This document shows, one piece after another, positions 1 through 64,000 of a DNA stretch of 64,000 bases. The notes under the pieces were generated by a model. That model worked only from the letters and a program-made list of their open reading frames with translations. It searched no databases and was not told the DNA's origin. How positions within the stretch are numbered: the first letter of the stretch is position 1; each line of letters opens with the position of its first letter. The DNA comes from a virus (lineage: Duplodnaviria; Caudoviricetes). Location: IMG/VR virus record IMGVR_UViG_2901201504_000001, positions 32,001-96,000 of that record; one strand, written 5' to 3'. Made by a program: the position numbers and the translations under genes.

Positions 1-371
1 ATAGGATTACCCCACTGATCCCAATCAATTGGAACTCGTTCACCTTTGATTGTGATTGAGGTATTACATAGTTGAATAGTAGCTTTAGAATAAACATCAT
101 TGGTAAGTGGGAGAGTCATTACCAGCCAATTAACTGTAGCATCCTGAACTATTGTTCCTCTATCTATTATATTGGGTCTACATATGATATTTCTTTTTTC
201 GCCTGTAGGATCATTTGAAGTGGATTGAATTACTACTTTGTGTTCTAGTCCATCAATAACTACATTAAAAGATTCACTGCTATACTCAAGAGTATAATCA
301 AGTAAGATATCCCCATCATATTTGATTCTTTCCTTAATATTGGTGTTATGATAATTACTATAATCTTTCAT
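1..371 (-). CDS. SPbeta YomX-like virion/head-tail protein, runs off window start
   Basis: Open frame from ATG at 371 (MKDYSNYHNTNIKER...) overlapping the upstream gene end; position in the head-to-tail operon. Confidence 0.55.
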   Translation of the reverse strand, partial: MKDYSNYHNTNIKERIKYDGDILLDYTLEYSSESFNVVIDGLEHKVVIQSTSNDPTGEKRNIICRPNIIDRGTIVQDATVNWLVMTLPLTNDVYSKATIQLCNTSITIKGERVPIDWDQWGNP

Positions 372-600
372 TATCATCACTCACAATCACAATAGAATCA
401 GCTAATCTTGAAATATCTCCACTTGTATCCAATATAGTATTTCTCAAAGCAGATAACTGCTCATTATCATTTAATTTCATTCCTAAAAATTTTTCTAAAT
501 GATATAAAGAAGCATTGTTTTTCTTGCCAATTCTTTTACAATAATCATCTAATTTCTCATACTCAAATCCATCTTCTTTTTCTATTTTCACATACAACAT
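358..600 (-). CDS. Hypothetical virion-module protein (YomY-like position)
   Basis: 80-aa ORF coupled to its neighbours; synteny. Confidence 0.5.
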   Translation of the reverse strand: MLYVKIEKEDGFEYEKLDDYCKRIGKKNNASLYHLEKFLGMKLNDNEQLSALRNTILDTSGDISRLADSIVIVSDDNERL

Positions 601-1007
601 TACAAAAAATCCTCTGCTTGATTGATTATCAATCTTTCAATATATCTTTCTTGTTCTGTTACTGAGTTATTTAGGGAATTAATTTGAGTTGAGAAGTTGC
701 GTAGACCAATATCTTTTTGAAATGGATTTAACAATGTTTCATAATAAGTTTTTTCATTCTTATAAAATACAAGTTTTATAAAGTTAGCTAGAATGAGTAA
801 TTGGTCATCATTCAATTCTGCATCTACAGACTCCGTTAAATCATCGCACTTAATATTAGTTCTCATTCGATTATTGAAAAGGAGAATGCCGTTATTGATT
901 TTTGCATAAATCTGTTCATCCGTTTGTGGGATATTAATATCAGGTGTTTTACAGTTATCTAGAAAACTTTTCCAAATTTTATCGTAAGAAGTAGACAAAA
1001 TAATCAC
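600..1007 (-). CDS. Putative head-tail adaptor (YomZ-like)
   Basis: 135-aa helical ORF two genes after the capsid gene; synteny. Confidence 0.5.
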   Translation of the reverse strand: MIILSTSYDKIWKSFLDNCKTPDINIPQTDEQIYAKINNGILLFNNRMRTNIKCDDLTESVDAELNDDQLLILANFIKLVFYKNEKTYYETLLNPFQKDIGLRNFSTQINSLNNSVTEQERYIERLIINQAEDFL

Positions 1008-1010
1008 TCC

Positions 1011-1475
1011 TTAACCAAAAAGAATATTTACATCAACATTCATCCACTCGGCAAGGAAATCTAATTTACCTTTAGTTAATTCATCTTTTAAAGTAGCTGC
1101 AGTATCGATTACAAATTGTTTTTCTGAATCAACAGTGATTTTTTTTAGTTCAGATTTCATTTTGTTAATGTTACCTGTTAAAATCTTAATGATTTCCTCT
1201 TGTGAGTTTGTATTAGAATTATAGATATCAATCTCAGCAATACCATCTTTGATTTCTTTAGTAGTTTCGTTGTCTTCTACAATAACTAATTCACCTTTAT
1301 CAAAACAAATACTGTTCATTTGTAGCCATTCTACTACTTCTTTAGGCACTTCTTTAACATCAGTTCTACCATTTTTAGAACCAGTCCATGTCCATTGACG
1401 ATTAGAACCATCTGCATTATATCCAACAAAATATTCTGTATTACGATAACGTGCTAATTTAATTTTTTCTGTCAT
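1011..1475 (-). CDS. YonA-like virion protein
   Basis: 154 aa, RBS AGGAGG, directly after the capsid gene. Confidence 0.55.
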
Positions 1476-1544
1476 TTAATAATCCTCCTAATTTCCTTTA
1501 AAAAGGGAAGACGATGAATCTTCCCATATTAATTACTGTTATTT

Positions 1545-2564
1545 TTATAGGGAGACCGCATTCGATTGCTCTTCAATTAATCCAATTGCTTCTCCGAAGA
1601 CAAGATTAATAGCTGCGTCTTGAGTAATTTTGATTTTAACTCTTTCATCTTCAATATCAGTTTCAGTCATTTGACGTAAGCCACCATATTCAACAATAGA
1701 GAAAGGTTTTTGTTCAACACTTCCAGCAAACATATATCCCTTATTAATAGCTAATTCGACTTTTGAGTTTGTTTCATCAGTGAATGGGTTAACAAGATTG
1801 ATTGCAGTAGTACGTCCAATAGTTGAAGGGTTTAATGAAGTAAGTAGCTCTTCTTTGATTTTGTCTGATAGAAGATTTTTATATGTAGAATCAGTAGCTT
1901 GTTGCATTGCAAAGTAGTCAATCAATAATGTATCAGCTACAAAAACAGGACGACCGCCATAACGTTGAAGAACAGATGCTAATTTATTGTATTGTGCTAA
2001 TGTAACACCTGAGCCAGATTTCACATTAGAAGCAGGGATTTTCCCACTAGTAATAGCTGTAGCTGTTAATTCGTTGATTTTATCAAGATATAACTTGATT
2101 TTTGCATCAGCTACACCATTTACAAGTTTACGAAAATATTCTTCTGATTCTCTAACTAAGTCAAGTGGTTCATAATAGAAACCTGTTGAAAGATGTTGTG
2201 GAACTGCAAAGATTGATTTGCGCCCTTCTACACGTACTAAATCAACGCCTGAACCTGTTGCAGACCAAACGACTTTAGCTTTGTTCTTTTGAGGGATACG
2301 AATTTCTTTGATATTTCCACGAGTTTCACTATCAACGTTAGCAAATAAGCTAAGTAAGTTTGTAACTGCTGGTTTTGCAATCTCGTCAGCAGTTTGAACA
2401 ACTAAAGTATTAAATTGGTGAAGAGCAGAAGGGTCTGGATTTACAGAACCATCTCCAAAAACTTTAGTAATATAGGCTTTGATATCAACCGAATCTTCTT
2501 TTTCCATTTTGTTATTATAAACTCGGCTAAATAAGCCTTTTAATTTAACAGTATCTAATTTCAT
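1545..2564 (-). CDS. yonB: Major capsid protein (SPbeta YonB-like)
   Basis: 339 aa; N-terminus MKLDTVKLKGLFSRV resembles recalled YonB; follows scaffold/decoration genes; hairpin GGGAAG..CTTCCC downstream. Confidence 0.8.
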   Translation of the reverse strand: MKLDTVKLKGLFSRVYNNKMEKEDSVDIKAYITKVFGDGSVNPDPSALHQFNTLVVQTADEIAKPAVTNLLSLFANVDSETRGNIKEIRIPQKNKAKVVWSATGSGVDLVRVEGRKSIFAVPQHLSTGFYYEPLDLVRESEEYFRKLVNGVADAKIKLYLDKINELTATAITSGKIPASNVKSGSGVTLAQYNKLASVLQRYGGRPVFVADTLLIDYFAMQQATDSTYKNLLSDKIKEELLTSLNPSTIGRTTAINLVNPFTDETNSKVELAINKGYMFAGSVEQKPFSIVEYGGLRQMTETDIEDERVKIKITQDAAINLVFGEAIGLIEEQSNAVSL

Positions 2565-2594
2565 GATAAAACTCCTTTTTAATTAATTTATTTT

Positions 2595-3131
2595 TTAGGC
2601 TTTGATAACTTCAAAGCGTACTGTTGGTTGACCTAGAGTGTACCGAATGTCTTCTTCATTACTTACTACTAAGAATTGTGCAGATGATGTTGCAAAATCG
2701 GCATGTGCAGCAGATGAAGTTGAAATGATAAACTTTTTAGTAGCAACGTCAAAATGAGCTACTTGTCCATTTTTAATTTCTGTAATACCAGCATTCAAAG
2801 TAAATGCAGATGATTCAAAACGTGTGTAACCAGCTTCTAAAAGAACACAACGAACTTGTTCTCCAACAGCATTATAGAAATTGGCAATTGATTCACCTAG
2901 ATAACGTGTTTCAGGAGCAGCAACTAGTACAGCTTTTTTATCTTTAGCAGATAATTGTTTTACTGTACGTTCACCTTCAGCATTAAAACCTAGCTCACCC
3001 AATGAAAAATTATCAATTGGAGCACCTTCTACGATTGCACCATTTGCTACTGTTTTAATCTTTAAGCTGTTTAAGTTTCCGACAGCGTGAGTTCCTTGTG
3101 TTTGTAAAGCATCTAAAATACGACTACCCAT
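2595..3131 (-). CDS. YonC-like head (decoration) protein
   Basis: 178 aa between scaffold and capsid genes; strong RBS. Confidence 0.6.
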   Translation of the reverse strand: MGSRILDALQTQGTHAVGNLNSLKIKTVANGAIVEGAPIDNFSLGELGFNAEGERTVKQLSAKDKKAVLVAAPETRYLGESIANFYNAVGEQVRCVLLEAGYTRFESSAFTLNAGITEIKNGQVAHFDVATKKFIISTSSAAHADFATSSAQFLVVSNEEDIRYTLGQPTVRFEVIKA

Positions 3132-3166
3132 AATTCATTTCCTCCTATTTTTAAATTAATTTATTT

Positions 3167-4660
3167 TTATAATGAATATCTGCTATCAAAAGAATCATCA
3201 GCAGGTAGTAAGTTTTCTCTCTTACTTGCAAACTCTTTGATTGCAGGGGATTCAGTTTTTGTTACAACATCTACTAAATCAACTAACATAGTATTTAATT
3301 GCAGGATAGCTTGTTTACCTTCGTCAGTTTGATTAATAGACTTTTGAATTAAGCCTTGTACTTCTTCAGATTCAAATTTTTCTTTAGCGTTTAAAGCTTC
3401 AAACTTAGTAGAATAAAATTCTTTCTTCTCATTCAAAGATTTTTCAACTTGTTCAGTCTCAAATTGTTCTTTAAAAGGTTTTAATTCTTCAACTAAACTA
3501 TTAAGTTGAGTAAGTTTATCAGTGGTTGTATTGAATTTTTCTTCAAGATCGGATTTATCAGTTGTTAAAGAATTAACTTGTGATTCTAGCTCACCAATCT
3601 TAGTATCTTTTTCGTTAAGTTGAGTTTGAATTTCTTCGACTTTTTCAGTTTTTAGCGTTAATTCATTTTGTACCGATTGAAACTCAGATACATCAACCCA
3701 ATCACGTTTAATCATAACTTCTGTCTTTGAATCTAAATCCACAGTAACTACATCACCGTCTTTAGAATAAGTGTATTTAAAATACTTATCATATTCATTT
3801 CCTTCAGCGTAACTATATATATTTGCTACAAAATAGCTTTCATAGACATCTGAAATCCATGAATATGTTTCGTTTTCAAGTGACGTATCTAGTTGACCAT
3901 AAAGTAATGAACGAATATCTTGATGCGAAAGCTCATTGACTTTTTTAAAATACTTCATGTTATCTTTTTCCTCCTTTAAAGCATTTTGTTGATTTGCTTG
4001 AGCAACCAACTTGTTAAATTTATTTATTTCATTAAAACTTAGTAATCTAGATGAATCATAAGCAGGTAATACAATATTGTGATCACCACGATTTTCACTC
4101 GCTAAAACTGCGTGGCCTTCGAAATAAATAGGGGAGTGGTGGTATTCTATACCATCTTGAAATGAATAATTATTATATAAATATTCACAACTGGTATTCA
4201 CTTTAATTCCGTTGTTGTGCCATTCAATGATTAAGTCGATAGCGTCTGTGTACCTGGAGTACCACATTACTGCATCAGCAGCCATTACTTCCTTATCTTC
4301 ACCGTTAATATTTACCGTAGTTAAATAGCCTTCAGAAGTGAATACGCCAATTGCAGTAGTATTAGTTTTTATTACTTGTTCACCATATCTGTTCTCACTT
4401 AATGTTTGCTCATGGCTGCCAAAATTATCAGTAGGGGTATTAGCTTCTTCAACATCATTATATTTAGCTACAATTGGTTTATTGATTAGAGTTTTAGCAC
4501 CTTCTAATGCGACTTCTTTATCAACAATTACATTATTATGTGACTTTTCAAAATCCATAATGATATATGTACAAGGGATGATAGTTGGATCAATTGATTC
4601 CCTTATTTCATTTAGGACTAAGTTCAATTGATGCTTTTTTTTCAAATGTTTTCTCACCAC
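3167..4660 (-). CDS. yonD: Prohead protease/scaffold (YonD-like)
   Basis: Globular N-terminus plus long acidic coiled-coil C-terminus; located between portal and capsid. Confidence 0.7.
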   Translation of the reverse strand: MVRKHLKKKHQLNLVLNEIRESIDPTIIPCTYIIMDFEKSHNNVIVDKEVALEGAKTLINKPIVAKYNDVEEANTPTDNFGSHEQTLSENRYGEQVIKTNTTAIGVFTSEGYLTTVNINGEDKEVMAADAVMWYSRYTDAIDLIIEWHNNGIKVNTSCEYLYNNYSFQDGIEYHHSPIYFEGHAVLASENRGDHNIVLPAYDSSRLLSFNEINKFNKLVAQANQQNALKEEKDNMKYFKKVNELSHQDIRSLLYGQLDTSLENETYSWISDVYESYFVANIYSYAEGNEYDKYFKYTYSKDGDVVTVDLDSKTEVMIKRDWVDVSEFQSVQNELTLKTEKVEEIQTQLNEKDTKIGELESQVNSLTTDKSDLEEKFNTTTDKLTQLNSLVEELKPFKEQFETEQVEKSLNEKKEFYSTKFEALNAKEKFESEEVQGLIQKSINQTDEGKQAILQLNTMLVDLVDVVTKTESPAIKEFASKRENLLPADDSFDSRYSL

Positions 4661-4678
4661 CTTTCAAATAGGATGCGA

Positions 4679-6205
4679 TTATGATGAGGGAAGACTATTT
4701 CCATCTGATGTTTTGGTTTTAATGGTATTTTCGTTGGTAGGATCAGTATTCTCAGGAGCACCAGTTTCATTACCATTAAGAGTATGACTTGTTTTGTATG
4801 GCCTAATCTTATCCTGTAATTTAAGAACATCAGTCTCATATAACGTATCTTCCAAATAACTTTCCCAACTCACACCTGCAATGTTGTCAACTACATGTTT
4901 AATAGACCAACCTTTATCATTCAGCTTGGATAGAATGTCTATTTTCTCTTTTAAAGATAATGGGGCTTCTTTGTCATAAACAATGTAATAATTGTCTTTT
5001 TGACTAGAAGGGAGGAGGAGGTTGATCATTTTTTGATACATTTCTTGCTCAATATCTTCAAGCATCACACCTAAACGTTTATAAACTGTTTCGAGGTTTA
5101 GCTTAGCCGAGCTAAAATTTCCACCTTCACCATTTAAAATTGCACCTGATAATCCAAAGGCAGAGTTAATGTCTGAATTGATATGTTCAAATTTCTTTCC
5201 ATCAAGTCCATCTGTCTTAACGTCTGGAAAATCTAGCTTGGCGAAGTCAGGTATTGTAACTACTGTTACACCATCTTGATTATTTTTTTCTAATGCGTTC
5301 TTAACTCCAGAGTGAACTTTCTTCTTAAGAGGAGGTGGAAGTTTCAAGTTCGACAGTTCATTATTCTTTTCATTACCAATATGGCCTATGGTAAGTACAG
5401 CAACCGCATTAATAACTTTGTTTGCTATAGATTGTTCAACATCTTTTAATTTCTTCTTATGTAAAACATCATACATACCAGCCGTAATCCATGATGTACC
5501 TAACTTTTGATTTCTTTTTAGTGTTCCTGTTCGTAATGGAAATGTTCTTTCTTGAGGTAATTCTACATATCTTTTATTTTCTTTATCTTTAAGATAACTG
5601 TTATACATTGCTTCAGTTACAAAAGGAGAAAGATTATTAAACTGGATTTTTCGATAAGAATCCTTCATATCTTCAAAATAAGCCATATCAATCACGCATA
5701 CCCAATCACCATTAGCACCACGATAAGCAGGGAAGATGTGCTTTACATCATCAAATATCATAGGATAAAGATTATTCTTATCACCGAGCCATATTCCAAC
5801 AAGTGTTCCAGCAGTTGCATTTTGCTTTAATGTGTCACGAGTTAGTCGTTTATGTTTAACCTTATGCATAGCTTTATTAATCATTGAGATGTGCTTATCG
5901 TTATTTTTAGGTTTTTCATGGGAATCAATTTTATAATTGAGTGTAGGGAGGGCTTCTATTAATTCGAATAATTGATGTATTTCAGCAGAAGATATGTAAT
6001 AATATTGAGCTAAATCTTCTATTTCTTTTTGGTATGTATCGGGATTAGAAAAGTATTTTTTTAGCGTTTTTGCGTCAACTTCATTTACAATACCTTGTGA
6101 AAATAGATTAGAAATAAAACCATCTACATATGTGGAAATGTAGGATTGATAATCGTTGACCATGCGTTGATATTCTTCTGTATCAATTTCTATGTTATTA
6201 GTCAT
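4679..6205 (-). CDS. yonE: Portal protein (YonE-like)
   Basis: 508 aa directly after the large terminase; size and synteny. Confidence 0.75.
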   Translation of the reverse strand: MTNNIEIDTEEYQRMVNDYQSYISTYVDGFISNLFSQGIVNEVDAKTLKKYFSNPDTYQKEIEDLAQYYYISSAEIHQLFELIEALPTLNYKIDSHEKPKNNDKHISMINKAMHKVKHKRLTRDTLKQNATAGTLVGIWLGDKNNLYPMIFDDVKHIFPAYRGANGDWVCVIDMAYFEDMKDSYRKIQFNNLSPFVTEAMYNSYLKDKENKRYVELPQERTFPLRTGTLKRNQKLGTSWITAGMYDVLHKKKLKDVEQSIANKVINAVAVLTIGHIGNEKNNELSNLKLPPPLKKKVHSGVKNALEKNNQDGVTVVTIPDFAKLDFPDVKTDGLDGKKFEHINSDINSAFGLSGAILNGEGGNFSSAKLNLETVYKRLGVMLEDIEQEMYQKMINLLLPSSQKDNYYIVYDKEAPLSLKEKIDILSKLNDKGWSIKHVVDNIAGVSWESYLEDTLYETDVLKLQDKIRPYKTSHTLNGNETGAPENTDPTNENTIKTKTSDGNSLPSS

Positions 6206-6229
6206 TTATTCACCTCCTGTTTTGTTAAT

Positions 6230-8002
6230 TTAGTAGTAGACGAGGTCATCGTCAATATCATAATCATCAACACTACTATTCAATTTTCTTTCTAGTAAAG
6301 TGGCAACATAATTTCCGTAAGATGAACTACTGTAGCGGTCTTTACGCTTACCATTAGGTTCTTTTAACTTAACTTGTCCACTATCATTATATTCTGCTTC
6401 TAAGTTAATCATTTCATTTATTAATAATGTAAATTGAGCATAAGATGACATTAACATTGCTTTTGTTTCTTCGGGTAGATTTTCATACCCTTTATATTTT
6501 CTCATTTGCTCTCTACCTTCAATTTCATTAATAGGTAGTCTGATTCTACCTCGTTTAAATCCATCACGGAAAAGATATGCAATTTCACTATTCAATTTTG
6601 CACTTGCTTTTATACTATAAATTATTTTATCGGCATTTGGATAACTACATCTTTCCGCCATTGTTTCATCATTGATACAAGAAATAGGCTCATACTCTTT
6701 GGAACGTTCCTTATCAAATAATGGTTGTGTTAATTGGTCAAAGATACCTAATCCAATGTTTTGAGTATCAAGAACCATATAGTCGCAATCAAAATCTTCA
6801 TACAATTGTCTAATTCTTATGGCTTGGGTAACTGTATTTCCACCAACCATACTTTCCATATAAGAGAGATATCGATCATAGCCTTTAGTAGTAGGAATCA
6901 GCCTTAATATTGTATAAACAGAGGCATCGTTATCTTTACCGGCCATAGCAGCGATGTCACAACTAACTAATCTTATTTCACCTGTTTTCTTTGTTTCATA
7001 TTTGAAAGAAACATCCTTAATTAACCCATAATAATCAGGCGGGAAAAGGGGAGCTGCTAATTTTCTATTTTTCTCTAAGTCTTCAAATTTAAAGAACGCT
7101 TTCTCTGATTCTCCGAACCAAAGAGCTTCCATTTCCATAGCCCAACCAATTTCATCAAAATCTTCTTCCGACATTTCATCTTTTACTTGTTCCTCATCTA
7201 GTAGTCCTTCTTTAATAGCTAATTGATAAGGTAGTCCACATACGAAGTATTTAGCTGATTTCATCATCGAATTGTAATAAGTGAGGAAACGATTAAATGA
7301 CCAATGTGATTTATACCAACATGATGATAAATACACTTCTTTGTTTCGTTCTTTTAAATGAGCATATTCATCTTTTTCAAGGTATTTTGGGGAGCGTGGG
7401 GCAGTTAAAAATTTCCGCAAAACTTTTGAGATAACTTGGAAATCTACCATCCTAAATTCATCAACGATAAGTAAATTAGCACGTTTACTTCTTGCTCCAT
7501 CATTAGAAGCTACAATTTTAATCCAGCTACCATTATGGAATTCAACTTTAGCATCATTAGTTGAGGTTTTTAAATCTGATATTTCTCTAGCTAGGTTAGG
7601 GGAGATTTTCCTCAAATCATCAATCTTTTCAATAACTTCTCTAGATTGCCCCTTCGTACCACTGGCAATTATTATTTTAGTTTGAGGAAAGAGGATTGCT
7701 CGTACACAGCAATAGATGGAGGTTAAAAAAGTTTTTCCTTGTCCACGACTTGCTAGGTACATAAAATAATGATTATGATTCATCATGAAGATTAGAATGA
7801 TTTGGAATAACTTGAGATTGATTCCTAAATATTCTTTAACAAATCTATGTGGATTAGCTCGATAAAAAGAAGCCCATATACCAATACCGTCCATCAATCT
7901 TTCAGACTTAGATTTTTTGTTAAAATTTCTACCTTTTTTGAATATATTTGTTCCACGATGTGCTTTATTTCTATCGACTTCAAAATTATTAATGGATGCC
8001 AT
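6230..8002 (-). CDS. yonF: Terminase large subunit (YonF-like)
   Basis: Walker A ASRGQGKT, Walker B LIVDEF, nuclease motifs SCDIA and KDRYSS. Confidence 0.9.
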
Positions 8003-8939
8003 CTACAACATCCTCATCTTCAGATACAGGTTCTTTTACTGTATATTTATTAACCTCATCCCAATATTCATCCTCATAATCATTTTTAATTCCAAGCATT
8101 CTAGTTAAATGACCTAAGAAAAAGACTCGAATATACTTACTTATTCCATCAACATCTTTCCATTTAGAATCAGGCTCAGGAATTGGCTGTTCATTTTCAT
8201 ACTTTTTAATAAGAGTGCCAAATGATTCTTGTTCAACAGCATTTGCTCCTGTTTCTTGAACTGGTTTAAGATTACTAGAACCAAGTAAATCTTGTAATGT
8301 TTTAAGTTGTTGGTCAACTTTTTCGTTTAAAGCTCTACGTTTCTTTATGTCTAATTGTGTAAGGCATATTTCTTTAATAAGCAATTCCATACCTTTGGAA
8401 TCACATTCATACCTATTAAGAAAGTCTTCATATTCACTGTGCAACCAATAATAGTCTTCACTATCAAATCCTCTACCAAAGAATTTGATTAATTCATTCA
8501 TATCAAGAGTTTCTTCTTCACTAAAATTCAGTTCTACTTCACTTGATGTGCTAGGAGTAATTGCTTTATTGAAATCACTATCATTCCATGTCAAGTCTCT
8601 ATTTTGCTTCATTGCTAATCTACGCATATATTCTTTAAAAGGATTAGTGGGATTAGTAACAAATGAACCCTCGTAATCTTCGGTGAGAAAAGGTCTATCA
8701 ATAGATCTGAGTACATTTTTTAGTGACTCAATATTTTTGAAATCAATAATTTCTTCCAAGCAAAGTTTACAGATACCTAATTTTCCATCTGAGTGAATTA
8801 AAGTTGAGGATGCCATATAATAATCGCTCAACTTTTTCTCTCTTTTACATTTTGAGCAACGTTTTGTTTCTACATTTTTACTAATAATAATCACCACCAA
8901 TTTTTGTGCAAAATAAAAAGAACATTTTATAAAACACAC
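7989..8939 (-). CDS. yonG: Putative terminase small subunit (YonG-like), N-terminal Zn finger
   Basis: CxxC...CxxC motifs; overlaps the terL start; true start probably slightly downstream. Confidence 0.6.
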
Positions 8940-9075
8940 AAGTAGGGAAGGGAGAGGGAAAACCTACTCATGTGCTTCTAAAACGTTCTAAGAAAGGGGA
9001 AGGATGATGTTTTCGAGGTAATAAAACCTCAATGCTACACTCAAATTTATTAAGTGCAGCTTGAAACTTCATTAT

Positions 9076-9336
9076 TCAATAATCATCATCTTCAATAAAT
9101 TCATGTTCACATTCTTCTAAATCTTGAAGATGATTTATAGCAACTTTAGCTTGATCAATTAGCATTTGCTTAACCGACCAAAAATTCACGTCATCAAAAA
9201 AGTCATGGAGTAAATTCTCTATGACTTGTGGCTCATCTTTATAATTTAGAATCATTTCCAGGTAATCCTGTACAATATCATCTGGATTTTCATTAGCATC
9301 TTGTACGACTAATACATTAGGATAATTATCTATCAT
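9076..9336 (-). CDS. Acidic hypothetical protein
   Basis: 86-aa ORF with RBS GGAGG. Confidence 0.5.
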   Translation of the reverse strand: MIDNYPNVLVVQDANENPDDIVQDYLEMILNYKDEPQVIENLLHDFFDDVNFWSVKQMLIDQAKVAINHLQDLEECEHEFIEDDDY

Positions 9337-9402
9337 AATCTTAACCTCCGATTAATGAGGTAGAGGATTATTGATAATCATACCTATTTTGTATTAATTT
9401 AT

Positions 9403-9621
9403 TTAATGACAGTAACCACAGTCACATTCCTGTTCATCATTTCCTTCTAAGAGAGCAATCTTTTCATTTACATCATCAATAATTGCAGCTTCATAACCAT
9501 TAGAGAATCCATTTTGGAAAATCTCTTCAATCATCGCTTTTAATTCATCAAAAGATTCAGCTTGACTAACTTGTTCTGCGTATCCTTCTATTAATGAGCA
9601 AAATTCACATGTATGTTCCAT
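9403..9621 (-). CDS. Small Cys-containing hypothetical protein
   Basis: CxxC at both ends; coupled to the yonJ-like gene. Confidence 0.5.
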   Translation of the reverse strand: MEHTCEFCSLIEGYAEQVSQAESFDELKAMIEEIFQNGFSNGYEAAIIDDVNEKIALLEGNDEQECDCGYCH

Positions 9622-10841
9622 TAAGCACCTATCTTTCTATTTAATTGAATGTTATATGTACACAATCTAGATTCTTCTTTATCAAATATAATTAATTTCT
9701 GTGCAGCCTTACTTGTTCTACGAATATCTTTGGCGTATTCATCAACACCTGCAAAGCTTGAATTAACAATAATCTCAACCTCATGTGTCTCATTTTCTTC
9801 ATGGTGATGAGTATGTCCCATAACGATATAATCAGGAAATTCTCTAGTCATCATGGTTAAATTTTGAGCAACATTATGTACTTTATCTTTGTGACCATGA
9901 ACTCCAAATACTTTATAACCTAAAATGTCAGCTACAATAATTTCTTCATCATATTTATTTTCCATAAACACAACATTTTCAACGTGCCGTAATCTCTCTT
10001 TTAACCACCAAGGCACTAAATCATTGAAACTTTCTTTTGCGATTTCATCCTTTTTATTCGGTGTTACACGATCATGATTTCCACGCACGTTATAAATTTT
10101 GATATCTTCAATTTCATTAGCAAGTTTCGCAATTGCTTCAGATAAATATTCTGATACTCTCATAGTTTGAGAGATAGCATCTTCTGTATTGTTAATGCGT
10201 GTAATAAGATGAATCAATCCATTAATCAAATCACCAATCATGAATAAATGAAGAGTTTTAACTTTATTATCTTTGCAATATGTAATAGTTTTATTGATTA
10301 ATTTATCTAAACGAATTAGGAATTCTTCATTATTGAACTCATTCCAATAATTTTTAGTGAACAATCCATAATGCAAGTCAGATAGCAATAGTAGCGCTTC
10401 ACGCTCATAAGAAGATGGTAGGGGAGTAGACCATTTTAACGGTTTCTCTTTTGAAAGGTTATGTATTTCTTTAATCATCTCATCACGAACATGTTCAATT
10501 CTAGCTTGTTCACGAATAAGTTTCATGTATTCACGTTTTTGATCTTGTTTACGAATCTTTTCTTTTTCAGACTCAACTCTAATTTCTTCATATTTACCAA
10601 GAATCTCTTTGTCTAAATTTTTATTGATAATGTAATCTTTCCATTTACAGTACTGCTGATAATCCTTACGGAATTTACTTTCATCATAATTACTACCATA
10701 TTCTTTATTAAGTAACTCAGTAATAGAGTCTTTATCTAGACCATATTCTGATTTATTTTCAAATAATCGAATGAGATAATCTCTGAAACTTTCTTCTGAA
10801 GTACGATGTAAAATAGTATCTATCATGCAATCACTCTCCAA
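9621..10841 (-). CDS. yonJ: Calcineurin-like metallophosphoesterase (YonJ-like)
   Basis: Motifs SDLHYG, GDLING, GNHDR, HGH, GHTHH. Confidence 0.8.
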   Translation of the reverse strand: MESDCMIDTILHRTSEESFRDYLIRLFENKSEYGLDKDSITELLNKEYGSNYDESKFRKDYQQYCKWKDYIINKNLDKEILGKYEEIRVESEKEKIRKQDQKREYMKLIREQARIEHVRDEMIKEIHNLSKEKPLKWSTPLPSSYEREALLLLSDLHYGLFTKNYWNEFNNEEFLIRLDKLINKTITYCKDNKVKTLHLFMIGDLINGLIHLITRINNTEDAISQTMRVSEYLSEAIAKLANEIEDIKIYNVRGNHDRVTPNKKDEIAKESFNDLVPWWLKERLRHVENVVFMENKYDEEIIVADILGYKVFGVHGHKDKVHNVAQNLTMMTREFPDYIVMGHTHHHEENETHEVEIIVNSSFAGVDEYAKDIRRTSKAAQKLIIFDKEESRLCTYNIQLNRKIGA

Positions 10842-11016
10842 AAGTAACTTCTTTAGTCTCTTTAAACATGATATTTAATTGTTTACCTTCAAGTTCAGCG
10901 ATAACATCTGACAGTACATGGACAATTTCTTCTTCCTTTGTATGTTCGATGATTGAATTATCCTCTAATGAAATATAAGCGTTTTGAAAATTAATATTAA
11001 ATGATTGCTTTGCCAT
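10831..11016 (-). CDS. yonK: YonK-like small protein
   Basis: 61 aa immediately upstream of the yonJ-like gene, as in SPbeta. Confidence 0.6.
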   Translation of the reverse strand: MAKQSFNINFQNAYISLEDNSIIEHTKEEEIVHVLSDVIAELEGKQLNIMFKETKEVTFGE

Positions 11017-11066
11017 CCTAATTCCTCCCTTAATCCCTTTAAAATTTGTATTTTATTAATTAATTT

Positions 11067-12308
11067 CTATAAAAGTTCAGCTAATTGAGCCGTATCACTA
11101 CGTTCAGTTTTGTCTAATGTAGCTAATCCGAATAAGATTTCTTTTTTTAAATTAGATAGTGCTCTAACGCCACTGTTATTTTTGTATACATCTTTATCTG
11201 TTTGTTTTAAATCTCCATTCAACCATAGTTCAGAGCCTTTACCTACACGACCTATCAGCAGTCTAAAATGCTCAACCGTGTTATTCTGACATTCAGTAAC
11301 GTAGATAATAGAGTTCTTTATGTCACGACCTCTAAGACTACCTAAATGTTGAATTTCAATTTTGCCTTGTCGAATTAAAACTTCTAAGCTTTCAATACCA
11401 CCGACATGATCTGCTAATGGCATAGCGAATTCAATAAGCTTTTCAAACTTATCTCCTGGTAATATGCCTAGAGTAGGCACGTCAGCTAATTCAACATTAT
11501 TCCTAGCCCAAATTAATTTGTCCATCTTACCTTGTTCAATTAAATCTAAAGCATGAGAAATCATTACAAAGTCTTTACCAACACCGTATTTACCAAAGCA
11601 AGCTTTAATAGTAATATCGTTGTTTTGCAACAAATCAAATAACATTTCTTGTTTCTTATTAATCGGTTTAACTTTTTCAGTAAATCTATTATGTATCGGT
11701 TTAAATTTCAACTTTACATACTTATATCCATCGAAACGAAATGAATCAATAAATGCATATCTATTTTGTATTCCATTACTATATGTAGGTTTTTCTTTAT
11801 CCCATATGTACAAATATTCATTAATGTTTAAATTGAATATGTTTCGTTCTGGTAATTCGTATATACTTGCTAATAATTCTTGGTCTTCCTTAGTTGATGT
11901 TACGAAAAATTCATGTACACCTGAATATTCTTCTTTGGATTGATTGTTAAATTCAATAACTTCAATTCCAAACCCTTTAGCTTTGTAGGTGAGTAAAACA
12001 TCGTTTGAAATAAGTGAATAATTTTGTTTCACACAACATGCCAAGATATTGTTATCTTCATATCGATCATCGTAATCGATGCCTAATTCAAATCCGTTAT
12101 AATCTCTTGCATCAAATTCAAATTTATCTAGGTTATCTTTAATGTATCTAGAAACAACTCTTGCTCTGTATTTCAAATCCTCATATTTACTCGATTTATG
12201 TTTCTCTAACTCTCTAAGTACATGAGAGGTAAGAACGATCTTGTACTCATCTAATTGCTCAATGTAATCCAAAATAATATTTGTATCCGCTACAAAGAGT
12301 TTATCCAT
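11067..12308 (-). CDS. PIN-domain + PhoH-family ATPase (PhoH2-like)
   Basis: N-terminal PIN motif VADTNIILD...ELEKHK...SNDVLL; PhoH motifs GKYGVGKD, LRGRDI, ECQN, GDLKQTD. Confidence 0.85.
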   Translation of the reverse strand: MDKLFVADTNIILDYIEQLDEYKIVLTSHVLRELEKHKSSKYEDLKYRARVVSRYIKDNLDKFEFDARDYNGFELGIDYDDRYEDNNILACCVKQNYSLISNDVLLTYKAKGFGIEVIEFNNQSKEEYSGVHEFFVTSTKEDQELLASIYELPERNIFNLNINEYLYIWDKEKPTYSNGIQNRYAFIDSFRFDGYKYVKLKFKPIHNRFTEKVKPINKKQEMLFDLLQNNDITIKACFGKYGVGKDFVMISHALDLIEQGKMDKLIWARNNVELADVPTLGILPGDKFEKLIEFAMPLADHVGGIESLEVLIRQGKIEIQHLGSLRGRDIKNSIIYVTECQNNTVEHFRLLIGRVGKGSELWLNGDLKQTDKDVYKNNSGVRALSNLKKEILFGLATLDKTERSDTAQLAELL

Positions 12309-12432
12309 ATTATTGCTCCTTTTATTTATTCAGAATGGCAGTAGGAGCTTACCCTACAAGGAGTCGCCATTCTGTTAATTAATATAAAATAAGAAAGGGA
12401 ATGGGAGACTAACTCCTCACTTCCCATATGTA

Positions 12433-12774
12433 TTATTGATTTACAGCGTCTTTGTAACCTTTAGCTGGTTTGAATTTAGGAGCGTTCTTAGCAGCAATAT
12501 CAACCTGTGCTTGCGCCTTAGCTTCTTCATCACTCAAACCTTGAGCTTTTAATTCAGATAGTAATTTTGGATTAATACCTTTACGAGCAGCAGATTCTTT
12601 AACTTCAAATGAACCGAATCCTCGAAAATCTAGTTTGTCTTGTTTAGATAGTTCAATAATTGTTTCTAATACATTATCAACTAACTGCTCAGTTTCTTTA
12701 TTATTTAATGAAATACCTGTGCTTTCATTTACTGTTTGCAGTTCTTTTGCGAATTCTTTTTTATTAATAGCCAT
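12433..12774 (-). CDS. HU-family DNA-binding protein (YonN-like) with arm insertion
   Basis: NKKEFAKEL, GFGSFEV, ARKGINP, PKFKPAK. Confidence 0.85.
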   Translation of the reverse strand: MAINKKEFAKELQTVNESTGISLNNKETEQLVDNVLETIIELSKQDKLDFRGFGSFEVKESAARKGINPKLLSELKAQGLSDEEAKAQAQVDIAAKNAPKFKPAKGYKDAVNQ

Positions 12775-12832
12775 TTATATAATCATCCTTTTACGTTAAT
12801 TTATTTTTAAAATCTATATTATAAGTATGTAT

Positions 12833-12892
12833 TTACTTTTTCTTAACGTTAATTACTACACCATTTTGATCAACTTGATAGGTAAGTGCCAT
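12833..12892 (-). CDS. Putative 19-aa peptide MALTYQVDQNGVVINVKKK
   Basis: ATG preceded by AAGGAG at normal spacing; below the ORF-track cutoff. Confidence 0.35.
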   Translation of the reverse strand: MALTYQVDQNGVVINVKKK

Positions 12893-13168
12893 TTAATCAA
12901 CTCCTTTAAATAAAATATTGCTTTTATGTCATTTTGCTGATATGATATAATTGGGTAAAAATGAGGTTTATTTAAAAATAAGAATGAGGGAAAGAATAAA
13001 TAACCCTTTACTTGTACACTAGTTTTTTCTTTCCTTTAACGACGGTTATCTCAAAAAACACCAAAGTCCCTTGAAGCCTACAGCCACAAGGGATTGACGA
13101 GTTTTGAAATTTTGTTGATTTTTTAACGATTGCTGAAACCGTTGGGAGAGTAAGGCTCAAGTCAGTTT

Positions 13169-15706
13169 CTAAACCGTTACAGACTTTTTAAATCGATACT
13201 CTCTAACCCTTTCTCTCGTTTGCTTTCTTTGAATTTCCTTCCAACAATGAGCACAATACTGACTTCTATTGTTAATCTTCTTTACACGCTTTCCACATTC
13301 ACTACACTGTATTGTATTCTTTAAGTTTTTTTGCAGGTTTTTAAGAATCACATCTCCAAAGGCTTCCCATAATGTTGTCTTATATTTACTTTTCTTTTCA
13401 ATATATAAGTATTTTATCAACATATCAGCAACTTGATTAATATTGCTATTTATTTCTAATAACTTATTTCTCAAATTATCATATATGTATATATTTGAGT
13501 CACTATGTTTAGATGATTCATGGTTTCTGAGTAATATATCTTTATTTCTATCGAATTCCTCATATGTCACTATGATTCTATCATCCACTTCTATGTCTTT
13601 ATCTAGAAAGAGTTTTTCTGGATTAAGAGTACCTGCAATATCTTCATATTTGATCCTTTTATTAGGAATAATTCTATTCAGTTTATTTACTGTACTATGA
13701 TTTATTTTAACGACATTTTTCTTTTTCTTATCTTTTGCGTAAACAAAGAAATGAGGAACTTTATCTTTTATATAATCTGAAATTTTTTCATCTACATGTT
13801 TCGGTCTAGTTGGCATAAACAATGTCTTAGCAAAATCAATAGTAAAGTTATTCTCCATACAAAGCCATTTGATAACATCTAGATTCACATTATCACTATT
13901 CCATATCTTAGTGATATTATTACTAATTTCTCCAATGTTGGCCTTATAAGCAAGAATCAAACTGTTATAGATATTTTCACTATTAATTTTCTGTGCTTCA
14001 GCTTTAGACATTTCATAATAAAGAGGAACTATGCCTTTCATGTTACGCTCTGCTACATTAATAAATGTCTCGTCTTGAATAACTAACGCTTTATCTCCAT
14101 CGTTATCGAATTGTAGCATCTTACTAATTGGATCAAGAACACTTGTGTAAATGCCATTTGTAATAAACCATTCAGTTTTATTTTCATCAATGACATTATT
14201 CTTAATCGCATGTTCACGATAGAGGTGAGGAGATCGTAATACATCTACTTTTCCTTCATGAAATAAATTACAGTAAATTTCATTATTATGTAGTAATCCT
14301 TTAGGTTCTTCAATGGCCATGAACAATTTCTCGCAAAATGCATATAAGTCAGGACATAAGAAAGTATACTTACCATTAATATTTAATTTACCTGCCCTTG
14401 CATCCCTTACCATGCTTTTTTTCTTATCTTTAATGGTTTGTTTTGCATGAGCATCATTCAATAGCTCAGGGTATATATATAATCCTCCTTGGAAATAGTT
14501 CTTATTTTTATTATGCTTTGTAGCACCTAATACACGTAACATTGTTTCTTTGTTACTACCTACAGAAAGAATATCATCTATTGTTGATGAGCTAATTTTT
14601 TCTAATTCTTCATCTGTAATATCTGTTAGAGTTTGCAACATTTGATAATTCAACATAGCATCATTGGAAGTATCTTCAACATTTAATTTAGCAGCTTGGC
14701 ATTTATGTTGCTTGAATCTACTTTTATAGTCATCCCAGTCCTCATAATATTTCCACATTTTAAATTGACTTTTAGTAAAAATAATCTGAATATCATCTTC
14801 AACAATATCCCATTCTTTATTATAGATATCGATCACTTTTGTTGAGGAATCGTCTAAAGATGAGAATTTTTTAAAGTCAAATGGTACTAACAAACCTTTA
14901 AGGAAGGGGAGTCTACACATAAAAGACTTTTTAGACTTAGAAGGCAGAATCATCCCACATCCGTCTGTATGTTCAATTTCAATATCCATAGTCTGTCTAG
15001 TTATCTCATATGTATCACGATTAATATAGTCAACTTCACTATAAACATCGGTAGCTAAATCAGGTACTACTATAGCTTTATCAATATTAAATCCTTTCCA
15101 TTCATTCGTTGCACTGTTGGTTAATGCTAGATAGCTTAAATATTTATTTACATTACTACCGCCCTTAGAATTGATTTCTTCCACAGATAAACCACATGTC
15201 AAAGAATCTTTATGTTTCAACCATACTGACTCTTTTATGAAAACACCTTTCTTTGTTCTAATTTGACCAGCAGAACTAGAGAAATAAACATAATGTTCTC
15301 CATTGTAATCAAAACCATCCGAAATTAAATCATTCAATACTTTATAGTGATAAGCTCTGATAGTAATAATGTCCATTGTGATTGTATTTTCTTTTGCTCC
15401 GATTGTTCTCGATAATGATGATTCAAAAATAGAAATTACATTGGAATCCTTAAGGTTGTCTTGGTTTAATCTACGGACATTCCTGTTCAGGTTGAATTCC
15501 TTTCTTAGATTTTTCTTCAATTCATTAACACGCTTATTAATTAATTTTATTTTTATCTTCTCTGACTTGTTTAATTTTTTCTTATGGATCAAGTATCTCA
15601 TCATTAAATTATGTATGAATGCTTCTTTTTTATTATAAAAAGCAGAAGTATCTACTGAGTATATGTAAACTTGTTTGTCCAATCCCTTAGCCATTAAATC
15701 CCTCAC
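13169..15706 (-). CDS. yonO: YonO-type single-subunit DNA-dependent RNA polymerase
   Basis: 845 aa; TDGCG, RSPHL and catalytic QFDNDGD (DxDGD); C-terminal CxxC..CxxC; upstream of the late genes. Confidence 0.9.
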   Translation of the reverse strand: MRDLMAKGLDKQVYIYSVDTSAFYNKKEAFIHNLMMRYLIHKKKLNKSEKIKIKLINKRVNELKKNLRKEFNLNRNVRRLNQDNLKDSNVISIFESSLSRTIGAKENTITMDIITIRAYHYKVLNDLISDGFDYNGEHYVYFSSSAGQIRTKKGVFIKESVWLKHKDSLTCGLSVEEINSKGGSNVNKYLSYLALTNSATNEWKGFNIDKAIVVPDLATDVYSEVDYINRDTYEITRQTMDIEIEHTDGCGMILPSKSKKSFMCRLPFLKGLLVPFDFKKFSSLDDSSTKVIDIYNKEWDIVEDDIQIIFTKSQFKMWKYYEDWDDYKSRFKQHKCQAAKLNVEDTSNDAMLNYQMLQTLTDITDEELEKISSSTIDDILSVGSNKETMLRVLGATKHNKNKNYFQGGLYIYPELLNDAHAKQTIKDKKKSMVRDARAGKLNINGKYTFLCPDLYAFCEKLFMAIEEPKGLLHNNEIYCNLFHEGKVDVLRSPHLYREHAIKNNVIDENKTEWFITNGIYTSVLDPISKMLQFDNDGDKALVIQDETFINVAERNMKGIVPLYYEMSKAEAQKINSENIYNSLILAYKANIGEISNNITKIWNSDNVNLDVIKWLCMENNFTIDFAKTLFMPTRPKHVDEKISDYIKDKVPHFFVYAKDKKKKNVVKINHSTVNKLNRIIPNKRIKYEDIAGTLNPEKLFLDKDIEVDDRIIVTYEEFDRNKDILLRNHESSKHSDSNIYIYDNLRNKLLEINSNINQVADMLIKYLYIEKKSKYKTTLWEAFGDVILKNLQKNLKNTIQCSECGKRVKKINNRSQYCAHCWKEIQRKQTRERVREYRFKKSVTV

Positions 15707-15763
15707 ATTCGCTTTATTTCTAAAATTTCATTCTATTTATTTTTTTAGTTATTTAACTTTTAA

Positions 15764-15988
15764 TTAATATCCTCCAAGTAAATCCATCTTATGTTTTAAA
15801 TTACGACTAAATCTATTATGTATTAATCCATCTACTCTAACACAAGCATCATAAAATCTAATTTCTCGATTACTAGCCTCATTGTTTAATATTCTTTGAG
15901 ATAAGAATTCAATCACCTCATCATCTCTCCATCCACGTTTAATAGACTTGTACATACTCTTCACCTCCTGTATATAAGTATTCGACAT
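15764..15988 (-). CDS. Small protein upstream of yonO (YonP-like position)
   Basis: 74 aa, RBS AAGGAG. Confidence 0.5.
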   Translation of the reverse strand: MSNTYIQEVKSMYKSIKRGWRDDEVIEFLSQRILNNEASNREIRFYDACVRVDGLIHNRFSRNLKHKMDLLGGY

Positions 15989-16016
15989 TTATATTTCATC
16001 TCCTTTATTAATATTA

Positions 16017-16065
16017 ATTTATTTAACTTTTATTTATCATAACGGACATATCCTAATTTTGTAAA
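16017..16065 (-). promoter_or_regulatory. SigA-type promoter for the yonP-yonO genes with adjacent repressor-operator repeat
   Basis: TTTACA-N18-TATGAT on minus strand followed by AAATAAAAGTTAAATAAA. Confidence 0.5.
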
Positions 16066-16116
16066 GTGTAATTTTAATTTTTCTGAAAAAAATTTACAAA
16101 GTCATAAGTACAAGCA

Positions 16117-16180
16117 GATATTACATAATCTTTGAATATCTTTAAGAATCTACAAAGATTTTTAAAAATCTATACAGATA
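16117..16180. repeat. 10-bp phased GATW/WATC array (candidate tubC centromere/operator)
   Basis: GATA, AATC, TATC, AATC, GATT, AATC, GATA at 16117, 16127, 16137, 16147, 16157, 16167, 16177. Confidence 0.55.
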
Positions 16181-16193
16181 CAGGAGGATTTTC

Positions 16194-16475
16194 ATGGATT
16201 ACTTTGTTCACACTGTACTCAAATCTAGTCAAGAAGAGTTAGTATTGCTCAATGTATTAAATGAACATCAGGCTTACAATACTTATACATTTCTAACAAA
16301 GCAACAAATCAAAGACCAATCACATTTATCCGAATCAATTGTAAGAAAAACTCTGCTCATATTAGAAAGACTTCAATTTATTAATTCAATTTGCACGAAC
16401 AAAACAAAAGGGTACTATCTTACGAATCATGGTTTATTAGCAATTGAAAAAATCCTAGAGGGAGTGAATGAATAA
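16194..16475 (+). CDS. Winged-helix DNA-binding protein (TubR-like adaptor)
   Basis: wHTH-like LTKQQIKDQSHLSESIVRKTLLILERLQFI...GYYLTNHG; TAATG-coupled to the tubulin gene. Confidence 0.65.
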   Translation: MDYFVHTVLKSSQEELVLLNVLNEHQAYNTYTFLTKQQIKDQSHLSESIVRKTLLILERLQFINSICTNKTKGYYLTNHGLLAIEKILEGVNE

Positions 16476-17581
16476 TGATAGGTGTAATTGGTTTAGGTCA
16501 AGCTGGAGGAAATGTTGCAAACTTATTTGCCGAAAGAGGAATTCAAACTGCTGCAATTAACTATTCATCCAAAGACCTAGAGACTTGTAATCACATAGAA
16601 AACAAATTAAAACTCATTGGATCAGAAGGAGTTGGTAAACAAAGAGAGGAAGCAATTCGACTATTTCACAACAATTATGAATCAGCTTTAATATTCATTA
16701 AAGAGCATTTCTCACAACCTTCTGTTGAATTAATCTTTATTGTTTTTAGTGCGGCAGGAGGGAGTGGAAGTGGTATAGCTTCAATATTATCCGAGCTACT
16801 ACTCAACGAAATGCAGGAAAAAACTTTCATAATTTGCCCCATCATTCCTACTGTCTCAGAGTGCATTACAGCGCAATTAAACACTCTAGATACATTGACT
16901 AGCCTAAGTGAATTAGAAGCCTGTATCATTCCATTGGACAACGAGAAGGGGATGTCTAAGGGCGCTAAAGACAAATCTTACCACTTTATAAATCAGACGT
17001 TTGTAGACACTATTTTAACGATAGCTGACTACACTAATATGCATTCAATCACAGGAAACTTTGATGCAAGGGACTTGCGTACATTGTTGTCTACAACTGG
17101 ATTCTGCTCAATTGGACAATGTGACATTTCACATCTAAAGAATGAAGACATATCCGTAAATATCGAAGTTGTATCTAAAAAAGTAAGAACATCGCATTTT
17201 GAGTCAATCTTCACATCTCCTTCATTGGAACAAATAGTACGATCAGGCTTAATATTTGATGGGCAAGAATCATTAATGTATTGTGTCGATCTTGATAAAA
17301 TTCACAATCAATTTCCCAATCAACCTTTGGATGTTTTTGAAGGCTATTATACAGAAGAAAAAGGGAGAGTAATATCTATTTACTGTGGTTTAAAATTTAA
17401 CAGTACAAGATTAAATCAGATTGAAAAATTAGCAACTGAACGAATAGAATCTTTCCAAAACACTCATCAAAGCACATCTATATCCATAAAAAGACCAACT
17501 CTTAAAAGCCCAATTATGTCATCTAAACCTAAGAAATCGCTATCTGATATTCTAAATAAACACAAGAAAACTAATATATAA
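16475..17581 (+). CDS. Tubulin/FtsZ-superfamily GTPase (TubZ/PhuZ-like)
   Basis: GLGQAGGN, GSEGVGK, signature AAGGSGSG, PLDN, T7-loop-like NFDARD, basic C-terminal tail. Confidence 0.85.
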   Translation: MIGVIGLGQAGGNVANLFAERGIQTAAINYSSKDLETCNHIENKLKLIGSEGVGKQREEAIRLFHNNYESALIFIKEHFSQPSVELIFIVFSAAGGSGSGIASILSELLLNEMQEKTFIICPIIPTVSECITAQLNTLDTLTSLSELEACIIPLDNEKGMSKGAKDKSYHFINQTFVDTILTIADYTNMHSITGNFDARDLRTLLSTTGFCSIGQCDISHLKNEDISVNIEVVSKKVRTSHFESIFTSPSLEQIVRSGLIFDGQESLMYCVDLDKIHNQFPNQPLDVFEGYYTEEKGRVISIYCGLKFNSTRLNQIEKLATERIESFQNTHQSTSISIKRPTLKSPIMSSKPKKSLSDILNKHKKTNI

Positions 17582-17597
17582 AAATAGTAAATTATCA

Positions 17598-17732
17598 TTA
17601 CCCGTCAGTTTACCTGATACTTTATTTTCATTACCTAATCGTTACCCATTATCATTACCAGTTGATTTTACAATATCGGTAATTACCCAAACAGCAGGTA
17701 ATGGAAAATCGGTAAGTATAAAACGTTGGTAA
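17598..17732. repeat. Cluster of TTACC direct repeats followed by inverted GGTAA copies
   Basis: TTACC at 17598, 17610, 17631, 17642, 17655, 17683; GGTAA at 17678, 17697, 17711, 17728. Confidence 0.6.
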
Positions 17733-17781
17733 TAAACCTTTAGATTTAATTTTCACATATAATTCTTCCTTAAATAAAATG

Positions 17782-17840
17782 AAAAAAGAAGTTTGAGTTT
17801 CAGTTGTAAATTTTCTTCTGAATTCAAGCTTCTTTTTTTT
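17782..17840. terminator. Bidirectional hairpin terminator
   Basis: AAAAAAGAAG...CTTCTTTTTTTT inverted repeat between convergent genes. Confidence 0.55.
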
Positions 17841-17845
17841 GAAAT

Positions 17846-18022
17846 TTATTCAATGATTCCTACTTCATGTAAAAATGTTAAAAGTTCATGTAATCTTTTT
17901 CTGCTCATTCCTGTTTTTTCTATTACATAATCAGAGGTGAATTCCAACTTCTCTTCAAACTTAGGAGGCTCGTATGTACCCCATGAACCAATTGACATAT
18001 GTCCACGTACATTTTCACTCAT
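17846..18022 (-). CDS. 58-aa HTH-like protein missed by the ORF track
   Basis: MSENVRGH...SDYVIEKTGMSRKRLHELLTFLHEVGIIE; RBS GGGAGG. Confidence 0.55.
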   Translation of the reverse strand: MSENVRGHMSIGSWGTYEPPKFEEKLEFTSDYVIEKTGMSRKRLHELLTFLHEVGIIE

Positions 18023-18165
18023 TTACCTTTGCCTCCCTTGTTCGTTCTATCTAAAAAATCATTTACTGCATCTCTTGGATCTTGTTTGTAAATAAATGAC
18101 ATGTTTTCCAACTCCGTTTATAATTATCTTAATAGTAGTCTTACCTCAAGGAGTTGACGTTATAC

Positions 18166-18597
18166 ATGAAAGAAAAAGTTACTTTAACCGTAGATATAAC
18201 TATGAAAAACTATGTAAATATTAAAAATCTCATTGGTTATTGTAAGTACAACAACTTGATTATCAGCGAAAATTTACCTACCACTGACGAAGAAATAATT
18301 AATGCTGCACTATTTTCTTACTTTGAGAAGATTGAAACAATCGTAAGATATTATAATGTGGATAAATCAGCATTGAATTTAGAAGAAGGAACAAAAATTA
18401 AAAATAGGATAAAAGAAATATTAAAGATGACTGGTATGAAACAGAAAGAATTATCTGAATTAACAGGTATTGAAACAGCTACATTATCTGCAATGTTATC
18501 TAACAGAAACCAACCATCAATCGAAAACTTTTTGCGTATATGGACTGTGTTAGGGTGTCCACCAATTGAAGAAGTATTCTACAGAGAGAAGGAGTGA
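18166..18597 (+). CDS. XRE-family HTH regulator (C-terminal HTH)
   Basis: NRIKEILKMTGMKQKELSELTGIETATLSAMLSNRNQPS. Confidence 0.75.
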   Translation: MKEKVTLTVDITMKNYVNIKNLIGYCKYNNLIISENLPTTDEEIINAALFSYFEKIETIVRYYNVDKSALNLEEGTKIKNRIKEILKMTGMKQKELSELTGIETATLSAMLSNRNQPSIENFLRIWTVLGCPPIEEVFYREKE

Positions 18598-18642
18598 TCC
18601 TTCTTTTTTGTTGTTTGTAGATTTTTTTAAAATTTATTATAC

Positions 18643-18670
18643 ATAGTACAATCAACGTCATCCATATACT
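18643..18670 (+). promoter_or_regulatory. Possible SigE/SigK-type sporulation promoter
   Basis: ATA-N17-CATATACT upstream of RBS GGAGG and the membrane-protein operon. Confidence 0.3.
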
Positions 18671-18687
18671 TAATCAAACAACCGGAG

Positions 18688-18879
18688 GTGATTAACATGA
18701 TGTTTGCAACTGTATTAGCTTTGAAAATTGGAGCATTAGGAAGTGTGGGTGTAGGAATTGCAAGTGCATTAAAATTATTTCATAACTACGAATGGAAACA
18801 ATCATCTAAGAAAGGTGTGAAATATGATGACAACTATGACAGTGAATCTTTGCGTGAAAAAGCAAGACGAATTAATTAA
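18688..18879 (+). CDS. Small single-TM protein
   Basis: Hydrophobic N-terminus; RBS GGAGGTG. Confidence 0.5.
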   Translation: MINMMFATVLALKIGALGSVGVGIASALKLFHNYEWKQSSKKGVKYDDNYDSESLREKARRIN

Positions 18880-19393
18880 ATACAATGATTTTAATCAATT
18901 TGTTTTTCGACAAACTGAGGAGAGTACCAATGTAAATTTTCATTTACCAACAATAAAGGAGGTGAAAAGTTTACCAAAGAAAACGAAAAAGAAATTTCAC
19001 AAAATTGCAGTATCATTTCTAGCAACTGTAGCAACTTACATGGTATCCGCATCAAAATCAATGGCAAGTACTGTACTGCCATCAACATCAAACGACATCA
19101 TAAACATTCCGGCAACAGCACAGGGACTTCCTCCAGAACTTATGCAGATATTCGGAACAGGTCTAGTAATATTAGTAGCTGTAGCAGTTCTACTTTGCAT
19201 GGCAATGTTGATGGGAGCAGGCCTATTAAGAGCAATGAGGAAGAAAAAAGAAGCGAGCGAATGGACAGGAGACATCATAAAAGGATTAGTTCAAGTACTT
19301 TTAGCACCACCAATCATATTTTTAATCTTCTATATAGCAACAATCCTGTTCACCGGTTCAAGTTGGTTCATCAATCCTTTCGTAATACGCTAA
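18824..19393 (+). CDS. Membrane protein with pilin/VirB2-like C-terminal hairpin
   Basis: Signal-like segment ending SMA, then two long hydrophobic helices joined by basic loop RAMRKKKE. Confidence 0.45.
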   Translation: MMTTMTVNLCVKKQDELIKYNDFNQFVFRQTEESTNVNFHLPTIKEVKSLPKKTKKKFHKIAVSFLATVATYMVSASKSMASTVLPSTSNDIINIPATAQGLPPELMQIFGTGLVILVAVAVLLCMAMLMGAGLLRAMRKKKEASEWTGDIIKGLVQVLLAPPIIFLIFYIATILFTGSSWFINPFVIR

Positions 19394-20496
19394 AAAAGGT
19401 AGCTATCCCATTTGCAGTATTATCTACATCCTCACTATTATTTACATTAAAAGCTTCTGCTGAATCTTTTTGGGAAAGAGGGGATATCACAAAACATGGT
19501 TTATTTAATAAAGAGAATATCTTAGAACGTGGCGGATCAATTCAGGAATTTAAAGATGTTACTGAAAAGCTAGGTATGATTCTCGATAAAATCATTAAAG
19601 GAATGGATTGGATTGCATACGCTTGGTATCATCCTGATGAAATGTCTATTAAACTCCTAACATCTATCTACGAAGTACTAACTAAAGTCGTACTAACTAC
19701 CCCTACATTCATTTTCAATAATACTTTCATTCAAAGCATTTCATTAAAATTCTCATTAATTAGCATTGTTATAGTCACTGCTTTAACTATCGTTGAATCA
19801 ATTATGCAAATTACAAGACAAAAACATACGAAAATCAAAACAATTATAAAACGCTATTTTGGAGTGGTTACTGTTACTGGTTTTGCTCCATTCTTATTTG
19901 AAAAAGGCTTTGACTTTATTAACAAATTAACTTCATCAATTATTTCATTAGGTGGAGATTTCAGCAGAGCTACTACCACTGTGCAAACTATGGGAATGGC
20001 AAATCTGGATGTGTTAATTATGTTTGCATTTGATATTACTCTTTTAGCTATGTTAATTCCTATAATGCTTCAAAACGGTAGACGATGGTGGGATTTAATG
20101 TGTTTATCTGCAACTGCACCAATAGCCGGAGTCGCATTTGTATTTGATCGATACAGACATTACTTTGATTCCTGGTGGAGTTCGGTAAAACGTTTATCAA
20201 TGATTCAATTAGTGTATGGTGTGTTTATCACTTTACTAGGTGTATTTATTTTTGCCACTAGAGATATGGTCACAGGTTGGGAATTGATTATCAAATTACT
20301 TATAGCAGCAGGAGGAATGTGGAGATTATTAAATCCACCAAGAATAGTTCTGAATTTAACACAAGGAGACGGTAAAGATGTATTCAACATGTATGACGAC
20401 TATAAATCTGGAGCTAAAAAAGTCATTGATACTGTTACATTCAAAAACTTTAGACCTGTCAATTTCATCAAAAGTAAATTAAAAAAGAATAAATAG
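19195..20496 (+). CDS. Polytopic membrane protein (VirB6/TrbL-like); true start probably near 19363
   Basis: Signal peptide ending ASA, ~6 hydrophobic helices, RWWDLMCLSATAPIA...FDSWW pattern reminiscent of Gram-positive VirB6-like proteins. Confidence 0.5.
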   Translation: MHGNVDGSRPIKSNEEEKRSERMDRRHHKRISSSTFSTTNHIFNLLYSNNPVHRFKLVHQSFRNTLKKVAIPFAVLSTSSLLFTLKASAESFWERGDITKHGLFNKENILERGGSIQEFKDVTEKLGMILDKIIKGMDWIAYAWYHPDEMSIKLLTSIYEVLTKVVLTTPTFIFNNTFIQSISLKFSLISIVIVTALTIVESIMQITRQKHTKIKTIIKRYFGVVTVTGFAPFLFEKGFDFINKLTSSIISLGGDFSRATTTVQTMGMANLDVLIMFAFDITLLAMLIPIMLQNGRRWWDLMCLSATAPIAGVAFVFDRYRHYFDSWWSSVKRLSMIQLVYGVFITLLGVFIFATRDMVTGWELIIKLLIAAGGMWRLLNPPRIVLNLTQGDGKDVFNMYDDYKSGAKKVIDTVTFKNFRPVNFIKSKLKKNK

Positions 20497-20508
20497 TGAG
20501 GTGTTAGC

Positions 20509-20622
20509 ATGATAACCTTATTAGTTTGCAATACAATAATGCTCATCATAAATTCATTTGTCTTATATGTAAACAGTGACTTAATAAGCAAGGTGATGGA
20601 AGATGATAAGAATAGGTACTAA
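20509..20622 (+). CDS. 37-aa single-TM peptide
   Basis: MITLLVCNTIMLIINSFVLYV..., RBS GAGGTG, overlaps the ftsK-like start. Confidence 0.45.
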   Translation: MITLLVCNTIMLIINSFVLYVNSDLISKVMEDDKNRY

Positions 20623-22843
20623 ACCAAATAAAACCATTCAGAAAAACAGCAATTTTACGTATAAATTAGATGTATTTCATGACAAATTGATACAAAAGTA
20701 TATGGATTCCGACCATATTTCAACTAACATATACGGTTTTGAAATACTATCAAATTCTGAAATATACACTTTTACACCTACCTTAGATCGATTAGAATAC
20801 TCAATTGTAGAACAAGATTTATCCACTTATTTTAACTCAAATACTTTGCAATTATATGAAATACAAATGAAAAATCCTTTGTTTCTTCCTATATATAATA
20901 AATTCCAACAATCTCTCATAGAGCAAATATTCAATATCCAACAAAGCTATCCTGTTCTCATCCAAATCTTAATACAAAAAATAAATAAATGGAGAGATAA
21001 TGCAATCTCACAGTATGAAGAATTCTTGAAGGGGAATGATTATCCATCTGAAAATAGGATTCTTAGAAATACACAAAGCAAGATCATAAATGTGCTTAAT
21101 AAATTCGCTAACTTCCAAGTGAAAAGAAAACCGATTCAAGACGTAGAAGATAAAATTCTTAGTGATAACTTTAAGATTGAAATACGCTTTGCTATAGAAG
21201 ACAATGAGGGAGAATTTGAGTTAACAATTAATAAATTTCTAAAACAATATGATTACTATAATCAATTAGAGCTAGTCAAAATATATGATGTAGATAGTCA
21301 AATACAATTGATTAAAAATAGACAAATGAAGTCATATACACTTAATCAATTGTCCACTTCAGAAATTAATTCTCTCTTTTCATCTGATAAGTCAGATATT
21401 ACTCCTAAACAAGAAGTAATGATAACGTCCAATAGAAAAAGTCAACAAACAAGTAATCCTGAACAATATAATCATTTACTTGATGTGCTACCGAAATATG
21501 AAAAACAATCAAATGATATTGATAATGAAATAGTTGATAGATTGATACAAAGCTTCAAACGTACAAAAATAACGAACAAATTAATAAAAATAGGTGAGGT
21601 AGCAAGAGGAGCAACATTGCAAAAAGTTACTCTAAAAATCCCTAATGATATAGTCTATACGAACATTGAGAAGAATCTAAAGAATATACAGGCCACATTG
21701 GGTAATGATGCAATTAGTATGGAAATTAGCGATACTCCTGACTCTGTAGATTTCTATATTCCATGTAGTGAAAGAGAAGTAGTTTATTTACGAAATGTAT
21801 TAGAATCAGACGAATTTATTGAGCAAGTAACTGAATTAACTTTGCCATTAATATTAGGTGAAGATAGCATAGGTAAACCATTGCTTTCTGATTTAGCAGA
21901 GTTAAAGCATATTCTTATAGCAGGAGCAACTGGTAGTGGTAAATCAGTATTTCTTAATGCATTGATACTTACTATGATTATGTACAAAGAACCTGGGGAA
22001 TTAAAGCTGATACTTATTGATCCAAAGAAAGTAGAACTAGTGCCATTTAGTAAGTATCCTCAAGTTACCTTTGTAGACGATATGAATAAAGCAACAAATA
22101 CATTTGAGACATTAATCAATGAGATGAATAAACGTTACGATACTTTTGCAAGTAAAGGATGTAGGAATATTGCTCAATACAATTCTAAGTTAGACATAAA
22201 AGTACCATACTTAGTTTGTATTGTAGACGAATTATCAGATTTAATGGATACGCATGGTAATGAAATTGAATCACATATTATAAGATTAGGTCAGAAAGCT
22301 AGAGCAGCAGGTATACATTTAATATTATGTACACAGAAACCTTCAGTAGATGTTATTACAAGCAGGATAAAGAGTAATTTACCAAGCGCCATTAGCTTTA
22401 GATTGAAAGCACAGAGCGACTATAGAACTGTATTTGGTAAAGGTATTCCTTATCATCTATTAGGAAAAGGTGATGGAGTAGCGATGTTAGAAGGGAATAG
22501 TAAAGAGTTTATTAGGTTTCAATCACCTGTCATTGATCTTGATGACAATACAACCGTAGATATTATTGATAAGATAGCAGATACCTATGAAGGAATTCAA
22601 CATGAACCAATAAAAATTATTGAAACTGAAGAACCGATTGATAAACTAAAGCGTATTATAGCTAGTACAGGTGAGACTAGGATATCTGAATTACAAAAAG
22701 AGATGAAAATAAGGATTAATCTAGTCTCAGAATTAATGAAGCAGTTGGTTACCGAGGAATGGGTAATTAAAGAAGGAAAAGGATATAAGATAATTGTTAG
22801 TGAGAATGAGTTAGATAAATGGAGGGAAGTTGCTGAACAGTGA
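20603..22843 (+). CDS. FtsK/SpoIIIE-family DNA translocase
   Basis: HILIAGATGSGKS, LIDPKKVEL, IVDELSDLM, ARAAGIHLILCTQKP, LLGKGD; C-terminal wHTH; no N-terminal TM. Confidence 0.9.
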   Translation: MIRIGTKPNKTIQKNSNFTYKLDVFHDKLIQKYMDSDHISTNIYGFEILSNSEIYTFTPTLDRLEYSIVEQDLSTYFNSNTLQLYEIQMKNPLFLPIYNKFQQSLIEQIFNIQQSYPVLIQILIQKINKWRDNAISQYEEFLKGNDYPSENRILRNTQSKIINVLNKFANFQVKRKPIQDVEDKILSDNFKIEIRFAIEDNEGEFELTINKFLKQYDYYNQLELVKIYDVDSQIQLIKNRQMKSYTLNQLSTSEINSLFSSDKSDITPKQEVMITSNRKSQQTSNPEQYNHLLDVLPKYEKQSNDIDNEIVDRLIQSFKRTKITNKLIKIGEVARGATLQKVTLKIPNDIVYTNIEKNLKNIQATLGNDAISMEISDTPDSVDFYIPCSEREVVYLRNVLESDEFIEQVTELTLPLILGEDSIGKPLLSDLAELKHILIAGATGSGKSVFLNALILTMIMYKEPGELKLILIDPKKVELVPFSKYPQVTFVDDMNKATNTFETLINEMNKRYDTFASKGCRNIAQYNSKLDIKVPYLVCIVDELSDLMDTHGNEIESHIIRLGQKARAAGIHLILCTQKPSVDVITSRIKSNLPSAISFRLKAQSDYRTVFGKGIPYHLLGKGDGVAMLEGNSKEFIRFQSPVIDLDDNTTVDIIDKIADTYEGIQHEPIKIIETEEPIDKLKRIIASTGETRISELQKEMKIRINLVSELMKQLVTEEWVIKEGKGYKIIVSENELDKWREVAEQ

Positions 22844-22903
22844 CTTCTCTTATTTTTGTATAGTAGGTGTATATATGTGAAGGTGAAAAATTGGATTTAA
22901 AAT

Positions 22904-22929
22904 AAGCCCCCTTATAAAGGAGGCTTTTC
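22904..22929. terminator. Rho-independent terminator
   Basis: AAGCCCCCTT-AT-AAAGGAGGCTTTT between convergent genes. Confidence 0.6.
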
Positions 22930-22931
22930 TA

Positions 22932-23627
22932 CTATCTATAAACTGATTTAGGAATATTTGCTTTTGGGTTTCCTACAGCATAAGGTGCTAATTCATATTC
23001 TTGATAAATCACACTTATTCCTGTATTAGTGAAAATGAAAGTTGTACCCTTATTTAGTTTTATGTCCTTAACAGTAATATCATCAAACATGATATCTTGT
23101 TTTTTGAGAAAATTATAGATATGTTGCTTTGTCTTTTGTGCCTTAGCTGGCTTAACTACATCTGGTATTGTAACTAGTTTACCAGTTTTGATGTTAAAGT
23201 TATATGATTGAACAAATCTACCGCCATGAACTCCTCCAGTGTACATATCAGTATAGACTAACACACTAATATAATTACTGTCTTGGTAAGCTAGTTTGAA
23301 TGTAGTTTTATAACGATACTGACATGAAAATGGAAATTCACTACAATATTCTTCATCATAATTCTCTTCCATTGAATTCATTAGTGCGTTATAACCATCA
23401 TAGTGTCCTTTTCCCACTTGACGAAAGAAGAGATTGATATTGTGTTGTATTTGAGTATTTTTAATTCCTGATAATTTAGGATAAGCAATGTTTTTGTTAC
23501 CTTTGTAATACACCGTTTCTGTCTTAATAGGATTAGAAGCTGCATTAGCCTGTATTACTGAAGTAGAAAATAGACCAATTGCAAATACTAACAGAATAAT
23601 AACTCTTAGAAATTTGATGTTCTTCAT
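22932..23627 (-). CDS. Secreted DUF4163/DUF3298 (RsiV/PdaC-like) protein
   Basis: Signal peptide ending ANA; YTGGVHG, YNFNIKTGK, YQEYELAPYAVG. Confidence 0.7.
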   Translation of the reverse strand: MKNIKFLRVIILLVFAIGLFSTSVIQANAASNPIKTETVYYKGNKNIAYPKLSGIKNTQIQHNINLFFRQVGKGHYDGYNALMNSMEENYDEEYCSEFPFSCQYRYKTTFKLAYQDSNYISVLVYTDMYTGGVHGGRFVQSYNFNIKTGKLVTIPDVVKPAKAQKTKQHIYNFLKKQDIMFDDITVKDIKLNKGTTFIFTNTGISVIYQEYELAPYAVGNPKANIPKSVYR

Positions 23628-23739
23628 TATGTATCCTCCTTTTTTATTATAAACTATTACAGTATATAGTAAAAATGTCCTAAATAAAAGATATATGTTT
23701 ATAAAAAATAGATTTATAAAGAAGAGTCTATCTATACTA

Positions 23740-24760
23740 TGACTCGAAGCTGAAAATAACGACACTCGAACGATGGTGTATAAAGTGATAAAAATGTAGT
23801 GTTTATAAGAGATTTCGGTAGTTTAGGTGAGATTGAAAGGTGACTCGATAGGCTGAACTCGTAGAAACGTTGATGTACCAATGGTTTGAGCGTGTTTTTG
23901 GAGTGGAATTAGTGAAATTTTAGTGAGTTGAGTAGTGGAAAAGTCAATGTTTATAAGGGGTTTACGAGTCACTTTTCGAGTGTAATTTAGGTGAAAATGA
24001 GGTGATTTTAATTCTGAGTGAGATTATGGGAATAGGGTGATAAAATATAATTTAGTGATTAGGAAAATTATTGTGGTGTGGAAATGGAAGTGCTACGGCT
24101 CTATACAGAACATATATTCCTATTTTAGATGTTTAATAACCCCCGGTAAACCCTTTATTTATAAGGAAAAACGTACATATAATTCTAATTATATGTAACT
24201 TTTAATATTTGGACATATAAATAGCTACATTACACAATTACATATCTTCAAAATAGATAACTAGGATATTTTCATGTATAAAATTTTAAAAAATTAATTC
24301 ATCATTCCAATTTTTACAGCGTTTATTTATATATTTTAGTCCCAGAATCGGCTATAACATAAAGCGGCAAGCCAAAGTATTATAATTATAAACTAAAAGT
24401 AAAGTAATACTAAACTTATCAAAACCAATAATAAATAGTATTATAAAGTTAATATTACTATTACACGTAGTTATCAAAACTACATATAAACTCATCACTT
24501 ATCTATCAATATCACATCCAACTATTCACCTTATCAAAATATACATCAATTGAAATTATAATATAGATAACCATTGTTAATTAAACTAATCAATAGTCAT
24601 AAACAAATTTATATATATTCCCATAAACTACTAACAACCTGTGGATAACATGTGTATAACTTGTTTATATCATGTTAGTAAACTATAACCACACTACAAT
24701 ATAAACAAAAATAAAATAACGTAAAATACCAAAAATAACTATACCAAACTACTAATATAT
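23740..24760. other. Long non-coding region with G-to-C skew switch, repeats and DnaA boxes (candidate origin or packaging site)
   Basis: G-rich 23760-24100 then C/A-rich; ACTCG repeats; TGTGGATAA at 24640 and TGTGTATAA at 24651. Confidence 0.45.
24640..24659 (-). promoter_or_regulatory. Two tandem DnaA boxes
   Basis: Reverse complements TTATCCACA and TTATACACA match TTATNCACA. Confidence 0.65.
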
Positions 24761-24827
24761 GGTATAATTGTATTATAAGTAAGGAGGTGAAAATAGTTGA
24801 ATTTATCATACGAAAGGAGGTGAAGAA

Positions 24828-24995
24828 GTGGAGTTAATGTTAGTATTGAGCCTTTTGCTTAACATACTAACTCTTATAGAAAAGTTACTCAACATACGAA
24901 AACTATACAACGACAACAAGAAAATAAACTACAAAGAGGATAAAGAAGAGCAAAAGGAAAAACCTTCTACACGCTGCGAACGTTATAGAAGGTGA
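24828..24995 (+). CDS. YonT-like type I toxin (55 aa), missed by the ORF track
   Basis: GTG start after AAGGAGGTG; TM helix ending LTLIEK plus charged tail ending RYRR, similar to recalled YonT. Confidence 0.6.
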   Translation: MELMLVLSLLLNILTLIEKLLNIRKLYNDNKKINYKEDKEEQKEKPSTRCERYRR

Positions 24996-25050
24996 TGAAT
25001 AGTGTAGAAAGGGAACATAAGCTTCATGAACTTACATAAGTTCCCTTTCA
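24950..25050 (-). ncRNA. Putative SR6-like antisense antitoxin RNA (boundaries approximate)
   Basis: Minus-strand TTGCAT-N18-(TG)TAGTAT promoter at ~25056-25085; hairpins GAAAGGGAAC/GTTCCCTTTC and CCTTCTA/TAGAAGG. Confidence 0.4.
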
Positions 25051-25277
25051 AATTAATACTAACATATTCCACAATAAATATGCAAATATTATCCAAATTA
25101 TCAAACCTTGTTTTAATAGTCTTTTCAATTGTCTACATTGTCACACGGATAAACTCTGACACAAATACAACATTTTATATAATTATGGATATACTCTTAG
25201 GTATAACGATCATTCTAGTAGTTTATACATCGTATCTACTGCATAAAGTTAACAAGCAGCGAAATAGTAAGCGTTAA
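25026..25277 (+). CDS. YoyJ-like two-TM protein
   Basis: 83 aa, two hydrophobic helices, directly after the yonT-like gene. Confidence 0.5.
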   Translation: MNLHKFPFKLILTYSTINMQILSKLSNLVLIVFSIVYIVTRINSDTNTTFYIIMDILLGITIILVVYTSYLLHKVNKQRNSKR

Positions 25278-25499
25278 ACAACAAACGTGATTATGGGACG
25301 ATTATAGTCATTATGGTCGTTCCTTTTTCTTTAAACATTAATAAATAAAAGTTAATTAAATTAAAATAATAGTATACATCACTACCGAAGTATTGTATAA
25401 TTAATACATAAGATAAAGAGAGGAATTAATAAGCATTTAACTAAAATATCTCAATGTCTTACAATTAATACTAAATTAATTTAAAAGGAGTTAATTAAA

Positions 25500-25868
25500 A
25501 TGAAAAAACTTATCACATCTCTAACTATTCTTATTGTACTATCTGTTATTGCTATTACATACAACATTAATCAACCACAAGCTACTGTACAATTACAACA
25601 AAGTACTGGGCAAATCACAACAACTAAACAAGAAACACAATCTCAACCTATCACAGAGTCATACATCATCACTGAAGTAGTACAACATAACAATAAAGAT
25701 ACAGAATACTATGGTCAATCAACAACTGGAGATACAGGTATTTACTTCACTTCTGATTATATCAACTTAATTGATTCACTTGAAGAAGGCGATATAATAA
25801 CGGCACACTTTGAGAATGAATATGATGATAGCTTACTATATGTTCAGAAAGGAGATAATAAACATTAA
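25500..25868 (+). CDS. Secreted/membrane-anchored hypothetical protein
   Basis: N-terminal signal/TM, Q/T-rich linker, own SigA promoter. Confidence 0.6.
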   Translation: MKKLITSLTILIVLSVIAITYNINQPQATVQLQQSTGQITTTKQETQSQPITESYIITEVVQHNNKDTEYYGQSTTGDTGIYFTSDYINLIDSLEEGDIITAHFENEYDDSLLYVQKGDNKH

Positions 25869-25939
25869 ATAAATTAATATAAAATGAAACTTTTTAGTAT
25901 GTTCATACGTCTAATATATAGAAAGGAGGTGAATCATAT

Positions 25940-26122
25940 ATGTTAAGTGGTAAAGACTTTTTCTTTTGTTACAACTATAAACTAAATAAACATCTTCAAA
26001 CAAAAGGCTTTAAATATATTACTCATGCTATCAATATTGATACGAATAAAAAATACTTTATGTATCATAAAACAAATCAACTTAGTGCTGCAATCAATGA
26101 ATATATAAATAATAAACCATGA
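25940..26122 (+). CDS. Small DUF5659-like protein
   Basis: FFCYNYKLNKHLQTKGFKY...YFMYHKTNQLSAAINEY pattern; RBS AAGGAGGTG. Confidence 0.5.
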   Translation: MLSGKDFFFCYNYKLNKHLQTKGFKYITHAINIDTNKKYFMYHKTNQLSAAINEYINNKP

Positions 26123-26134
26123 CAAAGGAGTATA

Positions 26135-27613
26135 ATGCTAATGATCAAATATAATGCGAACACTAAATATTCAGAAGTAATCAGCACCGAAGATATTAAG
26201 AAGTGGAAAGGTAATGTAATATTAGAAGGAGGAACGGCAACCGGTAAAACATATTTCATATTGAATGTGTTAGCTGCATATTGCAAAGATACAAATAAAA
26301 AAATACTCTTCTTATGTAATAGGAATTCTCTACAAGATGAATTAAGGAAAGAAATTATAAAACTTGGATTAACGGACATTATTACTGTACTTACATATCA
26401 AAAAATAGAGCATTCAGTCAAAAATAATGAAGAATTACTATTAAACCATGACTATCTTGTATGTGACGAATTCCATCATGTAAATGAAATATACAATGTT
26501 TATACTGATTTAAGTTATGATTGGATCATTAATCATCCAGGAACTAAAATATTCATAAGTGCTACATGTCACTACATATTTAATATGTTAGTTAATAAAA
26601 ATATTGTACCAAGTGAGCAACGCTATTACATACCAAAAGATTATTCATATGTAGATAATCTATATTTCTATTCAAAAAATAAGGATATAACAGAAATCAT
26701 TAACGATAAATTATTTAATACAAATGATAAGATTATATATTTCTCTAGTAATCTAGAAAGAGCAATTGAAATATATAAATGTTTCAAAGAACAATCTTCT
26801 TTCTATTCCTCTAAACATAGTAAAAAAGGAGCTAAATATATTACTGAAAACTGCATCCAGAATGAAACGTTTAATAGTAGATTACTAGTTACTACAAAAG
26901 CACTTGACGTTGGAATTACATTAAAAGATAAATCAATTAAACATGTAATAACAGATATGTTCGATATTGATACGCTGATACAATGTATAGGCCGTAAACG
27001 TATCATTGATGAAAACGATTCATGTAATTTTTATATTAAGAATCATAGCTCAAACAGTATGAAAGGAAATAAAAGTAGGTTAATAAGAATTAAACAACCA
27101 ATCAAGGTACTAATTAAAGATAAAGAACTATTTTTCGATACATATGTAAAAGATAGAAAGTTTCATAATAATTACATATATAAGGATGAAGAAGGTAACT
27201 ATACATACAATCATATTGCATACAAAAGATTAGTTACTCAGTTACTTGATATAGATGATATGGAAGGATGGTCTAATAATTACAATAAGACTAAAAAAGG
27301 TTTTAAAGGCTTCCTATTAGAAAGGTTAGGTGATACCATGACAAATATTATTGATATGGATGAAATGAAGCAAGTAGAAGAGTTAAATAATCTAGATAGT
27401 TATATTAATTCTATTATAGGTAAACCACTACTCAAAGATCAGAGAGAAGAACTTTTTCAAAAAATATCGTTAAAGGATTCTAGAGGAAGATTACAAAAAA
27501 CATTAGGTACAATAAACGGTTATTTAATAAATAATTTCAATGTTAATATTCAAACAAAAACTATAAATGTTGAAGGTAAGAGAAAGACTGCATGGATATT
27601 ATCTGATTTATAG
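26135..27613 (+). CDS. Superfamily II (DExH) helicase-like protein
   Basis: GGTATGKT, VCDEFH, SAT, TKALDVGI, QCIGRKR. Confidence 0.85.
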   Translation: MLMIKYNANTKYSEVISTEDIKKWKGNVILEGGTATGKTYFILNVLAAYCKDTNKKILFLCNRNSLQDELRKEIIKLGLTDIITVLTYQKIEHSVKNNEELLLNHDYLVCDEFHHVNEIYNVYTDLSYDWIINHPGTKIFISATCHYIFNMLVNKNIVPSEQRYYIPKDYSYVDNLYFYSKNKDITEIINDKLFNTNDKIIYFSSNLERAIEIYKCFKEQSSFYSSKHSKKGAKYITENCIQNETFNSRLLVTTKALDVGITLKDKSIKHVITDMFDIDTLIQCIGRKRIIDENDSCNFYIKNHSSNSMKGNKSRLIRIKQPIKVLIKDKELFFDTYVKDRKFHNNYIYKDEEGNYTYNHIAYKRLVTQLLDIDDMEGWSNNYNKTKKGFKGFLLERLGDTMTNIIDMDEMKQVEELNNLDSYINSIIGKPLLKDQREELFQKISLKDSRGRLQKTLGTINGYLINNFNVNIQTKTINVEGKRKTAWILSDL

Positions 27614-27897
27614 ATTAAAAGTTAAATAATGCAAAATATTTGGAGTTTACTATAATATATAGTAGAATCCAGATTTTTTGCACATTACTATAAATAGATG
27701 TAGCAGTTTGTATAGAACTACCACGGAAGTGCTGTGGTAGTTTTCTTTTCGCTTTGCAGCTCAAAGGGATATACTATAATAATTTTAAAAATAAAAGTAA
27801 AATAATTTAAAATAATAATTTACATTTATAACCTAATCATGTATACTTAAGATAGTTAAAAGATACAAGTTAATACATATAAAGGGGATATGTTAAC

Positions 27898-28189
27898 ATG
27901 AATATAAAATTAAATGAAATTGAATTAAAATCAATCTACACATTAAATGATGAAGCTCAAACTTCACTAGATCACGCTAGAAACTTAGGTTACTGGTTAG
28001 GCTGCAGCACATAAAAATAACGCTTTTAAAACTCAACTTAAAAAACTTGTAAAAGCTGGAGTATTAACAAAACTATTTCATACATACGAAAATGAATACG
28101 TTGAAGCGGTTTATAATTTTGAAGACGGGAACCAGGTTTCATTCTTCGGCCATAATCATATGAGTATGAATTTATATTACAACTATTAA
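27898..28189 (+). pseudogene. Frameshifted small gene
   Basis: MNIKLNE...GYWLG frame stops at ~28014; another frame continues AAAHKNNAFKTQLKKLVKAG...; promoter and RBS present. Confidence 0.5.
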
Positions 28190-28257
28190 AAATTAATTAA
28201 CGTAAAACATAAATACTTAGAAGGTTATAAAAAGCCTTCTAAGTAGCTAATAAAAGA

Positions 28258-28761
28258 GTGTTTTTATTTGATGAATTGGAGGTAAATAGTATGTTCAGAA
28301 TCCCATGTAGTAAATGTAATGGTAAAGGAATCATCCCTCATTTTAGCCATGTTGATGAAGGATTATGCTTTCAATGTAGCGGATCAATGTTCCAGGAAGT
28401 TAATGAAGAAGAATACCAAGATTATTTGAAACATATTGAAAGAATAAAACAAGGTAGCTATATTTTATTCAATAACGGAAAAGTGGAATATTATTCAACA
28501 GTAAGCGAAATTAACAAGAAATATGGAAACTTCTATTGTGGTAACTATGCGGAGCGTTCAATGCATGTTGCATATAGAGACAAAGACATTGTTTATACAA
28601 AAAATAAAGGATTTAAGAGTAAGGAAGTTAATAAAATTAAAAACTGGTGTTTAACAGAGCGTCTTGGAAAGCTTAAACAAATGTTAGAAAAGGAAAATGA
28701 TATTGATTTTAGAGGTATCATTATTAGTAAAATACAGGAATACGAACAACTTTTATGCTAA
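28258..28761 (+). CDS. Zn-finger hypothetical protein
   Basis: CSKCNGKG...CFQCSG. Confidence 0.6.
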   Translation: MFLFDELEVNSMFRIPCSKCNGKGIIPHFSHVDEGLCFQCSGSMFQEVNEEEYQDYLKHIERIKQGSYILFNNGKVEYYSTVSEINKKYGNFYCGNYAERSMHVAYRDKDIVYTKNKGFKSKEVNKIKNWCLTERLGKLKQMLEKENDIDFRGIIISKIQEYEQLLC

Positions 28762-29019
28762 TTGTTTTTAAAGAGTAATGAAATGGAGGTTTTAACAATG
28801 AATTATGCTTTAAGAAACAAAATAATTAAAGAAAATAAATTTTATTCATTGCTAGAAAGTAATAAACAATACAGATTACAAGAATATTGCATGAAAACAA
28901 AAAAAGTTGTAGTAGGAATTATTCAAGGTGATCCAGAAAAATATAATACAGGCACAGGGAAGCTCACTTTTAAATATTTTGATACATGGGAAAACGCTTA
29001 TACTCAACTATCACAATAA
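28762..29019 (+). CDS. Hypothetical protein (start probably at 28798)
   Basis: RBS GGAGG before ATG at 28798. Confidence 0.5.
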   Translation: MFLKSNEMEVLTMNYALRNKIIKENKFYSLLESNKQYRLQEYCMKTKKVVVGIIQGDPEKYNTGTGKLTFKYFDTWENAYTQLSQ

Positions 29020-29052
29020 AAAATTTAATTTTAATCGAAAGTAAGGATATTG

Positions 29053-29169
29053 ATGCAATTAGATAAGTATTGCCTGGAATGTGGCGAATCTCAAGAAATG
29101 AATGCAAAGGAATGTTTCTACTGCGAATCTGAAGAGCTGGATACAATGGATATAGATGATATTGTTTAA
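29053..29169 (+). CDS. 38-aa Zn-ribbon microprotein
   Basis: CLEC...CFYC; RBS AAGGA. Confidence 0.45.
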   Translation: MQLDKYCLECGESQEMNAKECFYCESEELDTMDIDDIV

Positions 29170-29300
29170 GCAACCTATCAAGGTTGTTTTTTATTGCTTA
29201 AAGTTCGAATATTATTTAATTCCCTATGTTTTCTTGTAATATAAATAGATACCAGTACATACCATTACATATTGGCAAGATTATAATAGGGGGAATGAAA

Positions 29301-29750
29301 ATGTCTAAACAGTTTCAGTTAACGCGTCAAATGTTATTGAATTTTGTACAAGATCTAAATGAAGAAGTAAGTCAAGTTCAACCGGAAGGATTCAACAATA
29401 ATATTCGTTGGCACATCGGTCATTTACTTGTAACATCTGAGAGCTTTATGTTTGGCTATCCAAAGAAATCAACAAATATTCCAGTGGAATATGCTTCTTT
29501 ATTTAATATGGGAACAAATCCTGCTGCATGGGAAGGTGAAGTACCTTCTATACAAGAGTTATCTAAATGTTTAAAAGAACAAGCTAAGCGTATTAATGCC
29601 ATTCCCGAAGATTTTTTTGAACAAAAGTTACCGTTTAAATTCCCTTTAGATGGTATTGAGAAATATTCAGATCTTTATGCTTTAATGCTGCATCATGAAT
29701 CAGAGCATTTAGGGCAAATGAAGGCAATGAAAAGAGCGATACAATTCTAA
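29301..29750 (+). CDS. DinB-family protein
   Basis: NNIRWHIGHL and HHESEHLGQM His motifs. Confidence 0.8.
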   Translation: MSKQFQLTRQMLLNFVQDLNEEVSQVQPEGFNNNIRWHIGHLLVTSESFMFGYPKKSTNIPVEYASLFNMGTNPAAWEGEVPSIQELSKCLKEQAKRINAIPEDFFEQKLPFKFPLDGIEKYSDLYALMLHHESEHLGQMKAMKRAIQF

Positions 29751-29911
29751 AATAATGATAGAAAGTATTAATGAAGCCTCACTTTGAACGGGGCTTCTTT
29801 TGTTTTGTCTAATAAAACAGTTCTTTTATTTAAATGATTGAAGACTCTAATTACATAAACAATGACATCAATGTTGGCTTTTTTTCATACAATATCTTTG
29901 GGGTGAGAAAA

Positions 29912-30352
29912 ATGCCAAGAGTTAAATATACAGAATCTGACGTAGATTTAATGGCAAGGTTAATGAGGGCAGAAGCCGAGGGTGAAGGTCAACAAGGGAT
30001 GTTATATGTTGGTAATGTAGTGGTTAATCGTGCTGTAGCGGATTGTTTAGACTTTAAGGAAGTAAGAACGATCGAACAAGTCGTTTATCAAGTACAAGGA
30101 GGTAATTATTCTTTTGAAGCTGTTCAAAAAGGAAATCAATTTTACCAAAGGGCAAGGTCTCAAGAAAAAAGGTTAGCAAGACAGAATTTGGAGTTTTGGA
30201 GAGACCATCCAGCGAAATTTGCCCTTTGGTATTTTAATCCATATGCTCCTTGTCCTCCAACATGGTACGACCAACCTTTTAGCGGCCAATTTAAAAACCA
30301 TTGTTTTTATGAACCACAAGCTAACACATGTGAAAGTGTTTATTCCGGTTAG
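29912..30352 (+). CDS. cwlJ: Spore cortex-lytic enzyme, CwlJ-like (Hydrolase_2)
   Basis: DVDLMARLMRAEAEGEG..GMLYVGNV..NR, FYQRAR, PAKFALWYF, HCFY; upstream CATACAAT -10 box at 29886. Confidence 0.85.
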   Translation: MPRVKYTESDVDLMARLMRAEAEGEGQQGMLYVGNVVVNRAVADCLDFKEVRTIEQVVYQVQGGNYSFEAVQKGNQFYQRARSQEKRLARQNLEFWRDHPAKFALWYFNPYAPCPPTWYDQPFSGQFKNHCFYEPQANTCESVYSG

Positions 30353-30545
30353 GTAACTAGTAACTATAATTAATTCTATAATTTAAATAAAAAATATTAG
30401 AGAGACCACTATTGGGTGGTCTTATTTCTATTCATTCCATAATAAAATGTTGAATTTAATTATTTAAATAGTAAAAAGAAGTTGTTATCAATGTTGGCGT
30501 TATTTGTTATAATTTAGAAAAAAGTGTATTTCGAGGTATATTACT

Positions 30546-31034
30546 GTGAAATTTTATAAATTATTTATAGTTTTAATATTATGTTTCTTAGTAGTATGTG
30601 TAAATAAAACTGATTATTCCAAAAAAACAAAAAATGAGAAAATCGTACATAATTATCAACAAAAGCTCAAAGGTGAAGGGGAGAATTGGATAGTTAAACT
30701 AAATATAGATGGGAATTTAACATTAAATAATCCACTTTATCCTAATGAATATCTATTTGATAACACTCAACAGATTAAAATCCAATATAAAGGAGCTGTT
30801 GAGGATTTAGGAGAGCAGGTTACCTATATTTATAAAAATAAAGTCTGGGAAAGTCCTGTCTATATTTCGTCCAGAAATGGATTTCCAAGCACTTTTTTAG
30901 AAGATAAGTTTGGAGGTACAGGTCTTATTAAAGTAGAAAACTTCACGAATTCTTTTCCACTTTTTGAAACTGCAAACAATGTAACAATTACTTGGAAAGA
31001 TAATAAAGAAGTTATAACTTTACAAAATGAATAA
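30546..31034 (+). CDS. Exported/lipoprotein-like hypothetical protein
   Basis: N-terminal hydrophobic segment with Cys. Confidence 0.5.
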   Translation: MKFYKLFIVLILCFLVVCVNKTDYSKKTKNEKIVHNYQQKLKGEGENWIVKLNIDGNLTLNNPLYPNEYLFDNTQQIKIQYKGAVEDLGEQVTYIYKNKVWESPVYISSRNGFPSTFLEDKFGGTGLIKVENFTNSFPLFETANNVTITWKDNKEVITLQNE

Positions 31035-31115
31035 GAAGTACTACAAAGATAATTGATAGTGTTATTGTTATTAATACAATACAAACGTTCGCTTATATCT
31101 ATTATTAAAGACCAT

Positions 31116-31319
31116 TCACTTTCTAGAATGGTCTTTTGCATTCTTCCTTTCTATGTATCCAAGTGTGTAATAATAAACTGCCCAAAATACAAAAATAATA
31201 AAAAAACTATAATTTTTCTTATCTGAGGGCAGAAGATAAAAGCTGATAAAAGTTACTATCGCAAAGGGGGGCATTAACATCCAATATAATTTTCGTTTTG
31301 TCATATACGTCATCCTCAA
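31116..31319 (-). CDS. Small two-TM protein
   Basis: Two hydrophobic helices. Confidence 0.45.
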   Translation of the reverse strand: MRMTYMTKRKLYWMLMPPFAIVTFISFYLLPSDKKNYSFFIIFVFWAVYYYTLGYIERKNAKDHSRK

Positions 31320-31446
31320 ATAATTTTTTCTAATTTATAATAACATGAATGTTTATAATATTTACTCATACTCATAATAAAACAGATATTTTATTATTTT
31401 TGATCAATTGACTAGCTGAAAATGCTAGTTTTTTCTTTGTATTTTA

Positions 31447-31538
31447 TAATAAATAAAAGTTAAATAAACTAATATAAATATATTGTTTTATATTTATATA
31501 GATGGTATAATTTAGTTAATAAATAAAAGTTAAATAAA
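31447..31538 (+). promoter_or_regulatory. SigA promoter flanked by a perfect 22-bp direct repeat (repressor operator)
   Basis: TAATAAATAAAAGTTAAATAAA at 31447 and 31517; TTGTTT(31483)-N17-TATAAT(31506) with extended TG. Confidence 0.7.
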
Positions 31539-31571
31539 TACATATTAACTATTTAAAAGGGAGCGGTTAGA

Positions 31572-33422
31572 ATGTCAGTAGCTATGAAAATTAATGAGGA
31601 ATTAAAAGGAATTGAATTGTATTTTAACAGGAAGCCACAACAGAATGTTTTAGACGATCTTAAAACAAATGGTTTTAGATGGTCAAATTACAAAAAATGT
31701 TGGTATACAAAACAATCAGAAAGAGCATTTCAAATTGCAAACAGCTTAACGGCTGGTGAAAAAACTGTTTCTGCTATTAAAGAGAAAACAACTAAAAAGC
31801 AAATTATTAACCTATGGAATGCTACAAGATTTACTGACATAGCTGTTAATAAGGAACAAGATTTAAAAGAAATTGCTAAGGAAATTCGTACTAATATCAG
31901 AAAAAGATTTCCACAATGTAAATTTTCTGTAACAGTTCCTTATTACGGAAAAATTAATTTTGAAATTAAATCAAGTCCATATGAAAAAGAATCAGTTTAC
32001 TTAAAAGAAATTATCGGGTATTGTACGAGTCTCTTGGATGCTTACAGAAAATGTTATGATCCTGCTGATTCTTATAGTGATTATGGAGGTAGTTATAACT
32101 TTCATGGATGGGTATCTATTAGTTACGATTACACTCAAATAGAAGCAACTGAAGAAGTTAAAAAAGATATGCAGGAATTTGATATTAAACTAGGGGAATT
32201 TGAAAAGGCTGAAGAAGAGAAAAGAAGACAAGAGTTTCAAGAATGGCAAAAACAAAGAGAATTAGAAGAAATTGAGTTTAAAAAGCAGCAAGAAGAAGAA
32301 AAAAAGCAAGTTGAATTCATCTATAACAGCACTGATGTTAAAACGCTAGACGAAAATAATCAATACTTTATCATGGGTTCAGAATTTGCACATCTTAACA
32401 AAAACAATACTCTTAAGCAATATAAAGAGGAAGTACTTAAAGGAGAGTACTCATTGGAAGATGTGAAGATAACAAGAGAATTACATTTTAACAGTGAGGA
32501 AGCGTTAGAAAATTTCTCTAACATGTTATTAAATGATTTTGACTTTTTAAATGATACTGGAGGCAGTTTTACAGAAGATAATAGAGTGAATTCAATGACT
32601 GATTTTTATAACATGGATAAAGATGAAAGAGAAACAGTTAAATGGTATTTAAAAGGTGTAGCGGTGTATTTTGATAACAAATTACAGTTTATTGTAGATG
32701 CTCAAGGGTATTCATACGCTCGCTATGTAGGTCTAACTGAAAATGCAAAAATTGAGAAGTCTGTAACAGTTGAACAAATGTTAAATGATGAAGAATTGAA
32801 AGAACTACAACACCAGGCGGCAATTTTAGAAGATATTTCTGTTAGTGTTATTGAAGAATTAGAGATCACTAAATCATGGAATAATGAGAGATGGAAAGAG
32901 TACAAGGAAGTATTTAAAAGTAAATTAATTAAATATGAAATAGTTTTAACAAGAGAAATAATTCAACAATTAGAGATTGAAGAATTAAAAGTAAGAATGT
33001 ATAAACTACTTACTGAAGTAGAAAGCATTAGGGATCAATTTGCAGAGGCCAATATACAAAAAGGAGAACAATTAACACTATTCTATATATCTGATTGGGG
33101 CTCAATTGTAACTCAGCGATTAACTTTTGATAGTGTGGAAAATGAAAAGTATGCGCAATATAGTAATGCTGTTAGACTAACATTTACTCCAGAAAAGAAA
33201 CGTAAATTGCATTATAAACACTTCTATTCTACATTGTTAGTTTATAAAGGATGGCACAAGCTACCCAATACAGTTTTAAACCATGTAGAAGAAAAGAACA
33301 GTATGAGAATAACAAGAAGTAAATATCATTCATGTGATAAAAAACAATATGATGAAATTCTAACATATTTTGATCAACACGATATAAGACCGATTGTAAA
33401 CACTTATAAACCACAATTCTAA
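31572..33422 (+). CDS. Large polyvalent-protein-associated (LPD29-like) multidomain protein
   Basis: GIELYF..KP....LK.NGFRW..K.CWY N-domain; IAKEIRTNIRKRFPQCKFSV LPD29-like motif. Confidence 0.55.
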   Translation: MSVAMKINEELKGIELYFNRKPQQNVLDDLKTNGFRWSNYKKCWYTKQSERAFQIANSLTAGEKTVSAIKEKTTKKQIINLWNATRFTDIAVNKEQDLKEIAKEIRTNIRKRFPQCKFSVTVPYYGKINFEIKSSPYEKESVYLKEIIGYCTSLLDAYRKCYDPADSYSDYGGSYNFHGWVSISYDYTQIEATEEVKKDMQEFDIKLGEFEKAEEEKRRQEFQEWQKQRELEEIEFKKQQEEEKKQVEFIYNSTDVKTLDENNQYFIMGSEFAHLNKNNTLKQYKEEVLKGEYSLEDVKITRELHFNSEEALENFSNMLLNDFDFLNDTGGSFTEDNRVNSMTDFYNMDKDERETVKWYLKGVAVYFDNKLQFIVDAQGYSYARYVGLTENAKIEKSVTVEQMLNDEELKELQHQAAILEDISVSVIEELEITKSWNNERWKEYKEVFKSKLIKYEIVLTREIIQQLEIEELKVRMYKLLTEVESIRDQFAEANIQKGEQLTLFYISDWGSIVTQRLTFDSVENEKYAQYSNAVRLTFTPEKKRKLHYKHFYSTLLVYKGWHKLPNTVLNHVEEKNSMRITRSKYHSCDKKQYDEILTYFDQHDIRPIVNTYKPQF

Positions 33423-33494
33423 TATAACAACAAGGCTGCAGTTTTCCAAGGTTCTGCATAACAAAAACCTTTGATTATTCCAGGAGGTAATATA

Positions 33495-35105
33495 ATGTTA
33501 AATAATCCAGATTTTTATCCGACTCCAATAAACTTGATTCATAAAATGTTAGGAAAGTTAGATTTCAGATACATAAAATCAGTTTTAGAGCCAAGTGGAG
33601 GCAAAGGAGACTTATTGGAAGCTATAACAAAGCAGTTTTCATATAACAGTCGTAATAGTAAAAAACAGTCATATGATATTGATACAATCGAAATAGATGA
33701 GAATTTACAGCACATTCTGAAAGGTAAAGGTTTCAGGCTAGTACATGATGATTTTTTAACTTATCAATCTTTCAAACGTTATAGTGCTATTATTGCAAAT
33801 TTTCCTTTTTCTCAAGGCGATAAACATCTGTTAAAGGCCATAGAAATGCAGTCAAACGGTGGGGAAATAGTAGCTTTGATTAACGCTGAAACATTGATGA
33901 ATCCATACAGTAACACAAGAAAAGAACTGGTTCAGAAGCTAACAGACTTAAATGCTGAAGTAGAATATATAGAATCTGCTTTTATAAATTCTGATCGCTC
34001 TACAAATGTAACAGTTGCCTTAATTTACATATCAATATCGAAAAATGAATATAACAGCGTGATACTTAACGAACTGAAGAAAGAAGAACTACAAGAATCT
34101 AATAATCAATATAACAGTCGTGAGCTAGTTGATTCGGATTTTATAAAAGGAATTGTACAACAGTATAATTATGAAGTAAAAGCCGGTTTAAAGCTCATAG
34201 AAGAGTATAACAGCCTTACTCCGTACATGTTGCAGAGTTTTAAGGATAACAGCTCGCCTGTATTAAAATTGACACTAGATTACAATGATGAGAGTAGCAG
34301 CTTAGAAAATTCATATATAAAAAGAATCAGAGCGAAATACTGGAATGCATTATTTTCTAATGATCAATTTATGGGACTGTTTACAAGTAATTTGAAGCAG
34401 AAGTATTTAGAGCAAGTTGAGGAATTAAAGGACTATGACTTTTCTTTCTATAACATTTACACTTTAAGAATTCAAATTAGTAAAGAAATGGTACAAGGTG
34501 TAGAAGATACAATACTGAGTCTTTTTGAAGAGTTCAGCCATAAACATTATTATGATGAATCATCAAAAAACATCCATTTATATAACGGTTGGAAAACTAA
34601 CAAATCATATAAGATTAATAAAAAAGTAATTATCCCTTTAAATGGTTTTAATGGTTGGTTTGATAGAGCGTATCGCCCTACTGACTACAGGGTATCAGAC
34701 AAATTAAAGGACATAGAGAAAGTATTTAACTATTTAGATGACGGACAAACTGAAGAAATTGATATAGCAGATACTTTAAAAATGGCCGAACATTATCAGG
34801 AATCAAGAAAAATTGATCTTAAATATTTCTATATTACATTCTATAAAAAGGGAACTTGTCATATTGAATTTAAGAATATGGAACTTTTACATAAATTTAA
34901 CCTCTATGGATCGCAGCGTAAAGGATGGCTTCCTCCTTCATACGGGAATGTTAAATACAGTGATATGACAAGTGAAGAAAGAGAAGTAATTAATCAATTT
35001 GAAGGTGAGAAATCATATAGCAGAGTTGTTAGTAATAAAGCTTATTACATTGTTGAATCAGGGGATATATTAAAACTTACAGGAGGAAATCAAAAGGCTG
35101 TATAA
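33495..35105 (+). CDS. N6-adenine DNA methyltransferase-like protein with DUF4942-type C-terminus
   Basis: DFYPTP, VLEPSGGKG, DFL, motif IV variant NFPF, FYKKGTCHIEF. Confidence 0.75.
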   Translation: MLNNPDFYPTPINLIHKMLGKLDFRYIKSVLEPSGGKGDLLEAITKQFSYNSRNSKKQSYDIDTIEIDENLQHILKGKGFRLVHDDFLTYQSFKRYSAIIANFPFSQGDKHLLKAIEMQSNGGEIVALINAETLMNPYSNTRKELVQKLTDLNAEVEYIESAFINSDRSTNVTVALIYISISKNEYNSVILNELKKEELQESNNQYNSRELVDSDFIKGIVQQYNYEVKAGLKLIEEYNSLTPYMLQSFKDNSSPVLKLTLDYNDESSSLENSYIKRIRAKYWNALFSNDQFMGLFTSNLKQKYLEQVEELKDYDFSFYNIYTLRIQISKEMVQGVEDTILSLFEEFSHKHYYDESSKNIHLYNGWKTNKSYKINKKVIIPLNGFNGWFDRAYRPTDYRVSDKLKDIEKVFNYLDDGQTEEIDIADTLKMAEHYQESRKIDLKYFYITFYKKGTCHIEFKNMELLHKFNLYGSQRKGWLPPSYGNVKYSDMTSEEREVINQFEGEKSYSRVVSNKAYYIVESGDILKLTGGNQKAV

Positions 35106-35485
35106 CAGAACTTGAAATTTATTGCTGAGTTATATGGAGTATTTAAAAATAAATTAATTCAAAAATAAATATTCCGTATAACAACAAACTTTTTTTCGAG
35201 CATGGACTTTTTAAAGAAATAAATTCATGGACTATAGAAACCTTAATTTTCTATATAACAGCTAGTCATTTTTAGAGCTGGCTCAATTTGAAGGGATGTG
35301 AAAAAGGAATGGAGAGAATAAAATGCTTATTTTATGATAACATCTACGTTATTTCATTTTTCGTTATGTTAGTCGTATTTAATATCATGATTATTTTTTC
35401 ACTAACAAAGTAATACATTTCATAAGGAAATCAACTAATAAAAATTCTCATATTTTTCTAAAATTGTGTTATGATAGTATAAGTT

Positions 35486-35785
35486 TTGAAAGAAAAGGAA
35501 TGGACTTATCTCATGCTTATAGTATTTACTATTTATTTATGTATTGGTCTGGTCATAGGTTATTACAGAATTAAAGATATTGATGATGTAATCGATGATT
35601 ATGAAAATGGCGAAGAAATGATGGATGAAGAATTACAGTTGTTAAATAGTTTATCTGAATTAAATAATACTGTGGGAGGTAAATCTTCTTTAGTTGTTTT
35701 TTACGTGGTACATGCTTTATTTTGGTTACCAATGGAATCAAGCTACTATTATAAAAAATTGATAAATTTCTTTAAGAAAGAGTAA
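35486..35785 (+). CDS. Membrane hypothetical protein
   Basis: Two hydrophobic segments. Confidence 0.45.
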   Translation: MKEKEWTYLMLIVFTIYLCIGLVIGYYRIKDIDDVIDDYENGEEMMDEELQLLNSLSELNNTVGGKSSLVVFYVVHALFWLPMESSYYYKKLINFFKKE

Positions 35786-35811
35786 TAAACAAGACAGAAG
35801 GGATTATTGTC

Positions 35812-35997
35812 ATGGCAACTATAAATTTCTACGATGACTTACTAGATCATTATGTACTATATGAAAATAATTACAATAGATGTAAAAGTATGATAACTAG
35901 TGCGTTTAAGTATAAATACATAACAGAAGAGGAGTATAAGTACTTAATAAATAAGTTGAATGTCAAACATGAGGAAATGATTGAAGCGAATAAATAA
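35812..35997 (+). CDS. Hypothetical protein
   Basis: 61-aa ORF with RBS. Confidence 0.45.
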   Translation: MATINFYDDLLDHYVLYENNYNRCKSMITSAFKYKYITEEEYKYLINKLNVKHEEMIEANK

Positions 35998-36082
35998 AGA
36001 TTAAATAATTTAAAAAATAATCTTGCGCACATTTCCAACTAGTGGTAAAATGTAGTTAATAAGAAAAGATAATTAAATAAAC
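35990..36082 (+). promoter_or_regulatory. SigA promoter of mazF flanked by operator-like repeats
   Basis: TTGCGC(36023)-N17-TAAAAT(36046) with extended TG; ATAAATAAAGATTAAATAA upstream and a related copy downstream. Confidence 0.55.
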
Positions 36083-36109
36083 TAAATTTATAGAAAAGGT
36101 GTGATTGAT

Positions 36110-36460
36110 ATGATGAATGTGAAACGAGGTGATATTTACCTCGCAGACCTATCACCAGTGGTTGGATCAGAACAAGGAGGTTTGCGTCCGGTATTAATTA
36201 TTCAAAACGATATTGGCAATAGGTATAGTCCAACTGTAATTGTAGCTGCAATCACTTCTCAAATCCAAAAAGCAAAGCTTCCGACTCATGTTGAAGTAAG
36301 TAAGAGATACGGTGTAGAAAAAGATTCAGTTATTTTAGGTGAGCAGATGCGTACAATTGATAAGAAAAGATTAACAACAAATAAATTAGGCCATCTAGAC
36401 GATTACATAATGGAAAAGGTTGATATAGCAATACAAGTGAGCGTTGGGCTAGTTGGTTGA
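36110..36460 (+). CDS. mazF: MazF/PemK (EndoA-like) endoribonuclease, no adjacent antitoxin
   Basis: [59 protein letters not shown], nearly the Bacillus EndoA sequence. Confidence 0.92.
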
Positions 36461-36639
36461 TATATAGGGTAAGTTAGTAATTTACTAGACTAGATGACAA
36501 GTGAGGAAAGTGATTTTTATAAGCAACAAGGATAATGAACAAAAGGAAATGGAATACTTTGAGACGGTAGAAGATATTATTAAATTCTATCAAAAAGACA
36601 ATAAGTGTTGAAATGTAAATTTTATTAAATTTATAAGAG

Positions 36640-36840
36640 GTGAATGAAATGTTTAAACTATGTTGGATTAAGAAGAACTCTTGGGGCGAAACGGGAGGGT
36701 ATGGATGTTGTACCAAGCATGATACGATTGAAGAAATAATTAAAATTATGTCTAAATGTATCTACAATGGGGAATGGATTGAAGATAAAAATGGAAATAA
36801 ACTGGATATAGATTTAAGTAAAGTAGCAATAACAAGATAA
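36640..36840 (+). CDS. Hypothetical protein
   Basis: 66-aa ORF with RBS GAGGTG. Confidence 0.45.
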   Translation: MNEMFKLCWIKKNSWGETGGYGCCTKHDTIEEIIKIMSKCIYNGEWIEDKNGNKLDIDLSKVAITR

Positions 36841-36865
36841 AATATTTCTATTAAAGGAGTAGAAC

Positions 36866-37057
36866 ATGGAGAATAATATGAAATTAGTACATGCATTAAG
36901 TGATAATTTGGATAGATTAAAAGTTTTTAGCACAGGATATACTACCGGTAATAAAAGTGCCTTATTAGTTAGCTTTGAAGGTAATGTGTATAAAATAGAT
37001 ATTCAAAAAGTTCAAGAAGGTGAAGTTGATATAGATATAGTTGATACTTACCTGTAA
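36866..37057 (+). CDS. Hypothetical protein
   Basis: 63-aa ORF with RBS AAGGAG. Confidence 0.5.
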   Translation: MENNMKLVHALSDNLDRLKVFSTGYTTGNKSALLVSFEGNVYKIDIQKVQEGEVDIDIVDTYL

Positions 37058-37193
37058 ATCAAATAAAAGAAGTCTTTCAATGGCTTTTAACGATGCTTAT
37101 AACTTATTAAAACTAAATTAATTAATAATATAGTTATAAGTATTATTTAACAGCTATGTGAGACAAATTTATAAATTCTTAGGAGGAGAATAA

Positions 37194-37988
37194 ATGGTTA
37201 AAAGTAAAGAAAGAAGTGAGCAGTTAAGCGCTACTACGACTGAAGAAAATTTAATGGTTTTAGTCGAAAGTCGTACTATGAGGGATCAGCATGTCTATAG
37301 GGATGAAATACTTGAGAAAGTAAAATCAGTTGCATCATTAACAGATAATTTCGAAATGACATTGCAGATGGCAGCGGATTATTATGAAGTGGGTTTTGAA
37401 GCAATAAAATCTCTTATTAAGCGAAATCGAAACGAATTTAATGAATATGCTGAATTACGAATTTTAAAAGGGAAAGTGCTTAAAGAATTTAAAGCTCAAG
37501 TTCAGCTTGAACCCGACCTTAAAACAGCACCATCGTTGACATTGATTAATCGTAGAGGTTTATTACGAATAGGAATGCTTCTTACAGAATCAGATGTTGC
37601 GAAAACAGTCAGAAATTATTTGCTTAATGTTGAGGAAGTTTCAACAGATGAACAGAAAAGATGGGCTGTAGAAAGGGAAATTAGTAAACGTGAAAGAAGA
37701 CAACTAACAGATGCAATTCAAGAGTTCTATTCTGGTACTCTAAAAGAAGGCATGGAGTATGCTACATTTACAAATTTAGTTTATAAAGTGATTTTTGATA
37801 TGAACGCTACTCAATTAAAAGCCCTCTATGAATTAGGTAAGAATGAGCCTTTACGTGATTCATTTACTACAGAAGATTTACGAAAGGTTGTAAAAGCAGA
37901 GAAAACAATTTCGGTATTGTTATTACTTGGGAAGGACTACAGTGAAATTAAATCTGAGCTTTTAGCTAACGCAGAAAAGTATCAATAA
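37194..37988 (+). CDS. Phage antirepressor-like DNA-binding protein
   Basis: MAADYYEVGFEAIKSLIKRNRNE...RRGLLRIGMLLTESDVAKTVRNYLL; C-terminal RRQLTDAI...YATFTNLVYK. Confidence 0.55.
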   Translation: MVKSKERSEQLSATTTEENLMVLVESRTMRDQHVYRDEILEKVKSVASLTDNFEMTLQMAADYYEVGFEAIKSLIKRNRNEFNEYAELRILKGKVLKEFKAQVQLEPDLKTAPSLTLINRRGLLRIGMLLTESDVAKTVRNYLLNVEEVSTDEQKRWAVEREISKRERRQLTDAIQEFYSGTLKEGMEYATFTNLVYKVIFDMNATQLKALYELGKNEPLRDSFTTEDLRKVVKAEKTISVLLLLGKDYSEIKSELLANAEKYQ

Positions 37989-38035
37989 GCATTATACGGC
38001 AAGTTGGATAATCTGCTTCTGATTTGCCGTAGACA

Positions 38036-38302
38036 ATGATCTATAGGAGGTATTTTATGAATTATAAAGATATCTTAGATGATGAAGGAGAAATCTTTGT
38101 TGCTGGCCAGTGGTTTAAAGCTGAAGATTTTCAAGAAGTACAAAGTGCTCAGAATGAAGAAGTTGAAACAAATACATATAGCACTGACGAGCTACTAGAT
38201 CAATATAGGGATTACATGACATTACATAAGATGTTTGATGATATAGAGTATAAGGAAGCTGCTGAGAGCGTTATAAGACAGTTAAGAAGTAAATTAGTAT
38301 AA
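38036..38302 (+). CDS. Hypothetical protein
   Basis: RBS AGGAGG before internal ATG. Confidence 0.5.
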   Translation: MIYRRYFMNYKDILDDEGEIFVAGQWFKAEDFQEVQSAQNEEVETNTYSTDELLDQYRDYMTLHKMFDDIEYKEAAESVIRQLRSKLV

Positions 38303-38532
38303 AATTAAGGATTTTAAGAAACATGTACTTAGATATTACGGAAATTGGATAACGGATGAAGAAATACAAATATCTCTAGAGATTGCAATATGCATTTTTG
38401 AAGGTGAACAAATTTTTGTAGTGGATGCTCCATTATGTATACATGCAACTGCTTATTTAGATGAACATCTGATACAATATTATTAGTTGGAAATAAACGA
38501 ATAAAACAAGTCTTTTATTTGGAGGTAATAAA

Positions 38533-38844
38533 ATGAGCCTAAGAGTTGAATTAGAGAAGTACATATATCAAAGCAATGAATCGTTATTAAATATATTTAA
38601 GAATGACCTTAAAGGAGAAGAGTATTTTAACGATTTTATCAAATTGCTAAAGGAAGAGTTAAAATCTCATGAATTATTTAACGATGTTTCTTTATCTAAA
38701 TTCAAAAATGGTATAGAAGGTGAAAATAGTTTCATTAGGTTTATGTCATTGATTAGATCAGTATTTGTCCCAGAAGAAGTGACTGCAATGTCAAAAGAAC
38801 ATTTTAATAGAATACAAGAAGAAATCAAAGGCATTTTAGAATAA
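38533..38844 (+). CDS. Hypothetical protein
   Basis: RBS GGAGG; bounded by junction palindromes. Confidence 0.55.
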   Translation: MSLRVELEKYIYQSNESLLNIFKNDLKGEEYFNDFIKLLKEELKSHELFNDVSLSKFKNGIEGENSFIRFMSLIRSVFVPEEVTAMSKEHFNRIQEEIKGILE

Positions 38845-38874
38845 ATCGAATATTTTAATTGGAGGAAGATTATT

Positions 38875-39426
38875 TTGACTGATAGAGAAAATGCTATTGA
38901 GAACATAATGAATTTTTTAGAAGATAAAGAGAAAAGAATATTATTAATTAGAGGTTATGATAACAAGGCTAAGATTAGAGCTTCTCTTTCTTGTTTGAAT
39001 AGGGTGTTTAGCAAGGGAATCATAAGAACAGGTTTAATGTCTGATATTTCAGATCATATTAATTGTGCTTTTAATAGAGATATTTTACCTCATCAAGTCA
39101 AATCGACAACAAGTTATAAAATAGGGAAGATGAATGTTAGGATCAATAGTTATGTAAATCATACACAATCTAATCCAAAAGGAAATGAAAATACGTTTAC
39201 TTTATTTTTGCCTGTAGAAAACGTATTGAAAAAGGATAGTAGGTATAATGATTTTATAGATGATTTAAATAATTCTGGTTCAGCTAAAGTTATTCTTATT
39301 ACCACTAATGAATGGGGAATAAATAATTGGGATATTGAAGCTCATGTTGATGAAGTTTTCTTTTATAAAGTAGAAAACGATAATCCGCAACTAATGAGTA
39401 ATCTAAGAAATAACGGTGCATTATAG
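38875..39426 (+). CDS. Hypothetical protein, degenerate P-loop-like alpha/beta fold
   Basis: ILLIRGYDNKAK and VILITTN segments; RBS GGAGG. Confidence 0.5.
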   Translation: MTDRENAIENIMNFLEDKEKRILLIRGYDNKAKIRASLSCLNRVFSKGIIRTGLMSDISDHINCAFNRDILPHQVKSTTSYKIGKMNVRINSYVNHTQSNPKGNENTFTLFLPVENVLKKDSRYNDFIDDLNNSGSAKVILITTNEWGINNWDIEAHVDEVFFYKVENDNPQLMSNLRNNGAL

Positions 39427-39473
39427 GGAGTTTAAAGTAGTACAAGTAAATAAAATGACAAAATTAAAATGAA

Positions 39474-39656
39474 ATGGTGGGAGTTTCTATGTTAACTAAA
39501 GTTATGACTGAAGAAGAAATGCAACAATATGCCAATGAAAAAGAGGGTTATGAGGTTGAGTTTTTACCAGAGTATGCATTGAAATTAGGATATGAAGCAA
39601 CATTAGAAGAAGATTCAATTGGTGAAGAATACTATATTTTTAACAAGATAAAATAA
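39474..39656 (+). CDS. Hypothetical acidic protein
   Basis: 60-aa ORF. Confidence 0.4.
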   Translation: MVGVSMLTKVMTEEEMQQYANEKEGYEVEFLPEYALKLGYEATLEEDSIGEEYYIFNKIK

Positions 39657-39780
39657 CTATTTCATAAGTAGTTCATAAATAAAATCACCTTAAATATTTT
39701 CTTAAAATTATCACTTGAAATTTTATATCAAATAGTTTGAAATATATGTAGAATGTTTGTTTGTATAATTATGAAAAGAG

Positions 39781-40623
39781 GTGATGTCTTTGTGGAATGC
39801 CAAAATATTTATGGAGAAGTTTAAAAGTTGTTTGGCTTTTTCAGCAACTTTAGGTGGTTTTCTTTTAATATTTTATCCTCCTGGTGATCTTGATACTAAA
39901 CGAGGAATAGCTGCAGTAGTTGCGTTTATTATTGCGAATGTCTTAGCCGCAATAATTTTAGCAAAGCCAAAGAAAAAAATAAGTTTGGATATTTCGAAAA
40001 AGGTCAAGTTAAATATATTTTACGGTGACATATTTGATTCATCGTCAAATATTGTAATTCCCGTAAATGAATACTTTGATACGCTCGTAGACAATGTTCC
40101 TGATACTGTTATTTCAAGCAGAACACTACATGGTAAATTTGTTAAGCTGATTTATGGTGGTAACGTTGCTGAATTAGATGTTGCGATTGAAAATGCATTA
40201 AGCAGTGTTGATTGTAACATTAACCCCACTAGGAAGAAAGGTAAAACTAAAAAGTACAACATCGGTCAAACTATATGCATTAGTAAGGACGGTAAGAAAT
40301 ACAGTCTATTAGCATTTAGTAAGTTCGATGAATACAATAAAGCCTATCTGTCCAAAAAGAACTATCAGTTGGTAATACAAGATTTATTTGACCATCTCCA
40401 TGTTATTTCGCAAGGTGAAGAAGTAAACATGCCATTAATCGGAGCTGGTCAATCTGGAATCAACTTAACCAAGCAAGAACTTTTAGAGTACTTAATCTTC
40501 TCACTAAAAATGTGCGATGATCTTACATTAAGTGGAGGAATTAATATCGTATTGCATGAAAGCTTAAGAAAAGAACTTGATTTAAACAAAATTGAGTTTA
40601 TTTCAAAAAGAGGAGGATTTTAA
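39781..40623 (+). CDS. thsA: Thoeris type II ThsA (2 TM + macro domain)
   Basis: Two N-terminal TMs; GDIF, VIPVNEYFDT, LHGKF, MPLIGAGQSG macro motifs; adjacent to a TIR gene. Confidence 0.85.
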   Translation: MMSLWNAKIFMEKFKSCLAFSATLGGFLLIFYPPGDLDTKRGIAAVVAFIIANVLAAIILAKPKKKISLDISKKVKLNIFYGDIFDSSSNIVIPVNEYFDTLVDNVPDTVISSRTLHGKFVKLIYGGNVAELDVAIENALSSVDCNINPTRKKGKTKKYNIGQTICISKDGKKYSLLAFSKFDEYNKAYLSKKNYQLVIQDLFDHLHVISQGEEVNMPLIGAGQSGINLTKQELLEYLIFSLKMCDDLTLSGGINIVLHESLRKELDLNKIEFISKRGGF

Positions 40624-40624
40624 A

Positions 40625-41179
40625 ATGGCATACAGAAATGGAACATACGTGGCGTTCAATGGGTGTGGTACAACGAATCCAACAGAAAGTGATATGAAAT
40701 ATTATGGATTATTGCAAAAATGGAATAAAGAATACGGGGCAGATTTAAATTTCAGCGATAGTCACGATAAAACATACAGTGTACGAGATTCTAGTAAAAC
40801 AGAAACATTGAAACGAAGATTGCTTGAAAGGTTGAAGAATTCAAAACATATAGTACTTATCGTTACTGAAAATTCAAGTTGGAATCGAGGTCTTCTTAAT
40901 TGGGAAATTGAAAAAGCGGTTGAGCAATATAAAATCCCATTGATTGTTGCACATACTACTTGTTCTGGATTTATATCGAGCCCTAAGCAATTAGCCCATT
41001 TGTTACCAGAGGAATTTAAGAACCAAGTGGCTAAAGGAAATATTAAAGCTATCCACGTTCCGTTTAGGAAAAGAGCAATTGGCGCAGCAATTCGTCAATT
41101 TGGTATCAATAATCAAATTCCAGATACAGCTTTTGACTATTATATTCAAAAAGCATATATTGATTGGGATTACAGATAA
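40625..41179 (+). CDS. thsB: Thoeris ThsB TIR-domain protein
   Basis: MAYRNGTYVAF, SVRDSS, LKRRLLERLKNSK, NWEIEKA (catalytic Glu), IPLI. Confidence 0.88.
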   Translation: MAYRNGTYVAFNGCGTTNPTESDMKYYGLLQKWNKEYGADLNFSDSHDKTYSVRDSSKTETLKRRLLERLKNSKHIVLIVTENSSWNRGLLNWEIEKAVEQYKIPLIVAHTTCSGFISSPKQLAHLLPEEFKNQVAKGNIKAIHVPFRKRAIGAAIRQFGINNQIPDTAFDYYIQKAYIDWDYR

Positions 41180-41286
41180 AAGATTGCTTTTATAATAGAG
41201 ATTACATTAAATATAGAGCGAGTTATTACAACAAGACATGCTTCATCGCTCTTAGTTATTACATTACGAAACTAGGAGGGATTTTC

Positions 41287-41466
41287 ATGAGAGCAAGTGG
41301 GGTTAGATTAAGAACAATAGGTGCTATACCTTGTTCTGGCATTAAACATAGAAGTACAATTATTAATGATTTAAAGAGACAGTTTGGGAAGGTAAGGATA
41401 AATATTTGTGATGATCTAGTAATGTATGAAGTAAGTGAAGAAAAAGAAAGTAATTTTTTAAATTAA
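41287..41466 (+). CDS. Hypothetical protein
   Basis: RBS AGGAGG before ATG (MRASGVRLR...). Confidence 0.45.
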   Translation: MRASGVRLRTIGAIPCSGIKHRSTIINDLKRQFGKVRINICDDLVMYEVSEEKESNFLN

Positions 41467-41491
41467 AAAGTAAATTAATATAAAAAACCTA

Positions 41492-41520
41492 TTGACTACA
41501 GATAATATTTTCTATATAAT
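41492..41520 (+). promoter_or_regulatory. SigA promoter upstream of the aimR operon
   Basis: TTGACT-N17-TATAAT with operator-like AAAAAGTAAATTAAT upstream. Confidence 0.7.
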
Positions 41521-41572
41521 TCTAAATATAGGAAATAAATAGAAAATAGTTGATGTGGTGAGGTGCTGAGTA

Positions 41573-41812
41573 TTGGAGAGTTGTAAACAGCTATATCAGA
41601 TAGATGGTAGTATTGCTGCTATCATATCATTCCCAATTAATGAATCAAATGTGGATCTTGCATTAAAAACTTTGAATTTAACAGAAGAAGAATTAACAGA
41701 AGATTTTTACGATTTATGCACTAAAAACAAATTAATAATTAAAGATGTAAAGAAATTCAATTGTTCTTACAGAAAATCCTATATGAAAATATTAACTGAT
41801 TCGATTTCATAA
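41573..41812 (+). CDS. Hypothetical protein upstream of aimR
   Basis: 79-aa ORF, RBS GAGGTG. Confidence 0.45.
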   Translation: MESCKQLYQIDGSIAAIISFPINESNVDLALKTLNLTEEELTEDFYDLCTKNKLIIKDVKKFNCSYRKSYMKILTDSIS

Positions 41813-41836
41813 GGCAAAAAAGAGAGGGGTTATCTT

Positions 41837-43000
41837 ATGTGCTTATTGAAAAAAATACTAAACAAAAGAGCATCTGATGACGATACTCTCATTAAAAATT
41901 TAGCCAAGGAAATAGGGTATTCAGATACTCCAATAAGAAATTTTAAAAACAAACCAGAAAAAGAGCTTGATAGTTTTGAATCGTTAGTAAAAATGGTTAG
42001 ATATTTAGAACCTGATAGAGAAATTGAAATTATGATTGATTACTCAAACCATTTAAGATTAAATTTCAATACTGCTCGATATATGCTAGATTATCTATCT
42101 GTAAATAGACAACTAGATGAGATGAATAGCTTAATTGAAAAGATGAAAGAATCATCAAATAAAGAAAGTGCGCTTTGGGCTAAAGCATATTCATTGTTAT
42201 ATTTATGGCAAACACAATCTTTCAAGTTAGATTTAGACAAGTTTTTGAATGAAGTAAATTATTTAGTTACAAAAAACATACCTTCATTAGAAATTTTACA
42301 AAGATTGTTGAAATGTTATATATATGATCAAAAGCAATATCATAAACAAGTACTAGAGATATCTGAAGAAGTTAAATTCCTTATTGAGAAAGTAGAAGAT
42401 AATTATTTAAAAAGGGTTTATTCAGTTAAAATCAATGAAATTACATCTAATCTTAAATTATGGGTTTACAATGATTTTGATGGAGCACGAGAAGATGCAA
42501 ATAAAGTTATAGAAGCTGATTTAGGAATTGGATTTACAGCTTATGCAAAATATACAATTGCTCAATCATATTTTTATACTTCATATGATAAATCTAGAGA
42601 GTATTTCATTGATTGTATTAGACTGTATGAAACTATGAATAGGAAAGAAGTTGCAGAAGATGTTGTCGGTTCTCTTGAGTTTTTAGAAATATTTTGGGAT
42701 CAGAAAAAGCAAGATAGTAGTTTTATATTAAAAGAGAATGAGCTATATATAAAAGCTAAATTAAACATAGATATTACGGAAGACTTACATAATTTTAATG
42801 ACGAAAATAAACAAGGATTTATATTATTTCTTAAAGGTATAAATGAAAATAATACTGATTTTTTATTTAAGTCTATGATTCAAAATCTTAAAGGGGGTGA
42901 TGCCTTTAGTGCCAACGCAGCTAGACTGGAACTTCAGAATAGAGGTTTCAGTGAAGTAGTATTAAATGAACTAATAAAGATTCACGACAATCAAAAGTAA
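41837..43000 (+). CDS. aimR: Arbitrium receptor AimR (HTH + TPR, RRNPP family)
   Basis: 387 aa; N-terminal HTH (LAKEIGYS...KELDSF), ARYMLDY, helical repeats, C-terminal GDAFSA; followed by a short secreted peptide gene. Confidence 0.85.
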   Translation: MCLLKKILNKRASDDDTLIKNLAKEIGYSDTPIRNFKNKPEKELDSFESLVKMVRYLEPDREIEIMIDYSNHLRLNFNTARYMLDYLSVNRQLDEMNSLIEKMKESSNKESALWAKAYSLLYLWQTQSFKLDLDKFLNEVNYLVTKNIPSLEILQRLLKCYIYDQKQYHKQVLEISEEVKFLIEKVEDNYLKRVYSVKINEITSNLKLWVYNDFDGAREDANKVIEADLGIGFTAYAKYTIAQSYFYTSYDKSREYFIDCIRLYETMNRKEVAEDVVGSLEFLEIFWDQKKQDSSFILKENELYIKAKLNIDITEDLHNFNDENKQGFILFLKGINENNTDFLFKSMIQNLKGGDAFSANAARLELQNRGFSEVVLNELIKIHDNQK

Positions 43001-43029
43001 GGATAGGTGCTTTAAAGGAGGTGATGAAA

Positions 43030-43137
43030 ATGAAGAAATTAGCACTTATCGCATTAGCAGTTGTAGTAATTTTAGCAGTAGGTACATTATTTGGCGGAGA
43101 TTTTTCTGTCGCAGCTCGTCCACCGATGGGCGGGTGA
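43030..43137 (+). CDS. aimP: Arbitrium pro-peptide AimP: MKKLALIALAVVVILAVGTLFGGDFSVAARPPMGG
   Basis: RBS AAGGAGGTG; signal peptide plus short C-terminal peptide directly after aimR. Confidence 0.85.
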   Translation: MKKLALIALAVVVILAVGTLFGGDFSVAARPPMGG

Positions 43138-43164
43138 TTCAAAATTTAATACTTAATTAAATTA

Positions 43165-43197
43165 AAAGACGTTATTCCATTCAGGAGTAACGTCTTT
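43165..43197 (+). terminator. Hairpin between aimP and aimX
   Basis: AAAGACGTTA...TAACGTCTTT inverted repeat. Confidence 0.65.
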
Positions 43198-43264
43198 CAT
43201 AATTTTACGAAGAAATACCGATTTTTTAAAAATGAAAAATTGGAACTTTAAAGGAGAAATGATC

Positions 43265-43426
43265 ATGTTAACTAATCTAAATCAAATCACACAAACAAAT
43301 AGTAACTTTTATGAAGCGATGAAGAATGGATATCTTAGTACTGGGGAACTTAATCTTGAGCTTGCAAATGAATTATTGACTCCGGAGAATGAAGCCTTTG
43401 AAACTACTGAAATATTTCTAAAATAA
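43265..43426 (+). CDS. aimX: AimX, MazE C-terminal mimic (53 aa)
   Basis: YEAMKNGYLSTGELNLELANE..PENEA aligns by eye with the MazE/EndoAI C-terminus (MRRGYMEMAKINLNISSE..AECEA); position after aimP. Confidence 0.75.
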   Translation: MLTNLNQITQTNSNFYEAMKNGYLSTGELNLELANELLTPENEAFETTEIFLK

Positions 43427-43436
43427 GTATACTCTT

Positions 43437-43469
43437 AAAAAGCAATTCATTATCTGAGTTGCTTTTTTT
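43437..43469 (+). terminator. Terminator after aimX
   Basis: AAAAAGCAATTC...GAGTTGCTTTTTTT. Confidence 0.65.
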
Positions 43470-43491
43470 GGTAATTTTTTGTTATTAAGTA

Positions 43492-43520
43492 TTGATTTTA
43501 TTAATACGCCATATTATAAT
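43492..43520 (+). promoter_or_regulatory. SigA promoter
   Basis: TTGATT-N17-TATAAT. Confidence 0.6.
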
Positions 43521-43583
43521 GAAATTAATAAAAATTAATTAATGTAAAATATTAAAATTAAACAAAAAGAGGTTGGTGGTGAT

Positions 43584-43796
43584 ATGTCTTTTGAAAAAGA
43601 TTTTATAAGTGGTTATAAAGAATTAATGATTGAACGTGATCGAGTAATTGAAGAGGTTGAATTTATGGTCTTAGATTACATAAGGAATGTAGTAGCAGAG
43701 TATAGTCGAGAGTATTGTTATTGTATGGATGAGGAATTACTAATGAATGCTGCATCAAATGTCATTATGTCAGAGATTGAAAGAATAAGAGGATAA
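43584..43796 (+). CDS. Hypothetical protein
   Basis: 70-aa ORF after the promoter. Confidence 0.5.
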   Translation: MSFEKDFISGYKELMIERDRVIEEVEFMVLDYIRNVVAEYSREYCYCMDEELLMNAASNVIMSEIERIRG

Positions 43797-43822
43797 TTAT
43801 AAGGGAGTGATTAAGATGTGTA

Positions 43823-44212
43823 TTGCATCAAAAAGTGGGAGAGTTAGAAAGTGTGATAACAAATATTGATAATGAACGGAAAAGGCTGAATTTACTTCTG
43901 TCACAACTAGATAAAGAGTTGAATAAGCAATATCACAAAATTGAACAGGCGAATTTTAATGCAGCGGAAGGCTACTTTTTATCTAGAGAATTACAAATTA
44001 TTTTACGTAAAAGAAGGGTTGTGAAAGAAGAACTGTATACTTTAGTAAGATTAAATCAACACTTAGATGTTACCAGCGTTGTGAAGACACTTCCCAAGGT
44101 AAAAAATTGTTTGAAACAAATACATAGCGTAAAAAACACAAAAAAGAAGGATGAATGGAAAAAAGGTTGGAAAGATCACTTTAGAGCTGAAGAAATGCAG
44201 CTTCAACATTAA
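43823..44212 (+). CDS. Coiled-coil hypothetical phage protein
   Basis: YHKIEQANFNAAEGY...RKRRVVKEEL. Confidence 0.55.
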   Translation: MHQKVGELESVITNIDNERKRLNLLLSQLDKELNKQYHKIEQANFNAAEGYFLSRELQIILRKRRVVKEELYTLVRLNQHLDVTSVVKTLPKVKNCLKQIHSVKNTKKKDEWKKGWKDHFRAEEMQLQH

Positions 44213-44308
44213 TGTCAAAGTTTTATTGGAAGTTAAAAATCTGAATTTTATATGTAATATAATAATATTAAAAACTAATACACTAATATAAAACGATGGA
44301 GGGATGAA

Positions 44309-45379
44309 ATGTTTACTAAAGATGCTTACATGATTGAAGTAAATAATAAATATATTTCCAGGAGAAGACATTCAGAGTATGATAACTTAGTTATTCTGAA
44401 TTATACCGAAAATGCCACTTATGAATGAAGGTGGAATGATATTACTCTATCAGCTAGAGGATTGATTATTGATGAAAAGACTGGAGAAGTAGTTGCAAGG
44501 CCGTTTCCTAAATTTTTTAATTACGGTGAGTTGCCGGAATACGAATCAGACATTCCATTCCATGAAACACCTGAATTCACAGTAAAGCAAGATGGTTCTT
44601 TAGGAATTAGTTATAAAGTAAATGGATATACATATTGGTCTACGAGAGGCTCATTTGAGTCAGAACAAGCTAAAGCAGCTCAAGTTATATGGGATAGAAA
44701 ATATGCAAATGTGGATATTCCAGATGAATTAACACTTTTAGTAGAGATAATTGATCCTGCAACAAGGGTGGTAGTTGATTATAAAGGTTTATCAGATTTA
44801 ATTATCATAGGTGCAGTAAATAGGTTTAATGGTTATGACTATAGCTATAAAGAATTGAAGGAATTAGGAAATAAATTAGGTATGATTGTTACGGAACAAA
44901 TCCCTCTTACTATACAAGAAGCTGTTCGATTGAAGGAAACAATAGATTATAACAGTGAAGGTTGGGTGCTACGCTGGTCTAATGGGAAACGTTTAAAAAT
45001 TAAGGGCAATAACTATCTAGATATACATAAGTTAGCATATGGATTATCTCAGAAGATGAAGACTGAATTTTGGAAAGATGAAAATATTGAAGAGTTAATA
45101 CTCAAAATGCCAGAAGAATTCAGAGAGGAAATTGAAAAATTCAATGATAGTTTAAATATCCATCTAAGCATTTTAATAAATACAGTTACTTCTTACGTAA
45201 ACACTTGTAAAGAGATGAGTAAAGATCGCAAAGAATTTGCTATGAATGTTAATATACACACTCCCAAAGAAATTAGGTATCTGATATTTAAAGAATATGA
45301 TAAAAAGCTAGATTCAAAAGTATATAGAGAGCATATCTACAAGAACTATCTAAATTACATTAATGGAGGAATAGGATGA
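44309..45379 (+). pseudogene. T4 Rnl1-like RNA ligase with in-frame TGA at codon 40
   Basis: ATG 44309 with RBS GGAGG; TGA at 44426-44428; ARGLII, ARPFPKFFN, KQDGSLG, STRGSF, EGWV, LKIK motifs. Confidence 0.8.
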
Positions 45380-46356
45380 ATAAATTAATAATGTTAGTTG
45401 GTTTACCAGCAAGTGGTAAAAGCACATTAGCGGAAAAATTATCGAAAGAATATGATGCAGAAATCGTCTCTTCAGATGAAATTAGAAAAGAGTTATTTAA
45501 TGATATTAATGATCAAACTAATAATGATACAGTTTTCAATGTAATGCATGAAAGAGTTATTAAACTCCTCAATGCCGACAGAAGTGCTATTTATGATGCA
45601 ACAAACTTAAATAGAAAGCGGAGAAAACACTTAATCAATCATGTATTTAAAGCGGATCAAAAGATTGTTTACTACATTAATGAAAGTATTGGAACTGTGT
45701 TATGTAGAGACAGTGAACGTGAAAGAAATGTAGGAGAGAAAATAATAAGTAAAATGTATAAAAATCTTCATATTCCAGTTGAAGGAGAAGGATGGGATAA
45801 GGTAATTTACGTTAATTACTACAATGATGGGTTGTTGAGATTAAAAAAGCACTATGAAGAAGTTATCACTACTGTACATTCTCATGATGAACTGTTTGGA
45901 TATCTAACTGCATATATTAGTGAGTTCAGTGAAATTCTAAATTTACCACAGGATTCTAGCTATCATTCCTTTTCAGTAAGTAGGCATACATATTATGTAC
46001 ATAACTATATTCTAGAGAACTATCATAATGAAGATAGATTAATTTTATTATGGGCAAGTTTATTTCATGATATTGGAAAATCATATTGTAAATCATTTAC
46101 TAACTTTAAGGGAGAAGAAACAAAATATGCGAATTTCATAGGACATGAATATGTTTCTTCTCAGATAGCAGCAAAACGATTAGGGATGTTAGGATACGAT
46201 GAAAACTTTATTAAAAAAATTGTAACCTTAGTACAATTCCACATGATGCCGATGAGAGCTAGTGAAAAGAAAATGAATGAAATCAATAGGCTAATTGGAG
46301 ATGATTTATATGCTAAGTTAATGATACTTAGTGAAGCAGATACGCAGGCTAAATAA
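45376..46356 (+). CDS. Polynucleotide kinase fused to an HD phosphohydrolase (Pnkp-like RNA end healing)
   Basis: GLPASGKST, SSDEIR, DATN; HD domain HSFSVSRHT, LFHDIGK, GHEYVS, HM, EAD. Confidence 0.85.
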   Translation: MNKLIMLVGLPASGKSTLAEKLSKEYDAEIVSSDEIRKELFNDINDQTNNDTVFNVMHERVIKLLNADRSAIYDATNLNRKRRKHLINHVFKADQKIVYYINESIGTVLCRDSERERNVGEKIISKMYKNLHIPVEGEGWDKVIYVNYYNDGLLRLKKHYEEVITTVHSHDELFGYLTAYISEFSEILNLPQDSSYHSFSVSRHTYYVHNYILENYHNEDRLILLWASLFHDIGKSYCKSFTNFKGEETKYANFIGHEYVSSQIAAKRLGMLGYDENFIKKIVTLVQFHMMPMRASEKKMNEINRLIGDDLYAKLMILSEADTQAK

Positions 46357-46385
46357 AAAGTCGATGTTATTAGGAGGTAGGGAAT

Positions 46386-46520
46386 ATGTTTTTATGTGAG
46401 AAATGTTTGGATGATAATTTTAAGAATTTCGCAATACCTTTTAGTCGTGGAAAATGTGAATTCTGTGAAAAAGTTAAAGTATGTGTAGATATTCCAAGTA
46501 AGTTTCTAGTGAAGAGATAG
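46386..46520 (+). CDS. 44-aa Zn-finger microprotein
   Basis: CEKC...CEFC; RBS AGGAGG. Confidence 0.5.
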   Translation: MFLCEKCLDDNFKNFAIPFSRGKCEFCEKVKVCVDIPSKFLVKR

Positions 46521-46549
46521 ACACGATTTTATTCTAATTAAGAACGATT

Positions 46550-46759
46550 ATGCGAAGGAATGGTGTGACTATGAGTAGTGAAAGAACGGTGAAAGAATTA
46601 AAAGAGGACATCAAACGAGAAATAGAAGCAACTCGGACTTTAAGAGAAACTGGAAGCGGATTTTACTATGAATATAAAGATTGGCAGTCAAAAAAGGATT
46701 GTGAGAGATTAGAGAAATTATTAAATGAAATTATCTATTTCGAATGGGAGTATTGTTGA
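46550..46759 (+). CDS. Hypothetical protein
   Basis: 69-aa ORF. Confidence 0.4.
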   Translation: MRRNGVTMSSERTVKELKEDIKREIEATRTLRETGSGFYYEYKDWQSKKDCERLEKLLNEIIYFEWEYC

Positions 46760-46825
46760 GTGATTCTGTCATATAGCGTAGAAACTAAATAAAAGAACAA
46801 TTTCATTTTAAGGGTGGGGTGAAAA

Positions 46826-47206
46826 ATGTCAGTTAACGTATTTTGTGATGCATCTGTTAATAATAAAAAGCAAATGGCCGTATTGGGAGCAATAATAAGA
46901 CATAAAAATGAAATAATACATAAAAACCAATGCGTTGTAGAGAATGTTTCTGGTGGATCGTATCATGGGGAATTATTAGCTATAGAAATGACTGTGAATC
47001 TTTTGAAAGAATTGAATATGAGCCAAGTTAAAGTATTTACAGATTGTCAAAGTGCAGTTTATAGATTGCGAAACCAGCTAAAGAAAGGTGCAAAACACAG
47101 AAAACGCATTGAAAAGATAAAAGAAAAAGCTAAAGAATTAGAACTTGAATTCCATTGGATTCCAAGAGAGAGAAATAAAACTGTTGATAAATTAACAAGA
47201 ATATAA
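46826..47206 (+). CDS. RNase H-like protein
   Basis: VFCDAS, GELLAI, VFTDCQ, WIPRERNKTVD. Confidence 0.85.
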   Translation: MSVNVFCDASVNNKKQMAVLGAIIRHKNEIIHKNQCVVENVSGGSYHGELLAIEMTVNLLKELNMSQVKVFTDCQSAVYRLRNQLKKGAKHRKRIEKIKEKAKELELEFHWIPRERNKTVDKLTRI

Positions 47207-47237
47207 ATTAATAAATTTTATAAAGGGAGATAATTGA

Positions 47238-47942
47238 ATGAGAAAAGAAGCGTTTAAAGCACTTGTAGGATCACATAATTATAATCTTAACGATGCCGAC
47301 TCTGACAAAGATTATAAGCTGTTTTATTATCCAACATTTGACGATTTGTATTTCGGTGATAAAGTTTCAAAATCCAAAGTTAGCAAGACAGAAGACATTG
47401 AGTTCCATGATATTAGGAAATTACCTGATATGCTATGGAAAAGTAATGTAAATTTCATGGAAGTATTGTTTTCTACAGAAGTAGTAGCTAATGATAATTT
47501 GTATAAAGAACTTCATCAAAAGAGAGAATCTATTGCTCGAATGAACCTTCCATATTTGTATGATGCTTGTATGGGGATGTATTTTAATAAACGTAAATCA
47601 TATGATAAACAAAATGAAAAAGGTGACGAAAAAGCAGCAAATAAACACATCATGGGAGCTTTTAGGATTCTGGATTTCCTTTTCAGATATCAGCAAGGAG
47701 ATTTTTTGAACTTTGAAGAGTCAATAAATTATCATAATGAAGATCCTTATAGAGACTTCCTGTTTACGGCTAAAGAAGGTAAAGTTTTTAATGTGATTGA
47801 TAGATTAAACAATAAGCTAAGGATTATAGAAGAAATTAAACATAGATATAAAGATCAAGAACTTGATCACGGTGTAAATAAGTTTGTAATTGATACAGTT
47901 AAACATTATGTAAAAGAAAATATATATGAAGAATTAAATTAA
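47238..47942 (+). CDS. Pol-beta-family nucleotidyltransferase (YcgL/RlaP-like)
   Basis: VGSHNYNL..DSDKD motif; HDIRK, KSNVNFMEVLFS. Confidence 0.8.
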   Translation: MRKEAFKALVGSHNYNLNDADSDKDYKLFYYPTFDDLYFGDKVSKSKVSKTEDIEFHDIRKLPDMLWKSNVNFMEVLFSTEVVANDNLYKELHQKRESIARMNLPYLYDACMGMYFNKRKSYDKQNEKGDEKAANKHIMGAFRILDFLFRYQQGDFLNFEESINYHNEDPYRDFLFTAKEGKVFNVIDRLNNKLRIIEEIKHRYKDQELDHGVNKFVIDTVKHYVKENIYEELN

Positions 47943-47999
47943 TATAAAATACCATTTTCATCGTTCGAAAATAAATTAATACAAAAAGGGAGAGAATGG

Positions 48000-48407
48000 A
48001 TGAAAGAAATTTTGGAATATATTTTACCTCCAGGTGATCAAATCATTAAATATGATCAAGTAAACGAAAAAATCTTGCTAGAACATAGAATGACAACATC
48101 TCTATATGACTATATCGAAGTAGTTACAAATTATTATGACGATGATGAAATGCCATATATCAACAATTGGACTGACGTTGAATGTATGGGATATGGTTGG
48201 GCTTGGTTGAATTATGAAGAAAAAGATTGGCATAAAATGATGGGTAAACTTGTTTCTGACACAGCAGATTTATTGTTGCTAAATATGGATAATGCCCTAT
48301 ATTTTGTTTATGAAAACGAGAAGGTAAGAACTTATCATTTTGTATCTCTAGATGACTGGAGAGAAGATAAATTAATTAGTTTTTCAAATGAGGAAATTGA
48401 TTTTTAA
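48000..48407 (+). CDS. Hypothetical protein
   Basis: 135-aa ORF with RBS. Confidence 0.5.
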   Translation: MKEILEYILPPGDQIIKYDQVNEKILLEHRMTTSLYDYIEVVTNYYDDDEMPYINNWTDVECMGYGWAWLNYEEKDWHKMMGKLVSDTADLLLLNMDNALYFVYENEKVRTYHFVSLDDWREDKLISFSNEEIDF

Positions 48408-48457
48408 TTAGTATATAAAGAGTCGATATTCCACAACATAATTTTAAAAAGGAATTT

Positions 48458-49312
48458 GTGACAATGTTAATATCACCAATGTTATTACATACAGCTATAG
48501 AACCATTTAATGATGAGAACTGGATATTTGAAATTAAATATAACGGTGTTCGTTTGTTATTAGATACAGATGGACATAACCAAACACTATATACTCGACA
48601 TGGAACTATACTAAATGGTCGTTTAGCTGAATTAAATAATCTAGAACTACCTAATTGTTTATTAGATGGTGAATTAGTTTGTTTTAACAATAAGGGATTA
48701 GAGGACTTTGAAGGAGTGATGTCTCGTGTAAATTCTAAAAGTATAAGATCAATCAATAAGGGAGTAGTAAATTTACCAATTACATATGTTGTATTTGATG
48801 TATTGAGATTTAAAGGCAAAAAGATAATGAAGTACGAGCTTATAGATAGAAAAGAAATACTTAATGAACTCTTTGAAGACAGTGAAGTGCTTAGGAAATC
48901 TATATCAATCCAATGTGATGGAAAACATCTGTTTAGTGAAGTTGAAAAAATCGGACTAGAAGGAATTGTAGCAAAGAAAATCCATTCTAAATATCAACCT
49001 GATACACGCTCAAATAATTGGTTAAAAATAATCAATTGGAGATACTATGAATGTTTTATTGCAGGCTATAAAAAGAATGGAACTGGTTTTCTAATAACAT
49101 TTGCTGATAGTAATAAGAGTGCTGGATTATTGGAATTTGGAATGAATCCAATGCAGAAACAGGCTTTCTATGGGGTAGTTGCAGGAATCAAAACAGGTGA
49201 AAATAATCAATATGTTTTCATTGAACCTGTGATTAAATGCAAAATTAAAGGGAGAGGAGTACTTAAAAGTGGATGCGTTATGACACCAGTGTTTGTTGAT
49301 TTTATTTTGTAG
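48458..49312 (+). CDS. ATP-dependent DNA ligase (LigB/YoqV-like)
   Basis: PML, FEIKYNGVR, LDGEL, VFDVL, LEGIVAK, WLKI. Confidence 0.88.
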   Translation: MTMLISPMLLHTAIEPFNDENWIFEIKYNGVRLLLDTDGHNQTLYTRHGTILNGRLAELNNLELPNCLLDGELVCFNNKGLEDFEGVMSRVNSKSIRSINKGVVNLPITYVVFDVLRFKGKKIMKYELIDRKEILNELFEDSEVLRKSISIQCDGKHLFSEVEKIGLEGIVAKKIHSKYQPDTRSNNWLKIINWRYYECFIAGYKKNGTGFLITFADSNKSAGLLEFGMNPMQKQAFYGVVAGIKTGENNQYVFIEPVIKCKIKGRGVLKSGCVMTPVFVDFIL

Positions 49313-49377
49313 ATGTAGTCAGTTTAGTAGATATAGTTTGAAGATAAATTAATCTAAAAAAATAAAGGAGCGAGTGA

Positions 49378-49680
49378 ATGTCGTATTTTGAATTTAATGA
49401 ACCTTATTACGCGTTAGTAAAAACACATCAGACAACAGTTGACAGAAGAATTATAAATCAATATGTCTCCCTATACGAAGAACATGTTGCAAAACTAGAT
49501 GGGATTTATGATGTAATAAAATTTAGAAATGCACAAGGTAGAAATGTTTGGGAAGATGAAGCGTTCTTTATATTTTCAAGAGCGAAAGAAAATGAAGCTA
49601 AGTCATTTGACGAATTAAAAGAGATTTTTAAAGAAATACCTTTTAACTCAATTGTCGTATTAGATAATGCATTATCTTAA
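49378..49680 (+). CDS. Hypothetical phage protein
   Basis: YFEFNEPYYALVK; RBS AAGGAG. Confidence 0.5.
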   Translation: MSYFEFNEPYYALVKTHQTTVDRRIINQYVSLYEEHVAKLDGIYDVIKFRNAQGRNVWEDEAFFIFSRAKENEAKSFDELKEIFKEIPFNSIVVLDNALS

Positions 49681-49719
49681 TTACATAATAAATGATTTAT
49701 TTTATAAGGAGATGATGTA

Positions 49720-49983
49720 TTGGTGAGAGAACAAGTACAATGGTTTGCTAAACAAATGGAAGCTAAATTAATTAATAATGATTTTAAAGGTGGTTGGGAT
49801 GATTGTGATTTATTTGTATTAATAGAGAAATTGGAAGATGAAGTTGCTGAATTGAAGTCATCATTTTTTGATTATCTTAATATTAATGCAGAAAGTCCAG
49901 ATATAATATCTGAAGCGGCTGATGTTGCAAACTTTTCAATGATGATTGCTGATATAGCAAGAAAAAGATTAAAAGTTAAGTAA
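49720..49983 (+). CDS. MazG-like nucleotide pyrophosphatase fold protein
   Basis: KLEDEVAEL...EAADVANFSMMI (ExxE...ExxD). Confidence 0.55.
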   Translation: MVREQVQWFAKQMEAKLINNDFKGGWDDCDLFVLIEKLEDEVAELKSSFFDYLNINAESPDIISEAADVANFSMMIADIARKRLKVK

Positions 49984-50431
49984 TTAAGATTTATAGGGAG
50001 ATGATAAAATATGGAACGAGAAATTCAATGGTTAGTAAGAAAAGAAAACGAGTGCAACTCGAAGATTTGGTGAAGAATAAAATAGTCATATTATTATTTA
50101 ATTAACACTATATACAGTGATTTGTGGTTATATATTTTGAGGGGAGTTGCATAAGTGAAAAGAAATGATTTTGAATCACTTAAAATAAAAGCTAAAAAAA
50201 CGAAACTATAAGAAACTTTTTAGATAATGAAGAAAAACGTGATAATCCATTCTTCAAAGGATATAAAAGTAAACAGTTCTTCAATTTTGAGAAAGGGACT
50301 GATATTAAATAAAAATTAAAGTAGATTTAAAGGTGCTGACATTAGTCGAGGAATACAGTCATGTAACTATTGGATTGTTTTTAGGTGAACGACTAATTAA
50401 TATTGTAGCTGTAAAGGAGTGAATCGTTGAG

Positions 50432-50614
50432 ATGTTCAATGTAAAATGCTGTATTTGCAAAGAAGAAACCAATAGTCCATATACGTCAATTAAACATTTA
50501 GGTAATGGGAAAGCAAAGGTTTATAGTGGGCATAAGAGATGTTTGTCATTATTAGAAACAAAGCTGAAGTTAGGTGACAAAGTAGATTATGACTTGATTA
50601 ATGTTAAGGGGTGA
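50432..50614 (+). CDS. Small Zn-binding hypothetical protein
   Basis: CCIC...HKRC. Confidence 0.45.
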   Translation: MFNVKCCICKEETNSPYTSIKHLGNGKAKVYSGHKRCLSLLETKLKLGDKVDYDLINVKG

Positions 50615-50849
50615 TTATGTGAAAGCAATCTATAAAGGTTTCGAAATAAATGTGGAACGTAGTGGAATACTATACTTTACTGTAATGGAGCTGGATACTC
50701 ATTGGCCATTAGTTGATAGTTTTGAAGATTCAAGTGAAACAATTAGAGAAAAGATAAAACAATTGAAAGAAGTTGTTGATGATTACTTAGAGAACCCAAG
50801 TGATTATATAGATGAGGAGGACATGGATGAAGAAAGCATTTGTAGTTAG
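50601..50849 (+). CDS. Hypothetical protein
   Basis: 82-aa ORF overlapping its neighbours. Confidence 0.45.
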   Translation: MLRGDYVKAIYKGFEINVERSGILYFTVMELDTHWPLVDSFEDSSETIREKIKQLKEVVDDYLENPSDYIDEEDMDEESICS

Positions 50850-51537
50850 TGATATACACGGCTGTTACGACCAGTTCATAAAAGTACTAGAGCATTGGGA
50901 TAAAGAAATGGAATTAGTTATTCTTGGTGATTTGATTGACAGAGGGGATAAATCACTGGAAGTTGTGCAGCATGTAATGGAATTGAAAGATACATATGGT
51001 GATAAAGTAACGGTACTTAAAGGAAATCATGAAGATATGTTCTTGAATTTCTTAGATGATCCATTTGAATGTGGAGAGATATTCTTTATAAATGGTGGCA
51101 ATAGAACGGCCTTTTCATTTACAAATGATGAATTCTTAATGTTCAAGAGCTATGAAGAAAGAGTTAAATTAATCAAATTAATGAATCCAGAAGTTGATTT
51201 TATTAGAAACCTAGATTTATATTATGAATTTGGAAATGTATTATTCGTACATGCTGGTATTAATCCATTGTTATCAGATTGGAGAAATACTTCTGAAACT
51301 GACTTTATGTGGACAAGAAATATGACTTACAACAAGAATGAAACAGGATTGACTATTGTATTCGGCCATACTCCTACACAAATGTTACATAAGAATAACA
51401 GCAATAATGATATTTGGATGAGTAAAGATCAGTCTTACATATGTATTGATGGTGGATGTGCTTTTGGAGGACAATTAAACGCCATTGTAATTGATGGCAA
51501 AGGTGAAATTTTAGAGAAATACGATGTGAAAGGATGA
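50827..51537 (+). CDS. Ser/Thr protein phosphatase-type metallophosphoesterase
   Basis: SDIHGC, GDLIDRG, KGNHE, VHAG, FGHTP, IDGG. Confidence 0.9.
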   Translation: MKKAFVVSDIHGCYDQFIKVLEHWDKEMELVILGDLIDRGDKSLEVVQHVMELKDTYGDKVTVLKGNHEDMFLNFLDDPFECGEIFFINGGNRTAFSFTNDEFLMFKSYEERVKLIKLMNPEVDFIRNLDLYYEFGNVLFVHAGINPLLSDWRNTSETDFMWTRNMTYNKNETGLTIVFGHTPTQMLHKNNSNNDIWMSKDQSYICIDGGCAFGGQLNAIVIDGKGEILEKYDVKG

Positions 51538-51763
51538 TAATTTGATTAAAATAGATGAATTAACTGAGAAAAAGATTTCAAAAGTAATGGATGGGTGGTT
51601 TCATGATATGAAAAGTCATCCTAATCACAAGACAAGGGAATTTGCTGGAGCTTTGTATATGGGAATGTTAAAAACATTAAATATTTTAGACATCAAAGTT
51701 AAAAAGTATAATGAATAAAATGATTCATTTATATTTGAAAAAGCTGGAAAATTCCAGCTTAAT

Positions 51764-51991
51764 TTACTCGTTGGTTACGGTTCTATCTGCAGGTTCAACT
51801 GATGGTTTAAATAATAAACCTAAATTAATTAGACCAGCAATCCCAACTACTGCATAGACAAATCTTGAAAAAGCAGTGCCTTGACCACCAAATATAGAGG
51901 CAACTAAATCAAATTGGAAAAATCCAATTAGTCCCCAGTTAATTGCACCAATAATTGTTAGAGCAAGTGCTATTCTTTGAAAAGTACTCAT
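51764..51991 (-). CDS. DUF378 (YuzA-like) membrane protein
   Basis: IIGAINWGLIGFFQFDLVASIFG; SigF-like GAATA-N14-GGACAAAATA upstream. Confidence 0.85.
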   Translation of the reverse strand: MSTFQRIALALTIIGAINWGLIGFFQFDLVASIFGGQGTAFSRFVYAVVGIAGLINLGLLFKPSVEPADRTVTNE

Positions 51992-52112
51992 AATAGTTCT
52001 CCTTATCAATTATTAAGATTATTACAGTATATATTTTGTCCAATTAGTTAAAGTATATTCGGGAATGGGTTTCAAGATAAAATGAAATGGACTTTTTAAT
52101 GGGAGGAATAAC

Positions 52113-52322
52113 ATGAGATGTCAATACGATGTACCTTGGGTTGGTCAATGTAAAAATGAAGCAATAGTGGGAAGTAAAAACTGTAAAGAACACTCAATAT
52201 TATGTAAAGTTTGCAAAGAAAGATTAGCTACACACGGTTGTTCATGTGCCGGAAGTTGGGTGTGTGGAACTCCTTTATGTAGTGAAAAAACATGTATTGA
52301 TAAGCATTGGAGTAAACATTGA
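52113..52322 (+). CDS. Cys-rich Zn-finger protein
   Basis: 10 Cys in 69 aa; RBS GGGAGG. Confidence 0.55.
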   Translation: MRCQYDVPWVGQCKNEAIVGSKNCKEHSILCKVCKERLATHGCSCAGSWVCGTPLCSEKTCIDKHWSKH

Positions 52323-52437
52323 ATTAAGATAAAAACTCAATTTTATTTAGATTTACTACATTCAATTACATACGACTAATTAATGATTGTTTACTGATAA
52401 TCTAGTAAAATATACCTTATGAAAGGAGGAGCGATAT

Positions 52438-53388
52438 ATGCAAAAAAAATTACAGGTATTTATATCGTCTACATTTACAGACTTAATTGAGGAAAGGCAG
52501 ACTGCTGTAGAAGCGGTACTAAACGCAGGACATATACCAGCTGGAATGGAATTATTTAAATCAGGTGATAAAAGCCAAAAAGAAGTTATTAAAAAATGGA
52601 TTGATGAATCTGATGTATATATGTTGATTTTAGGTGGCAGATATGGGTCGATTGATGAAGAGACAGGTAAGAGTTATACTCACTGGGAGTATGATTATGC
52701 AGGAGAAATAGGTAAACCAAGATTCGCAATCGTAATAACTGATGAAGCTATGGAAGAAAAGGTTAGAGAACATGGTCAAGACGTTTTGGAGAGAATTAAT
52801 TATCAAAAGTACATAGAATTTAAAGAGCAGGTACTTGGAAAGATTTCGAAATTTTATAGTGATCTTAAAGATATTAAAATTGTCGTTTTAGAGTCATTAA
52901 AAGAATTTGAAAAAGATGAAAACTTAAATGGGTGGGTATCTGGAGCGAATATTAATAATCAACAAGAGTTGTTAACATCAAATTTAAGATTATTAGAAGA
53001 GAATGCCTCTCTAAAAAATAAATTAGAAGAAGCTTTGAACAAAATTCAAAAATCAAATGAGATTAATGGTTACTCATATGATGAGATATATAAATATTTG
53101 TCATTCGAAAAGTTGGAATTACCAGAAAAATTATTCCCAGAGTTAGTTGGGAAAAAAGTATCGCTTTTGAAATTATTTCTTGCATTTAAAGATCGATTAG
53201 CAATTGGAATAACTAATGATGTACACATGACTGATGAAAATAATTTTTACTTTTTTAGTGTAGCCCCAACGCTTATTGCTCTGGGATTATACGAAAAGGT
53301 TAAAGTTGCGGGGGTAACCTATCAAAGAATTCAAACTTCAAAAGATGGTAATAAATTTTTATCTTTATACGAATTGTCAAAAAAATAA
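52438..53388 (+). CDS. DUF4062 (TIR/NDT-like) domain protein with coiled coil
   Basis: QVFISSTFTDLIEER, AGMELF, SDVYMLILGGRYGS, SYTHWEYDYA. Confidence 0.85.
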   Translation: MQKKLQVFISSTFTDLIEERQTAVEAVLNAGHIPAGMELFKSGDKSQKEVIKKWIDESDVYMLILGGRYGSIDEETGKSYTHWEYDYAGEIGKPRFAIVITDEAMEEKVREHGQDVLERINYQKYIEFKEQVLGKISKFYSDLKDIKIVVLESLKEFEKDENLNGWVSGANINNQQELLTSNLRLLEENASLKNKLEEALNKIQKSNEINGYSYDEIYKYLSFEKLELPEKLFPELVGKKVSLLKLFLAFKDRLAIGITNDVHMTDENNFYFFSVAPTLIALGLYEKVKVAGVTYQRIQTSKDGNKFLSLYELSKK

Positions 53389-53412
53389 TTAAGGAGGCGA
53401 AAGCCTCCTTAA
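53389..53412. terminator. Hairpin after the DUF4062 gene
   Basis: TTAAGGAGGC-GAAA-GCCTCCTTAA perfect stem. Confidence 0.75.
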
Positions 53413-53475
53413 TGTTAATAATGTCATATTTAGTTAATAAAAGTTAGATTTTAAAGTGAAAGGAAAGTTGAATTA

Positions 53476-53982
53476 TTGAGTAAATCATGTTGTTTTACAG
53501 GGCATAGACCGAACAAATTAAATGGATATAATCCAAGTGATAATAAAGAGCTATTGTTTAAACTTAGAGATATAATTATCGATCACATTGAGAATAAAGA
53601 AGTTGATAAGTTCATAACTGGAATGGCATTGGGTATTGATATGTGGGCAGGAAGAATTGTATTGAAACTTAAAGAAAAATATCCACACATTAAATTAGTT
53701 GCCGCAGTACCATGTGTGAATCAATACAATAAGTGGCCTCAAAAATCTAAGGATGAATGGCAAAGCATTATACATAAATGTGATGAAGTACATTATGTAT
53801 CAAATGATACTTATACATCATGGTGCATGAATAAGAGGAACGAATGGATGGTGGATAATTCACGATATGTGATAGCTGTTTGGGATGGCGCAAAAGGCGG
53901 TACTGGAAACTGTGTAAATTATGCAGTAAAGAAAGGCAACGAAATAATTCAGCTACATCCTAAGAGTTTAAAAATAAATTAA
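53476..53982 (+). CDS. SLOG-family protein (YoqJ/DUF1273-like)
   Basis: CFTGHRP, ITGMALGID, RNEWMVD, WDGAKGGT. Confidence 0.85.
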   Translation: MSKSCCFTGHRPNKLNGYNPSDNKELLFKLRDIIIDHIENKEVDKFITGMALGIDMWAGRIVLKLKEKYPHIKLVAAVPCVNQYNKWPQKSKDEWQSIIHKCDEVHYVSNDTYTSWCMNKRNEWMVDNSRYVIAVWDGAKGGTGNCVNYAVKKGNEIIQLHPKSLKIN

Positions 53983-54020
53983 TTTAAAATCATGGTTTTA
54001 ATATAAGGAGATGAGATTTA

Positions 54021-54584
54021 ATGGCTACAATTGAAAATTCATTTAATGGTGTTGAAATTGGAAAATATGATAACAGTAATGATTTAAGTGCAGCTTTAAA
54101 GAAATATGTTGGTAATAATGTTTTCTTTTTCTGCGTTGGAACAGACCGAGCTACAGGTGATTCAATAGCTCCTTTTGTTGGAACATTTTTAAAAGAAAAA
54201 GGTTATACAAATGTTATGGGTACTTTAGAAGATCCTGTTCATGCACAAAATATTGAGGAGAAAATCAAAGAAATACCTGAGGGATTTACAATTTTGGCTA
54301 TTGATGCTTCTATTGGACGAATAAATAATATTGGGAAATTTCTACTGAAAAGCGGTAGTTTAAAAGCTGGAGCAGGGGTAGGGAAAGATTTACCAATGGT
54401 GGGAGACTATCATATTCAAGCTGTAGTAAGCACTGGATCAGGTAATAATAGTTTTAATTTTATGATGTTAGCTAATACGAGAATGAGTTTAATATATGAT
54501 ATGGCAAATAAATTAACAGCAGCAATTGAGTCAGCTTATCCTTTAAGTTATAAATTAATGAATAAAGAAGAAGCTGCTTTATAA
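54021..54584 (+). CDS. yyaC: Spore protease YyaC-like protein
   Basis: CVGTDRATGDS, GTLEDPVHAQN, AIDASIG, GAGVGKDLPMVGD. Confidence 0.85.
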   Translation: MATIENSFNGVEIGKYDNSNDLSAALKKYVGNNVFFFCVGTDRATGDSIAPFVGTFLKEKGYTNVMGTLEDPVHAQNIEEKIKEIPEGFTILAIDASIGRINNIGKFLLKSGSLKAGAGVGKDLPMVGDYHIQAVVSTGSGNNSFNFMMLANTRMSLIYDMANKLTAAIESAYPLSYKLMNKEEAAL

Positions 54585-54622
54585 TGAAATCCTTATTTTA
54601 TTAAGAGTGGAGGAAGCTCATA

Positions 54623-54844
54623 TTGAATAAATTTAGACGTAGAGCATACGTTAAATCGCTAGATACAGTTAGGAAAGATGGTAAAGAAGGCGACAAAATA
54701 ATCATTATCAAACCTTCACATACAGAAATAATGCTTGGATATAACATTGGTGACATCTTTACTGTTGGGGTTGAGTTTTCAAAATCAATCAAAACTACAT
54801 GTGGTCTACACTTGTGGAACTATGAATATATAGTTTTAGTTTAA
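54623..54844 (+). CDS. Hypothetical protein
   Basis: 73 aa; RBS GGAGG. Confidence 0.45.
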   Translation: MNKFRRRAYVKSLDTVRKDGKEGDKIIIIKPSHTEIMLGYNIGDIFTVGVEFSKSIKTTCGLHLWNYEYIVLV

Positions 54845-55019
54845 TAGATTCTTTATTTTATACAATGGAGGTATTTTATGAATGAAGAATTAAAAGAATT
54901 ATACAAAATCTTTCTTTGGATTTAGATTACGGTTGGGATATTGAAGGAAAGTATTTAACTATTTCAATTAACTATGATGGTGAAACAATTTGTAATGAAA
55001 GTGTAATTATAGAAAGAGA

Positions 55020-55241
55020 TTGATAAATGTCATATTCTATACAGAGAAATGGGGAATAGCAATGAGAAAAAGAGTTGTATATTTACAAGATAATATGATT
55101 AATGATAATGAAATGGTTATTTTTTCGGCAGATATTCCATATGTGACAGAAGGAAATTTAATAGTGAATGAGGATAATTTAGCTATACCAATACATGATA
55201 TTTGGGTAGATTTTAATGTAGTTTATGAGTATAACTTATAA
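55020..55241 (+). CDS. Hypothetical protein
   Basis: 73-aa ORF. Confidence 0.4.
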   Translation: MINVIFYTEKWGIAMRKRVVYLQDNMINDNEMVIFSADIPYVTEGNLIVNEDNLAIPIHDIWVDFNVVYEYNL

Positions 55242-55273
55242 ACGTCTTATTTTATACAGAATGGAGTGAGTTT

Positions 55274-55375
55274 ATGATTTGGATTATATTAACCATTATC
55301 CAAATACCTTTCACGTTAGCAGTTTTATGGATATTAGGGATGATAATTTACGAGCATTTTGAATGGTTCAATTAA
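55274..55375 (+). CDS. 33-aa single-TM peptide
   Basis: MIWIILTIIQIPFTLAVLWILGMIIYEHFEWFN; RBS GGAG; bounded by junction palindromes. Confidence 0.45.
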   Translation: MIWIILTIIQIPFTLAVLWILGMIIYEHFEWFN

Positions 55376-55410
55376 GATAAAAGTCGTGATTTATACAATG
55401 AGGTGAAAGA

Positions 55411-55695
55411 ATGATATATAAAGCAATTATATCTGGACATATATTTATAGATGATAATGACAACAAAGATATCGAAATACTAACTCAAATTGATAACGAT
55501 AAAGAGTGTATAGATGTTTTTTGTGATATTGACCATGCTTTAATTGATACGATTGATATTGGAGAAAGTGATGATTATTATTTTATAGCTATTATTAAAT
55601 CAGAATGGATTGAATATCAGTCTTGGGAAGGCTCTGAATGGGAAGTGGAGCATGAGGTTATAGAGATAAAAGATGTAGATTTGATTATAAAATAA
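55411..55695 (+). CDS. Acidic hypothetical protein
   Basis: 94 aa; RBS GAGGTG. Confidence 0.5.
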   Translation: MIYKAIISGHIFIDDNDNKDIEILTQIDNDKECIDVFCDIDHALIDTIDIGESDDYYFIAIIKSEWIEYQSWEGSEWEVEHEVIEIKDVDLIIK

Positions 55696-55729
55696 GATAA
55701 AATTCACGTTTTATAAGAGGAGGGATTTA

Positions 55730-55927
55730 TTGAAAATACGTAGAGAATTGGATAATGGAAAAATCATGACGTTGTGTGTTAAATGTGACCATATTAGTCA
55801 TACATATCGTGGGAAATGTACATATTGTGGAGAGCAAAAAGAATATGATTTTTTCTTCTCTTTACCTACGAAAGAAAGAGAGAACTTATTAGAAATTTTA
55901 ATTGAATACAATAAACAAAGCGAATAA
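55730..55927 (+). CDS. Zn-finger hypothetical protein
   Basis: CVKC...CTYC; RBS AGGAGG. Confidence 0.5.
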   Translation: MKIRRELDNGKIMTLCVKCDHISHTYRGKCTYCGEQKEYDFFFSLPTKERENLLEILIEYNKQSE

Positions 55928-55956
55928 AAATTATTTTAAACAAAGTAGGTATTTAA

Positions 55957-56055
55957 ATGAAAGTAGTTAAATGTCCACAATGCGGAAGAGAAGTTAAATT
56001 AATCGAACATATAAACAAATGTGAATGTGGAGCAAGAATCAAAGTGTTGGAGTAG
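55957..56055 (+). CDS. 32-aa Zn-ribbon microprotein
   Basis: CPQCG...CECG. Confidence 0.45.
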   Translation: MKVVKCPQCGREVKLIEHINKCECGARIKVLE

Positions 56056-56337
56056 AAACAAGATAAAAATTATATTTTATACAAGGTGATTATATGAAAT
56101 GTGCCAGAAGTAGAAACAATGAGATGTATCTGAATGGTACAACAATTATTTGATGAGTTACGTAAGAATTATTTCTCACCCTAAATATACACATGAGCAA
56201 AGAGTTAAATATAATGAAATACTTCTAGCTTGGTATGAGAATTTTAATGGATATTTAGAGGAATATGATTGTTGATAAAAACTAGATTTTATATAAAGGA
56301 GTGATGATATGAGTGAATATAAGTATATTGAATCCAC

Positions 56338-56481
56338 TCACTTGAACAACTCATTCTTGAATGATGATTATGTGTATTGGTTTAATAATATTCATAATCA
56401 TAAAACATTGGGATATTAATCACCAGTAGAATTTAAGCATCAGCCCTTATAAAAGTTGTCCAGTTTAATGTTGACATTCCA
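56338..56481 (+). mobile_element. IS3-family remnant (transposase C-terminus + right IR)
   Basis: Decayed SLEQL..DYVYWFNNIHNHKTLGY*SPVEFK followed by IR-like TTGTCCAGTTTAATGTTGACATTCCA. Confidence 0.7.
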
Positions 56482-56581
56482 TTGATGTTGATTTATTATC
56501 CTAATGGAAAAATAAGAGTGTAAGAACCAATAATAAATTTTTTAGAATGCAACTTCAAAAAATATAGAGGAGAATTAACGT

Positions 56582-57487
56582 GTGAAAAATTTATGGCTAC
56601 TTAAAAATAAATCAGATAACAGAAATAATAAGTTTGTAGATAAAATACCTGGTTGGATATATCTTCTAATATGCAGTATTGGCATCATGGTTCTCTTTTA
56701 TGGAACGCAATTAATTGTGGGTATTTCACTTCAAACTATCTTTAATTTTATTCCAGAAACTAGTTCTACATATCGTTTTATAGGAGTCATTCGTACTTTT
56801 ATTGGAATATGGATGCTGCTGCTAGTATATGTTTACATATTTAAGAACCCTATTTCTAGTATAGGATTTACCAGAGATCGGTCATATAAGATTATTTCGA
56901 ATATACTTAGTGGTCTAGCAATTGGTATGTTTATTAATTTTGCAGGTATCTATATATACTCTCTTATGTTTAATGTTCAAATTGGAATTACAGAACAAAT
57001 CTCTAGTTTTAATGTTTATCCATATGTTTTACTATGTTTTGTTACTTACCTTATCCAAGGTGGCGCAGAGGAACTTGTTTTTAGAGGTTTTCTAACGAAA
57101 TGGCTCGTGAAAAAATACAATCTTTTACTTGTCTTTCTTTTCACTTCTATTCTATTTTCTCTCATGCATTCCTTTGGTGGGTTTAATCCCGTATTTTTGA
57201 CGTATGCTCTTTGTTTTGGATTTTTATTATTTTTAGTTGCTGTTGATAGTAATTGTATATATAAAAGTATGGTAATTCATGGGGTTTATAACGCTTCCGA
57301 GACGCTTTTTAAATTTAACGATGACAGTATGGAGAAAGAGCATTTATTCTATGCAAATGCTAACATGGAGATTTATATGAATAAGGCCTATCTTATCATC
57401 TCAGCAATAATACTTGTTTTCTGTGTATATTATTTAATAAAACTGCACAAAAAGAATCCAAAATGGTATTTCATGAGAAGCAACTAG
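56582..57487 (+). CDS. CPBP/CAAX-family intramembrane metalloprotease
   Basis: EELVFRG, FSLMH, HGVYN; multiple TMs. Confidence 0.88.
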   Translation: MKNLWLLKNKSDNRNNKFVDKIPGWIYLLICSIGIMVLFYGTQLIVGISLQTIFNFIPETSSTYRFIGVIRTFIGIWMLLLVYVYIFKNPISSIGFTRDRSYKIISNILSGLAIGMFINFAGIYIYSLMFNVQIGITEQISSFNVYPYVLLCFVTYLIQGGAEELVFRGFLTKWLVKKYNLLLVFLFTSILFSLMHSFGGFNPVFLTYALCFGFLLFLVAVDSNCIYKSMVIHGVYNASETLFKFNDDSMEKEHLFYANANMEIYMNKAYLIISAIILVFCVYYLIKLHKKNPKWYFMRSN

Positions 57488-57516
57488 GATTGTTAATTAT
57501 AGTTTAGGAGATAAAT

Positions 57517-57780
57517 ATGAATTTAACAAAGGTACAAAAAAGAATTAATCTATATCAAGAAAACCCAGTATTTCATGAATTAACTTGTGGTAACAATTCA
57601 AAGCATGGGACACTAAAAGCACAAATTATTGGTGACAAAGTAGTTTTGATTTGTCCTGACTGCGAATACATACAGACTTATATACCAGACTTCTTTTTCA
57701 ATGATCAATTTGAGATTGAATATAATAAACAAAAAGAGTTAATGGATAGAATTAACGAGATACAAAATACAATAAAATAA
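57517..57780 (+). CDS. Zn-binding hypothetical protein
   Basis: HELTC..H...CPDC. Confidence 0.5.
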   Translation: MNLTKVQKRINLYQENPVFHELTCGNNSKHGTLKAQIIGDKVVLICPDCEYIQTYIPDFFFNDQFEIEYNKQKELMDRINEIQNTIK

Positions 57781-57859
57781 TACTTTTAAACATCTAATAA
57801 AGTGAGATAAATTGTCTTACTTTATTTTTTTGTTATTTTGAATAAATTGGAAATATCAG

Positions 57860-57888
57860 TTGACTTTACTTTAAATTTACTATAAAAT
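57860..57888 (+). promoter_or_regulatory. SigA promoter of the yopP-yopQ-yopR-like operon
   Basis: TTGACT-N17-TAAAAT. Confidence 0.65.
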
Positions 57889-57936
57889 TTAATTAACGTA
57901 ATATAAACACCTAGATTTTTAAGGGGAGGTTGAATC

Positions 57937-58953
57937 ATGGGAGAAGCAAGAAAGTTAAGGGATCATTATATATATGATGATATTATTGCTTTTTTAAATT
58001 TAGCTCATTATAGTTATAATACAAAATTGTCATATGAAAAAGGAATTAGAGACTTTTTTAGAGAAATTAAAAATAAAGATATTGAGCATCTTACTCAGGA
58101 TGATATCCCCATAATGAAAAAAGAGGTGGAATTATTTAGAACACTGTTGAAAGAACGTGGCTATCATAATAATACAATTAATAATAAAGTAGCAGGATTA
58201 AGAAGACTATATACTGAATTTAAAGCGAATAAATATAATGTTGATGTAGATTTTTTTAGTATTATAAAATCATTACCAAGTGACACAGATTCTTATGATC
58301 CTTTTACTATAGATGAAGCAATGCAATTATATGAGTTAGCTTTAGATGAAAGGCATGATGGTGAGATAAAGTCTAAATTCATTTTGTTTTGCCTGGATAC
58401 TTGTATAAGAAAAAGTGCTGCATTAAAACTAAAATGGTCAGATTTCAAGGTTATAAATGAAAAAGAAGTAAGAATAATTGCTATTGATAAAGGTAATAAA
58501 GACTTTAGAGCGATGATTCATTATGATTTTTATAAAGAATTGTTGGAACTTAAAACTGATTCTGATCTAGTTTTTAATTTGAAACTACCTACTGTAGATA
58601 AAATGATATCTAGATTAGTCACAAAACTAAATGTAGATTCTGAAAGAAACTTAACATTTCACAGTTTAAGAAAAGCAGGAATTGAGTTTAAGTATAGATA
58701 TACTGGTGATATTAAAGTAGCACAAAAAGCAGCTAATCACAGTGATTTTTCGTTAACTTTCAATACTTATGTTAGTACTGAAGATTATGGGGTAATGGGA
58801 GCTGTATCATTGCTACATAAAAATGAAGAATCTATCTTAAACCAATTAAACTTTGAAGAATTAAAAAAACTTATGAATAGCCTAGAGCCAGATGTATTTC
58901 TAAGAGTGGAAAAGATGGCTAGAGAAATGTTCTCGAAGTGTTTGAAAGATTAA
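57937..58953 (+). CDS. Tyrosine recombinase (YopP-like), catalytic residues intact
   Basis: N-terminal SAM-like domain; TCIRK (R), DKGNK (K), FHSLRK (HxxR), NHS (H), NTY (Y). Confidence 0.85.
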   Translation: MGEARKLRDHYIYDDIIAFLNLAHYSYNTKLSYEKGIRDFFREIKNKDIEHLTQDDIPIMKKEVELFRTLLKERGYHNNTINNKVAGLRRLYTEFKANKYNVDVDFFSIIKSLPSDTDSYDPFTIDEAMQLYELALDERHDGEIKSKFILFCLDTCIRKSAALKLKWSDFKVINEKEVRIIAIDKGNKDFRAMIHYDFYKELLELKTDSDLVFNLKLPTVDKMISRLVTKLNVDSERNLTFHSLRKAGIEFKYRYTGDIKVAQKAANHSDFSLTFNTYVSTEDYGVMGAVSLLHKNEESILNQLNFEELKKLMNSLEPDVFLRVEKMAREMFSKCLKD

Positions 58954-59048
58954 TTTTATTAACATTTTACTAAGTGATACATATAAAGTACAATTAGTAA
59001 TGTGTTGTATATATGATAAATATAATAAGAAGTGAATGAGGTGTTTTT

Positions 59049-60389
59049 TTGTATATTGATAGAGAAGAACTTGAAGAGAGATTGACACCTTTCCTTGAAC
59101 AAGTTAGAAACAATAACCATGCAGTGGATTTAATTTCTAAGAAAATGTTAGATTTCAACATCCTTGAAGGAGATACTATAAATTACTTTAATCAACCAGA
59201 AACTATCGCTGACATGGATTTGAGAGCTTTATGTCTTTTTACAATGTTTGTACAAGAACATGTTAGAGATTCATCTTTAGATATAACTGAAATTTTTACT
59301 CCTAATGATATTAAAGAAGCGAAGCAGTATAATGGAGCATTTGAAATTGAAAAAGAAGAAGATATACTTCCTCTAATAATCGAAGGCGCAGATGCTTTAG
59401 ATAGTACTACAATTTTGACTAAGCTAAATATCCAACAAATCAATAAAATGCTGGATAAAGAGATACTGTATTATGATTTTAATACACAGAGAGAAGCTAA
59501 GTGGAAGAGAAAAGGTAGCACGATCATTCAAACTCCAAAAATTAACCAAAAATCAGTTAAGGAAATTTCTAAATGCATATTAGATGACACTTTAGTTAAG
59601 ACAGTCCTAACATTTAATGCGACTATTGGTAGTAGTGATGAAGAAAATGAATTAATATACAACGAGAAGAAAAGAACAGTTACAATTACTAAAGGAACGA
59701 AAATAGCAATTATTGATGGATTCCATAGGGTTAAAGGAATTCAAATGGCATTGGCTAAAAATCCACATAAAGAGTTTGTTTTCCCTGTACTATTAACAAA
59801 TTATTCTGTTGAAAAAGCAGCTCAATATTTAGGGCAAATTTCTAAAGCAAATCCAATTTCTAAGACTCGTGCTGCTGAATTATTAAAATCAAGAAAAGCT
59901 GATGAGGTAGTACAGTATTTAAAAGAGAGTTCAGAGCTAAAAGGAAGAATTTCTCAAACAGAGAGAATACATTCCATTAATAATGAAATAGTCACTTATA
60001 ATATTTTAGCTGATACTATTGAAAAAGAATTCAAACTAAAAACAAGAATAGATGTAATAAAGGTTGGAAAGTATTTAAGCGAATTCTTTGATATTTTAAT
60101 GGGCTTGTACAGCGATGCCTTTATTGATAATGTTGTGGAAACTAAAAATAAATCATTAATTAATGATAACAATATGTTTGTTGGTTATATAGTGCTTGCT
60201 AGAAGATTGTACGAGCAAGATAAGCCTATTGATATAAATGTAATTGAAGGGATAATGTCTAATATAGATTTTAGCTATGACAATCCACTATGGGAAGAGT
60301 TGGCATTAACGAAAGATGGGAAGAAGAATCATCGTACTCATGTAGTAAGAACAAATATAATGAAATATTTCAATCGATTAGAAATATAA
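59049..60389 (+). CDS. YopQ-like DndB/ParB-fold (DGxHR) protein
   Basis: NTQRE, IIDGFHRVKG; located between two integrase-fold genes as in SPbeta. Confidence 0.75.
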   Translation: MYIDREELEERLTPFLEQVRNNNHAVDLISKKMLDFNILEGDTINYFNQPETIADMDLRALCLFTMFVQEHVRDSSLDITEIFTPNDIKEAKQYNGAFEIEKEEDILPLIIEGADALDSTTILTKLNIQQINKMLDKEILYYDFNTQREAKWKRKGSTIIQTPKINQKSVKEISKCILDDTLVKTVLTFNATIGSSDEENELIYNEKKRTVTITKGTKIAIIDGFHRVKGIQMALAKNPHKEFVFPVLLTNYSVEKAAQYLGQISKANPISKTRAAELLKSRKADEVVQYLKESSELKGRISQTERIHSINNEIVTYNILADTIEKEFKLKTRIDVIKVGKYLSEFFDILMGLYSDAFIDNVVETKNKSLINDNNMFVGYIVLARRLYEQDKPIDINVIEGIMSNIDFSYDNPLWEELALTKDGKKNHRTHVVRTNIMKYFNRLEI

Positions 60390-60406
60390 AATAATGAGGG
60401 ATATAT

Positions 60407-61399
60407 ATGAACTTAAGTCATTTTGACTTTTATAATAGAGAATTGAAAGAAAAGTTTTTAGAACAATATAATGAAGAAACTGCAAGAACATATGCGTATA
60501 GTTTAGCTCGTTCAAGATTTGAGGAAGAATTGTTTGGGAAAGATTTATATAATTTTAATTTAGAACAAATCTCTAAGATATTACCTAAATTTAAGGCGTG
60601 CAATCTAAATGGTGTAAAAAAACATGCATTAATTATTGATCTATACATGACATGGGCTGCTGAGAATGGTTATAGAAATAGTAATATAAGTGTTTTAAAA
60701 GGTATGGATAATGAATTCTACGAGCGTTTTGTTATGAACAAGAAGATGTTTATAAATGAAGACGAATTAAAAGAATATGAAGATACGCTTGTGAATTATC
60801 AAGATAAGTTAACTTTGAGATTACCATATGAAGGTTTGACTGGTTACAAAATGTCCTTGATGAGAAATTTAAACATAAAGTGTTTTACTGACAAACCTAA
60901 TGTAATTAGATCAAAAGATGATAGAAAAGGCGAAAGAGAAATTGAAGTTAGTGACAGATGTATTGAATTTATTAAAAAAGGTATTGCAGAGGATATCTAT
61001 TATGCTAAAAACGGTGAATCTGAAGGATATATTAAAGAATTACCATTGACTAGGAATAACTATGTAATAAGAATTAATGCAAAAAAGAATAAGGAAAATT
61101 CAGAAATTGATACACATAACCTTCACAGAAGATTGAAAGCTATTAAAGAAGGTATAGATTTACCTGCAATAACATTTAAATCATTGGAGAGATCAGGAAT
61201 GATTGCGTTTGCAAAAGATTTATTTGTTGAAAGAGGAAAATTAGGAAAAGAAGAGTTCAATATTATTGGTGATCGATATGATTTAAGTAAATTACATGCA
61301 GGAGGAAAAGAGTATCATAATACAACTATGATGAAGACATATATTAACAGGGAAAATATTTTAGAGTTATATGGAATTGACATAGGTGAAAATAATTAA
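60407..61399 (+). CDS. yopR: YopR/MrpR-like master repressor (catalytically degenerate integrase fold)
   Basis: FYNRELKEKFL, FGKDLYNF, LPYEG, FKSLERSGMI without canonical R/HxxR; synteny. Confidence 0.75.
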   Translation: MNLSHFDFYNRELKEKFLEQYNEETARTYAYSLARSRFEEELFGKDLYNFNLEQISKILPKFKACNLNGVKKHALIIDLYMTWAAENGYRNSNISVLKGMDNEFYERFVMNKKMFINEDELKEYEDTLVNYQDKLTLRLPYEGLTGYKMSLMRNLNIKCFTDKPNVIRSKDDRKGEREIEVSDRCIEFIKKGIAEDIYYAKNGESEGYIKELPLTRNNYVIRINAKKNKENSEIDTHNLHRRLKAIKEGIDLPAITFKSLERSGMIAFAKDLFVERGKLGKEEFNIIGDRYDLSKLHAGGKEYHNTTMMKTYINRENILELYGIDIGENN

Positions 61400-61407
61400 A
61401 ATGGTAT

Positions 61408-61458
61408 GTGAAAAATTAAATCACTATCACTGTAAGTCATGGTGCTTTAATTTTTCAC
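61408..61458. terminator. Long hairpin after yopR
   Basis: GTGAAAAATTAAA...TTTAATTTTTCAC. Confidence 0.55.
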
Positions 61459-61653
61459 CATACATAAATAAATTAAACTAAAAAATACTATTAAAGGAAA
61501 TAAACGCAATTTAACTATATCTATTGACCTATTTCTATATATTCACTAGGATAAAGTAATATTATAATGGAAAATCATAGGAAAATATTGTAGAATAAAG
61601 TAAGCGTTTATTGTTACTAGGAAAAAATAAATTAATTATGTATATTAAAAGGA

Positions 61654-61863
61654 TTACGGCCATTCATATAAATCATCAATAGTGCAATTCAACGCATTGG
61701 CTATAGTTTTAGCAGTCGCAAGAGACATTGTTCTTCTGTTTCTTACATAGCTATTTATTTCCTGTTTAGTTATACCTGTCATTCTTGATATATCAATTTG
61801 AGTTAGTTGAGATTTTTCGAGAATAGATTCTAATAAGCATTTCCCTACAGTCATTTTAGTCAT
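61654..61863 (-). CDS. XRE HTH protein (YopS-like)
   Basis: VGKCLL...TQIDISRMTGITKQEINSY...MSLATAKTIANALNCTIDDLYEW. Confidence 0.8.
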   Translation of the reverse strand: MTKMTVGKCLLESILEKSQLTQIDISRMTGITKQEINSYVRNRRTMSLATAKTIANALNCTIDDLYEWP

Positions 61864-62056
61864 AAATTACCACCACCTTTTTTACATAATAACATAAAGA
61901 ATATTTCCTTGTAATATATGGTAGGGTATTATGGTTTGTAGTATAATAGAAAAAACAGGAACACTTGTTCGTCATTTTGGTAGTCACAGAACAAAGAAGA
62001 AATATAGATTACTAAAGTTTCAATATACAGGATTACATAACAAAGGAGACCTTTTA

Positions 62057-62293
62057 ATGGGAAATAAAGTATTAATTGACCTTTCATTGTCAGTTGAATT
62101 TACTGGGACAAACGAAGAAGCTGAATTTGTTGTTGAAGCACTAAATGAGATTTTGAATACATATGCTAGTAAATTACCAGTAAATAATAAAGAGAGGTTA
62201 ATTGACATACTATCTTTGGAGATTGATAGTATGGAAGAAGTCGAGGCTGCTGATGATTATGTAGCAGTTACGATCAAAGATATGAATGAGTAA
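62057..62293 (+). CDS. Hypothetical protein
   Basis: RBS AAGGAG before MGNKVLID. Confidence 0.5.
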   Translation: MGNKVLIDLSLSVEFTGTNEEAEFVVEALNEILNTYASKLPVNNKERLIDILSLEIDSMEEVEAADDYVAVTIKDMNE

Positions 62294-62517
62294 AAATAAT
62301 GAAAGTGATTTAAATTGATTTAATAATAGCCCGTTGGGTAGTAAGGAAACTGACGGGTCTATTATTAGAAATTTTTGAAAAATAAGCTTTACAAATGAAT
62401 TAACATAATGTAACATTATAAATGTAGATAAAAAGGTTGTTTAAATCACAAACAAAAGTTAAATAACATAAAATAATAAAAATCACATTTTATTAGAAGT
62501 TAAGGGGAGGGAATAAC

Positions 62518-63063
62518 ATGAAAAACCTAATTAAAAGAGGAGAGATCGAAAGGCTGCAAAAGGAGTTTGCCAATATAAAAAGTACTAACTGGCACGAAAT
62601 TAATGTACCAAGAATGCTTGATACTTTAGAAATACTATTAAAGGAACCTATCAACGTCGATTATGCTGAATTAGCTTTTAAATATGAGAGCTTACTATTC
62701 TTTTATAAACAACAGATTACTGATGTGAAAAGATATAAAAGGCTTTTGTCAGGTTTAATGGAAGATATGGACTTTCAAATTGAAGAAAATGAAAAGATTG
62801 TATTGGCTAGGAGGAGAATTGATATGAAAGACTATTACGTTGAAGTTCCAGTAGTATTGAAATTAATGGTCGGAGTTAAAGCAGAAAATGAAAAGGATGC
62901 AATTGAAAAAGTATTTAATGAAGATATCATGATTAAAGCAGAAGAAGGAGATAACAGTACTCTTGAATGGCTGGAATACGAGTGGGAAATGTACTCAAAA
63001 GTTGTACAAGGAAATGTTTATTATGGTGGTATTAATGAAGCATATGCAGAAGAAGATGAATAA
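62518..63063 (+). CDS. Hypothetical protein, probably two fused genes
   Basis: Internal RBS AGGAG before in-frame ATG at 62824 (MKDYYVEV...). Confidence 0.5.
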   Translation: MKNLIKRGEIERLQKEFANIKSTNWHEINVPRMLDTLEILLKEPINVDYAELAFKYESLLFFYKQQITDVKRYKRLLSGLMEDMDFQIEENEKIVLARRRIDMKDYYVEVPVVLKLMVGVKAENEKDAIEKVFNEDIMIKAEEGDNSTLEWLEYEWEMYSKVVQGNVYYGGINEAYAEEDE

Positions 63064-63065
63064 AA

Positions 63066-63743
63066 GTGGAGGAGATCTTATTGAAAATAGAAAATGAGGT
63101 ATTGCCTGATTTATATTTAGAGACTGTTTATAACTACCTGGAAGAAACCACGAGCAAGATAGAATTCATTTTATCAGGCGGAGTCAGAAATAGGGGAAGG
63201 ACAAAGATGAGAAATAAAAGCAAATTAATAACTAGTAAAGAAATTACAGAAGTGTTGAATTTACTACATAAAGATTATTCTGATCTAGGTATGACAATTT
63301 CTATTTATTCAAAGAAATATCAAGTGCTTCTCGATAGACTGAATCCTTATAAACTATACATAAATAAACATGTTGCTAATCAAGCTATGAATGGAACGAT
63401 TGTAGGTAATCATCGAGAAGGATTAATCTCAGTTTTTCCATTTAACTATAGTGTGAAAGGAGGATCATATGAATCAAAAAATTCTGTGAGGAAACTGATT
63501 GCACTTGGAGTCATTATTCATGAAATTCGACATGCTTATCAAAGGAAACATAAAGTTGAAAAATATACATCAGAAAAATTGAATGGTCATGGTTATGATA
63601 CTCAATGGGTAGAAAGAGACGCTAATAAGTTTACACAACGTTTTATGAATAGATATAGAAACAAAATAAACGAAATTCTTAAAATCAACAATTTAAATTG
63701 GGAATATCAATGGGATAGATTAAGAGTGGATGAGATTAACTAA
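63066..63743 (+). CDS. Zincin-like (HExxH) protein
   Basis: IIHEIRHAYQ and WVERDA. Confidence 0.6.
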   Translation: MEEILLKIENEVLPDLYLETVYNYLEETTSKIEFILSGGVRNRGRTKMRNKSKLITSKEITEVLNLLHKDYSDLGMTISIYSKKYQVLLDRLNPYKLYINKHVANQAMNGTIVGNHREGLISVFPFNYSVKGGSYESKNSVRKLIALGVIIHEIRHAYQRKHKVEKYTSEKLNGHGYDTQWVERDANKFTQRFMNRYRNKINEILKINNLNWEYQWDRLRVDEIN

Positions 63744-63797
63744 TAAAAGTGGAGTTTTATTTTAAAAATAAATTAATAGATAAAAGGGGATTTAGTA

Positions 63798-64000
63798 ATG
63801 AAACAACGAGTTTTTAAGAATGAAAAAGGTCAAGACTTAATCGTAAAGCATCGAAAGTCAGCAATCATTTTTGCAGTTGAAGAAGTTAAAAAAGATATGA
63901 AGCCTGATTTTCGCTTTTATTTTTCAACCCAAACGTTTAAAGAATTTGCATCGTATATCGAAGAAATTTCGAATAAAGCATGGGCAGCTATTACTCCAAA
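63798..64000 (+). CDS. Hypothetical protein, truncated by window end
   Basis: RBS AGGGG, ATG at 63798, open to the end. Confidence 0.45.
   Translation, partial: MKQRVFKNEKGQDLIVKHRKSAIIFAVEEVKKDMKPDFRFYFSTQTFKEFASYIEEISNKAWAAITP

What the first reader, a model, noticed from the sequence alone, without database searches (positions are those of the whole stretch)
16117..17581. TubRZ-like segregation module with a 10-bp-phased candidate centromere in an SPbeta-like phage
Seen: a wHTH gene translationally coupled to a tubulin/FtsZ GTPase with intact G-box and T7-like loop. Directly upstream are seven GATW/WATC tetramers at exact 10-bp period in mixed orientation. Known: type III partition systems (pBtoxis, phage c-st) use TubR bound to phased iterons over the tubRZ promoter; canonical SPbeta integrates and has no tubulin. 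Inference: this phage may persist as a plasmid-like prophage or position its DNA on filaments.
Basis: partly seen in the sequence, partly recalled or inferred. Interest (0 to 1): 0.75.

Follow-up and report, generated by a model that had tools for sequence, protein, structure and literature searches.

The report
Tubulin partition cassette in integrated SPbeta-like prophage
A large SPbeta-like Bacillus-type prophage that sits integrated in the host chromosome carries an intact TubR-TubZ gene pair, the tubulin-like machinery that plasmids use to move their DNA, flanked by two unusual arrays of short repeats, so the phage probably uses it on its own DNA once that DNA is free of the chromosome.

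Summary
16194-16475 encodes a TubR (B. megaterium pBM400 TubR 4ASN, E 2.9e-7; fold TM 0.89). 16475-17581 encodes a TubZ (Pfam Tubulin; best fold match phage c-st TubZ; 38% identity to pBM400 TubZ). The genes overlap in TAATG. The phased array has nine, not seven, GAT/ATC sites at exact 10-bp steps (16118-16198). The next-longest such run in the 137-kb genome is 3, and 200 simulated genomes gave at most 5. Relatives carry similar arrays before tubR. The plasmid-prophage inference is not supported for this record. The genome's left end is a truncated kamA followed by a large serine recombinase, the phi3T-type integration. 26 of 32 related viral records are proviruses. TubRZ lies beside yonO in 20 of 54 YonO-bearing viral contigs but in no cultured SPbeta-like phage. 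Relatives keep this layout with co-varying motifs. Best reading: a pBM400-class type III cassette that acts on excised or not-yet-integrated phage DNA. DNA binding, filament formation and timing are untested. This scan reported the same cassette before on three other genomes. My paper searches found no publication linking TubRZ to SPbeta-like phages.

The parts
16093..16122 (+). Sigma-70-type promoter-like site TTTACA-18 nt-GATATT. Its second hexamer is the first site of the phased array.
   Evidence: Consensus scan, 9 of 12 matches. The scan found no more sites in the region than in shuffles, so this is a weak call.
16117..16200 (.). Nine GAT/ATC sites (core AGAT/ATCT, mixed orientation) at exact 10-bp steps. 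They run from the promoter's -10 region through the 5' leader, the RBS and the tubR start codon. Candidate TubR operator/centromere (tubC).
   Evidence: The run of 9 compares with a next-longest run of 3 in 137 kb. 200 simulated genomes reached at most 5. TRF finds period 10. Exact-10 runs of 4-6 lie in the same place before tubR in L010, L011, L012, L049 and L055. In a related strain (X2 contig, 5% diverged overall) only 1 difference (16173, between sites) is listed within 16100-16200.
16194..16475 (+). tubR: a 93-aa winged-helix centromere-binding-type protein.
   Evidence: 4ASN at E 2.9e-7. Family profile against 4ASN at E 2.6e-31. AF2 pLDDT 92.2. Foldseek 4ASN TMq 0.89, then 6TEY.
16475..17581 (+). 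tubZ: a 368-aa tubulin/FtsZ-fold GTPase. It has a G-box (GGSGSG), a T7-type GNFDARD, a disordered linker at residues 333-353 and a conserved basic C-terminal helix (KKSLSDILNKHKK).
   Evidence: PF00091 at E 1.4e-13. PDB phmmer best hits are c-st TubZ 3V3T/4XCQ. Profile against 4XCQ at E 2.2e-35 over positions 4-337. AF2 pLDDT 86.9. Foldseek 4xcq TMt 0.86, rmsd 2.7. 38-40% identity to TubZ of pBM400-type plasmids.
17594..17735 (.). Five direct TTACC (extended ATC[A/G]TTACC), a GGTAATTACC palindrome, then three more inverted GGTAA. It lies between the tubZ stop and the terminator hairpin. Candidate centromere, origin iterons or other protein-binding site.
   Evidence: 10 TTACC/GGTAA in 135 bp against 139 in 64 kb. 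It is the only cluster of 6 or more per 140 bp in the 137-kb genome. The same direct-then-inverted layout follows tubZ in relatives, with motif TTACC, GTTTCC or ATCGTA. By an exact 6-mer criterion it is present in 28 of 52 distinct loci against 15 of 472 control windows.
17781..17839 (.). Long hairpin flanked by A-run and T-run: a likely bidirectional terminator that closes the tubRZ unit and the convergent 58-aa gene.
   Evidence: RNA fold -24.9 kcal/mol, z -5.6, 0 of 200 shuffles as good. 18-nt arms 89% complementary. The simple terminator scan did not list it.
13169..15706 (-). Context: YonO-type single-subunit RNA polymerase, divergent from tubRZ. It marks the element as SPbeta-like.
   Evidence: 59% identity to SPbeta-like and phi3T phages over 97-98% of its length. 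phrog_8308 at E 1e-295.

Best explanation
This is an intact type III (TubZRC-type) DNA-positioning cassette of the pBM400 class. It is carried as an accessory module by an integrating SPbeta-like temperate phage, at the divergent junction next to yonO.

Shown here: the identity of TubR and TubZ, their overlap, the non-random phased array and its recurrence in relatives, the integrated state of the phage, and a second conserved array after tubZ.

Inferred mechanism:
1. tubR-tubZ is transcribed from a weak sigma-A-type promoter at 16093-16122.
2. TubR dimers load cooperatively on one face of the helix onto the nine AGAT/ATCT sites. These span the -10 region, the leader and the RBS.
3. This binding shuts down the operon (autorepression) and builds the nucleoprotein complex.
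4. The conserved basic C-terminal tail of TubZ grips that complex.
5. GTP-driven TubZ filaments then move the DNA that bears the complex.

Because the prophage is integrated, the cassette should matter when the 137-kb genome is a free circle. That is after excision or induction, after infection before integration, or in hosts without a usable kamA site. There it would position or segregate phage DNA. This is the way the actin-type AlpAC pair serves the integrated prophage CGP3.

The convergent TTACC array after tubZ is part of the module. I cannot tell whether it is the true centromere, an origin-type iteron set or the site of another protein.
For: Proteins:
- TubR.
- TubZ.
- The closest full-length relatives in PLSDB are the TubZ of pBM400 and 17 other Priestia plasmids, at 38% identity over 78-88% of the query. 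pBM400 has a TubR gene abutting it.

Upstream array:
- One search gives the statistics for the window.
- Among 46 distinct tubR upstream regions, exact-10 runs of 4 or more occur in 6 and runs of 3 or more in 28. In the rest of those loci (7-17 kb each) no run exceeds 3, except one run of 10 in L015.
- In L055 the spacers between AAGATC sites are not A/T tracts. That argues for site recognition rather than mere DNA curvature.
- Phage c-st tubC also uses short pentamers spaced by 6 bp and covers the promoter (passages of PMC6009700).

Module conservation:
- A TubR-like ORF abuts tubZ in 52 of 55 viral loci.
- YonO of 54% identity or more lies divergently upstream in 27 of those 55.
- 20 of 54 YonO-bearing contigs with enough flank carry TubZ.
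- A related strain's TubZ is 360/368 identical in protein while the DNA stretch differs at 125 of 2437 places. This suggests purifying selection. That the protein and the contig are the same record is my inference from the shared contig length of 29,757.

Integrated state.

Precedent for a partition-type cytoskeletal pair in an integrated prophage: the adaptor binds the operon's promoter region, the pair is induced early and it is needed for efficient replication (abstract of PMC4446434).
Against: - No binding, polymerisation or expression data exist.
- No MerR-type TubY, the third component needed for stable maintenance in the B. cereus and c-st systems (passages of PMC7762940), was found in the 137-kb genome.
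- The downstream array keeps its layout across clades while the upstream array is strong in only 6 of 46 regions. The true centromere may therefore be the downstream one, and the upstream array only an operator.
- The last two of the nine sites may be by-products of the RBS and the Met-Asp start.
- The promoter call is weak.
- A centromere-like site active in an integrated prophage could disturb chromosome handling. This requires that the cassette be kept silent in the lysogen, which is assumed, not shown.
Confidence: 0.6

Rival explanations
1. One reading: the phage lives mainly as a low-copy plasmid prophage, and TubRZ is its partition system, as in phage c-st.
For: - Two PLSDB records are circular 'plasmids' of 124,561 and 122,487 bp. 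They have the same layout: a YonO or YonO-like gene, then tubR and tubZ. The hosts are B. pumilus and B. velezensis.
- c-st-like C. botulinum plasmids share YonO (49-52% identity) and HU with this phage, and have TubZ and a MerR gene about 6 kb away.
- Authors suggest an episomal state for phi3T in a host without kamA (discussion passage of PMC12361552).
Against: - This record is integrated: a truncated kamA is followed by a serine recombinase at its left end.
- 26 of 32 related viral records are proviruses.
- Homologues sit on contigs of 2.5-5 Mb.
- The B. pumilus 'plasmid' itself encodes a 563-aa serine recombinase. It may be an excised copy caught by the assembler.
- Of 4 Bacillus PLSDB records with a YonO hit, only 2 have TubZ.
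Confidence: 0.12
2. The cassette is a plasmid-type minireplicon. tubR-tubZ plus the convergent repeats after tubZ (as an origin) would allow or boost replication of the free phage circle, as reported for tubZ/tubR of B. cereus-group megaplasmids.
For: - tubZ/tubR units (RepX, ORF156/157, Rep228, Rep466) are described as minireplicons that support replication, each with a putative origin (passages of PMC4219350).
- The family profile hits 'Plasmid replication protein RepX' 4EI7 at E 1.7e-11.
- The array is iteron-like and lies at the minimum of cumulative GC skew of the window.
Against: - The skew minimum coincides with the switch of gene orientation, so it is not independent evidence.
- SPbeta-like phages without TubRZ replicate, and no such array was found in SPbetaL1 or in YonO-positive, TubZ-negative loci.
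- No initiator-type protein is encoded in the module.
Confidence: 0.12
3. TubRZ is the cytoskeletal arm of a phage 'DNA translocation' module. Together with the downstream HTH gene, two membrane proteins and the FtsK/SpoIIIE-like ATPase (18154-22843), it would deliver phage DNA to a membrane site, for instance into the forespore or a sister cell. The TTACC array would be that module's recognition site.
For: - The FtsK/SpoIIIE domain scores E 2e-47 and phrog_3551 scores 1e-190.
- The best phage hits are SPO1-like Bacillus phages at 35-37% identity.
- Pathria et al. describe a phage DNA translocation operon with a translocase, membrane anchors and an MreB homologue (abstract and passages of PMC3357382).
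- FtsK-like genes follow tubRZ in L008/9, L011, L012, L013, L016, L041, L049, L051 and L052. Most of these have TTACC-type arrays.
- An earlier scan note (e1-5958717) proposed the same for a Paenibacillus prophage.
Against: - The B. subtilis-group clade (L024, L002, L023 and others) has tubRZ and a convergent ATCGTA array but no FtsK-like gene within 8 kb.
- A strong hairpin and a convergent gene separate tubRZ from the downstream genes.
- No relaxase was found.
- No sporulation-type signal was examined.
Confidence: 0.08
4. The phased array is only intrinsically curved, A/T-tract-phased promoter DNA, or an operator of another regulator, and is not a TubR site.
For: - The consensus unit AATCTTTAAA has phased A/T tracts.
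- The region is about 80% A+T.
- Upstream arrays are weak or absent in L002, L008, L041 and others.
Against: - The phased element is the G/C-anchored GAT/ATC, not the A-tracts.
- L055 keeps six AAGATC sites at 10-bp steps with G/C-containing spacers.
- AGAT/ATCT-type cores recur before tubR in all clades I looked at, including AGTATCT x3 in pBM400. The predicted recognition helix (S/T-E-A-x-F/I-R-K) is conserved alongside them.
Confidence: 0.08

Closest known systems
TubR-TubZ(-tubC) of Priestia megaterium plasmid pBM400 (TubR structure 4ASN)
   Same: - It is the closest relative in both proteins. TubR matches at E 2.9e-7, 30% identity, TMq 0.89. TubZ is 38% identical over 87% of the query.
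- tubR abuts tubZ.
- ATCT-containing repeats (AGTATCT x3, spaced 38 and 30 bp) lie before tubR (read).
   Different: - pBM400 is a 54-kb plasmid. Here the pair sits in a 137-kb prophage integrated in kamA.
- Here there are nine exactly phased sites upstream and a convergent array after tubZ. No such array was found after pBM400 tubZ.
- What is published on pBM400 tubC (Aylett and Lowe 2012) I could not read, because the paper is not held.
TubZ-TubR-TubY-tubC of Clostridium botulinum phage c-st
   Same: - It is phage-borne.
- It gives the best structural match for TubZ (4xcq TMt 0.86; profile E 2.2e-35).
- TubR 6TEY is the second-best fold hit.
- Its centromere is built of short pentamers spaced by 6 bp and overlaps the promoter (PMC6009700 passages).
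- c-st-like plasmids share YonO and HU with SPbeta-like phages.
   Different: - c-st is a plasmid prophage, and its TubZ is only 22-23% identical.
- c-st TubR is monomeric and lacks the N-terminal helix (PMC6009700 passage). This TubR has that helix.
- c-st has TubY. No MerR-type gene is found here.
TubZRC / RepX of B. thuringiensis pBtoxis and B. cereus-group pXO1-like plasmids
   Same: They share the same fold (2xka TMq 0.74, 4ei7 TMq 0.73). TubR binds repeats upstream of tubRZ and represses the operon (PMC7762940 passages).
   Different: - Identity is 17-19%.
- pBtoxis TubR matches the family profile only at E 0.4-0.6.
- The units are described as minireplicons of megaplasmids (PMC4219350).
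AlpA-AlpC of prophage CGP3 (Corynebacterium glutamicum)
   Same: It is the same logic in an integrated prophage. A co-transcribed adaptor binds the operon's own promoter region and links circular phage DNA to a cytomotive filament. The pair is induced early and is needed for efficient replication (abstract of PMC4446434).
   Different: It uses an actin-like motor, not a tubulin-like one. There is no homology, and the host phylum differs.
PhuZ tubulins of jumbo phages
   Same: They are phage-encoded tubulin-fold GTPases that position phage DNA. There is a weak HMM match, phrog_4733 at E 2.1e-8.
   Different: No TubR-type adaptor or centromere is known for PhuZ (recalled). The match here is weaker than to phrog_17961 (E 2.5e-12) and to TubZ structures. 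The phage here is temperate and about 137 kb.

Membership tests
Type III (TubZRC) partition system | TubZ: a tubulin/FtsZ-fold GTPase with a glycine-rich nucleotide loop | tested here: met
   PF00091 at 52 bits against a 33-bit cut-off. GGSGSG at residues 95-100. AF2 plus Foldseek top hits are TubZ structures. Profile E 2.2e-35 to c-st TubZ.
Type III (TubZRC) partition system | T7-loop acidic residues needed for polymerisation-coupled GTP hydrolysis | tested here: met
   GNFDARD at residues 194-200 lies between model helices 165-186 and 198-205. D197 and D200 are invariant in 32 sequences and align to GVVDEDE of c-st TubZ. Activity itself was not tested.
Type III (TubZRC) partition system | TubR: a small winged-helix centromere-binding protein encoded directly upstream and co-transcribed | tested here: met
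   The TAATG overlap is visible.
Type III (TubZRC) partition system | tubC: repeated TubR sites upstream of tubR that overlap the operon promoter | tested here: inconclusive
   A highly non-random nine-site array sits in the right place and recurs in relatives. TubR binding cannot be tested with these tools.
Type III (TubZRC) partition system | Flexible C-terminal tail of TubZ that contacts the TubR-DNA complex | not testable with these tools
   A tail is present: residues 333-353 have pLDDT below 50, followed by a conserved basic helix (consensus KKSxSDILxKYKR).
Type III (TubZRC) partition system | TubY (MerR-like) third component near tubRZ | tested here: not met
   No PF13411 or PF12728 match at E up to 0.1 in the 137-kb genome. 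I do not know whether pBM400-class systems use TubY.
Type III (TubZRC) partition system | Carried by an extrachromosomal replicon that needs active partition | tested here: not met
   The record is a provirus with a truncated kamA and a serine recombinase at its end. 26 of 32 relatives are proviruses.
FtsZ (cell division) | Score above the curated cut-off of the FtsZ equivalog model | tested here: not met
   TIGR00065 scores 36.3 bits against a cut-off of 295.2.
PhuZ (jumbo-phage tubulin) | Best match to the PhuZ family, with no adaptor gene | tested here: not met
   phrog_4733 at E 2.1e-8 covers only residues 6-147 and is weaker than phrog_17961. A TubR gene is present.
SPbeta-like phages (Spbetavirus-type) | YonO RNA polymerase, about 130-kb genome, large serine recombinase at the prophage end, integration in spsM or kamA | tested here: met
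   YonO at 59% identity. Genome of 137,119 bp with CheckV completeness 100. Serine recombinase and kamA fragment. phi3T integrates in kamA (PMC12361552).

The most novel reading that the evidence does not exclude
SPbeta-like phages with this cassette are dual-lifestyle temperate phages. They integrate by a serine recombinase, but whenever the 137-kb genome is a free circle it is actively carried on TubZ filaments. The free state arises after excision, before integration, or in hosts whose kamA site is missing or occupied. The convergent repeat array placed 3' of tubZ would be a new kind of centromere for type III systems. The upstream phased array would be only the autoregulatory operator. Together with the adjacent FtsK-like membrane module, the cassette might even route phage DNA into a chosen compartment such as the forespore.
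Probability: 0.2. Interest if true: 0.8.

Novelty: new variant of a known kind. Interest (0 to 1): 0.6.

Why it matters
Type III tubulin-based partition has been studied on plasmids and on one plasmid-like phage. Here the same machinery turns out to be a common accessory of integrating SPbeta-like prophages. It occurs in 20 of 54 YonO-bearing viral contigs, yet in none of the cultured SPbeta-like phages in the phage collection. A chromosomally inherited element should not need a partition system, so the cassette points to an unstudied free-circle phase of these phages.

SPbeta-type phages are used as models for lysis-lysogeny decisions and sporulation-linked excision. Relatives of the cassette occur in B. 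subtilis-group hosts that are easy to manipulate, so the question can be tested directly. The two cis arrays give concrete targets: an exactly phased nine-site operator, and a conserved convergent array after tubZ whose motif co-varies between clades. The link to c-st-like plasmids (shared YonO, HU and TubZ) also suggests that plasmid-prophage and integrating lifestyles exchange this module.

Tried and rejected
- DNA searches: megablast of 16000-17700 against plasmids and phages gave no match.
- Related loci: the search for related loci with the single TubZ in viral contigs gave nothing. It worked with alignment A1.
TubR-TubZ contact is therefore unmodelled.
- RNA: no RNA holder was listed for the stretch.
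- Read laying: the source run X1 laid no contig, which the tool says can be a filter artefact. Only X2 was informative.
- Papers: Aylett and Lowe 2012 (PMC3478639) is not held.
- Literature searches: SPbeta+TubZ, SPbeta+tubulin, phage-plasmids+TubZ, SPbeta+FtsZ+prophage+partition and SPbeta-like+FtsZ returned no paper that links this cassette to SPbeta-like phages. Subscription papers and supplements were not searchable. Supplementary dataset 3 of the Dragos preprint lists strains with extrachromosomal phage DNA and may bear on the plasmid-state question.
- Considered and rejected:
  - FtsZ proper.
  - PhuZ.
  - CetZ: good fold hits, but an archaeal family without an adaptor.
  - A decaying remnant: both frames are intact and conserved.
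  - The TTACC array as part of a coding region: no ORF of 40 aa or more on the + strand there.
- The TTACC array shows no 10-bp phasing. Spacings are 11-14 and 21-23 bp.
- One script ran into the time limit because of a loop bug and was rerun.
Full report
**What the window is.** The window is bases 32001-96000 of a 137,119-bp virus record that IMG/VR classes as a provirus, with CheckV completeness 100. G+C is about 30%. The 845-aa gene at 13169-15706 (- strand) is 58-59% identical over 97-98% of its length to the YonO-type RNA polymerase of SPbeta-like phages, phi3T and SPR. It matches phrog_8308 at E 1e-295. 'SPbeta-like phage' is therefore correct.

**The two genes.** The 93-aa product of 16194-16475 matches TubR of Priestia megaterium pBM400 (PDB 4ASN) at E 2.9e-7 over residues 2-88, and a second TubR (6TEY) at E 0.016. 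A profile of 22 family members from related loci matches 4ASN at E 2.6e-31 and 6TEY at E 2.3e-8. pBtoxis TubR scores only E 0.4-0.6. The AF2 model (pLDDT 92.2) has an N-terminal helix, a winged helix-turn-helix and a C-terminal helix. Its best fold matches are 4ASN (TMq 0.89, rmsd 1.3) and then c-st TubR.

The 368-aa product of 16475-17581 passes Pfam Tubulin at 52 bits against a 33-bit cut-off and fails the FtsZ equivalog at 36 bits against 295. It hits phrog_17961 better than the PhuZ phrog. Its best PDB sequence hits are c-st TubZ 3V3T and 4XCQ. The family profile matches 4XCQ at E 2.2e-35 over positions 4-337. 'Plasmid replication protein RepX' follows at E 1.7e-11 and B. thuringiensis TubZ at about 5e-10. 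The AF2 model (pLDDT 86.9) is closest to c-st TubZ (TMt 0.86, rmsd 2.7). CetZ, B. thuringiensis TubZ and B. cereus TubZ come next.

The nucleotide loop (GGSGSG) and the T7-type GNFDARD are intact, with D197 and D200 invariant in 32 homologues. The C-terminus is a disordered linker plus a conserved basic helix. The genes overlap by one base in TAATG. By tblastn the nearest annotated relatives are the TubZ of pBM400 and 17 other Priestia plasmids (38% identity), and two Bacillus 'plasmids' of about 122-125 kb (39-40%).

**The phased array.** Counting AT dinucleotides flanked by a 5' G or a 3' C, the run at exact 10-bp steps is nine long (16118 to 16198). It reaches into the RBS and the start codon. 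The whole genome has five runs of 3 and nothing longer at period 10. No run of 5 or more occurs at periods 8, 9, 11, 12 or 13. The longest run in 200 simulated genomes was 3 to 5. TRF reports a weak period-10 array. A promoter-like TTTACA-18-GATATT ends on the first site (weak), so the array would cover the -10 region, the leader and the RBS.

**Relatives and the upstream array.** An alignment-based scan of IMG/VR found 118 loci encoding a relative, of which 80 were kept. Among the 55 loci with 34% TubZ identity or more (L008-L062):
- a TubR-like ORF abuts tubZ in 52;
- a YonO of 54% identity or more lies divergently upstream in 27.

Of 46 distinct tubR upstream regions:
- 6 have exact-10 GAT/ATC runs of 4 or more: the window 9, L010 4, and L011, L012, L049 and L055 6 each;
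- 28 have runs of 3 or more;
- elsewhere in these loci no run exceeds 3, except a run of 10 in L015 about 1.7 kb after tubZ.

In the window, L011 and L012 the register relative to the RBS and start codon is the same. In L055 the spacers are not A/T tracts, which argues against mere curvature. Other clades show other arrangements of the same core. Examples are TCTATATAGATA in the B. pumilus group, AAGATAC in the B. subtilis-group clade, and AGTATCT x3 in pBM400.

These loci are related, so the counts are not independent events. I count roughly eight clades by eye. In a second strain of the same organism (X2), a 29,757-nt contig covers 15764-18200 with 125 differences and 5 gaps. Only one listed difference (16173, between sites) lies within 16100-16200. 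The list is cut at 40 of 123 rows. It runs in order of place up to 16528, so I take it as complete up to there.

**A second array.** Directly after the tubZ stop lie five direct TTACC (extended unit ATC[A/G]TTACC), a GGTAATTACC palindrome and three more inverted GGTAA (17598-17732). This makes 10 copies in 135 bp against 139 in 64 kb. It is the only such cluster in the 137-kb genome. A strong hairpin follows (17781-17839, z -5.6), so the array lies inside the tubRZ transcription unit.

The same direct-then-inverted layout follows tubZ in several relatives:
- L008/9, L011, L019, L041, L049 and L051 use TTACC;
- L012 uses GTTAC variants;
- L013 uses CGTTTCCC x6 followed by GGGAAACG;
- the B. subtilis-group clade uses ATCGTAA followed by TTACGAT.

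By an exact 6-mer criterion, a convergent array scores 4 or more in 28 of 52 distinct downstream regions against 15 of 472 control windows. It scores 5 or more in 12 of 52 against 1 of 472. Two loci were too short downstream and were dropped. No such cluster was found in SPbetaL1 or in YonO-positive, TubZ-negative loci, nor after pBM400 tubZ. Spacings are 11-14 and 21-23 bp, not 10.

The upstream core and the predicted TubR recognition helix are conserved across clades, while the downstream motif changes. I therefore assign TubR to the upstream array with moderate confidence and leave the binder of the downstream array open.

**Lifestyle.** The genome's first 1032 bases are a 5'-open frame that matches lysine 2,3-aminomutase model positions 2-319 of 417 (E 4.9e-157). 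A 529-aa large serine recombinase follows. phi3T integrates in kamA (PMC12361552 passages; Dragos preprint passages). This phage is therefore integrated.

Of 32 related IMG/VR records, 26 are proviruses, 4 are linear and 2 have direct terminal repeats. A Recombinase-domain protein was found in 9 of 33 records, including the B. pumilus 'plasmid'. TubZ homologues also sit on contigs of 2.5-5 Mb. Two circular PLSDB records of 122-125 kb have the same layout. They show that a free circular form can be abundant enough to assemble, but they do not prove a plasmid lifestyle.

TubRZ is frequent in this phage group. 20 of 54 YonO-bearing viral contigs with at least 2.7 kb of flank have it (18 of the 72 loci were too short and were left out). 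Yet no record of the cultured-phage collection matched the TubZ.

**Links.** YonO homologues of 49-52% identity occur on c-st-like C. botulinum plasmids. In one of them an FtsZ-like gene and a MerR gene lie about 6 kb from YonO and HU. The known phage type III system and this one thus sit in related genome backbones. No MerR-type TubY was found here.

Downstream of tubRZ lie a convergent 58-aa gene, an XRE-type HTH gene, two membrane proteins and an FtsK/SpoIIIE-like ATPase. The ATPase is most similar to those of SPO1-like phages. This recalls the phage 'DNA translocation operon' of Pathria et al.. It is a lead, not a result.

**Mechanism and verdict.** The best-supported reading is a pBM400-class TubZRC cassette whose TubR autoregulates and marks the phage DNA at the phased array. 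Its TubZ filaments would move that DNA when it is a free circle, as AlpAC does for the integrated prophage CGP3 (abstract of PMC4446434). Identity and anatomy are shown here. Binding, polymerisation, timing and phenotype are inferred.

Earlier notes of this scan reached the same identification on three other genomes. My five literature searches found no paper on it. I rate it a new variant of a known kind, with interest 0.6.

Noticed in passing
window 17594-17735: A convergent array of TTACC/GGTAA repeats (5 direct, a palindrome, 3 inverted) lies right after the tubZ stop and before a strong hairpin. The layout is conserved after tubZ in relatives, with co-varying motifs (TTACC, GTTTCC, ATCGTA).
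   Followed up: yes
G000 1-2658 (outside the window; loci L004/L005): The left end of the phage record is a kamA (lysine 2,3-aminomutase) gene truncated at about residue 335. A 529-aa large serine recombinase follows. This is a phi3T-type integration.
   Followed up: yes
L015 10812-10912: In one related viral contig, a run of ten GAT sites at exact 10-bp steps (a 20-bp unit, aagattttct gcgatattat) lies about 1.7 kb downstream of tubZ instead of upstream of tubR.
   Followed up: partly
L089 (C. botulinum plasmid p1BKT015925, 178240-195300): c-st-like plasmid prophages carry a YonO homologue (49% identity, split in two ORFs) and an HU gene, as SPbeta does. An FtsZ-like gene and a MerR gene lie about 6 kb away. 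This suggests a shared backbone between c-st-like and SPbeta-like phages.
   Followed up: partly
window 18154-22843: An XRE-type HTH protein (147 aa), two membrane proteins (phrog_3528, phrog_3750) and a 746-aa FtsK/SpoIIIE-like ATPase lie here. The ATPase is most similar (35-37%) to those of SPO1-like Bacillus phages. The cluster resembles the published phage 'DNA translocation operon'.
   Followed up: partly
window 15764: In the related strain X2, similarity to the window starts abruptly at 15764, the end of the 74-aa gene. The contig continues with unlike sequence to the left, so the tubRZ module has a different left neighbour there (a mosaic breakpoint).
   Followed up: no
window 17846-18022 (-) and 18154-18597 (+): A divergent pair of a 58-aa gene and an XRE-type HTH gene has a near-consensus promoter (ATGACA-17-TATAAT at 18096-18124) between them. 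It is a switch-like arrangement of unknown role.
   Followed up: no
L002 7819-7956 and L043 9813-9942: In the B. pumilus-group loci, seven direct ACACA-containing repeats lie about 700 nt after tubZ.
   Followed up: no
window 11067-12308 (-): A PIN-PhoH fusion gene (PF13638 plus PF02562) lies in the late-side arm. A metallophosphatase-domain gene follows at 9621-10841.
   Followed up: no

Follow-up and report, generated by a model that had tools for sequence, protein, structure and literature searches.

Described systems related to the locus

Among described systems, the 'DNA translocation operon' of the Bacillus thuringiensis phage 0305phi8-36 (orfs 200–207) stands nearest to the locus considered here; ORF203 has been identified as homologous to VirB6, ORF201 as a coupling translocase lacking a transmembrane (TM) domain, and cell-to-cell transfer, or 'propagation by translocation', was proposed by the authors (Pathria et al. 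2012, PMC3357382). The operon can be deleted with no laboratory growth defect (PMC3357382) and therefore fits a conditional function. In the Bastille-like phages (Bastillevirinae), an FtsK/SpoIIIE homolog has been termed a 'sporulation-related SpoIIIE homolog'; in the available text of those papers the ATPase stands alone, as a host-like sporulation gene, and the membrane genes and a link to type IV secretion systems (T4SS) do not appear (PMC4528723; PMC4113786).

The window, that is, the whole stretch of 64,000 nucleotides analysed here, derives from a large temperate SPbeta-like Bacillus phage (record of 137 kb) and carries a block of five genes, g1–g5, which by sequence comparison is homologous to the 0305phi8-36 operon and as such is already in print (PMC3357382); the pilin-like protein and the FtsK-bearing version are not described in the available text of Pathria et al. 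2012 (PMC3357382). The order in 0305phi8-36 (an actin-like partition gene, ORF204, ORF203, the 39-aa ORF202 and the TM-less ATPase ORF201) is that of the cassette in the window; ORF203 resembles g3 (tblastn E 6e-17), ORF204 resembles g2 (hhalign, 97% probability, E 7.6e-11), and the N-domain of ORF201 resembles that of g5 (hhalign, 96% probability, E 4.4e-9). The two loci differ in the motor, reported as AAA_10-type in the case of ORF201 (PMC3357382) and made of FtsK alpha/beta domains with a gamma-like winged helix (wHTH) in g5; a Pfam scan of ORF201 gave no family at E <= 0.01. They differ also in the relaxase-like ORF200 (Replic_Relax E 6e-5), which has no homolog in the genome of the window's phage, in the partition gene, actin-like in 0305phi8-36 and TubZ here, and in the XRE regulator and g1 possessed by the window's phage. 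As to the Bastillevirinae, which are lytic myoviruses whereas the window's phage is temperate, their ATPase is 34–37% identical to g5 across 92–99% of its length; the order g1-g2-g3-(g4)-g5 is identical in SIOphi, Hobo and Goe14.

Organization of the operon

The features of the locus, all on the + strand, are the following.

16194..16475, +, TubR-like gene: small winged-helix protein of 93 aa, overlapping the start of tubZ at its stop codon
16475..17581, +, TubZ: TubZ-type tubulin/FtsZ-family GTPase of 368 aa, a partition cytomotive protein (PF00091, E 1.4e-13)
18166..18597, +, XRE-family regulator with a C-terminal HTH (HTH_26/HTH_3, E 7e-9)
18583..18608, +, terminator-like hairpin 3' of the XRE gene
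18643..18670, +, promoter-like bipartite element, ATAGTACAA-N11-CATATACT, with the g1 ATG 26 nt downstream
18697..18879, +, g1: 60 aa, RBS GGAGGTG, one TM segment
18824..19393, +, g2: 189 aa, two C-terminal TM helices (102–139, 149–184)
19363..20496, +, g3: 377 aa, given a TTG start at 19363
20509..20622, +, g4: 37 aa, one TM segment, strong RBS, overlaps the start of g5
20603..22843, +, g5: 746 aa, no TM segment
22822..22851, +, terminator-like hairpin where g5 ends

The block is a regulated five-gene operon with terminators on both sides, downstream of TubR/TubZ and of the XRE regulator. The overlapping operon and the neighbouring tubulin of the first-pass annotation both hold: all five ORFs are present in the window, g1 overlaps g2 by 56 nt, g2 overlaps g3 by 31 nt and g4 overlaps g5 by 20 nt, and the synteny XRE-g1-g2-g3-(g4)-g5 is kept in 9/9 related Bacillaceae prophage loci fetched. 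Because this order is conserved and the products match Pfam or PHROG families (g2, phrog_3528, E 1e-31; g3, phrog_3750, E 7e-72; g5, phrog_3551, E 1e-190; g1, phrog_3796), g1–g5 are not chance ORFs.

The TubR-like protein has weak wHTH Pfam matches only; its homologs lie 5' of TubZ in the related loci L007, L009 and L010, where TubZ homologs 39–41% identical to that of the window occupy the equivalent position. TubZ also matches phrog_4733 ('tubulin PhuZ', E 2e-8).

Upstream control region

An XRE homolog is found immediately 5' of the cassette in 9/9 genome loci and in the megaplasmid locus L013; in the window its start is given by the ORF list as TTG 18154, homologs being better matched by ATG 18166, and a sigma-70-like promoter (18096–18124, 11/12 matches) precedes the gene. 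The element ATA-N17-CATATACT at 18643–18670 had been read as a sporulation-type, SigE-like promoter; this assignment is not established, and the motif shows no enrichment: the window has three copies of the generic pattern where 1.4 are expected, and 13/100 shuffles have at least three. A longer motif, ATA[AG][GT]ACAA, is found between the XRE gene and the operon in 8/10 SPbeta-like loci, at constant spacing from an ATA-rich -10-like block, the C of CATA being retained in only 2/8 of the loci with this conserved bipartite element; the 137-kb genome contains 18 copies of the 9-mer, about the calculated chance expectation. Judged from this conservation, the extension could be part of a promoter or, equally, an operator for the XRE regulator beside it.

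The ATPase g5

The product of g5 is composed of a family-specific N-domain (residues ~1–270), a linker, an FtsK alpha+beta motor (~336–640) and a gamma-like wHTH (~676–730). The motor matches PF01580 FtsK_SpoIIIE over residues 396–582 (E 2e-47), with intact Walker motifs, and the E. coli and P. aeruginosa FtsK structures (E 8e-58) in an alignment starting at residue 336; the C-terminal wHTH matches MarR (E 7e-4) and, below the cut-off, FtsK_gamma (E 0.0068). The protein is an FtsK/SpoIIIE-type motor devoid of the FtsK/SpoIIIE membrane anchor, as had been claimed on first inspection. Among the 57 members of its family, FtsK_SpoIIIE is detected in 55, FtsK_alpha in eight and FtsK_gamma, strongly, in three. 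No polar 8-mer was separable from coding-strand bias.

The N-terminal ~335 residues of g5 have no Pfam match. In a structure search of the Atlas, the modelled N-domain retrieved DUF8128-bearing ATPases of the TrwB/TraG type, i.e., T4SS-coupling-type (TM 0.57–0.63 by query), and in Foldseek against the PDB its top matches were TrwK/VirB4 (E 0.011–0.09, prob 0.6–0.97), with TM of only 0.25–0.29 by query and the aligned part of VirB4 not given by Foldseek; DUF8128 is detected by sequence in 0/57 family members. The models of this domain and of g3 have pLDDT of 65–68, and neither has a Foldseek PDB match at E <= 0.001. On these weak scores, the N-domain appears to resemble those of T4SS ATPases (DUF8128, TrwK/VirB4). 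In BFVD, six proteins are matched at E <= 0.001, four of them named Bacillus phage proteins of differing lengths (gp155 and gp156 of phage G, and proteins of JL and Slash), and among the six is an unnamed 802-aa protein, as long as gp201 of 0305phi8-36. The N-domain family is small and of a single architecture, with 107 representatives among 1.84 billion proteins.

Among the motors of B. subtilis, g5 belongs to the same family as SpoIIIE and SftA; SftA is soluble, as g5 is. The protein differs from SpoIIIE in having no 4-TM anchor, in an N-domain unrelated by sequence, and in the dedicated membrane proteins encoded beside it. Streptomyces TraB, which has its own TM domain and works together with Spd proteins, likewise has a C-terminal wHTH on an FtsK-like motor and dispenses with a relaxase; g5, however, scores only 57 bits against the NCBIfam plasmid_TraB model (cut-off 800), and no clt-like repeat array or clt-type 8-bp repeats were found near g5.

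EssC/EccC, and SspH and mad8 through their FtsK-like domains, are matched in part by g5; together with the PHROG category of the family ('moron, auxiliary metabolic gene and host takeover'), this might suggest a task other than DNA transport, such as T7SS/T4SS-like protein secretion, superinfection exclusion, or defence or host takeover by means of an FtsK-like ATPase. This is very improbable: those matches span the shared motor only (TIGR03928 EssC, 106 bits, cut-off 778), g5 has a single ATPase domain and not three, alpha and gamma domains, a mark of DNA translocases, occur in its family, and the cassette is not one of the known defence systems, its membrane proteins having no PADLOC match.

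The membrane proteins g1–g4

An alignment of 22 sequences displays in g2 a conserved leader of ~57 aa, a signal-like helix ending at a conserved A-x-A site (A81 invariant), a GLPPEL motif, an R-KKKEA-EW loop between the two TM helices and a WF-PF C-terminus. The pilin-like character noted at first sight is borne out as regards this propilin anatomy and the homology to ORF204, but the scores are weak and the match of ORF204 to T4SS_pilin (PF18895; E 9.7e-4, 19.6 bits) is below the cut-off; the Atlas feature for T4SS_pilin/TrbC (score 0.83–0.84) counts as a lead only.

The product of g3, whose start codon (TTG 19363) is uncertain, is predicted to have a signal peptide, an N-domain on the outside, about five TM helices and a basic cytoplasmic tail that is conserved; a 433-aa form starting at 19195 was rejected as too long and overlapping g2, the phrog_3750 match and homologs of 355–400 aa favouring the shorter one. 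Three partly independent routes, all with weak scores, suggest that g3 is VirB6/TrbL-like: 3/7 homologs scanned pass PF19597 TrbL_4 (36.5–38.8 bits, cut-off 27; one more at 26.7); the sole match of the g3 profile in the PDB is TrwI/VirB6 (E 0.3); and the best six Foldseek PDB matches of the AF2 model (pLDDT 68) are all R388 TrwI/VirB6 (E 0.03–0.17, prob 0.94–1.0; TM 0.42–0.56 by target). The earlier "VirB6-like" label is upheld in part by Foldseek and TrbL_4, although g3 of the window itself has no Pfam match.

As to the smaller proteins, g1 (TM at 1–25, basic C-terminal tail) matches Pfam DUF7394 (31.1 bits, cut-off 27) and is alignable with small ORFs in the same position at nine loci, seven of which are detected by tblastn. 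Peptides of 34–39 aa resembling g4 occupy the equivalent position in L005, L007, L008, Hobo, Goe14 and 0305phi8-36 (ORF202), and are missing from L004, L006, L009 and L012. Wherever the motor gene occurs, the same membrane proteins are encoded with it, namely g1, the propilin-like g2, the VirB6/TrbL-like g3 and often g4.

A putative DNA translocation module

The Gram-positive conjugative T4SS comprise VirB6/TrbL, a VirB2/TrbC pilin, VirB4 and coupling proteins, the FtsK-like TcpA/Orf21 type among them. The cassette shares with these systems a VirB6/TrbL-like polytopic protein, a two-TM propilin-like protein, an FtsK-HerA superfamily ATPase with a T4SS-like N-domain and, in many relatives, a wall hydrolase. 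It differs from them in that the window's phage yielded no VirB4, the hallmark ATPase of a T4SS, nor a relaxase or a recognised VirB8-like gene, and in that it is carried by phages and by plasmids typed as non-mobilizable. The initial statement that neither relaxase nor VirB4 is recognisable now extends to the whole 137-kb record: Pfam profiles PF03135, PF03432, PF02486 and PF13814 have no match in it (the PF13814 control likewise matched nowhere), and PF12846 matches g5 alone. The chromosomal-type FtsK motor, with alpha and gamma domains, implies dsDNA as the substrate and not relaxase-led ssDNA.

The reading to which we incline, with somewhat more confidence than doubt, is that large Bacillus mobile elements carry here an accessory module for dsDNA translocation, self-regulated and working as a membrane-docked translocon. 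In this proposal g1–g4 would make up a platform whose origin lies in the T4SS inner-membrane core, and a g5 hexamer would dock on it via its VirB4-NTD/DUF8128-like N-domain; the FtsK motor would substitute for the VirB4/VirD4 motors, so that dsDNA would be pumped without a relaxase. The wHTH may read DNA sequence or orientation, the partition filament may carry DNA to the translocation site, and the operon would be expressed from its own promoter, probably under the control of the adjacent XRE regulator or of an alternative sigma factor.

Distribution and possible sites of action

The cassette occurs in ~160 records of Bacillus phages, for the most part lytic Bastillevirinae (160/162 records for g3 are Bacillus phages), and in 13 plasmid records, 11 of them of Bacillus, among which B. 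cereus-group plasmids of 188–364 kb match best; the carriers listed or examined are all large replicons of ~120 kb or more. Upstream of it, a partition NTPase of tubulin (TubZ) or actin (Alp/ParM) type, two unrelated kinds, is found in 14/15 loci, and an M23 peptidoglycan peptidase accompanies it in 9/15 (Pfam-verified in L004, L009, L001 and L015, by tblastn in L006, L008 and L012, by eye in L005 and L010), the window's own cassette having no M23 gene.

The T4SS-like membrane parts and the M23 wall hydrolase together suggest envelope crossing, and hence conjugation-like, particle-independent DNA transfer between neighbouring cells in chains or biofilms, comparable to TraB dsDNA transfer in Streptomyces, the g5 motor and its wHTH being TraB-like. 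The relaxase-like gene of the 0305phi8-36 operon and the proposal of its authors (PMC3357382) point the same way, as does the self-transfer suggested for pBtic360-type megaplasmids with an FtsK-like gene (PMC6199540). Such transfer is nevertheless rather unlikely: VirB4, relaxase and VirD4 were not found in the 137-kb record, 13/13 plasmid carriers are typed non-mobilizable, the plasmid_TraB score and the want of a clt-like array near g5 set it apart from TraB, and strictly lytic myoviruses, in which the donor cell is killed, make up most of the carriers.

The partition NTPases beside the cassette in 14/15 loci, the size of the carriers, a motor nearest to chromosomal FtsK and an SftA-like solubility would also suit a pump for septum clearance or segregation, similar to SftA/FtsK, with no cross-envelope transport, the membrane proteins acting as anchors and TubZ/Alp as partition partner. 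This, too, is unlikely, in that it leaves the propilin-like protein, the VirB6-like protein and the M23 peptidase unexplained, host division is mostly irrelevant in lytic growth, and the homologous 0305phi8-36 module is dispensable in the laboratory (PMC3357382).

For the membrane-docked dsDNA translocon, a septal membrane is the favoured target and, among septa, the sporulation septum, where phage or megaplasmid DNA would be loaded into the forespore; the first-pass annotation had proposed spore entrapment, or TraB-like transfer between cells, as possible roles. As a claim on its own the forespore target remains doubtful, and the window's element would not obviously need it, because integrated SPbeta-like prophages are in any case carried into the spore by the chromosome. 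The cassette is accessory; at the yonO-adjacent site it is present in Goe14 and absent in SPbetaL2.

The Element and the Layout of Its Operon

The record from which the window is taken comprises 137,119 bp with a G+C content of about 30% and is classed as a provirus in IMG/VR; near-identity DNA searches of the phage and plasmid collections gave no match. Up to about 16 kb from the left end, genes lie on the minus strand, those for a virion protein, a portal and a large terminase among them, and the operon described here is sited where transcription changes to the plus strand. One product of 845 aa shares 59% identity with a protein of SPbeta, phi3T, SPR and relatives, which in the Bacillus phage Goe14 is annotated as the single-subunit RNA polymerase YonO; on this ground the element is assigned to the SPbeta-like temperate phages of a Bacillaceae host. 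The 845-aa protein itself has no Pfam match, and its family, PHROG 8308, is labelled 'unknown function'.

Genes of the operon and the YonO-like gene (window coordinates; TM, transmembrane)
13169-15706, minus strand: YonO-like protein, 845 aa
18697-18879, plus strand: g1, 60 aa, one TM helix; Pfam DUF7394, 31 bits (cut-off 27)
18824-19393, plus strand: g2, 189 aa, two C-terminal TM helices; PHROG 3528, E 1e-31
19363-20496, plus strand: g3, 377 aa from a TTG start; PHROG 3750, E 7e-72
20509-20622, plus strand: g4, 37 aa, one TM helix
20603-22843, plus strand: g5, 746 aa, no TM helix; PHROG 3551, E 1e-190

The boundaries of g1-g5 were set from ribosome-binding sites and homologs; the 433-aa ORF listed for g3 was rejected as too long, extending back into g2. 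The first-pass annotation had described an overlapping five-gene operon next to a tubulin, and both statements are confirmed: all of the ORFs are present, and PHROG or Pfam families are matched by g1, g2, g3 and g5; between adjacent genes there are overlaps of 56, 31 and 20 nt, the unit is flanked by terminator-like hairpins at 18583-18608 and 22822-22851, and genes for TubZ (PF00091, E 1.4e-13) and a TubR-like protein lie immediately upstream of the cassette region.

The Motor Protein and Its N-Terminal Domain

The product of g5 matches FtsK_SpoIIIE (PF01580) with E 2e-47 and 162 bits (cut-off 24); its phmmer alignment to solved FtsK structures (E 8e-58) begins at residue 336 of the query and residue 70 of the chain, before the P-loop, and spans the alpha and beta domains, the Walker A motif GSGKS and the DE box being seen in the alignment to 2ius. 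The last 96 residues are winged-helix-like, with matches to MarR (E 7e-4) and to FtsK_gamma (PF09397, E 0.0068, 16.5 bits, below the cut-off of 30.6). The protein has no hydrophobic segment, so that it is devoid of the N-terminal polytopic anchor of FtsK and SpoIIIE, and its earlier description as a soluble FtsK motor with an uncharacterised N-domain and a C-terminal winged helix is borne out. Among 57 members of the N-domain family scanned with Pfam, FtsK_SpoIIIE is found in 55, FtsK_alpha in 8 and a strong FtsK_gamma match (2.6e-26) in 3; g5 of the window is not among the FtsK_alpha matches listed.

Residues 1-335 match no Pfam family by sequence, and a profile of the N-domain gave chance-level matches only against PDB sequences; searched against 1.84 billion representatives, the profile returned 107 proteins only, nearly all of 650-850 aa and of one architecture. 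In the ESM Atlas the structure of residues ~3-272 matches clusters with Pfam DUF8128 (TM 0.57-0.63 by query), a domain which in these clusters stands alone or is fused to TrwB, TraG or HerA-type domains, that is, to coupling ATPases of type IV secretion systems (T4SS); by sequence, DUF8128 is found in 0 of the 57 family members. The best Foldseek match of the N-domain model (pLDDT 65) in the PDB is TrwK, the VirB4 of R388 (E 0.011-0.09, prob 0.6-0.97), with a TM by query of only 0.25-0.29 and with the aligned part of VirB4 not given by the output. In a viral structure library six proteins are matched at E <= 0.001, including gp155 and gp156 of Bacillus phage G, proteins of JL and Slash, and an 802-aa protein of the same length as gp201 of the Bacillus thuringiensis phage 0305phi8-36; the N-domain of ORF201 of the latter phage is homologous to that of g5 (hhalign 96%, E 4.4e-9). 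Since ORF201 and the viral-library matches share the g5 N-domain, one N-domain is carried by different motors in different Bacillus phages, as expected of a docking domain.

The Membrane Proteins

In an alignment of 22 members, g2 displays a conserved leader of ~57 residues, a signal-like helix ending at a conserved A-x-A (with A81 invariant), a GLPPEL motif, two TM helices separated by a basic R-KKKEA-EW loop and a WF-PF end; VirB2/TrbC propilins have this anatomy. Direct evidence for the family is slight, an Atlas feature search with g2 giving leads to T4SS_pilin/TrbC (score 0.83-0.84); the protein is, however, homologous to ORF204 of 0305phi8-36 (hhalign 97%, E 7.6e-11), which in turn matches T4SS_pilin (PF18895) with E 9.7e-4 and 19.6 bits, below the cut-off of 26.6.

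Judging from its hydrophobic segments and from where basic loops fall, g3 would begin with a signal peptide and an N-domain on the outside, continue with about five TM helices and end in a conserved basic tail in the cytoplasm, a topology which is that of VirB6. NCBI gives the name 'TrbL family' to some of its 90 database homologs, and 10 of the 90 have a precomputed match to PF19597 (TrbL_4); of seven homologs scanned (38-46% identical), three passed that model (36.5-38.8 bits, cut-off 27) and one reached 26.7 bits. The family profile (42 members) has a single match among PDB sequences, TrwI, the VirB6 of R388, at E 0.3. An AlphaFold model computed from the same 42-member alignment (pLDDT 68, pTM 0.58) finds nothing in the PDB at E 0.001 with Foldseek, its six best matches being six TrwI/VirB6 chains (prob 0.94-1.0, E 0.03-0.17, TM 0.42-0.56 by target), followed by GPCR-type noise. 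The three lines, from homologs, profile and predicted fold, are weak but concordant, and suggest that g3 is VirB6-like.

The two likenesses proposed beforehand are thus retained in part: propilin anatomy and homology to ORF204 speak for a pilin-like g2, but the protein has no Pfam match of its own and the match of ORF204 is sub-threshold; the fold match to TrwI and the TrbL_4 homologs speak for a VirB6-like g3, but the window protein has no Pfam match even at E <= 10 and no NCBIfam match, and the scores are weak.

Relationship to Known Systems

A 'DNA translocation operon' was defined in phage 0305phi8-36 by Pathria et al. 2012 (PMC3357382). It contains orf200, which resembles relaxases, orf201 for a coupling ATPase without TM segments, orf203 for a homolog of VirB6, and orf207, which is MreB-like; in that account, deletion of orfs 200-207 caused no growth defect, and the authors proposed DNA translocation from cell to cell in biofilms. 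Transfer of the element's DNA between cells is, indeed, a live rival also for the cassette of the window. The two units have in common a VirB6-like protein, an ORF204-like protein and a TM-less ATPase with the common N-domain, in that order and with an adjacent partition gene; they differ in the motor and in that no relaxase of the MobC/Replic_Relax type follows the ATPase in the window. On sequence comparison, the cassette is a relative of the 0305phi8-36 operon with another motor and without the relaxase.

The absences were sought over the whole 137-kb record: for VirB4, PF03135 gave nothing and PF12846 only g5, below cut-off; for relaxases, PF03432, PF02486 and PF13814 gave nothing, the last being a weak null because its control was without a match anywhere, and ORF200 had no tblastn match. 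The statement that neither a relaxase nor a VirB4 is present is therefore upheld for the families searched.

The NCBIfam model of the Streptomyces TraB (plasmid_TraB) scores 57 bits on g5 against a cut-off of 800; with the EssC/EccC model of type VII secretion (TIGR03928) it reaches 106 bits where 778 are required, and its P-loop domain is single rather than one of several, for which reasons the type VII reading was rejected. A role in defence was discarded as well, PADLOC returning nothing specific. No clt- or KOPS-type repeat array is found near g5; strand-skewed 7- and 8-mers, sought as possible guides of the motor, are many, and they switch near genome position 50-55 kb, which is the coding-strand switch, so that they are inseparable from codon bias.

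A 'FtsK/SpoIIIE homolog' has been noted in Bastille-like and gamma-like phages, with speculation on sporulation or DNA translocation (PMC4528723, PMC4113786), and spoIIIE has been listed as a phage-carried sporulation gene, with spore entrapment suggested (PMC10294663). The literature retrieved contains no account of the FtsK-bearing version with VirB6-like and pilin-like partners (neighbouring phams may be listed in the supplements of PMC4528723), and no description of a phage FtsK-VirB6/TrbL link beyond Pathria 2012.

The Spacer between the Regulator and the Operon

A sporulation-type promoter had been proposed in front of g1; a gene for an XRE regulator lies directly upstream of the operon. 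The pattern ATA-N17-CATAYANT is found at 18643-18670; the window contains 3 copies where 1.4 would be expected, a number reached in 13 of 100 shuffles, and by itself the pattern says little. Realignment of the XRE-to-operon spacers reveals, in 8 of 10 SPbeta-like loci, ATA[AG][GT]ACAA followed after 11 nt by an ATA-rich block. The 9-mer is present 18 times in the 137-kb genome, about the chance number by calculation, so that its recurrence within a spacer of ~100 nt is meaningful and the element specific to the operon. A first alignment reading, with GAATACAAT as the -10, was dropped after this realignment.

SigE and SigK recognize a -35 of ATA (or AC) and a -10 of CATA...T. Of the two bases ahead of ATA in the conserved element, the first is G/T in seven of eight loci and the second A/C in all eight, which fits the SigE -35. 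The C of CATA is kept in two of the eight (the window and L012, one of the related genome loci), AATA or AGTA standing in the other six, and the -10 block is readable also as TATACT, TATAAT or TATCAT, a SigA -35 being absent. The SigE and SigK classes have a common -10 and differ at one -35 base (PMC517825). The element is not found upstream of the cassette in the phages SIOphi, Hobo and Goe14 or in plasmid pBFR_2, and strict SigK, SigF, SigG and extended -10 SigA patterns are absent upstream of g1 in 14 loci. Of the proposed promoter, therefore, the pattern and its conserved geometry stand, but it is not enriched and the C of its -10 is seldom kept. We conclude that the element is genuine and dedicated to the operon, with a predicted role as promoter or operator; it might be read by SigE, by a different sigma factor, or by SigA aided by the adjacent XRE protein.

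The XRE gene has a near-consensus SigA promoter of its own at 18096-18124. The XRE promoter and the operon promoter are each closely preceded by one copy of a 21-nt direct repeat (18073-18093 and 18602-18622; copies 76% identical), which may represent a shared operator, or chance.

Distribution and Gene Neighbourhood

A tblastn search with g5 yields matches below 60% identity in 373 phage records, and in 160 of these at least 80% of g5 is covered; 248 of the 373 are Bacillus phages, the best matches being Bastillevirinae (34-37% identity). Matches to g3 are found in 162 phage records (160 from Bacillus) and in 13 plasmid records (11 Bacillus, 1 Niallia, 1 Arthrobacter), all 13 typed as non-mobilizable; the ten best plasmid matches are B. 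cereus-group plasmids of 188-364 kb. The sole match outside Bacillota is a 250-kb plasmid labelled Arthrobacter citreus (PLSDB CP053689.1; g3 relative at 27% identity, E 1e-23), possibly a mislabelled record or a real outlier.

A single scan of species-representative genomes yielded nine loci, all from Bacillaceae. In all nine the XRE gene, g2, g3 and g5 follow each other in this order, and the gene order of the window recurs in SIOphi, Hobo, Goe14 and plasmid pBFR_2. What the analysis as a whole shows is an anchorless FtsK alpha/beta motor with a gamma-like winged helix, a dedicated regulator, a recurrently adjacent partition filament and a co-occurrence of g5 with four small or polytopic membrane proteins that was called obligate, with g1 detected in seven and a g4-like peptide in three of the nine loci. 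Nothing cassette-like is found within 12 kb of yonO in SPbetaL2; the block is present there in Goe14, and on this ground it is considered an accessory cassette. Its small-gene content varies, inasmuch as three of the genome loci have an additional gene for a TM peptide of 45-47 aa before g1 (L005, 9211-9354; L007, 9237-9374; L008, 9181-9324) and also small soluble ORFs between g3 and g4.

Fifteen loci were compared for their upstream genes: the window, the nine genome loci, SIOphi, Hobo, Goe14, 0305phi8-36 and a megaplasmid. A cytomotive partition gene is found upstream in 14, and is of two unrelated kinds: TubZ in the window, L007, L009 and L010, and an ALP_N actin-like protein in L004, L005, L006, L008, L011, L012, SIOphi, Hobo, Goe14 and 0305phi8-36; in the megaplasmid locus both are missing. 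An M23 peptidase gene lies between the partition gene and the cassette in 9 of the 15. The cassette of the window has none, the only M23 domain of the 137-kb genome being located elsewhere, in a 3080-aa frame; between tubZ and the XRE gene there is a 58-aa ORF with a good ribosome-binding site (17846-18022, minus strand), and since an M23 gene occupies its position in seven of the nine related loci, the hydrolase appears to have been lost or replaced.

Possible Function

The membrane proteins could constitute a platform derived from a T4SS, on which the motor would be docked via its N-domain, and double-stranded DNA would be pumped, for which reason a relaxase would be unneeded. As to the target, the favoured reading is that the DNA of the element would be loaded into the forespore, because the module is limited to elements of endospore-forming Bacillaceae, is found in strictly lytic phages and in plasmids typed as non-mobilizable, and is dispensable in the laboratory; against this reading, integrated SPbeta-like prophages reach spores passively and the structural links are all weak. 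Beside transfer between cells, simple clearance of the septum is a live rival, under which the module would be an ordinary accessory segregation device. The proposal in its widest form, according to which virulent Bacillus phages, SPbeta-like prophages and megaplasmids would employ a VirB4-less, relaxase-less T4SS descendant with an FtsK pump to inject their own double-stranded DNA across a septum, out of the mother cell and into either the forespore or a chain neighbour, as a virion-free means of transmission and persistence directed by a partition filament of tubulin or actin, is in our judgement improbable. The observation made in the first-pass annotation is accordingly confirmed, and its interpretation supported in part.

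The system belongs to a kind known informatically since 2012; it is widespread and experimentally tractable in phages of B. subtilis. For more than a decade the 'SpoIIIE homolog' of Bacillus phages has figured as a curiosity or a biocontrol concern devoid of a mechanism; seen as part of a conserved module (regulator, propilin-like and VirB6-like proteins, small TM peptides, and a T4SS-type N-domain joined to an FtsK motor) accompanied by a partition filament and in many cases by a wall hydrolase, it becomes a hypothesis open to genetic testing in B. subtilis phages. Passage of double-stranded DNA across the septum, if true, would explain the trapping of virulent phages in spores, or a particle-free spread, and would represent a natural secretion-system core re-engined with a dsDNA pump.

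Additional Features of the Region

Facing the operon is a convergent gene (22932-23765, minus strand) whose product is anchored in the membrane and combines a PdaC N-domain with DUF3298, in an architecture like that of RsiV and PdaC; the gene is not kept beside the cassette in the other loci. The ~1.7 kb from 23800 to 25500 are very A+T-rich (26-27% G+C), with short ORFs only and several small repeats, and may serve as an origin of replication or in regulation. A period-10 array of AATCTTTAAA (4.5 copies, 16127-16171) immediately precedes the TubR-like gene, and units of ATTATCATTACC are repeated just downstream of tubZ, at 17591-17662; array and repeats are candidate sites for a tubC centromere or for iterons.

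Follow-up and report, generated by a model that had tools for sequence, protein, structure and literature searches.

The question raised by this locus is what is done by an 18-bp palindrome, ATAAAA-N6-TTTTAT, that recurs at gene junctions of an SPbeta-like, Bacillus-type prophage and its relatives. The window analysed was a 64,000-nucleotide stretch, bases 32001-96000 of a 137,119 bp provirus. An earlier sequence-only reading had listed at least 14 perfect copies (12 between 28250 and 63760, plus 8913 and 12910), a dozen or more one-mismatch copies and an invariant 6-bp spacer. All of these perfect copies were present, together with one at 762 that had been missed, giving 15 in the window against a mean of 0.22 and a maximum of 2 in 100 dinucleotide-preserving shuffles. 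Allowing up to one mismatch, 31 matches were found versus 4.87 expected (maximum 12), and 16 one-mismatch copies were counted, some of them perhaps chance matches (table 1). The entire provirus held 32 perfect palindromes and none of the backward-read pattern. The spacer is indeed fixed: enrichment was seen at N6 only (32 copies; all the remaining spacings between 0 and 15 gave 0-1), and exchanging the arms, as TTTTAT-Nk-ATAAAA, gave 0-2 matches over the same spacings in the provirus.

Placement was scored using crude gene calls (83% coding). As an AT-matched background, 24.9 kb of intergenic DNA (73% A+T) was dinucleotide-shuffled 300 times; the enrichment stood, with 29 perfect intergenic copies versus 0.16 on average and never more than 2. 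Coding DNA, 112 kb in all, held just two perfect palindromes, in agreement with the mostly intergenic placement described earlier, and 58 of the 63 provirus sites with up to one mismatch were intergenic or touched a gene end only. In an unbiased scan of all 5-Nk-5 palindromes the motif ranked top in G000, SPbeta, the proviruses G003 and G004 and a Nanhaiella prophage, and second in G008, after the overlapping form ATAAA-N8-TTTAT. Enrichment, strict spacing and intergenic placement were confirmed as real.

Table 1. Copies of the palindrome and DNA-binding proteins encoded in the window.
Feature	Position	Strand	Remarks
Perfect copy	762..779		within late-region ORF 600-1007 (minus strand); same centre at matching place in 5 related loci
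Perfect copy	8913..8930		between terminator-like hairpin and ribosome-binding site of gene upstream of terminase (minus strand)
Perfect copy	12910..12927		upstream of HU-like gene (minus strand)
Perfect copy	28250..28267		ends 23 nt ahead of next start codon
Perfect copy	29812..29829		4 nt past terminator-like hairpin and T-run
Perfect copy	31377..31394		intergenic
Perfect copy	35318..35335		intergenic, follows DUF4942/Dam-like gene
Perfect copy	38501..38518		ends 14 nt ahead of next start codon
Perfect copy	41176..41193		overlaps ThsB stop codon
Perfect copy	52329..52346		upstream of DUF4062 gene
Perfect copy	55697..55714		ends 15 nt ahead of next start codon
Perfect copy	56063..56080		ribosome-binding site immediately after
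Perfect copy	56275..56292		ends 16 nt ahead of next start codon
Perfect copy	62476..62493		ends 24 nt before start codon; separate asymmetric repeat directly before copy
Perfect copy	63743..63760		abuts stop codon, ORF 63066-63743
One-mismatch copy	2566..2583		intergenic, late region
One-mismatch copy	11039..11056		22 nt ahead of minus-strand start codon
One-mismatch copy	31474..31491		
One-mismatch copy	39648..39665		overlaps gene end
One-mismatch copy	42849..42866		within AimR-like gene; may be chance
One-mismatch copy	46353..46370		overlaps kinase-HD stop codon
One-mismatch copy	46789..46806		19 nt ahead of RNase H-like gene
One-mismatch copy	47944..47961		
One-mismatch copy	49688..49705		14 nt ahead of next start codon
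One-mismatch copy	50077..50094		
One-mismatch copy	51715..51732		overlaps gene end
Core-only copy (TAAAA-N6-TTTTA)	52874..52889		within DUF4062 gene; may be chance
One-mismatch copy	53437..53454		21 nt ahead of YpsA-like gene
Core-only copy	53984..54001		19 nt ahead of DUF1256 gene
One-mismatch copy	54584..54601		abuts stop codon
One-mismatch copy	55238..55255		overlaps stop codon
One-mismatch copy	55377..55394		16 nt ahead of next start codon
One-mismatch copy	57772..57789		overlaps gene end upstream of YopP-like gene
YonN-like HU-family protein	12433..12774	-	considered as binder
YopP/SroD-like tyrosine recombinase	57937..58953	+	Pfam Phage_integrase; full R-K-H-R-H-Y set in translation; candidate binder
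YopQ/SroE-like DndB-family protein	59049..60389	+	
YopR/MrpR/SroF-like integrase-fold repressor	60407..61399	+	PDB 9rd5 E 3.6e-43, 8a0a E 2e-35; not likely binder
YopS-like Cro/C1 helix-turn-helix protein	61654..61863	-	considered as binder

The overlaps with stop codons that had been noted are real (ThsB ORF end 41179, kinase-HD ORF end 46356, others 55241 and 63743). The statement that nearly every gene is bracketed holds locally, at 53.4-56.3 kb, but not overall: by the crude gene calls, a copy is present at 21 of the 55 co-directional junctions between 28 and 64 kb. Among 66 provirus sites with up to one mismatch or the TAAAA-N6-TTTTA core, 42 were followed within 120 nt by a Shine-Dalgarno-preceded start codon. 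Certain copies follow a terminator and precede a promoter (for example SPbeta 99,497).

Invariant arms surround a free centre, and pairing between flanking positions occurs in 6-14 of 32 copies per position versus about 9 expected, which is the chance level; in this the motif behaves like a protein site rather than a hairpin. Hairpin covariation and extended pairing were sought at the copies and none was found, with compensatory changes in 5 of 93 two-mismatch sites only; no conservation was seen past the 6-7-bp arms. If the motif instead acted at the RNA level, folding into a short AU hairpin just ahead of the Shine-Dalgarno sequence to tune translation, coupling or mRNA processing, this would suit the 24 of 66 sites that end 14-29 nt ahead of a start codon, and phage Tsamsa, whose copies fill gaps of about 30 nt and stop 14-17 nt short of the start codon; the short distance, however, follows from the need to fit 18 bp into such a gap. 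By established nearest-neighbour rules, six A-U pairs closing a 6-nt loop are not stable unaided. With arms fixed in sequence, a free loop and no covariation, with the motif unused by host genes, and with certain copies placed between terminator and promoter, this explanation is very unlikely. Reads over the SPbeta region yielded no usable RNA ends.

An identical palindrome occurs in SPbeta (13 perfect copies) and in many other large Bacillota siphophages. Among IMG/VR relatives, 8 of 10 records held 9-22 perfect copies versus 0-1 for the control, and counts of the core versus its reversed control were 30/7 in E3, 17/2 in Perkons, 23/3 in Tsamsa, 33/1 in FADO, 28/1 in phi36 and 23/6 in BcoS-136. 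Unrelated AT-rich phages gave no enrichment (motif/control: SPO1 0/0, K 4/4, A511 0/1, AR9 9/10). In host genomes the copies were concentrated in prophages: 11 of 13 within a prophage of about 108 kb in Oceanobacillus, 11 of 12 in a prophage in Terribacillus, and 21 of 30 in a single 150-kb stretch in Robertmurraya. The palindrome is phage-specific, prophage-confined within host genomes and conserved family-wide. The idea that the motif serves a host factor, for instance Xer recombinases or a nucleoid protein of the host, or is purely a structural bend without any specific partner, has in its favour that dif likewise has a 6-bp centre and that phased A- and T-tracts bend DNA. It is made highly improbable by the 2 of 13 and 1 of 12 copies outside the Oceanobacillus and Terribacillus prophages, where the reversed controls number 8 and 4, by the lack of conservation beyond the arms, and by the four unenriched phages, whose hosts (Bacillus, Staphylococcus, Listeria) are related.

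No close relative of this provirus was found, and breakpoints were analysed in SPbeta relatives only, by comparing SPbeta with G003 and G004, two proviruses that are kin to each other, using crude gene calls. Junctions with the motif were broken in 20 cases and continuous in 5 against G003 (motif-less junctions 32 and 67; OR 8.4, p 2e-5), and 16 and 4 against G004 (motif-less 28 and 76; OR 10.9, p 1e-5). When accessory regions alone were considered, the figures were 18 and 2 versus 28 and 42 for G003, and 15 and 2 versus 23 and 52 for G004. Motif-bearing junctions in the SPbeta group were 8-17 times likelier to be mosaic breakpoints. Homology blocks stop exactly at the motif: 12 of 56 (G003) and 8 of 58 (G004) intergenic block ends fell inside it, versus 1.8 expected. 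For the copy at SPbeta 116,414-116,431, homology runs to its final base and no further in 7 of 23 records of other natural isolates, and two further natural-isolate examples end at the motif. Other breakpoints lie at motif-free places, such as the edge of a promoter and the SPbeta element SPBRE.

Centres were shared colinearly by 27 of 34 SPbeta copies with G003 (0.66 expected) and 24 of 34 with G004 (0.56 expected). Both 100-bp flanks were at least 75% identical at 8 of these copies in each comparison, one flank at 9 and 7, and neither at 10 and 9, respectively. Both centres and arms also change through point mutation. Since centres are kept in order while genes are replaced, the copies would act as joints for module exchange.

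From these patterns the palindrome is probably the docking site of a paired phage protein at module borders. TAAAA-N6-TTTTA, mostly extended to ATAAAA-N6-TTTTAT, would be a dyad site in double-stranded DNA: a phage protein acting as a dimer would read one of the two inverted half-sites with each subunit and leave the six bases in the centre unconstrained. A copy would mark the upstream edge of a module, past the previous stop codon or terminator and ahead of the next ribosome-binding site or promoter, and each would carry its own centre, centres staying ordered among related phages as the intervening genes change. Our preferred reading, held tentatively at a probability of about 0.45, is this module-joint dyad, possibly a core crossover site of tyrosine-recombinase type with a 6-bp overlap region, which would be the likeliest chemistry; such a crossover would require matching centres and so keep exchange in register. 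We infer that a protein binds, as well as which protein it is and any exchange of strands. The conserved arm of 5-7 bases is short compared with recombinase arms of 11-13 bp, and a 5-N6-5 dyad is equally typical of helix-turn-helix dimers. Breakpoint coincidence can also arise without a dedicated enzyme: the motif is perhaps the sole sequence common to unrelated junctions, and selection may preserve units of motif plus gene. In laboratory phi3Ts x SPbeta hybrids, ordinary homology was used at 15 of 16 sites.

The crossover proposal of the sequence-only reading gained indirect support, from SPbeta relatives only, where junctions with the motif are far more often breakpoints and centres persist while flanks are replaced; its integron-like form did not. 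Folded single-stranded attC-type sites, an IntI-type integrase and an expression array might be suggested by small accessory genes that point the same way and are separated by a repeat, with a tyrosine recombinase gene nearby. The site is, however, a perfect dyad of 18 bp that lacks extended imperfect pairing, a single attI/Pc platform is absent, many modules bring their own promoter-like or terminator-like sequences, and copies are dispersed over both arms of the 137-kb genome, structural operon included, instead of forming one array. An integron is next to inconceivable here.

A possible but doubtful alternative to the crossover site is an operator or roadblock, stoperator- or insulator-like, of some conserved phage regulator that is dimeric and is not YopR. 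Transcription would be silenced or partitioned at junctions, and the presence at mosaic joints would be secondary, the motif being the sole conserved sequence there, as the classic 'linker' model of how phages evolve by modules would have it. Dimeric operators typically take the form of a dyad around an unconstrained 6-bp centre; copies are found after a stop codon and ahead of a ribosome-binding site, or in the interval from terminator to promoter, and each genome has dozens, as with stoperators. SroD is reportedly an auxiliary repressor, and the repressors are said to bind many sites. In a 2025 preprint SroE is named a second repressor of unclear role. Such a regulator alone leaves identical 6-bp centres with both flanks replaced unexplained, and copies past a terminator yet before a promoter, as at SPbeta 99,497, have nothing to block. 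Nor was a conserved small regulator found: the YopS-like protein, considered as binder, had matches in none of five other phages, the HU-family protein was found in 2 of 4 motif-rich phages, the SroE-like protein also in 2 of 4 (no homologue seen in motif-rich Tsamsa and FADO), and none of the three is shared with FADO.

The only DNA-binding proteins common to G000, SPbeta, G008, the Nanhaiella prophage and FADO were three integrase-fold proteins. Candidates for catalysing a crossover would be the YopP/SroD-like recombinase of this window, which had been called intact and carries the full R-K-H-R-H-Y set, or a conserved YomM-like recombinase encoded in the tail operon. The YomM-like protein keeps R, K, H, (K or R), H/W and Y, the second catalytic arginine being lysine in the SPbeta clade. 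In a first panel its gene was present in all four motif-rich phages and missing from the sole motif-poor one. The correlation is imperfect and confounded by common ancestry: motif enrichment is weak in YomM-bearing phages of Staphylococcus (SPbeta-like, 17/8) and Lactococcus (949 and phiL47, 7/3 each), G006 combines a copy of 28% identity with about 5 sites, and Clostridium phage c-st is enriched (31/7) with just a weak Xer-like match, which does not adjoin a tape-measure gene.

Stoperator-like sites had also been suggested, here taken for the YopR/MrpR/SroF-like repressor. That the palindrome is its operator, equivalent to SPBRE, draws on the MrpR homologue encoded in the window and on the repeated element that MrpR binds at about ten SPbeta sites. 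SPBRE, however, is asymmetric, differs from the palindrome and overlaps sigma-A-type promoters, and SPbeta holds its perfect palindromes besides. SroF of phi3T binds as a monomer to a 26-bp box, reading 24 bp. Known operators of this group are long, asymmetric, monomer-bound and different between SPbeta and phi3T, whereas the palindrome is identical across phages, including those with YopR-like proteins less than 60% identical to that of this provirus. These properties contradict the assignment, which is extremely improbable. For the YopR-like protein, a better operator candidate is another, asymmetric repeat found near promoter-like sequences of this provirus.

Fifteen copies of the palindrome ATAAAA-N6-TTTTAT were counted in the window against 0.22 expected, and 31 matches against 4.9 expected when up to one mismatch was allowed. 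Across the whole provirus record, 32 perfect copies were found and none of the reversed control (the motif read backwards). When the spacing was scanned from 0 to 15, N6 alone was enriched (32 versus 0-1), and the swapped arrangement was without enrichment. An unbiased scan of all 5-Nk-5 palindromes ranked TAAAA-N6-TTTTA, hereafter the core, first, with 48 observed and 3.4 expected. The excess proposed in the sequence-only reading was borne out against AT-matched intergenic DNA, with 29 copies versus a mean of 0.16 and a maximum of 2 in 300 dinucleotide-preserving shuffles.

The provirus record (137,119 bp, G+C ~30%), of which the window covers bases 32001-96000, has an SPbeta-like layout. Its leftward arm carries structural and packaging genes, including a YonO-like RNA polymerase and a terminase 79% identical to SPbeta YonF, and many small accessory genes lie on the rightward arm. 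Genes of the lysogeny operon encode, among others, a tyrosine recombinase of YopP type, a DndB-family protein resembling YopQ, and a YopR-like protein matching the MrpR/YopR structures 8a0a (E 2e-35) and 9rd5 (E 3.6e-43). Perfect copies were spread over the whole 137-kb provirus and both transcription arms, and 58 of 63 sites with no more than one mismatch were intergenic or touched only a gene end. On the part of the rightward arm that the window covers, 21 of 55 co-directional junctions (about two in five) had a copy, and 24 of 66 sites abutted a ribosome-binding site, ending 14-29 nt ahead of the start codon and leaving no promoter space.

Arm sequences were fixed among copies and the six central bases were free; conservation comprised six bases in each arm, and positions -1 and -3 showed weak preferences, with A rare right after the A-run and T rare right before the T-run. 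The outermost arm position took most of the mismatches (13 of 31), and the core was therefore taken as TAAAA/TTTTA. Pairing between flanks was at chance (6-14 of 32 per position, ~9 expected), and no covariation or hairpin was found in the motif sites, where changes were compensatory in 5 of 93 two-mismatch sites. Reads over the SPbeta region numbered 210 in a Ribo-seq run and 0 in two 2026 RNA runs, too few for mapping of RNA ends, and an older RNA run over the SPbeta stretch gave one contig across its whole length. This pattern of fixed arms around a free centre is the mark of a protein whose two identical subunits each read one half-site in duplex DNA, and the palindrome is probably a protein-bound dyad site in DNA that marks module borders.

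Inverted arms around a 6-bp centre are likewise found in tyrosine-recombinase core sites (Xer/dif with a 6-bp centre; lox, FRT), and enrichment at spacing 6 alone agrees with the 6-8-bp overlap of that class. The phage encodes tyrosine recombinases, as fits core-type sites, and these are treated as candidates only. Core arms of tyrosine recombinases measure ~11-13 bp, whereas the motif has arms with 5-7 conserved bases and dozens of differently 'addressed' copies per genome. Set beside the heterospecific lox/FRT spacer variants of cassette exchange, exchange at the motif may be limited to same-centre copies. The palindrome was classed as a boundary or junction sequence of mosaic phages with recombinase-core-site architecture.

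Four other kinds of repeated site were compared. The pdif/dif modules of Acinetobacter plasmids are accessory modules bounded by short Xer-type sites and moving between replicons; pdif sites are used by host XerC/XerD, have asymmetric C/D arms and alternate in orientation. The motif similarly bounds accessory-gene modules, here in phages, but it is symmetric, absent from host chromosomes and associated with modules in fixed order; sites of the pdif/dif type that also lie in the chromosome were rejected, copies being confined to prophages within host genomes. PeSL cassettes of T4-type phages consist of a promoter and a stem-loop acting via homology, flank small accessory genes in plastic regions and have been proposed to serve modular shuffling. 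The motif is also a short repeated intergenic element beside small accessory genes; a PeSL-type element was rejected because the motif has no sigma-70-type hexamer pair (its two hexamers lie 6 bp apart, so it is not a -35/-10 pair) and no extended or stable stem. Integron attC sites are imperfect palindromes of 57-141 bp, contain extrahelical bases and fold in single-stranded form. The integron-like system suggested in the sequence-only reading was abandoned: the motif is an 18-bp perfect dyad with chance pairing of its flanks, and its 32 copies are scattered over the provirus, not gathered in a single array at one platform. The other suggestion made there, stoperator-like repressor sites, was not supported for the YopR-like protein. 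Stoperators of Cluster A mycobacteriophages number in the tens and occupy small intergenic gaps genome-wide, as the many short copies of the motif do; each is asymmetric, points the way transcription runs and is matched to the phage's own immunity repressor. The motif, in contrast, is perfectly palindromic and reads alike on either strand, and its arms are identical in SPbeta, E3, Perkons, Tsamsa, FADO and phi36, phages whose repressors differ (their YopR-like proteins share <60% identity with that of the provirus).

Ten IMG/VR relatives found by terminase held 1-22 perfect copies versus 0-1 of the control: eight had at least 9, one had 5 and one, a Paenibacillus prophage, had a single copy. 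Within host genomes, 11 of 13 copies in Oceanobacillus and 11 of 12 in Terribacillus lay in the prophage, and 21 of 30 copies in a Robertmurraya genome lay in one contig stretch. Core and control counts were 30/7 in Geobacillus E3, 17/2 in Perkons, 23/3 in Tsamsa, 33/1 in FADO, 2/1 in Alicyclobacillus KKP_3916, 17/8 in a Staphylococcus SPbeta-like phage, 28/1 in Mammaliicoccus phi36, 23/6 in BcoS-136 and 7/3 in each of Lactococcus 949 and phiL47; SPO1, phage K, A511 and AR9 gave 0/0, 4/4, 0/1 and 9/10, respectively. From these phage and host-genome counts, the motif is neither general to AT-rich phages nor part of a host regulon. The whole record of Clostridium c-st (NC_007581), in which no clear YomM-like gene was seen, held 31 cores versus 7 controls, so the motif extends past the Bacillales, and its spread across phages marks it as an old trait found in a wide range of large Bacillota siphophages. 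In Tsamsa the copies occupy ~30-nt gaps between tiny early genes, running from the stop codon to 14-17 nt before the next start codon.

Mosaic phage genomes with joints at gene borders have two standing explanations, random illegitimate joining filtered by selection, and conserved 'linker' sequences. SPbeta was compared with two related proviruses, G003 and G004, with which ~65% of the length aligned at 80-99% identity. Intergenic block ends fell in site windows in 12 of 56 cases with G003 (p 1.6e-7) and 8 of 58 with G004 (p 5e-4), where 1.8 were expected; one short defined site thus accounts for a measurable share of the joints in the SPbeta group. Gene junctions were sorted by homology and by presence of a copy, for the whole genome and for accessory regions alone; numbers in the structural arm were too small for the junction test.

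Junctions with broken or continuous homology between SPbeta and two related proviruses (break:continuous)
Comparison	Scope	With copy	Without copy	Odds ratio	p
G003	whole genome	20:5	32:67	8.4	2e-5
G004	whole genome	16:4	28:76	10.9	1e-5
G003	accessory regions only	18:2	28:42	13.5	8e-5
G004	accessory regions only	15:2	23:52	17.0	2e-5

In these SPbeta comparisons breakpoints favoured the motif, both as block ends and as junctions (odds ratios 8.4-17.0). Some breaks lay at motif-free places; one recurrent break was at the edge of a promoter/SPBRE unit (SPBRE, the SPbeta repeated element), away from copies. In other natural isolates, homology stopped at the last base of a copy (116,414-116,431) in 7 of the 23 records that align to SPbeta 115.9-116.9 kb, and further homology ends were seen at this copy and at the next one, 117,534.

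Colinear centres were identical at 27 of 34 SPbeta core sites with G003 (0.66 expected) and at 24 of 34 with G004 (0.56 expected). Both 100-bp flanks were >=75% identical at 8 shared-centre sites in each comparison, one flank was at 9 (G003) and 7 (G004), and neither was at 10 and 9, respectively; the 95th percentile for unrelated 100-mers is 57% identity, so some of these last cases may be homologues that have diverged strongly. Single substitutions also cause drift in centres and arms. Colinear centres despite replaced flanks fit identical-overlap exchange, and simple inheritance with microhomology fits too. Between the provirus and other genomes, 0-3 centres were shared versus 0.1-1.2 expected, a chance level that is itself expected at ~70% nucleotide identity. 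No repeated centre occurred among the 66 sites of the provirus, a count that is uninformative because only ~1 was expected. In searches for a close relative of the provirus, Megablast against the phage collection gave no match, IMG/VR gave none with the YopR-like protein and at best 80% amino-acid identity with the terminase, GTDB genomes gave at best 86% on an 18-kb contig (~70% nucleotide identity), and in metagenomes the YopR-like protein matched nothing and the YopQ-like protein a single fragment at 47% identity.

The best full explanation, to which we assign a probability of about 0.45, is that copies are crossover joints of a tyrosine recombinase needing matching centres. A speculative extension, which we consider doubtful, is programmed, 'addressed' cassette exchange in SPbeta-like and allied large siphophages: a conserved phage tyrosine recombinase, either YomM-like (tape-measure-adjacent, even in virulent relatives) or YopP/SroD-like, would cross over at TAAAA-N6-TTTTA between same-centre copies only, and co-infecting phages and resident prophages would in this way swap defence, anti-defence and sporulation genes module-wise with gene order kept. 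The recombinase reading is weakened by laboratory hybrids of phi3Ts and SPbeta, which, according to the Dragos et al. preprint, arose at ordinary homology at 15 of 16 recombination sites, with one non-homologous joint 'following yosA'; hybrids Hyb2 and Hyb3 had SPbeta sequence across 115.9-118.3 kb. The short arms also count against it, and a 5-N6-5 dyad equally suits helix-turn-helix dimers. A site at which some other conserved dimer acts as a repressor or roadblock would suit such a dyad and would take the mosaic joints as a by-product; we consider it somewhat unlikely, and if correct it would give SPbeta-like phages a second genome-wide control layer beside MrpR/SroF. Remaining readings are minor. 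SPbeta can be manipulated genetically in Bacillus subtilis 168, which opens binding and crossover to direct tests.

Proteins tracking the motif were sought in a panel of four motif-rich phages (E3, Perkons, Tsamsa and FADO) and one motif-poor phage (KKP_3916). A YopS-like helix-turn-helix protein matched in 0 of 5, HU-like and SroE-like proteins were each found in E3 and Perkons only, and YonO was found among the panel in Perkons only; none of these tracked the motif. SroE and SroF are reported to bind many sites. A YopP-like protein was seen in 5 of 5 phages including KKP_3916. A YomM-like protein was found in all four motif-rich phages and was absent from KKP_3916. In the provirus this second tyrosine recombinase is encoded 5.4 kb left of the window, and it is, by comparison of sequences, unusually conserved, sharing 65% identity with SPbeta YomM, 81% with its Nanhaiella prophage counterpart and 77% with that of Perkons. 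It is present in 94 phage records, and in 6 of 6 records with annotation examined at that locus (Staphylococcus, Mammaliicoccus, Lactococcus 949, phiL47, BcoS-136 and FADO; the 949 group is virulent) its gene immediately precedes the one for the tape measure. The catalytic set is R-K-H-K/R-H/W-Y, with the second Arg being Lys in the SPbeta clade and Arg elsewhere, and that of the YopP-like protein is R-K-H-R-H-Y; both proteins match the general Phage_integrase family. An unbiased intersection of the proteins common to the provirus, SPbeta, the compared genome G008, the Nanhaiella prophage and FADO held three DNA-binding candidates, all of integrase fold: YomM-like, YopP-like and YopR-like. For this site, common to a wide range of large Bacillota phages, the list of candidate enzymes is short. 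The correlation with YomM is weak evidence for YomM as the putative binder, because it follows shared ancestry, because three carriers of the gene (Staphylococcus SPbeta-like, 949 and phiL47) are only about two-fold enriched, because another compared genome, G006, has a 28%-identical copy yet few sites, and because the enriched c-st has a weak Xer-like match only, away from any tape-measure gene.

Thoeris, an RNA-repair set and genes of sporulation type are among the modules that copies bound in the window, so the site may also shape their spread. The Thoeris-like pair comprises ThsA with a Macro domain and the TIR protein ThsB, and is flanked by a one-mismatch and a perfect copy. The cluster of RNA/DNA repair genes encodes a T4-type RNA ligase, a kinase with HD phosphatase (Pnkp-like), an RNase H-like protein, an RlaP-like nucleotidyltransferase and an ATP-dependent DNA ligase, and has the look of a counter-defence to nicking of tRNA or RNA. 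Also encoded is an arbitrium receptor of the AimR family (Pfam AimR, E 1e-41), 26% identical to SPbeta AimR.

Coordinates of genes and repeats in the provirus and in SPbeta
Feature	Reference	Position	Strand	Remark
YomM-like tyrosine recombinase	provirus	25570-26583	minus	Pfam Phage_integrase
Copy beside Thoeris-like pair	window	39648		one mismatch
Thoeris-like pair	window	39781-41179
Copy beside Thoeris-like pair	window	41176		perfect
AimR-family receptor	window	41837-43000
RNA/DNA repair genes	window	44462-49312
AAAGTTAAATAA repeat	window	15760, 16030	minus
AAAGTTAAATAA repeat	window	25348, 27618, 27794, 31456, 31526, 62455	plus
AAAGTTAAATAA repeat	provirus	109882, 126464
AAATAAATTAA(T) word	window	25867, 35147, 47969, 53972, 61466, 63765	plus	examples
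AAATAAATTAA(T) word	window	2583, 3156, 9394	minus	examples
Annotated yorM start region	SPbeta c2 AF020713	110,881-111,100
Repeated element in yorM region	SPbeta c2 AF020713	110,912
Palindrome in yorM region	SPbeta c2 AF020713	111,028

No description of the palindrome was found in a literature search that lay outside Lazarevic et al. 1999 and Brady et al. 2023, and the word 'palindrom' is absent from the Kohm 2021 preprint and from Forrest 2017. MrpR (YopR, SroF) of SPbeta binds SPBRE at about ten promoters, according to Kohm et al. 2023 (PMC10516654). Re-derived here from the upstream regions of the ten ChAP-seq promoters, the element is asymmetric and spans -35 to -10 of sigma-A-type promoters; it is unrelated in sequence to the palindrome, which was rejected as SPBRE. 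SroF of phi3T occupies a 26-bp box as a monomer, reading 24 bp, and this box is unlike the SPbeta element, according to a 2025 preprint (10.1101/2025.11.27.690993). SPbeta carries 13 perfect and 34 core palindromes, at N6 spacing only. Because MrpR/SroF operators differ in sequence and SPbeta carries both, the palindrome is a second, separate repeat. Like SPBRE and Phi3TRE it is a repeated element of the same phage family with many sites; those elements, bound at many sites by the integrase-fold MrpR (SroF), are, unlike the palindrome, 15-26 bp, asymmetric, promoter-overlapping, monomer-bound and phage-specific. An SroF-type operator, monomer-read and overlapping early promoters, was rejected for a symmetric 6+6 site. 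YonO initiates at a single site, upstream of yonK (Forrest et al. 2017), so the palindrome is not a YonO promoter, a reading also disfavoured by the absence of YonO from 4 of 5 phages tested.

Two further repeats were noted. A second AT-rich repeat, asymmetric and ~20-24 bases long around the 12-mer AAAGTTAAATAA, lies mostly just upstream of sigma-A-like -35/-10 pairs and is a candidate YopR/MrpR-like operator equivalent to SPBRE, and a better candidate than the palindrome. The strand-specific word AAATAAATTAA(T) was counted 19 times in the provirus. Every occurrence follows the direction of local transcription; it usually comes shortly before a ribosome-binding site and sometimes directly after a palindrome copy. 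In SPbeta c2, the start of yorM as annotated takes in a copy of the repeated element as well as a palindrome, yet Kohm et al. 2023 (PMC10516654) place a ChAP-seq peak in the yorM promoter, and the annotated yorM start is probably too far upstream.
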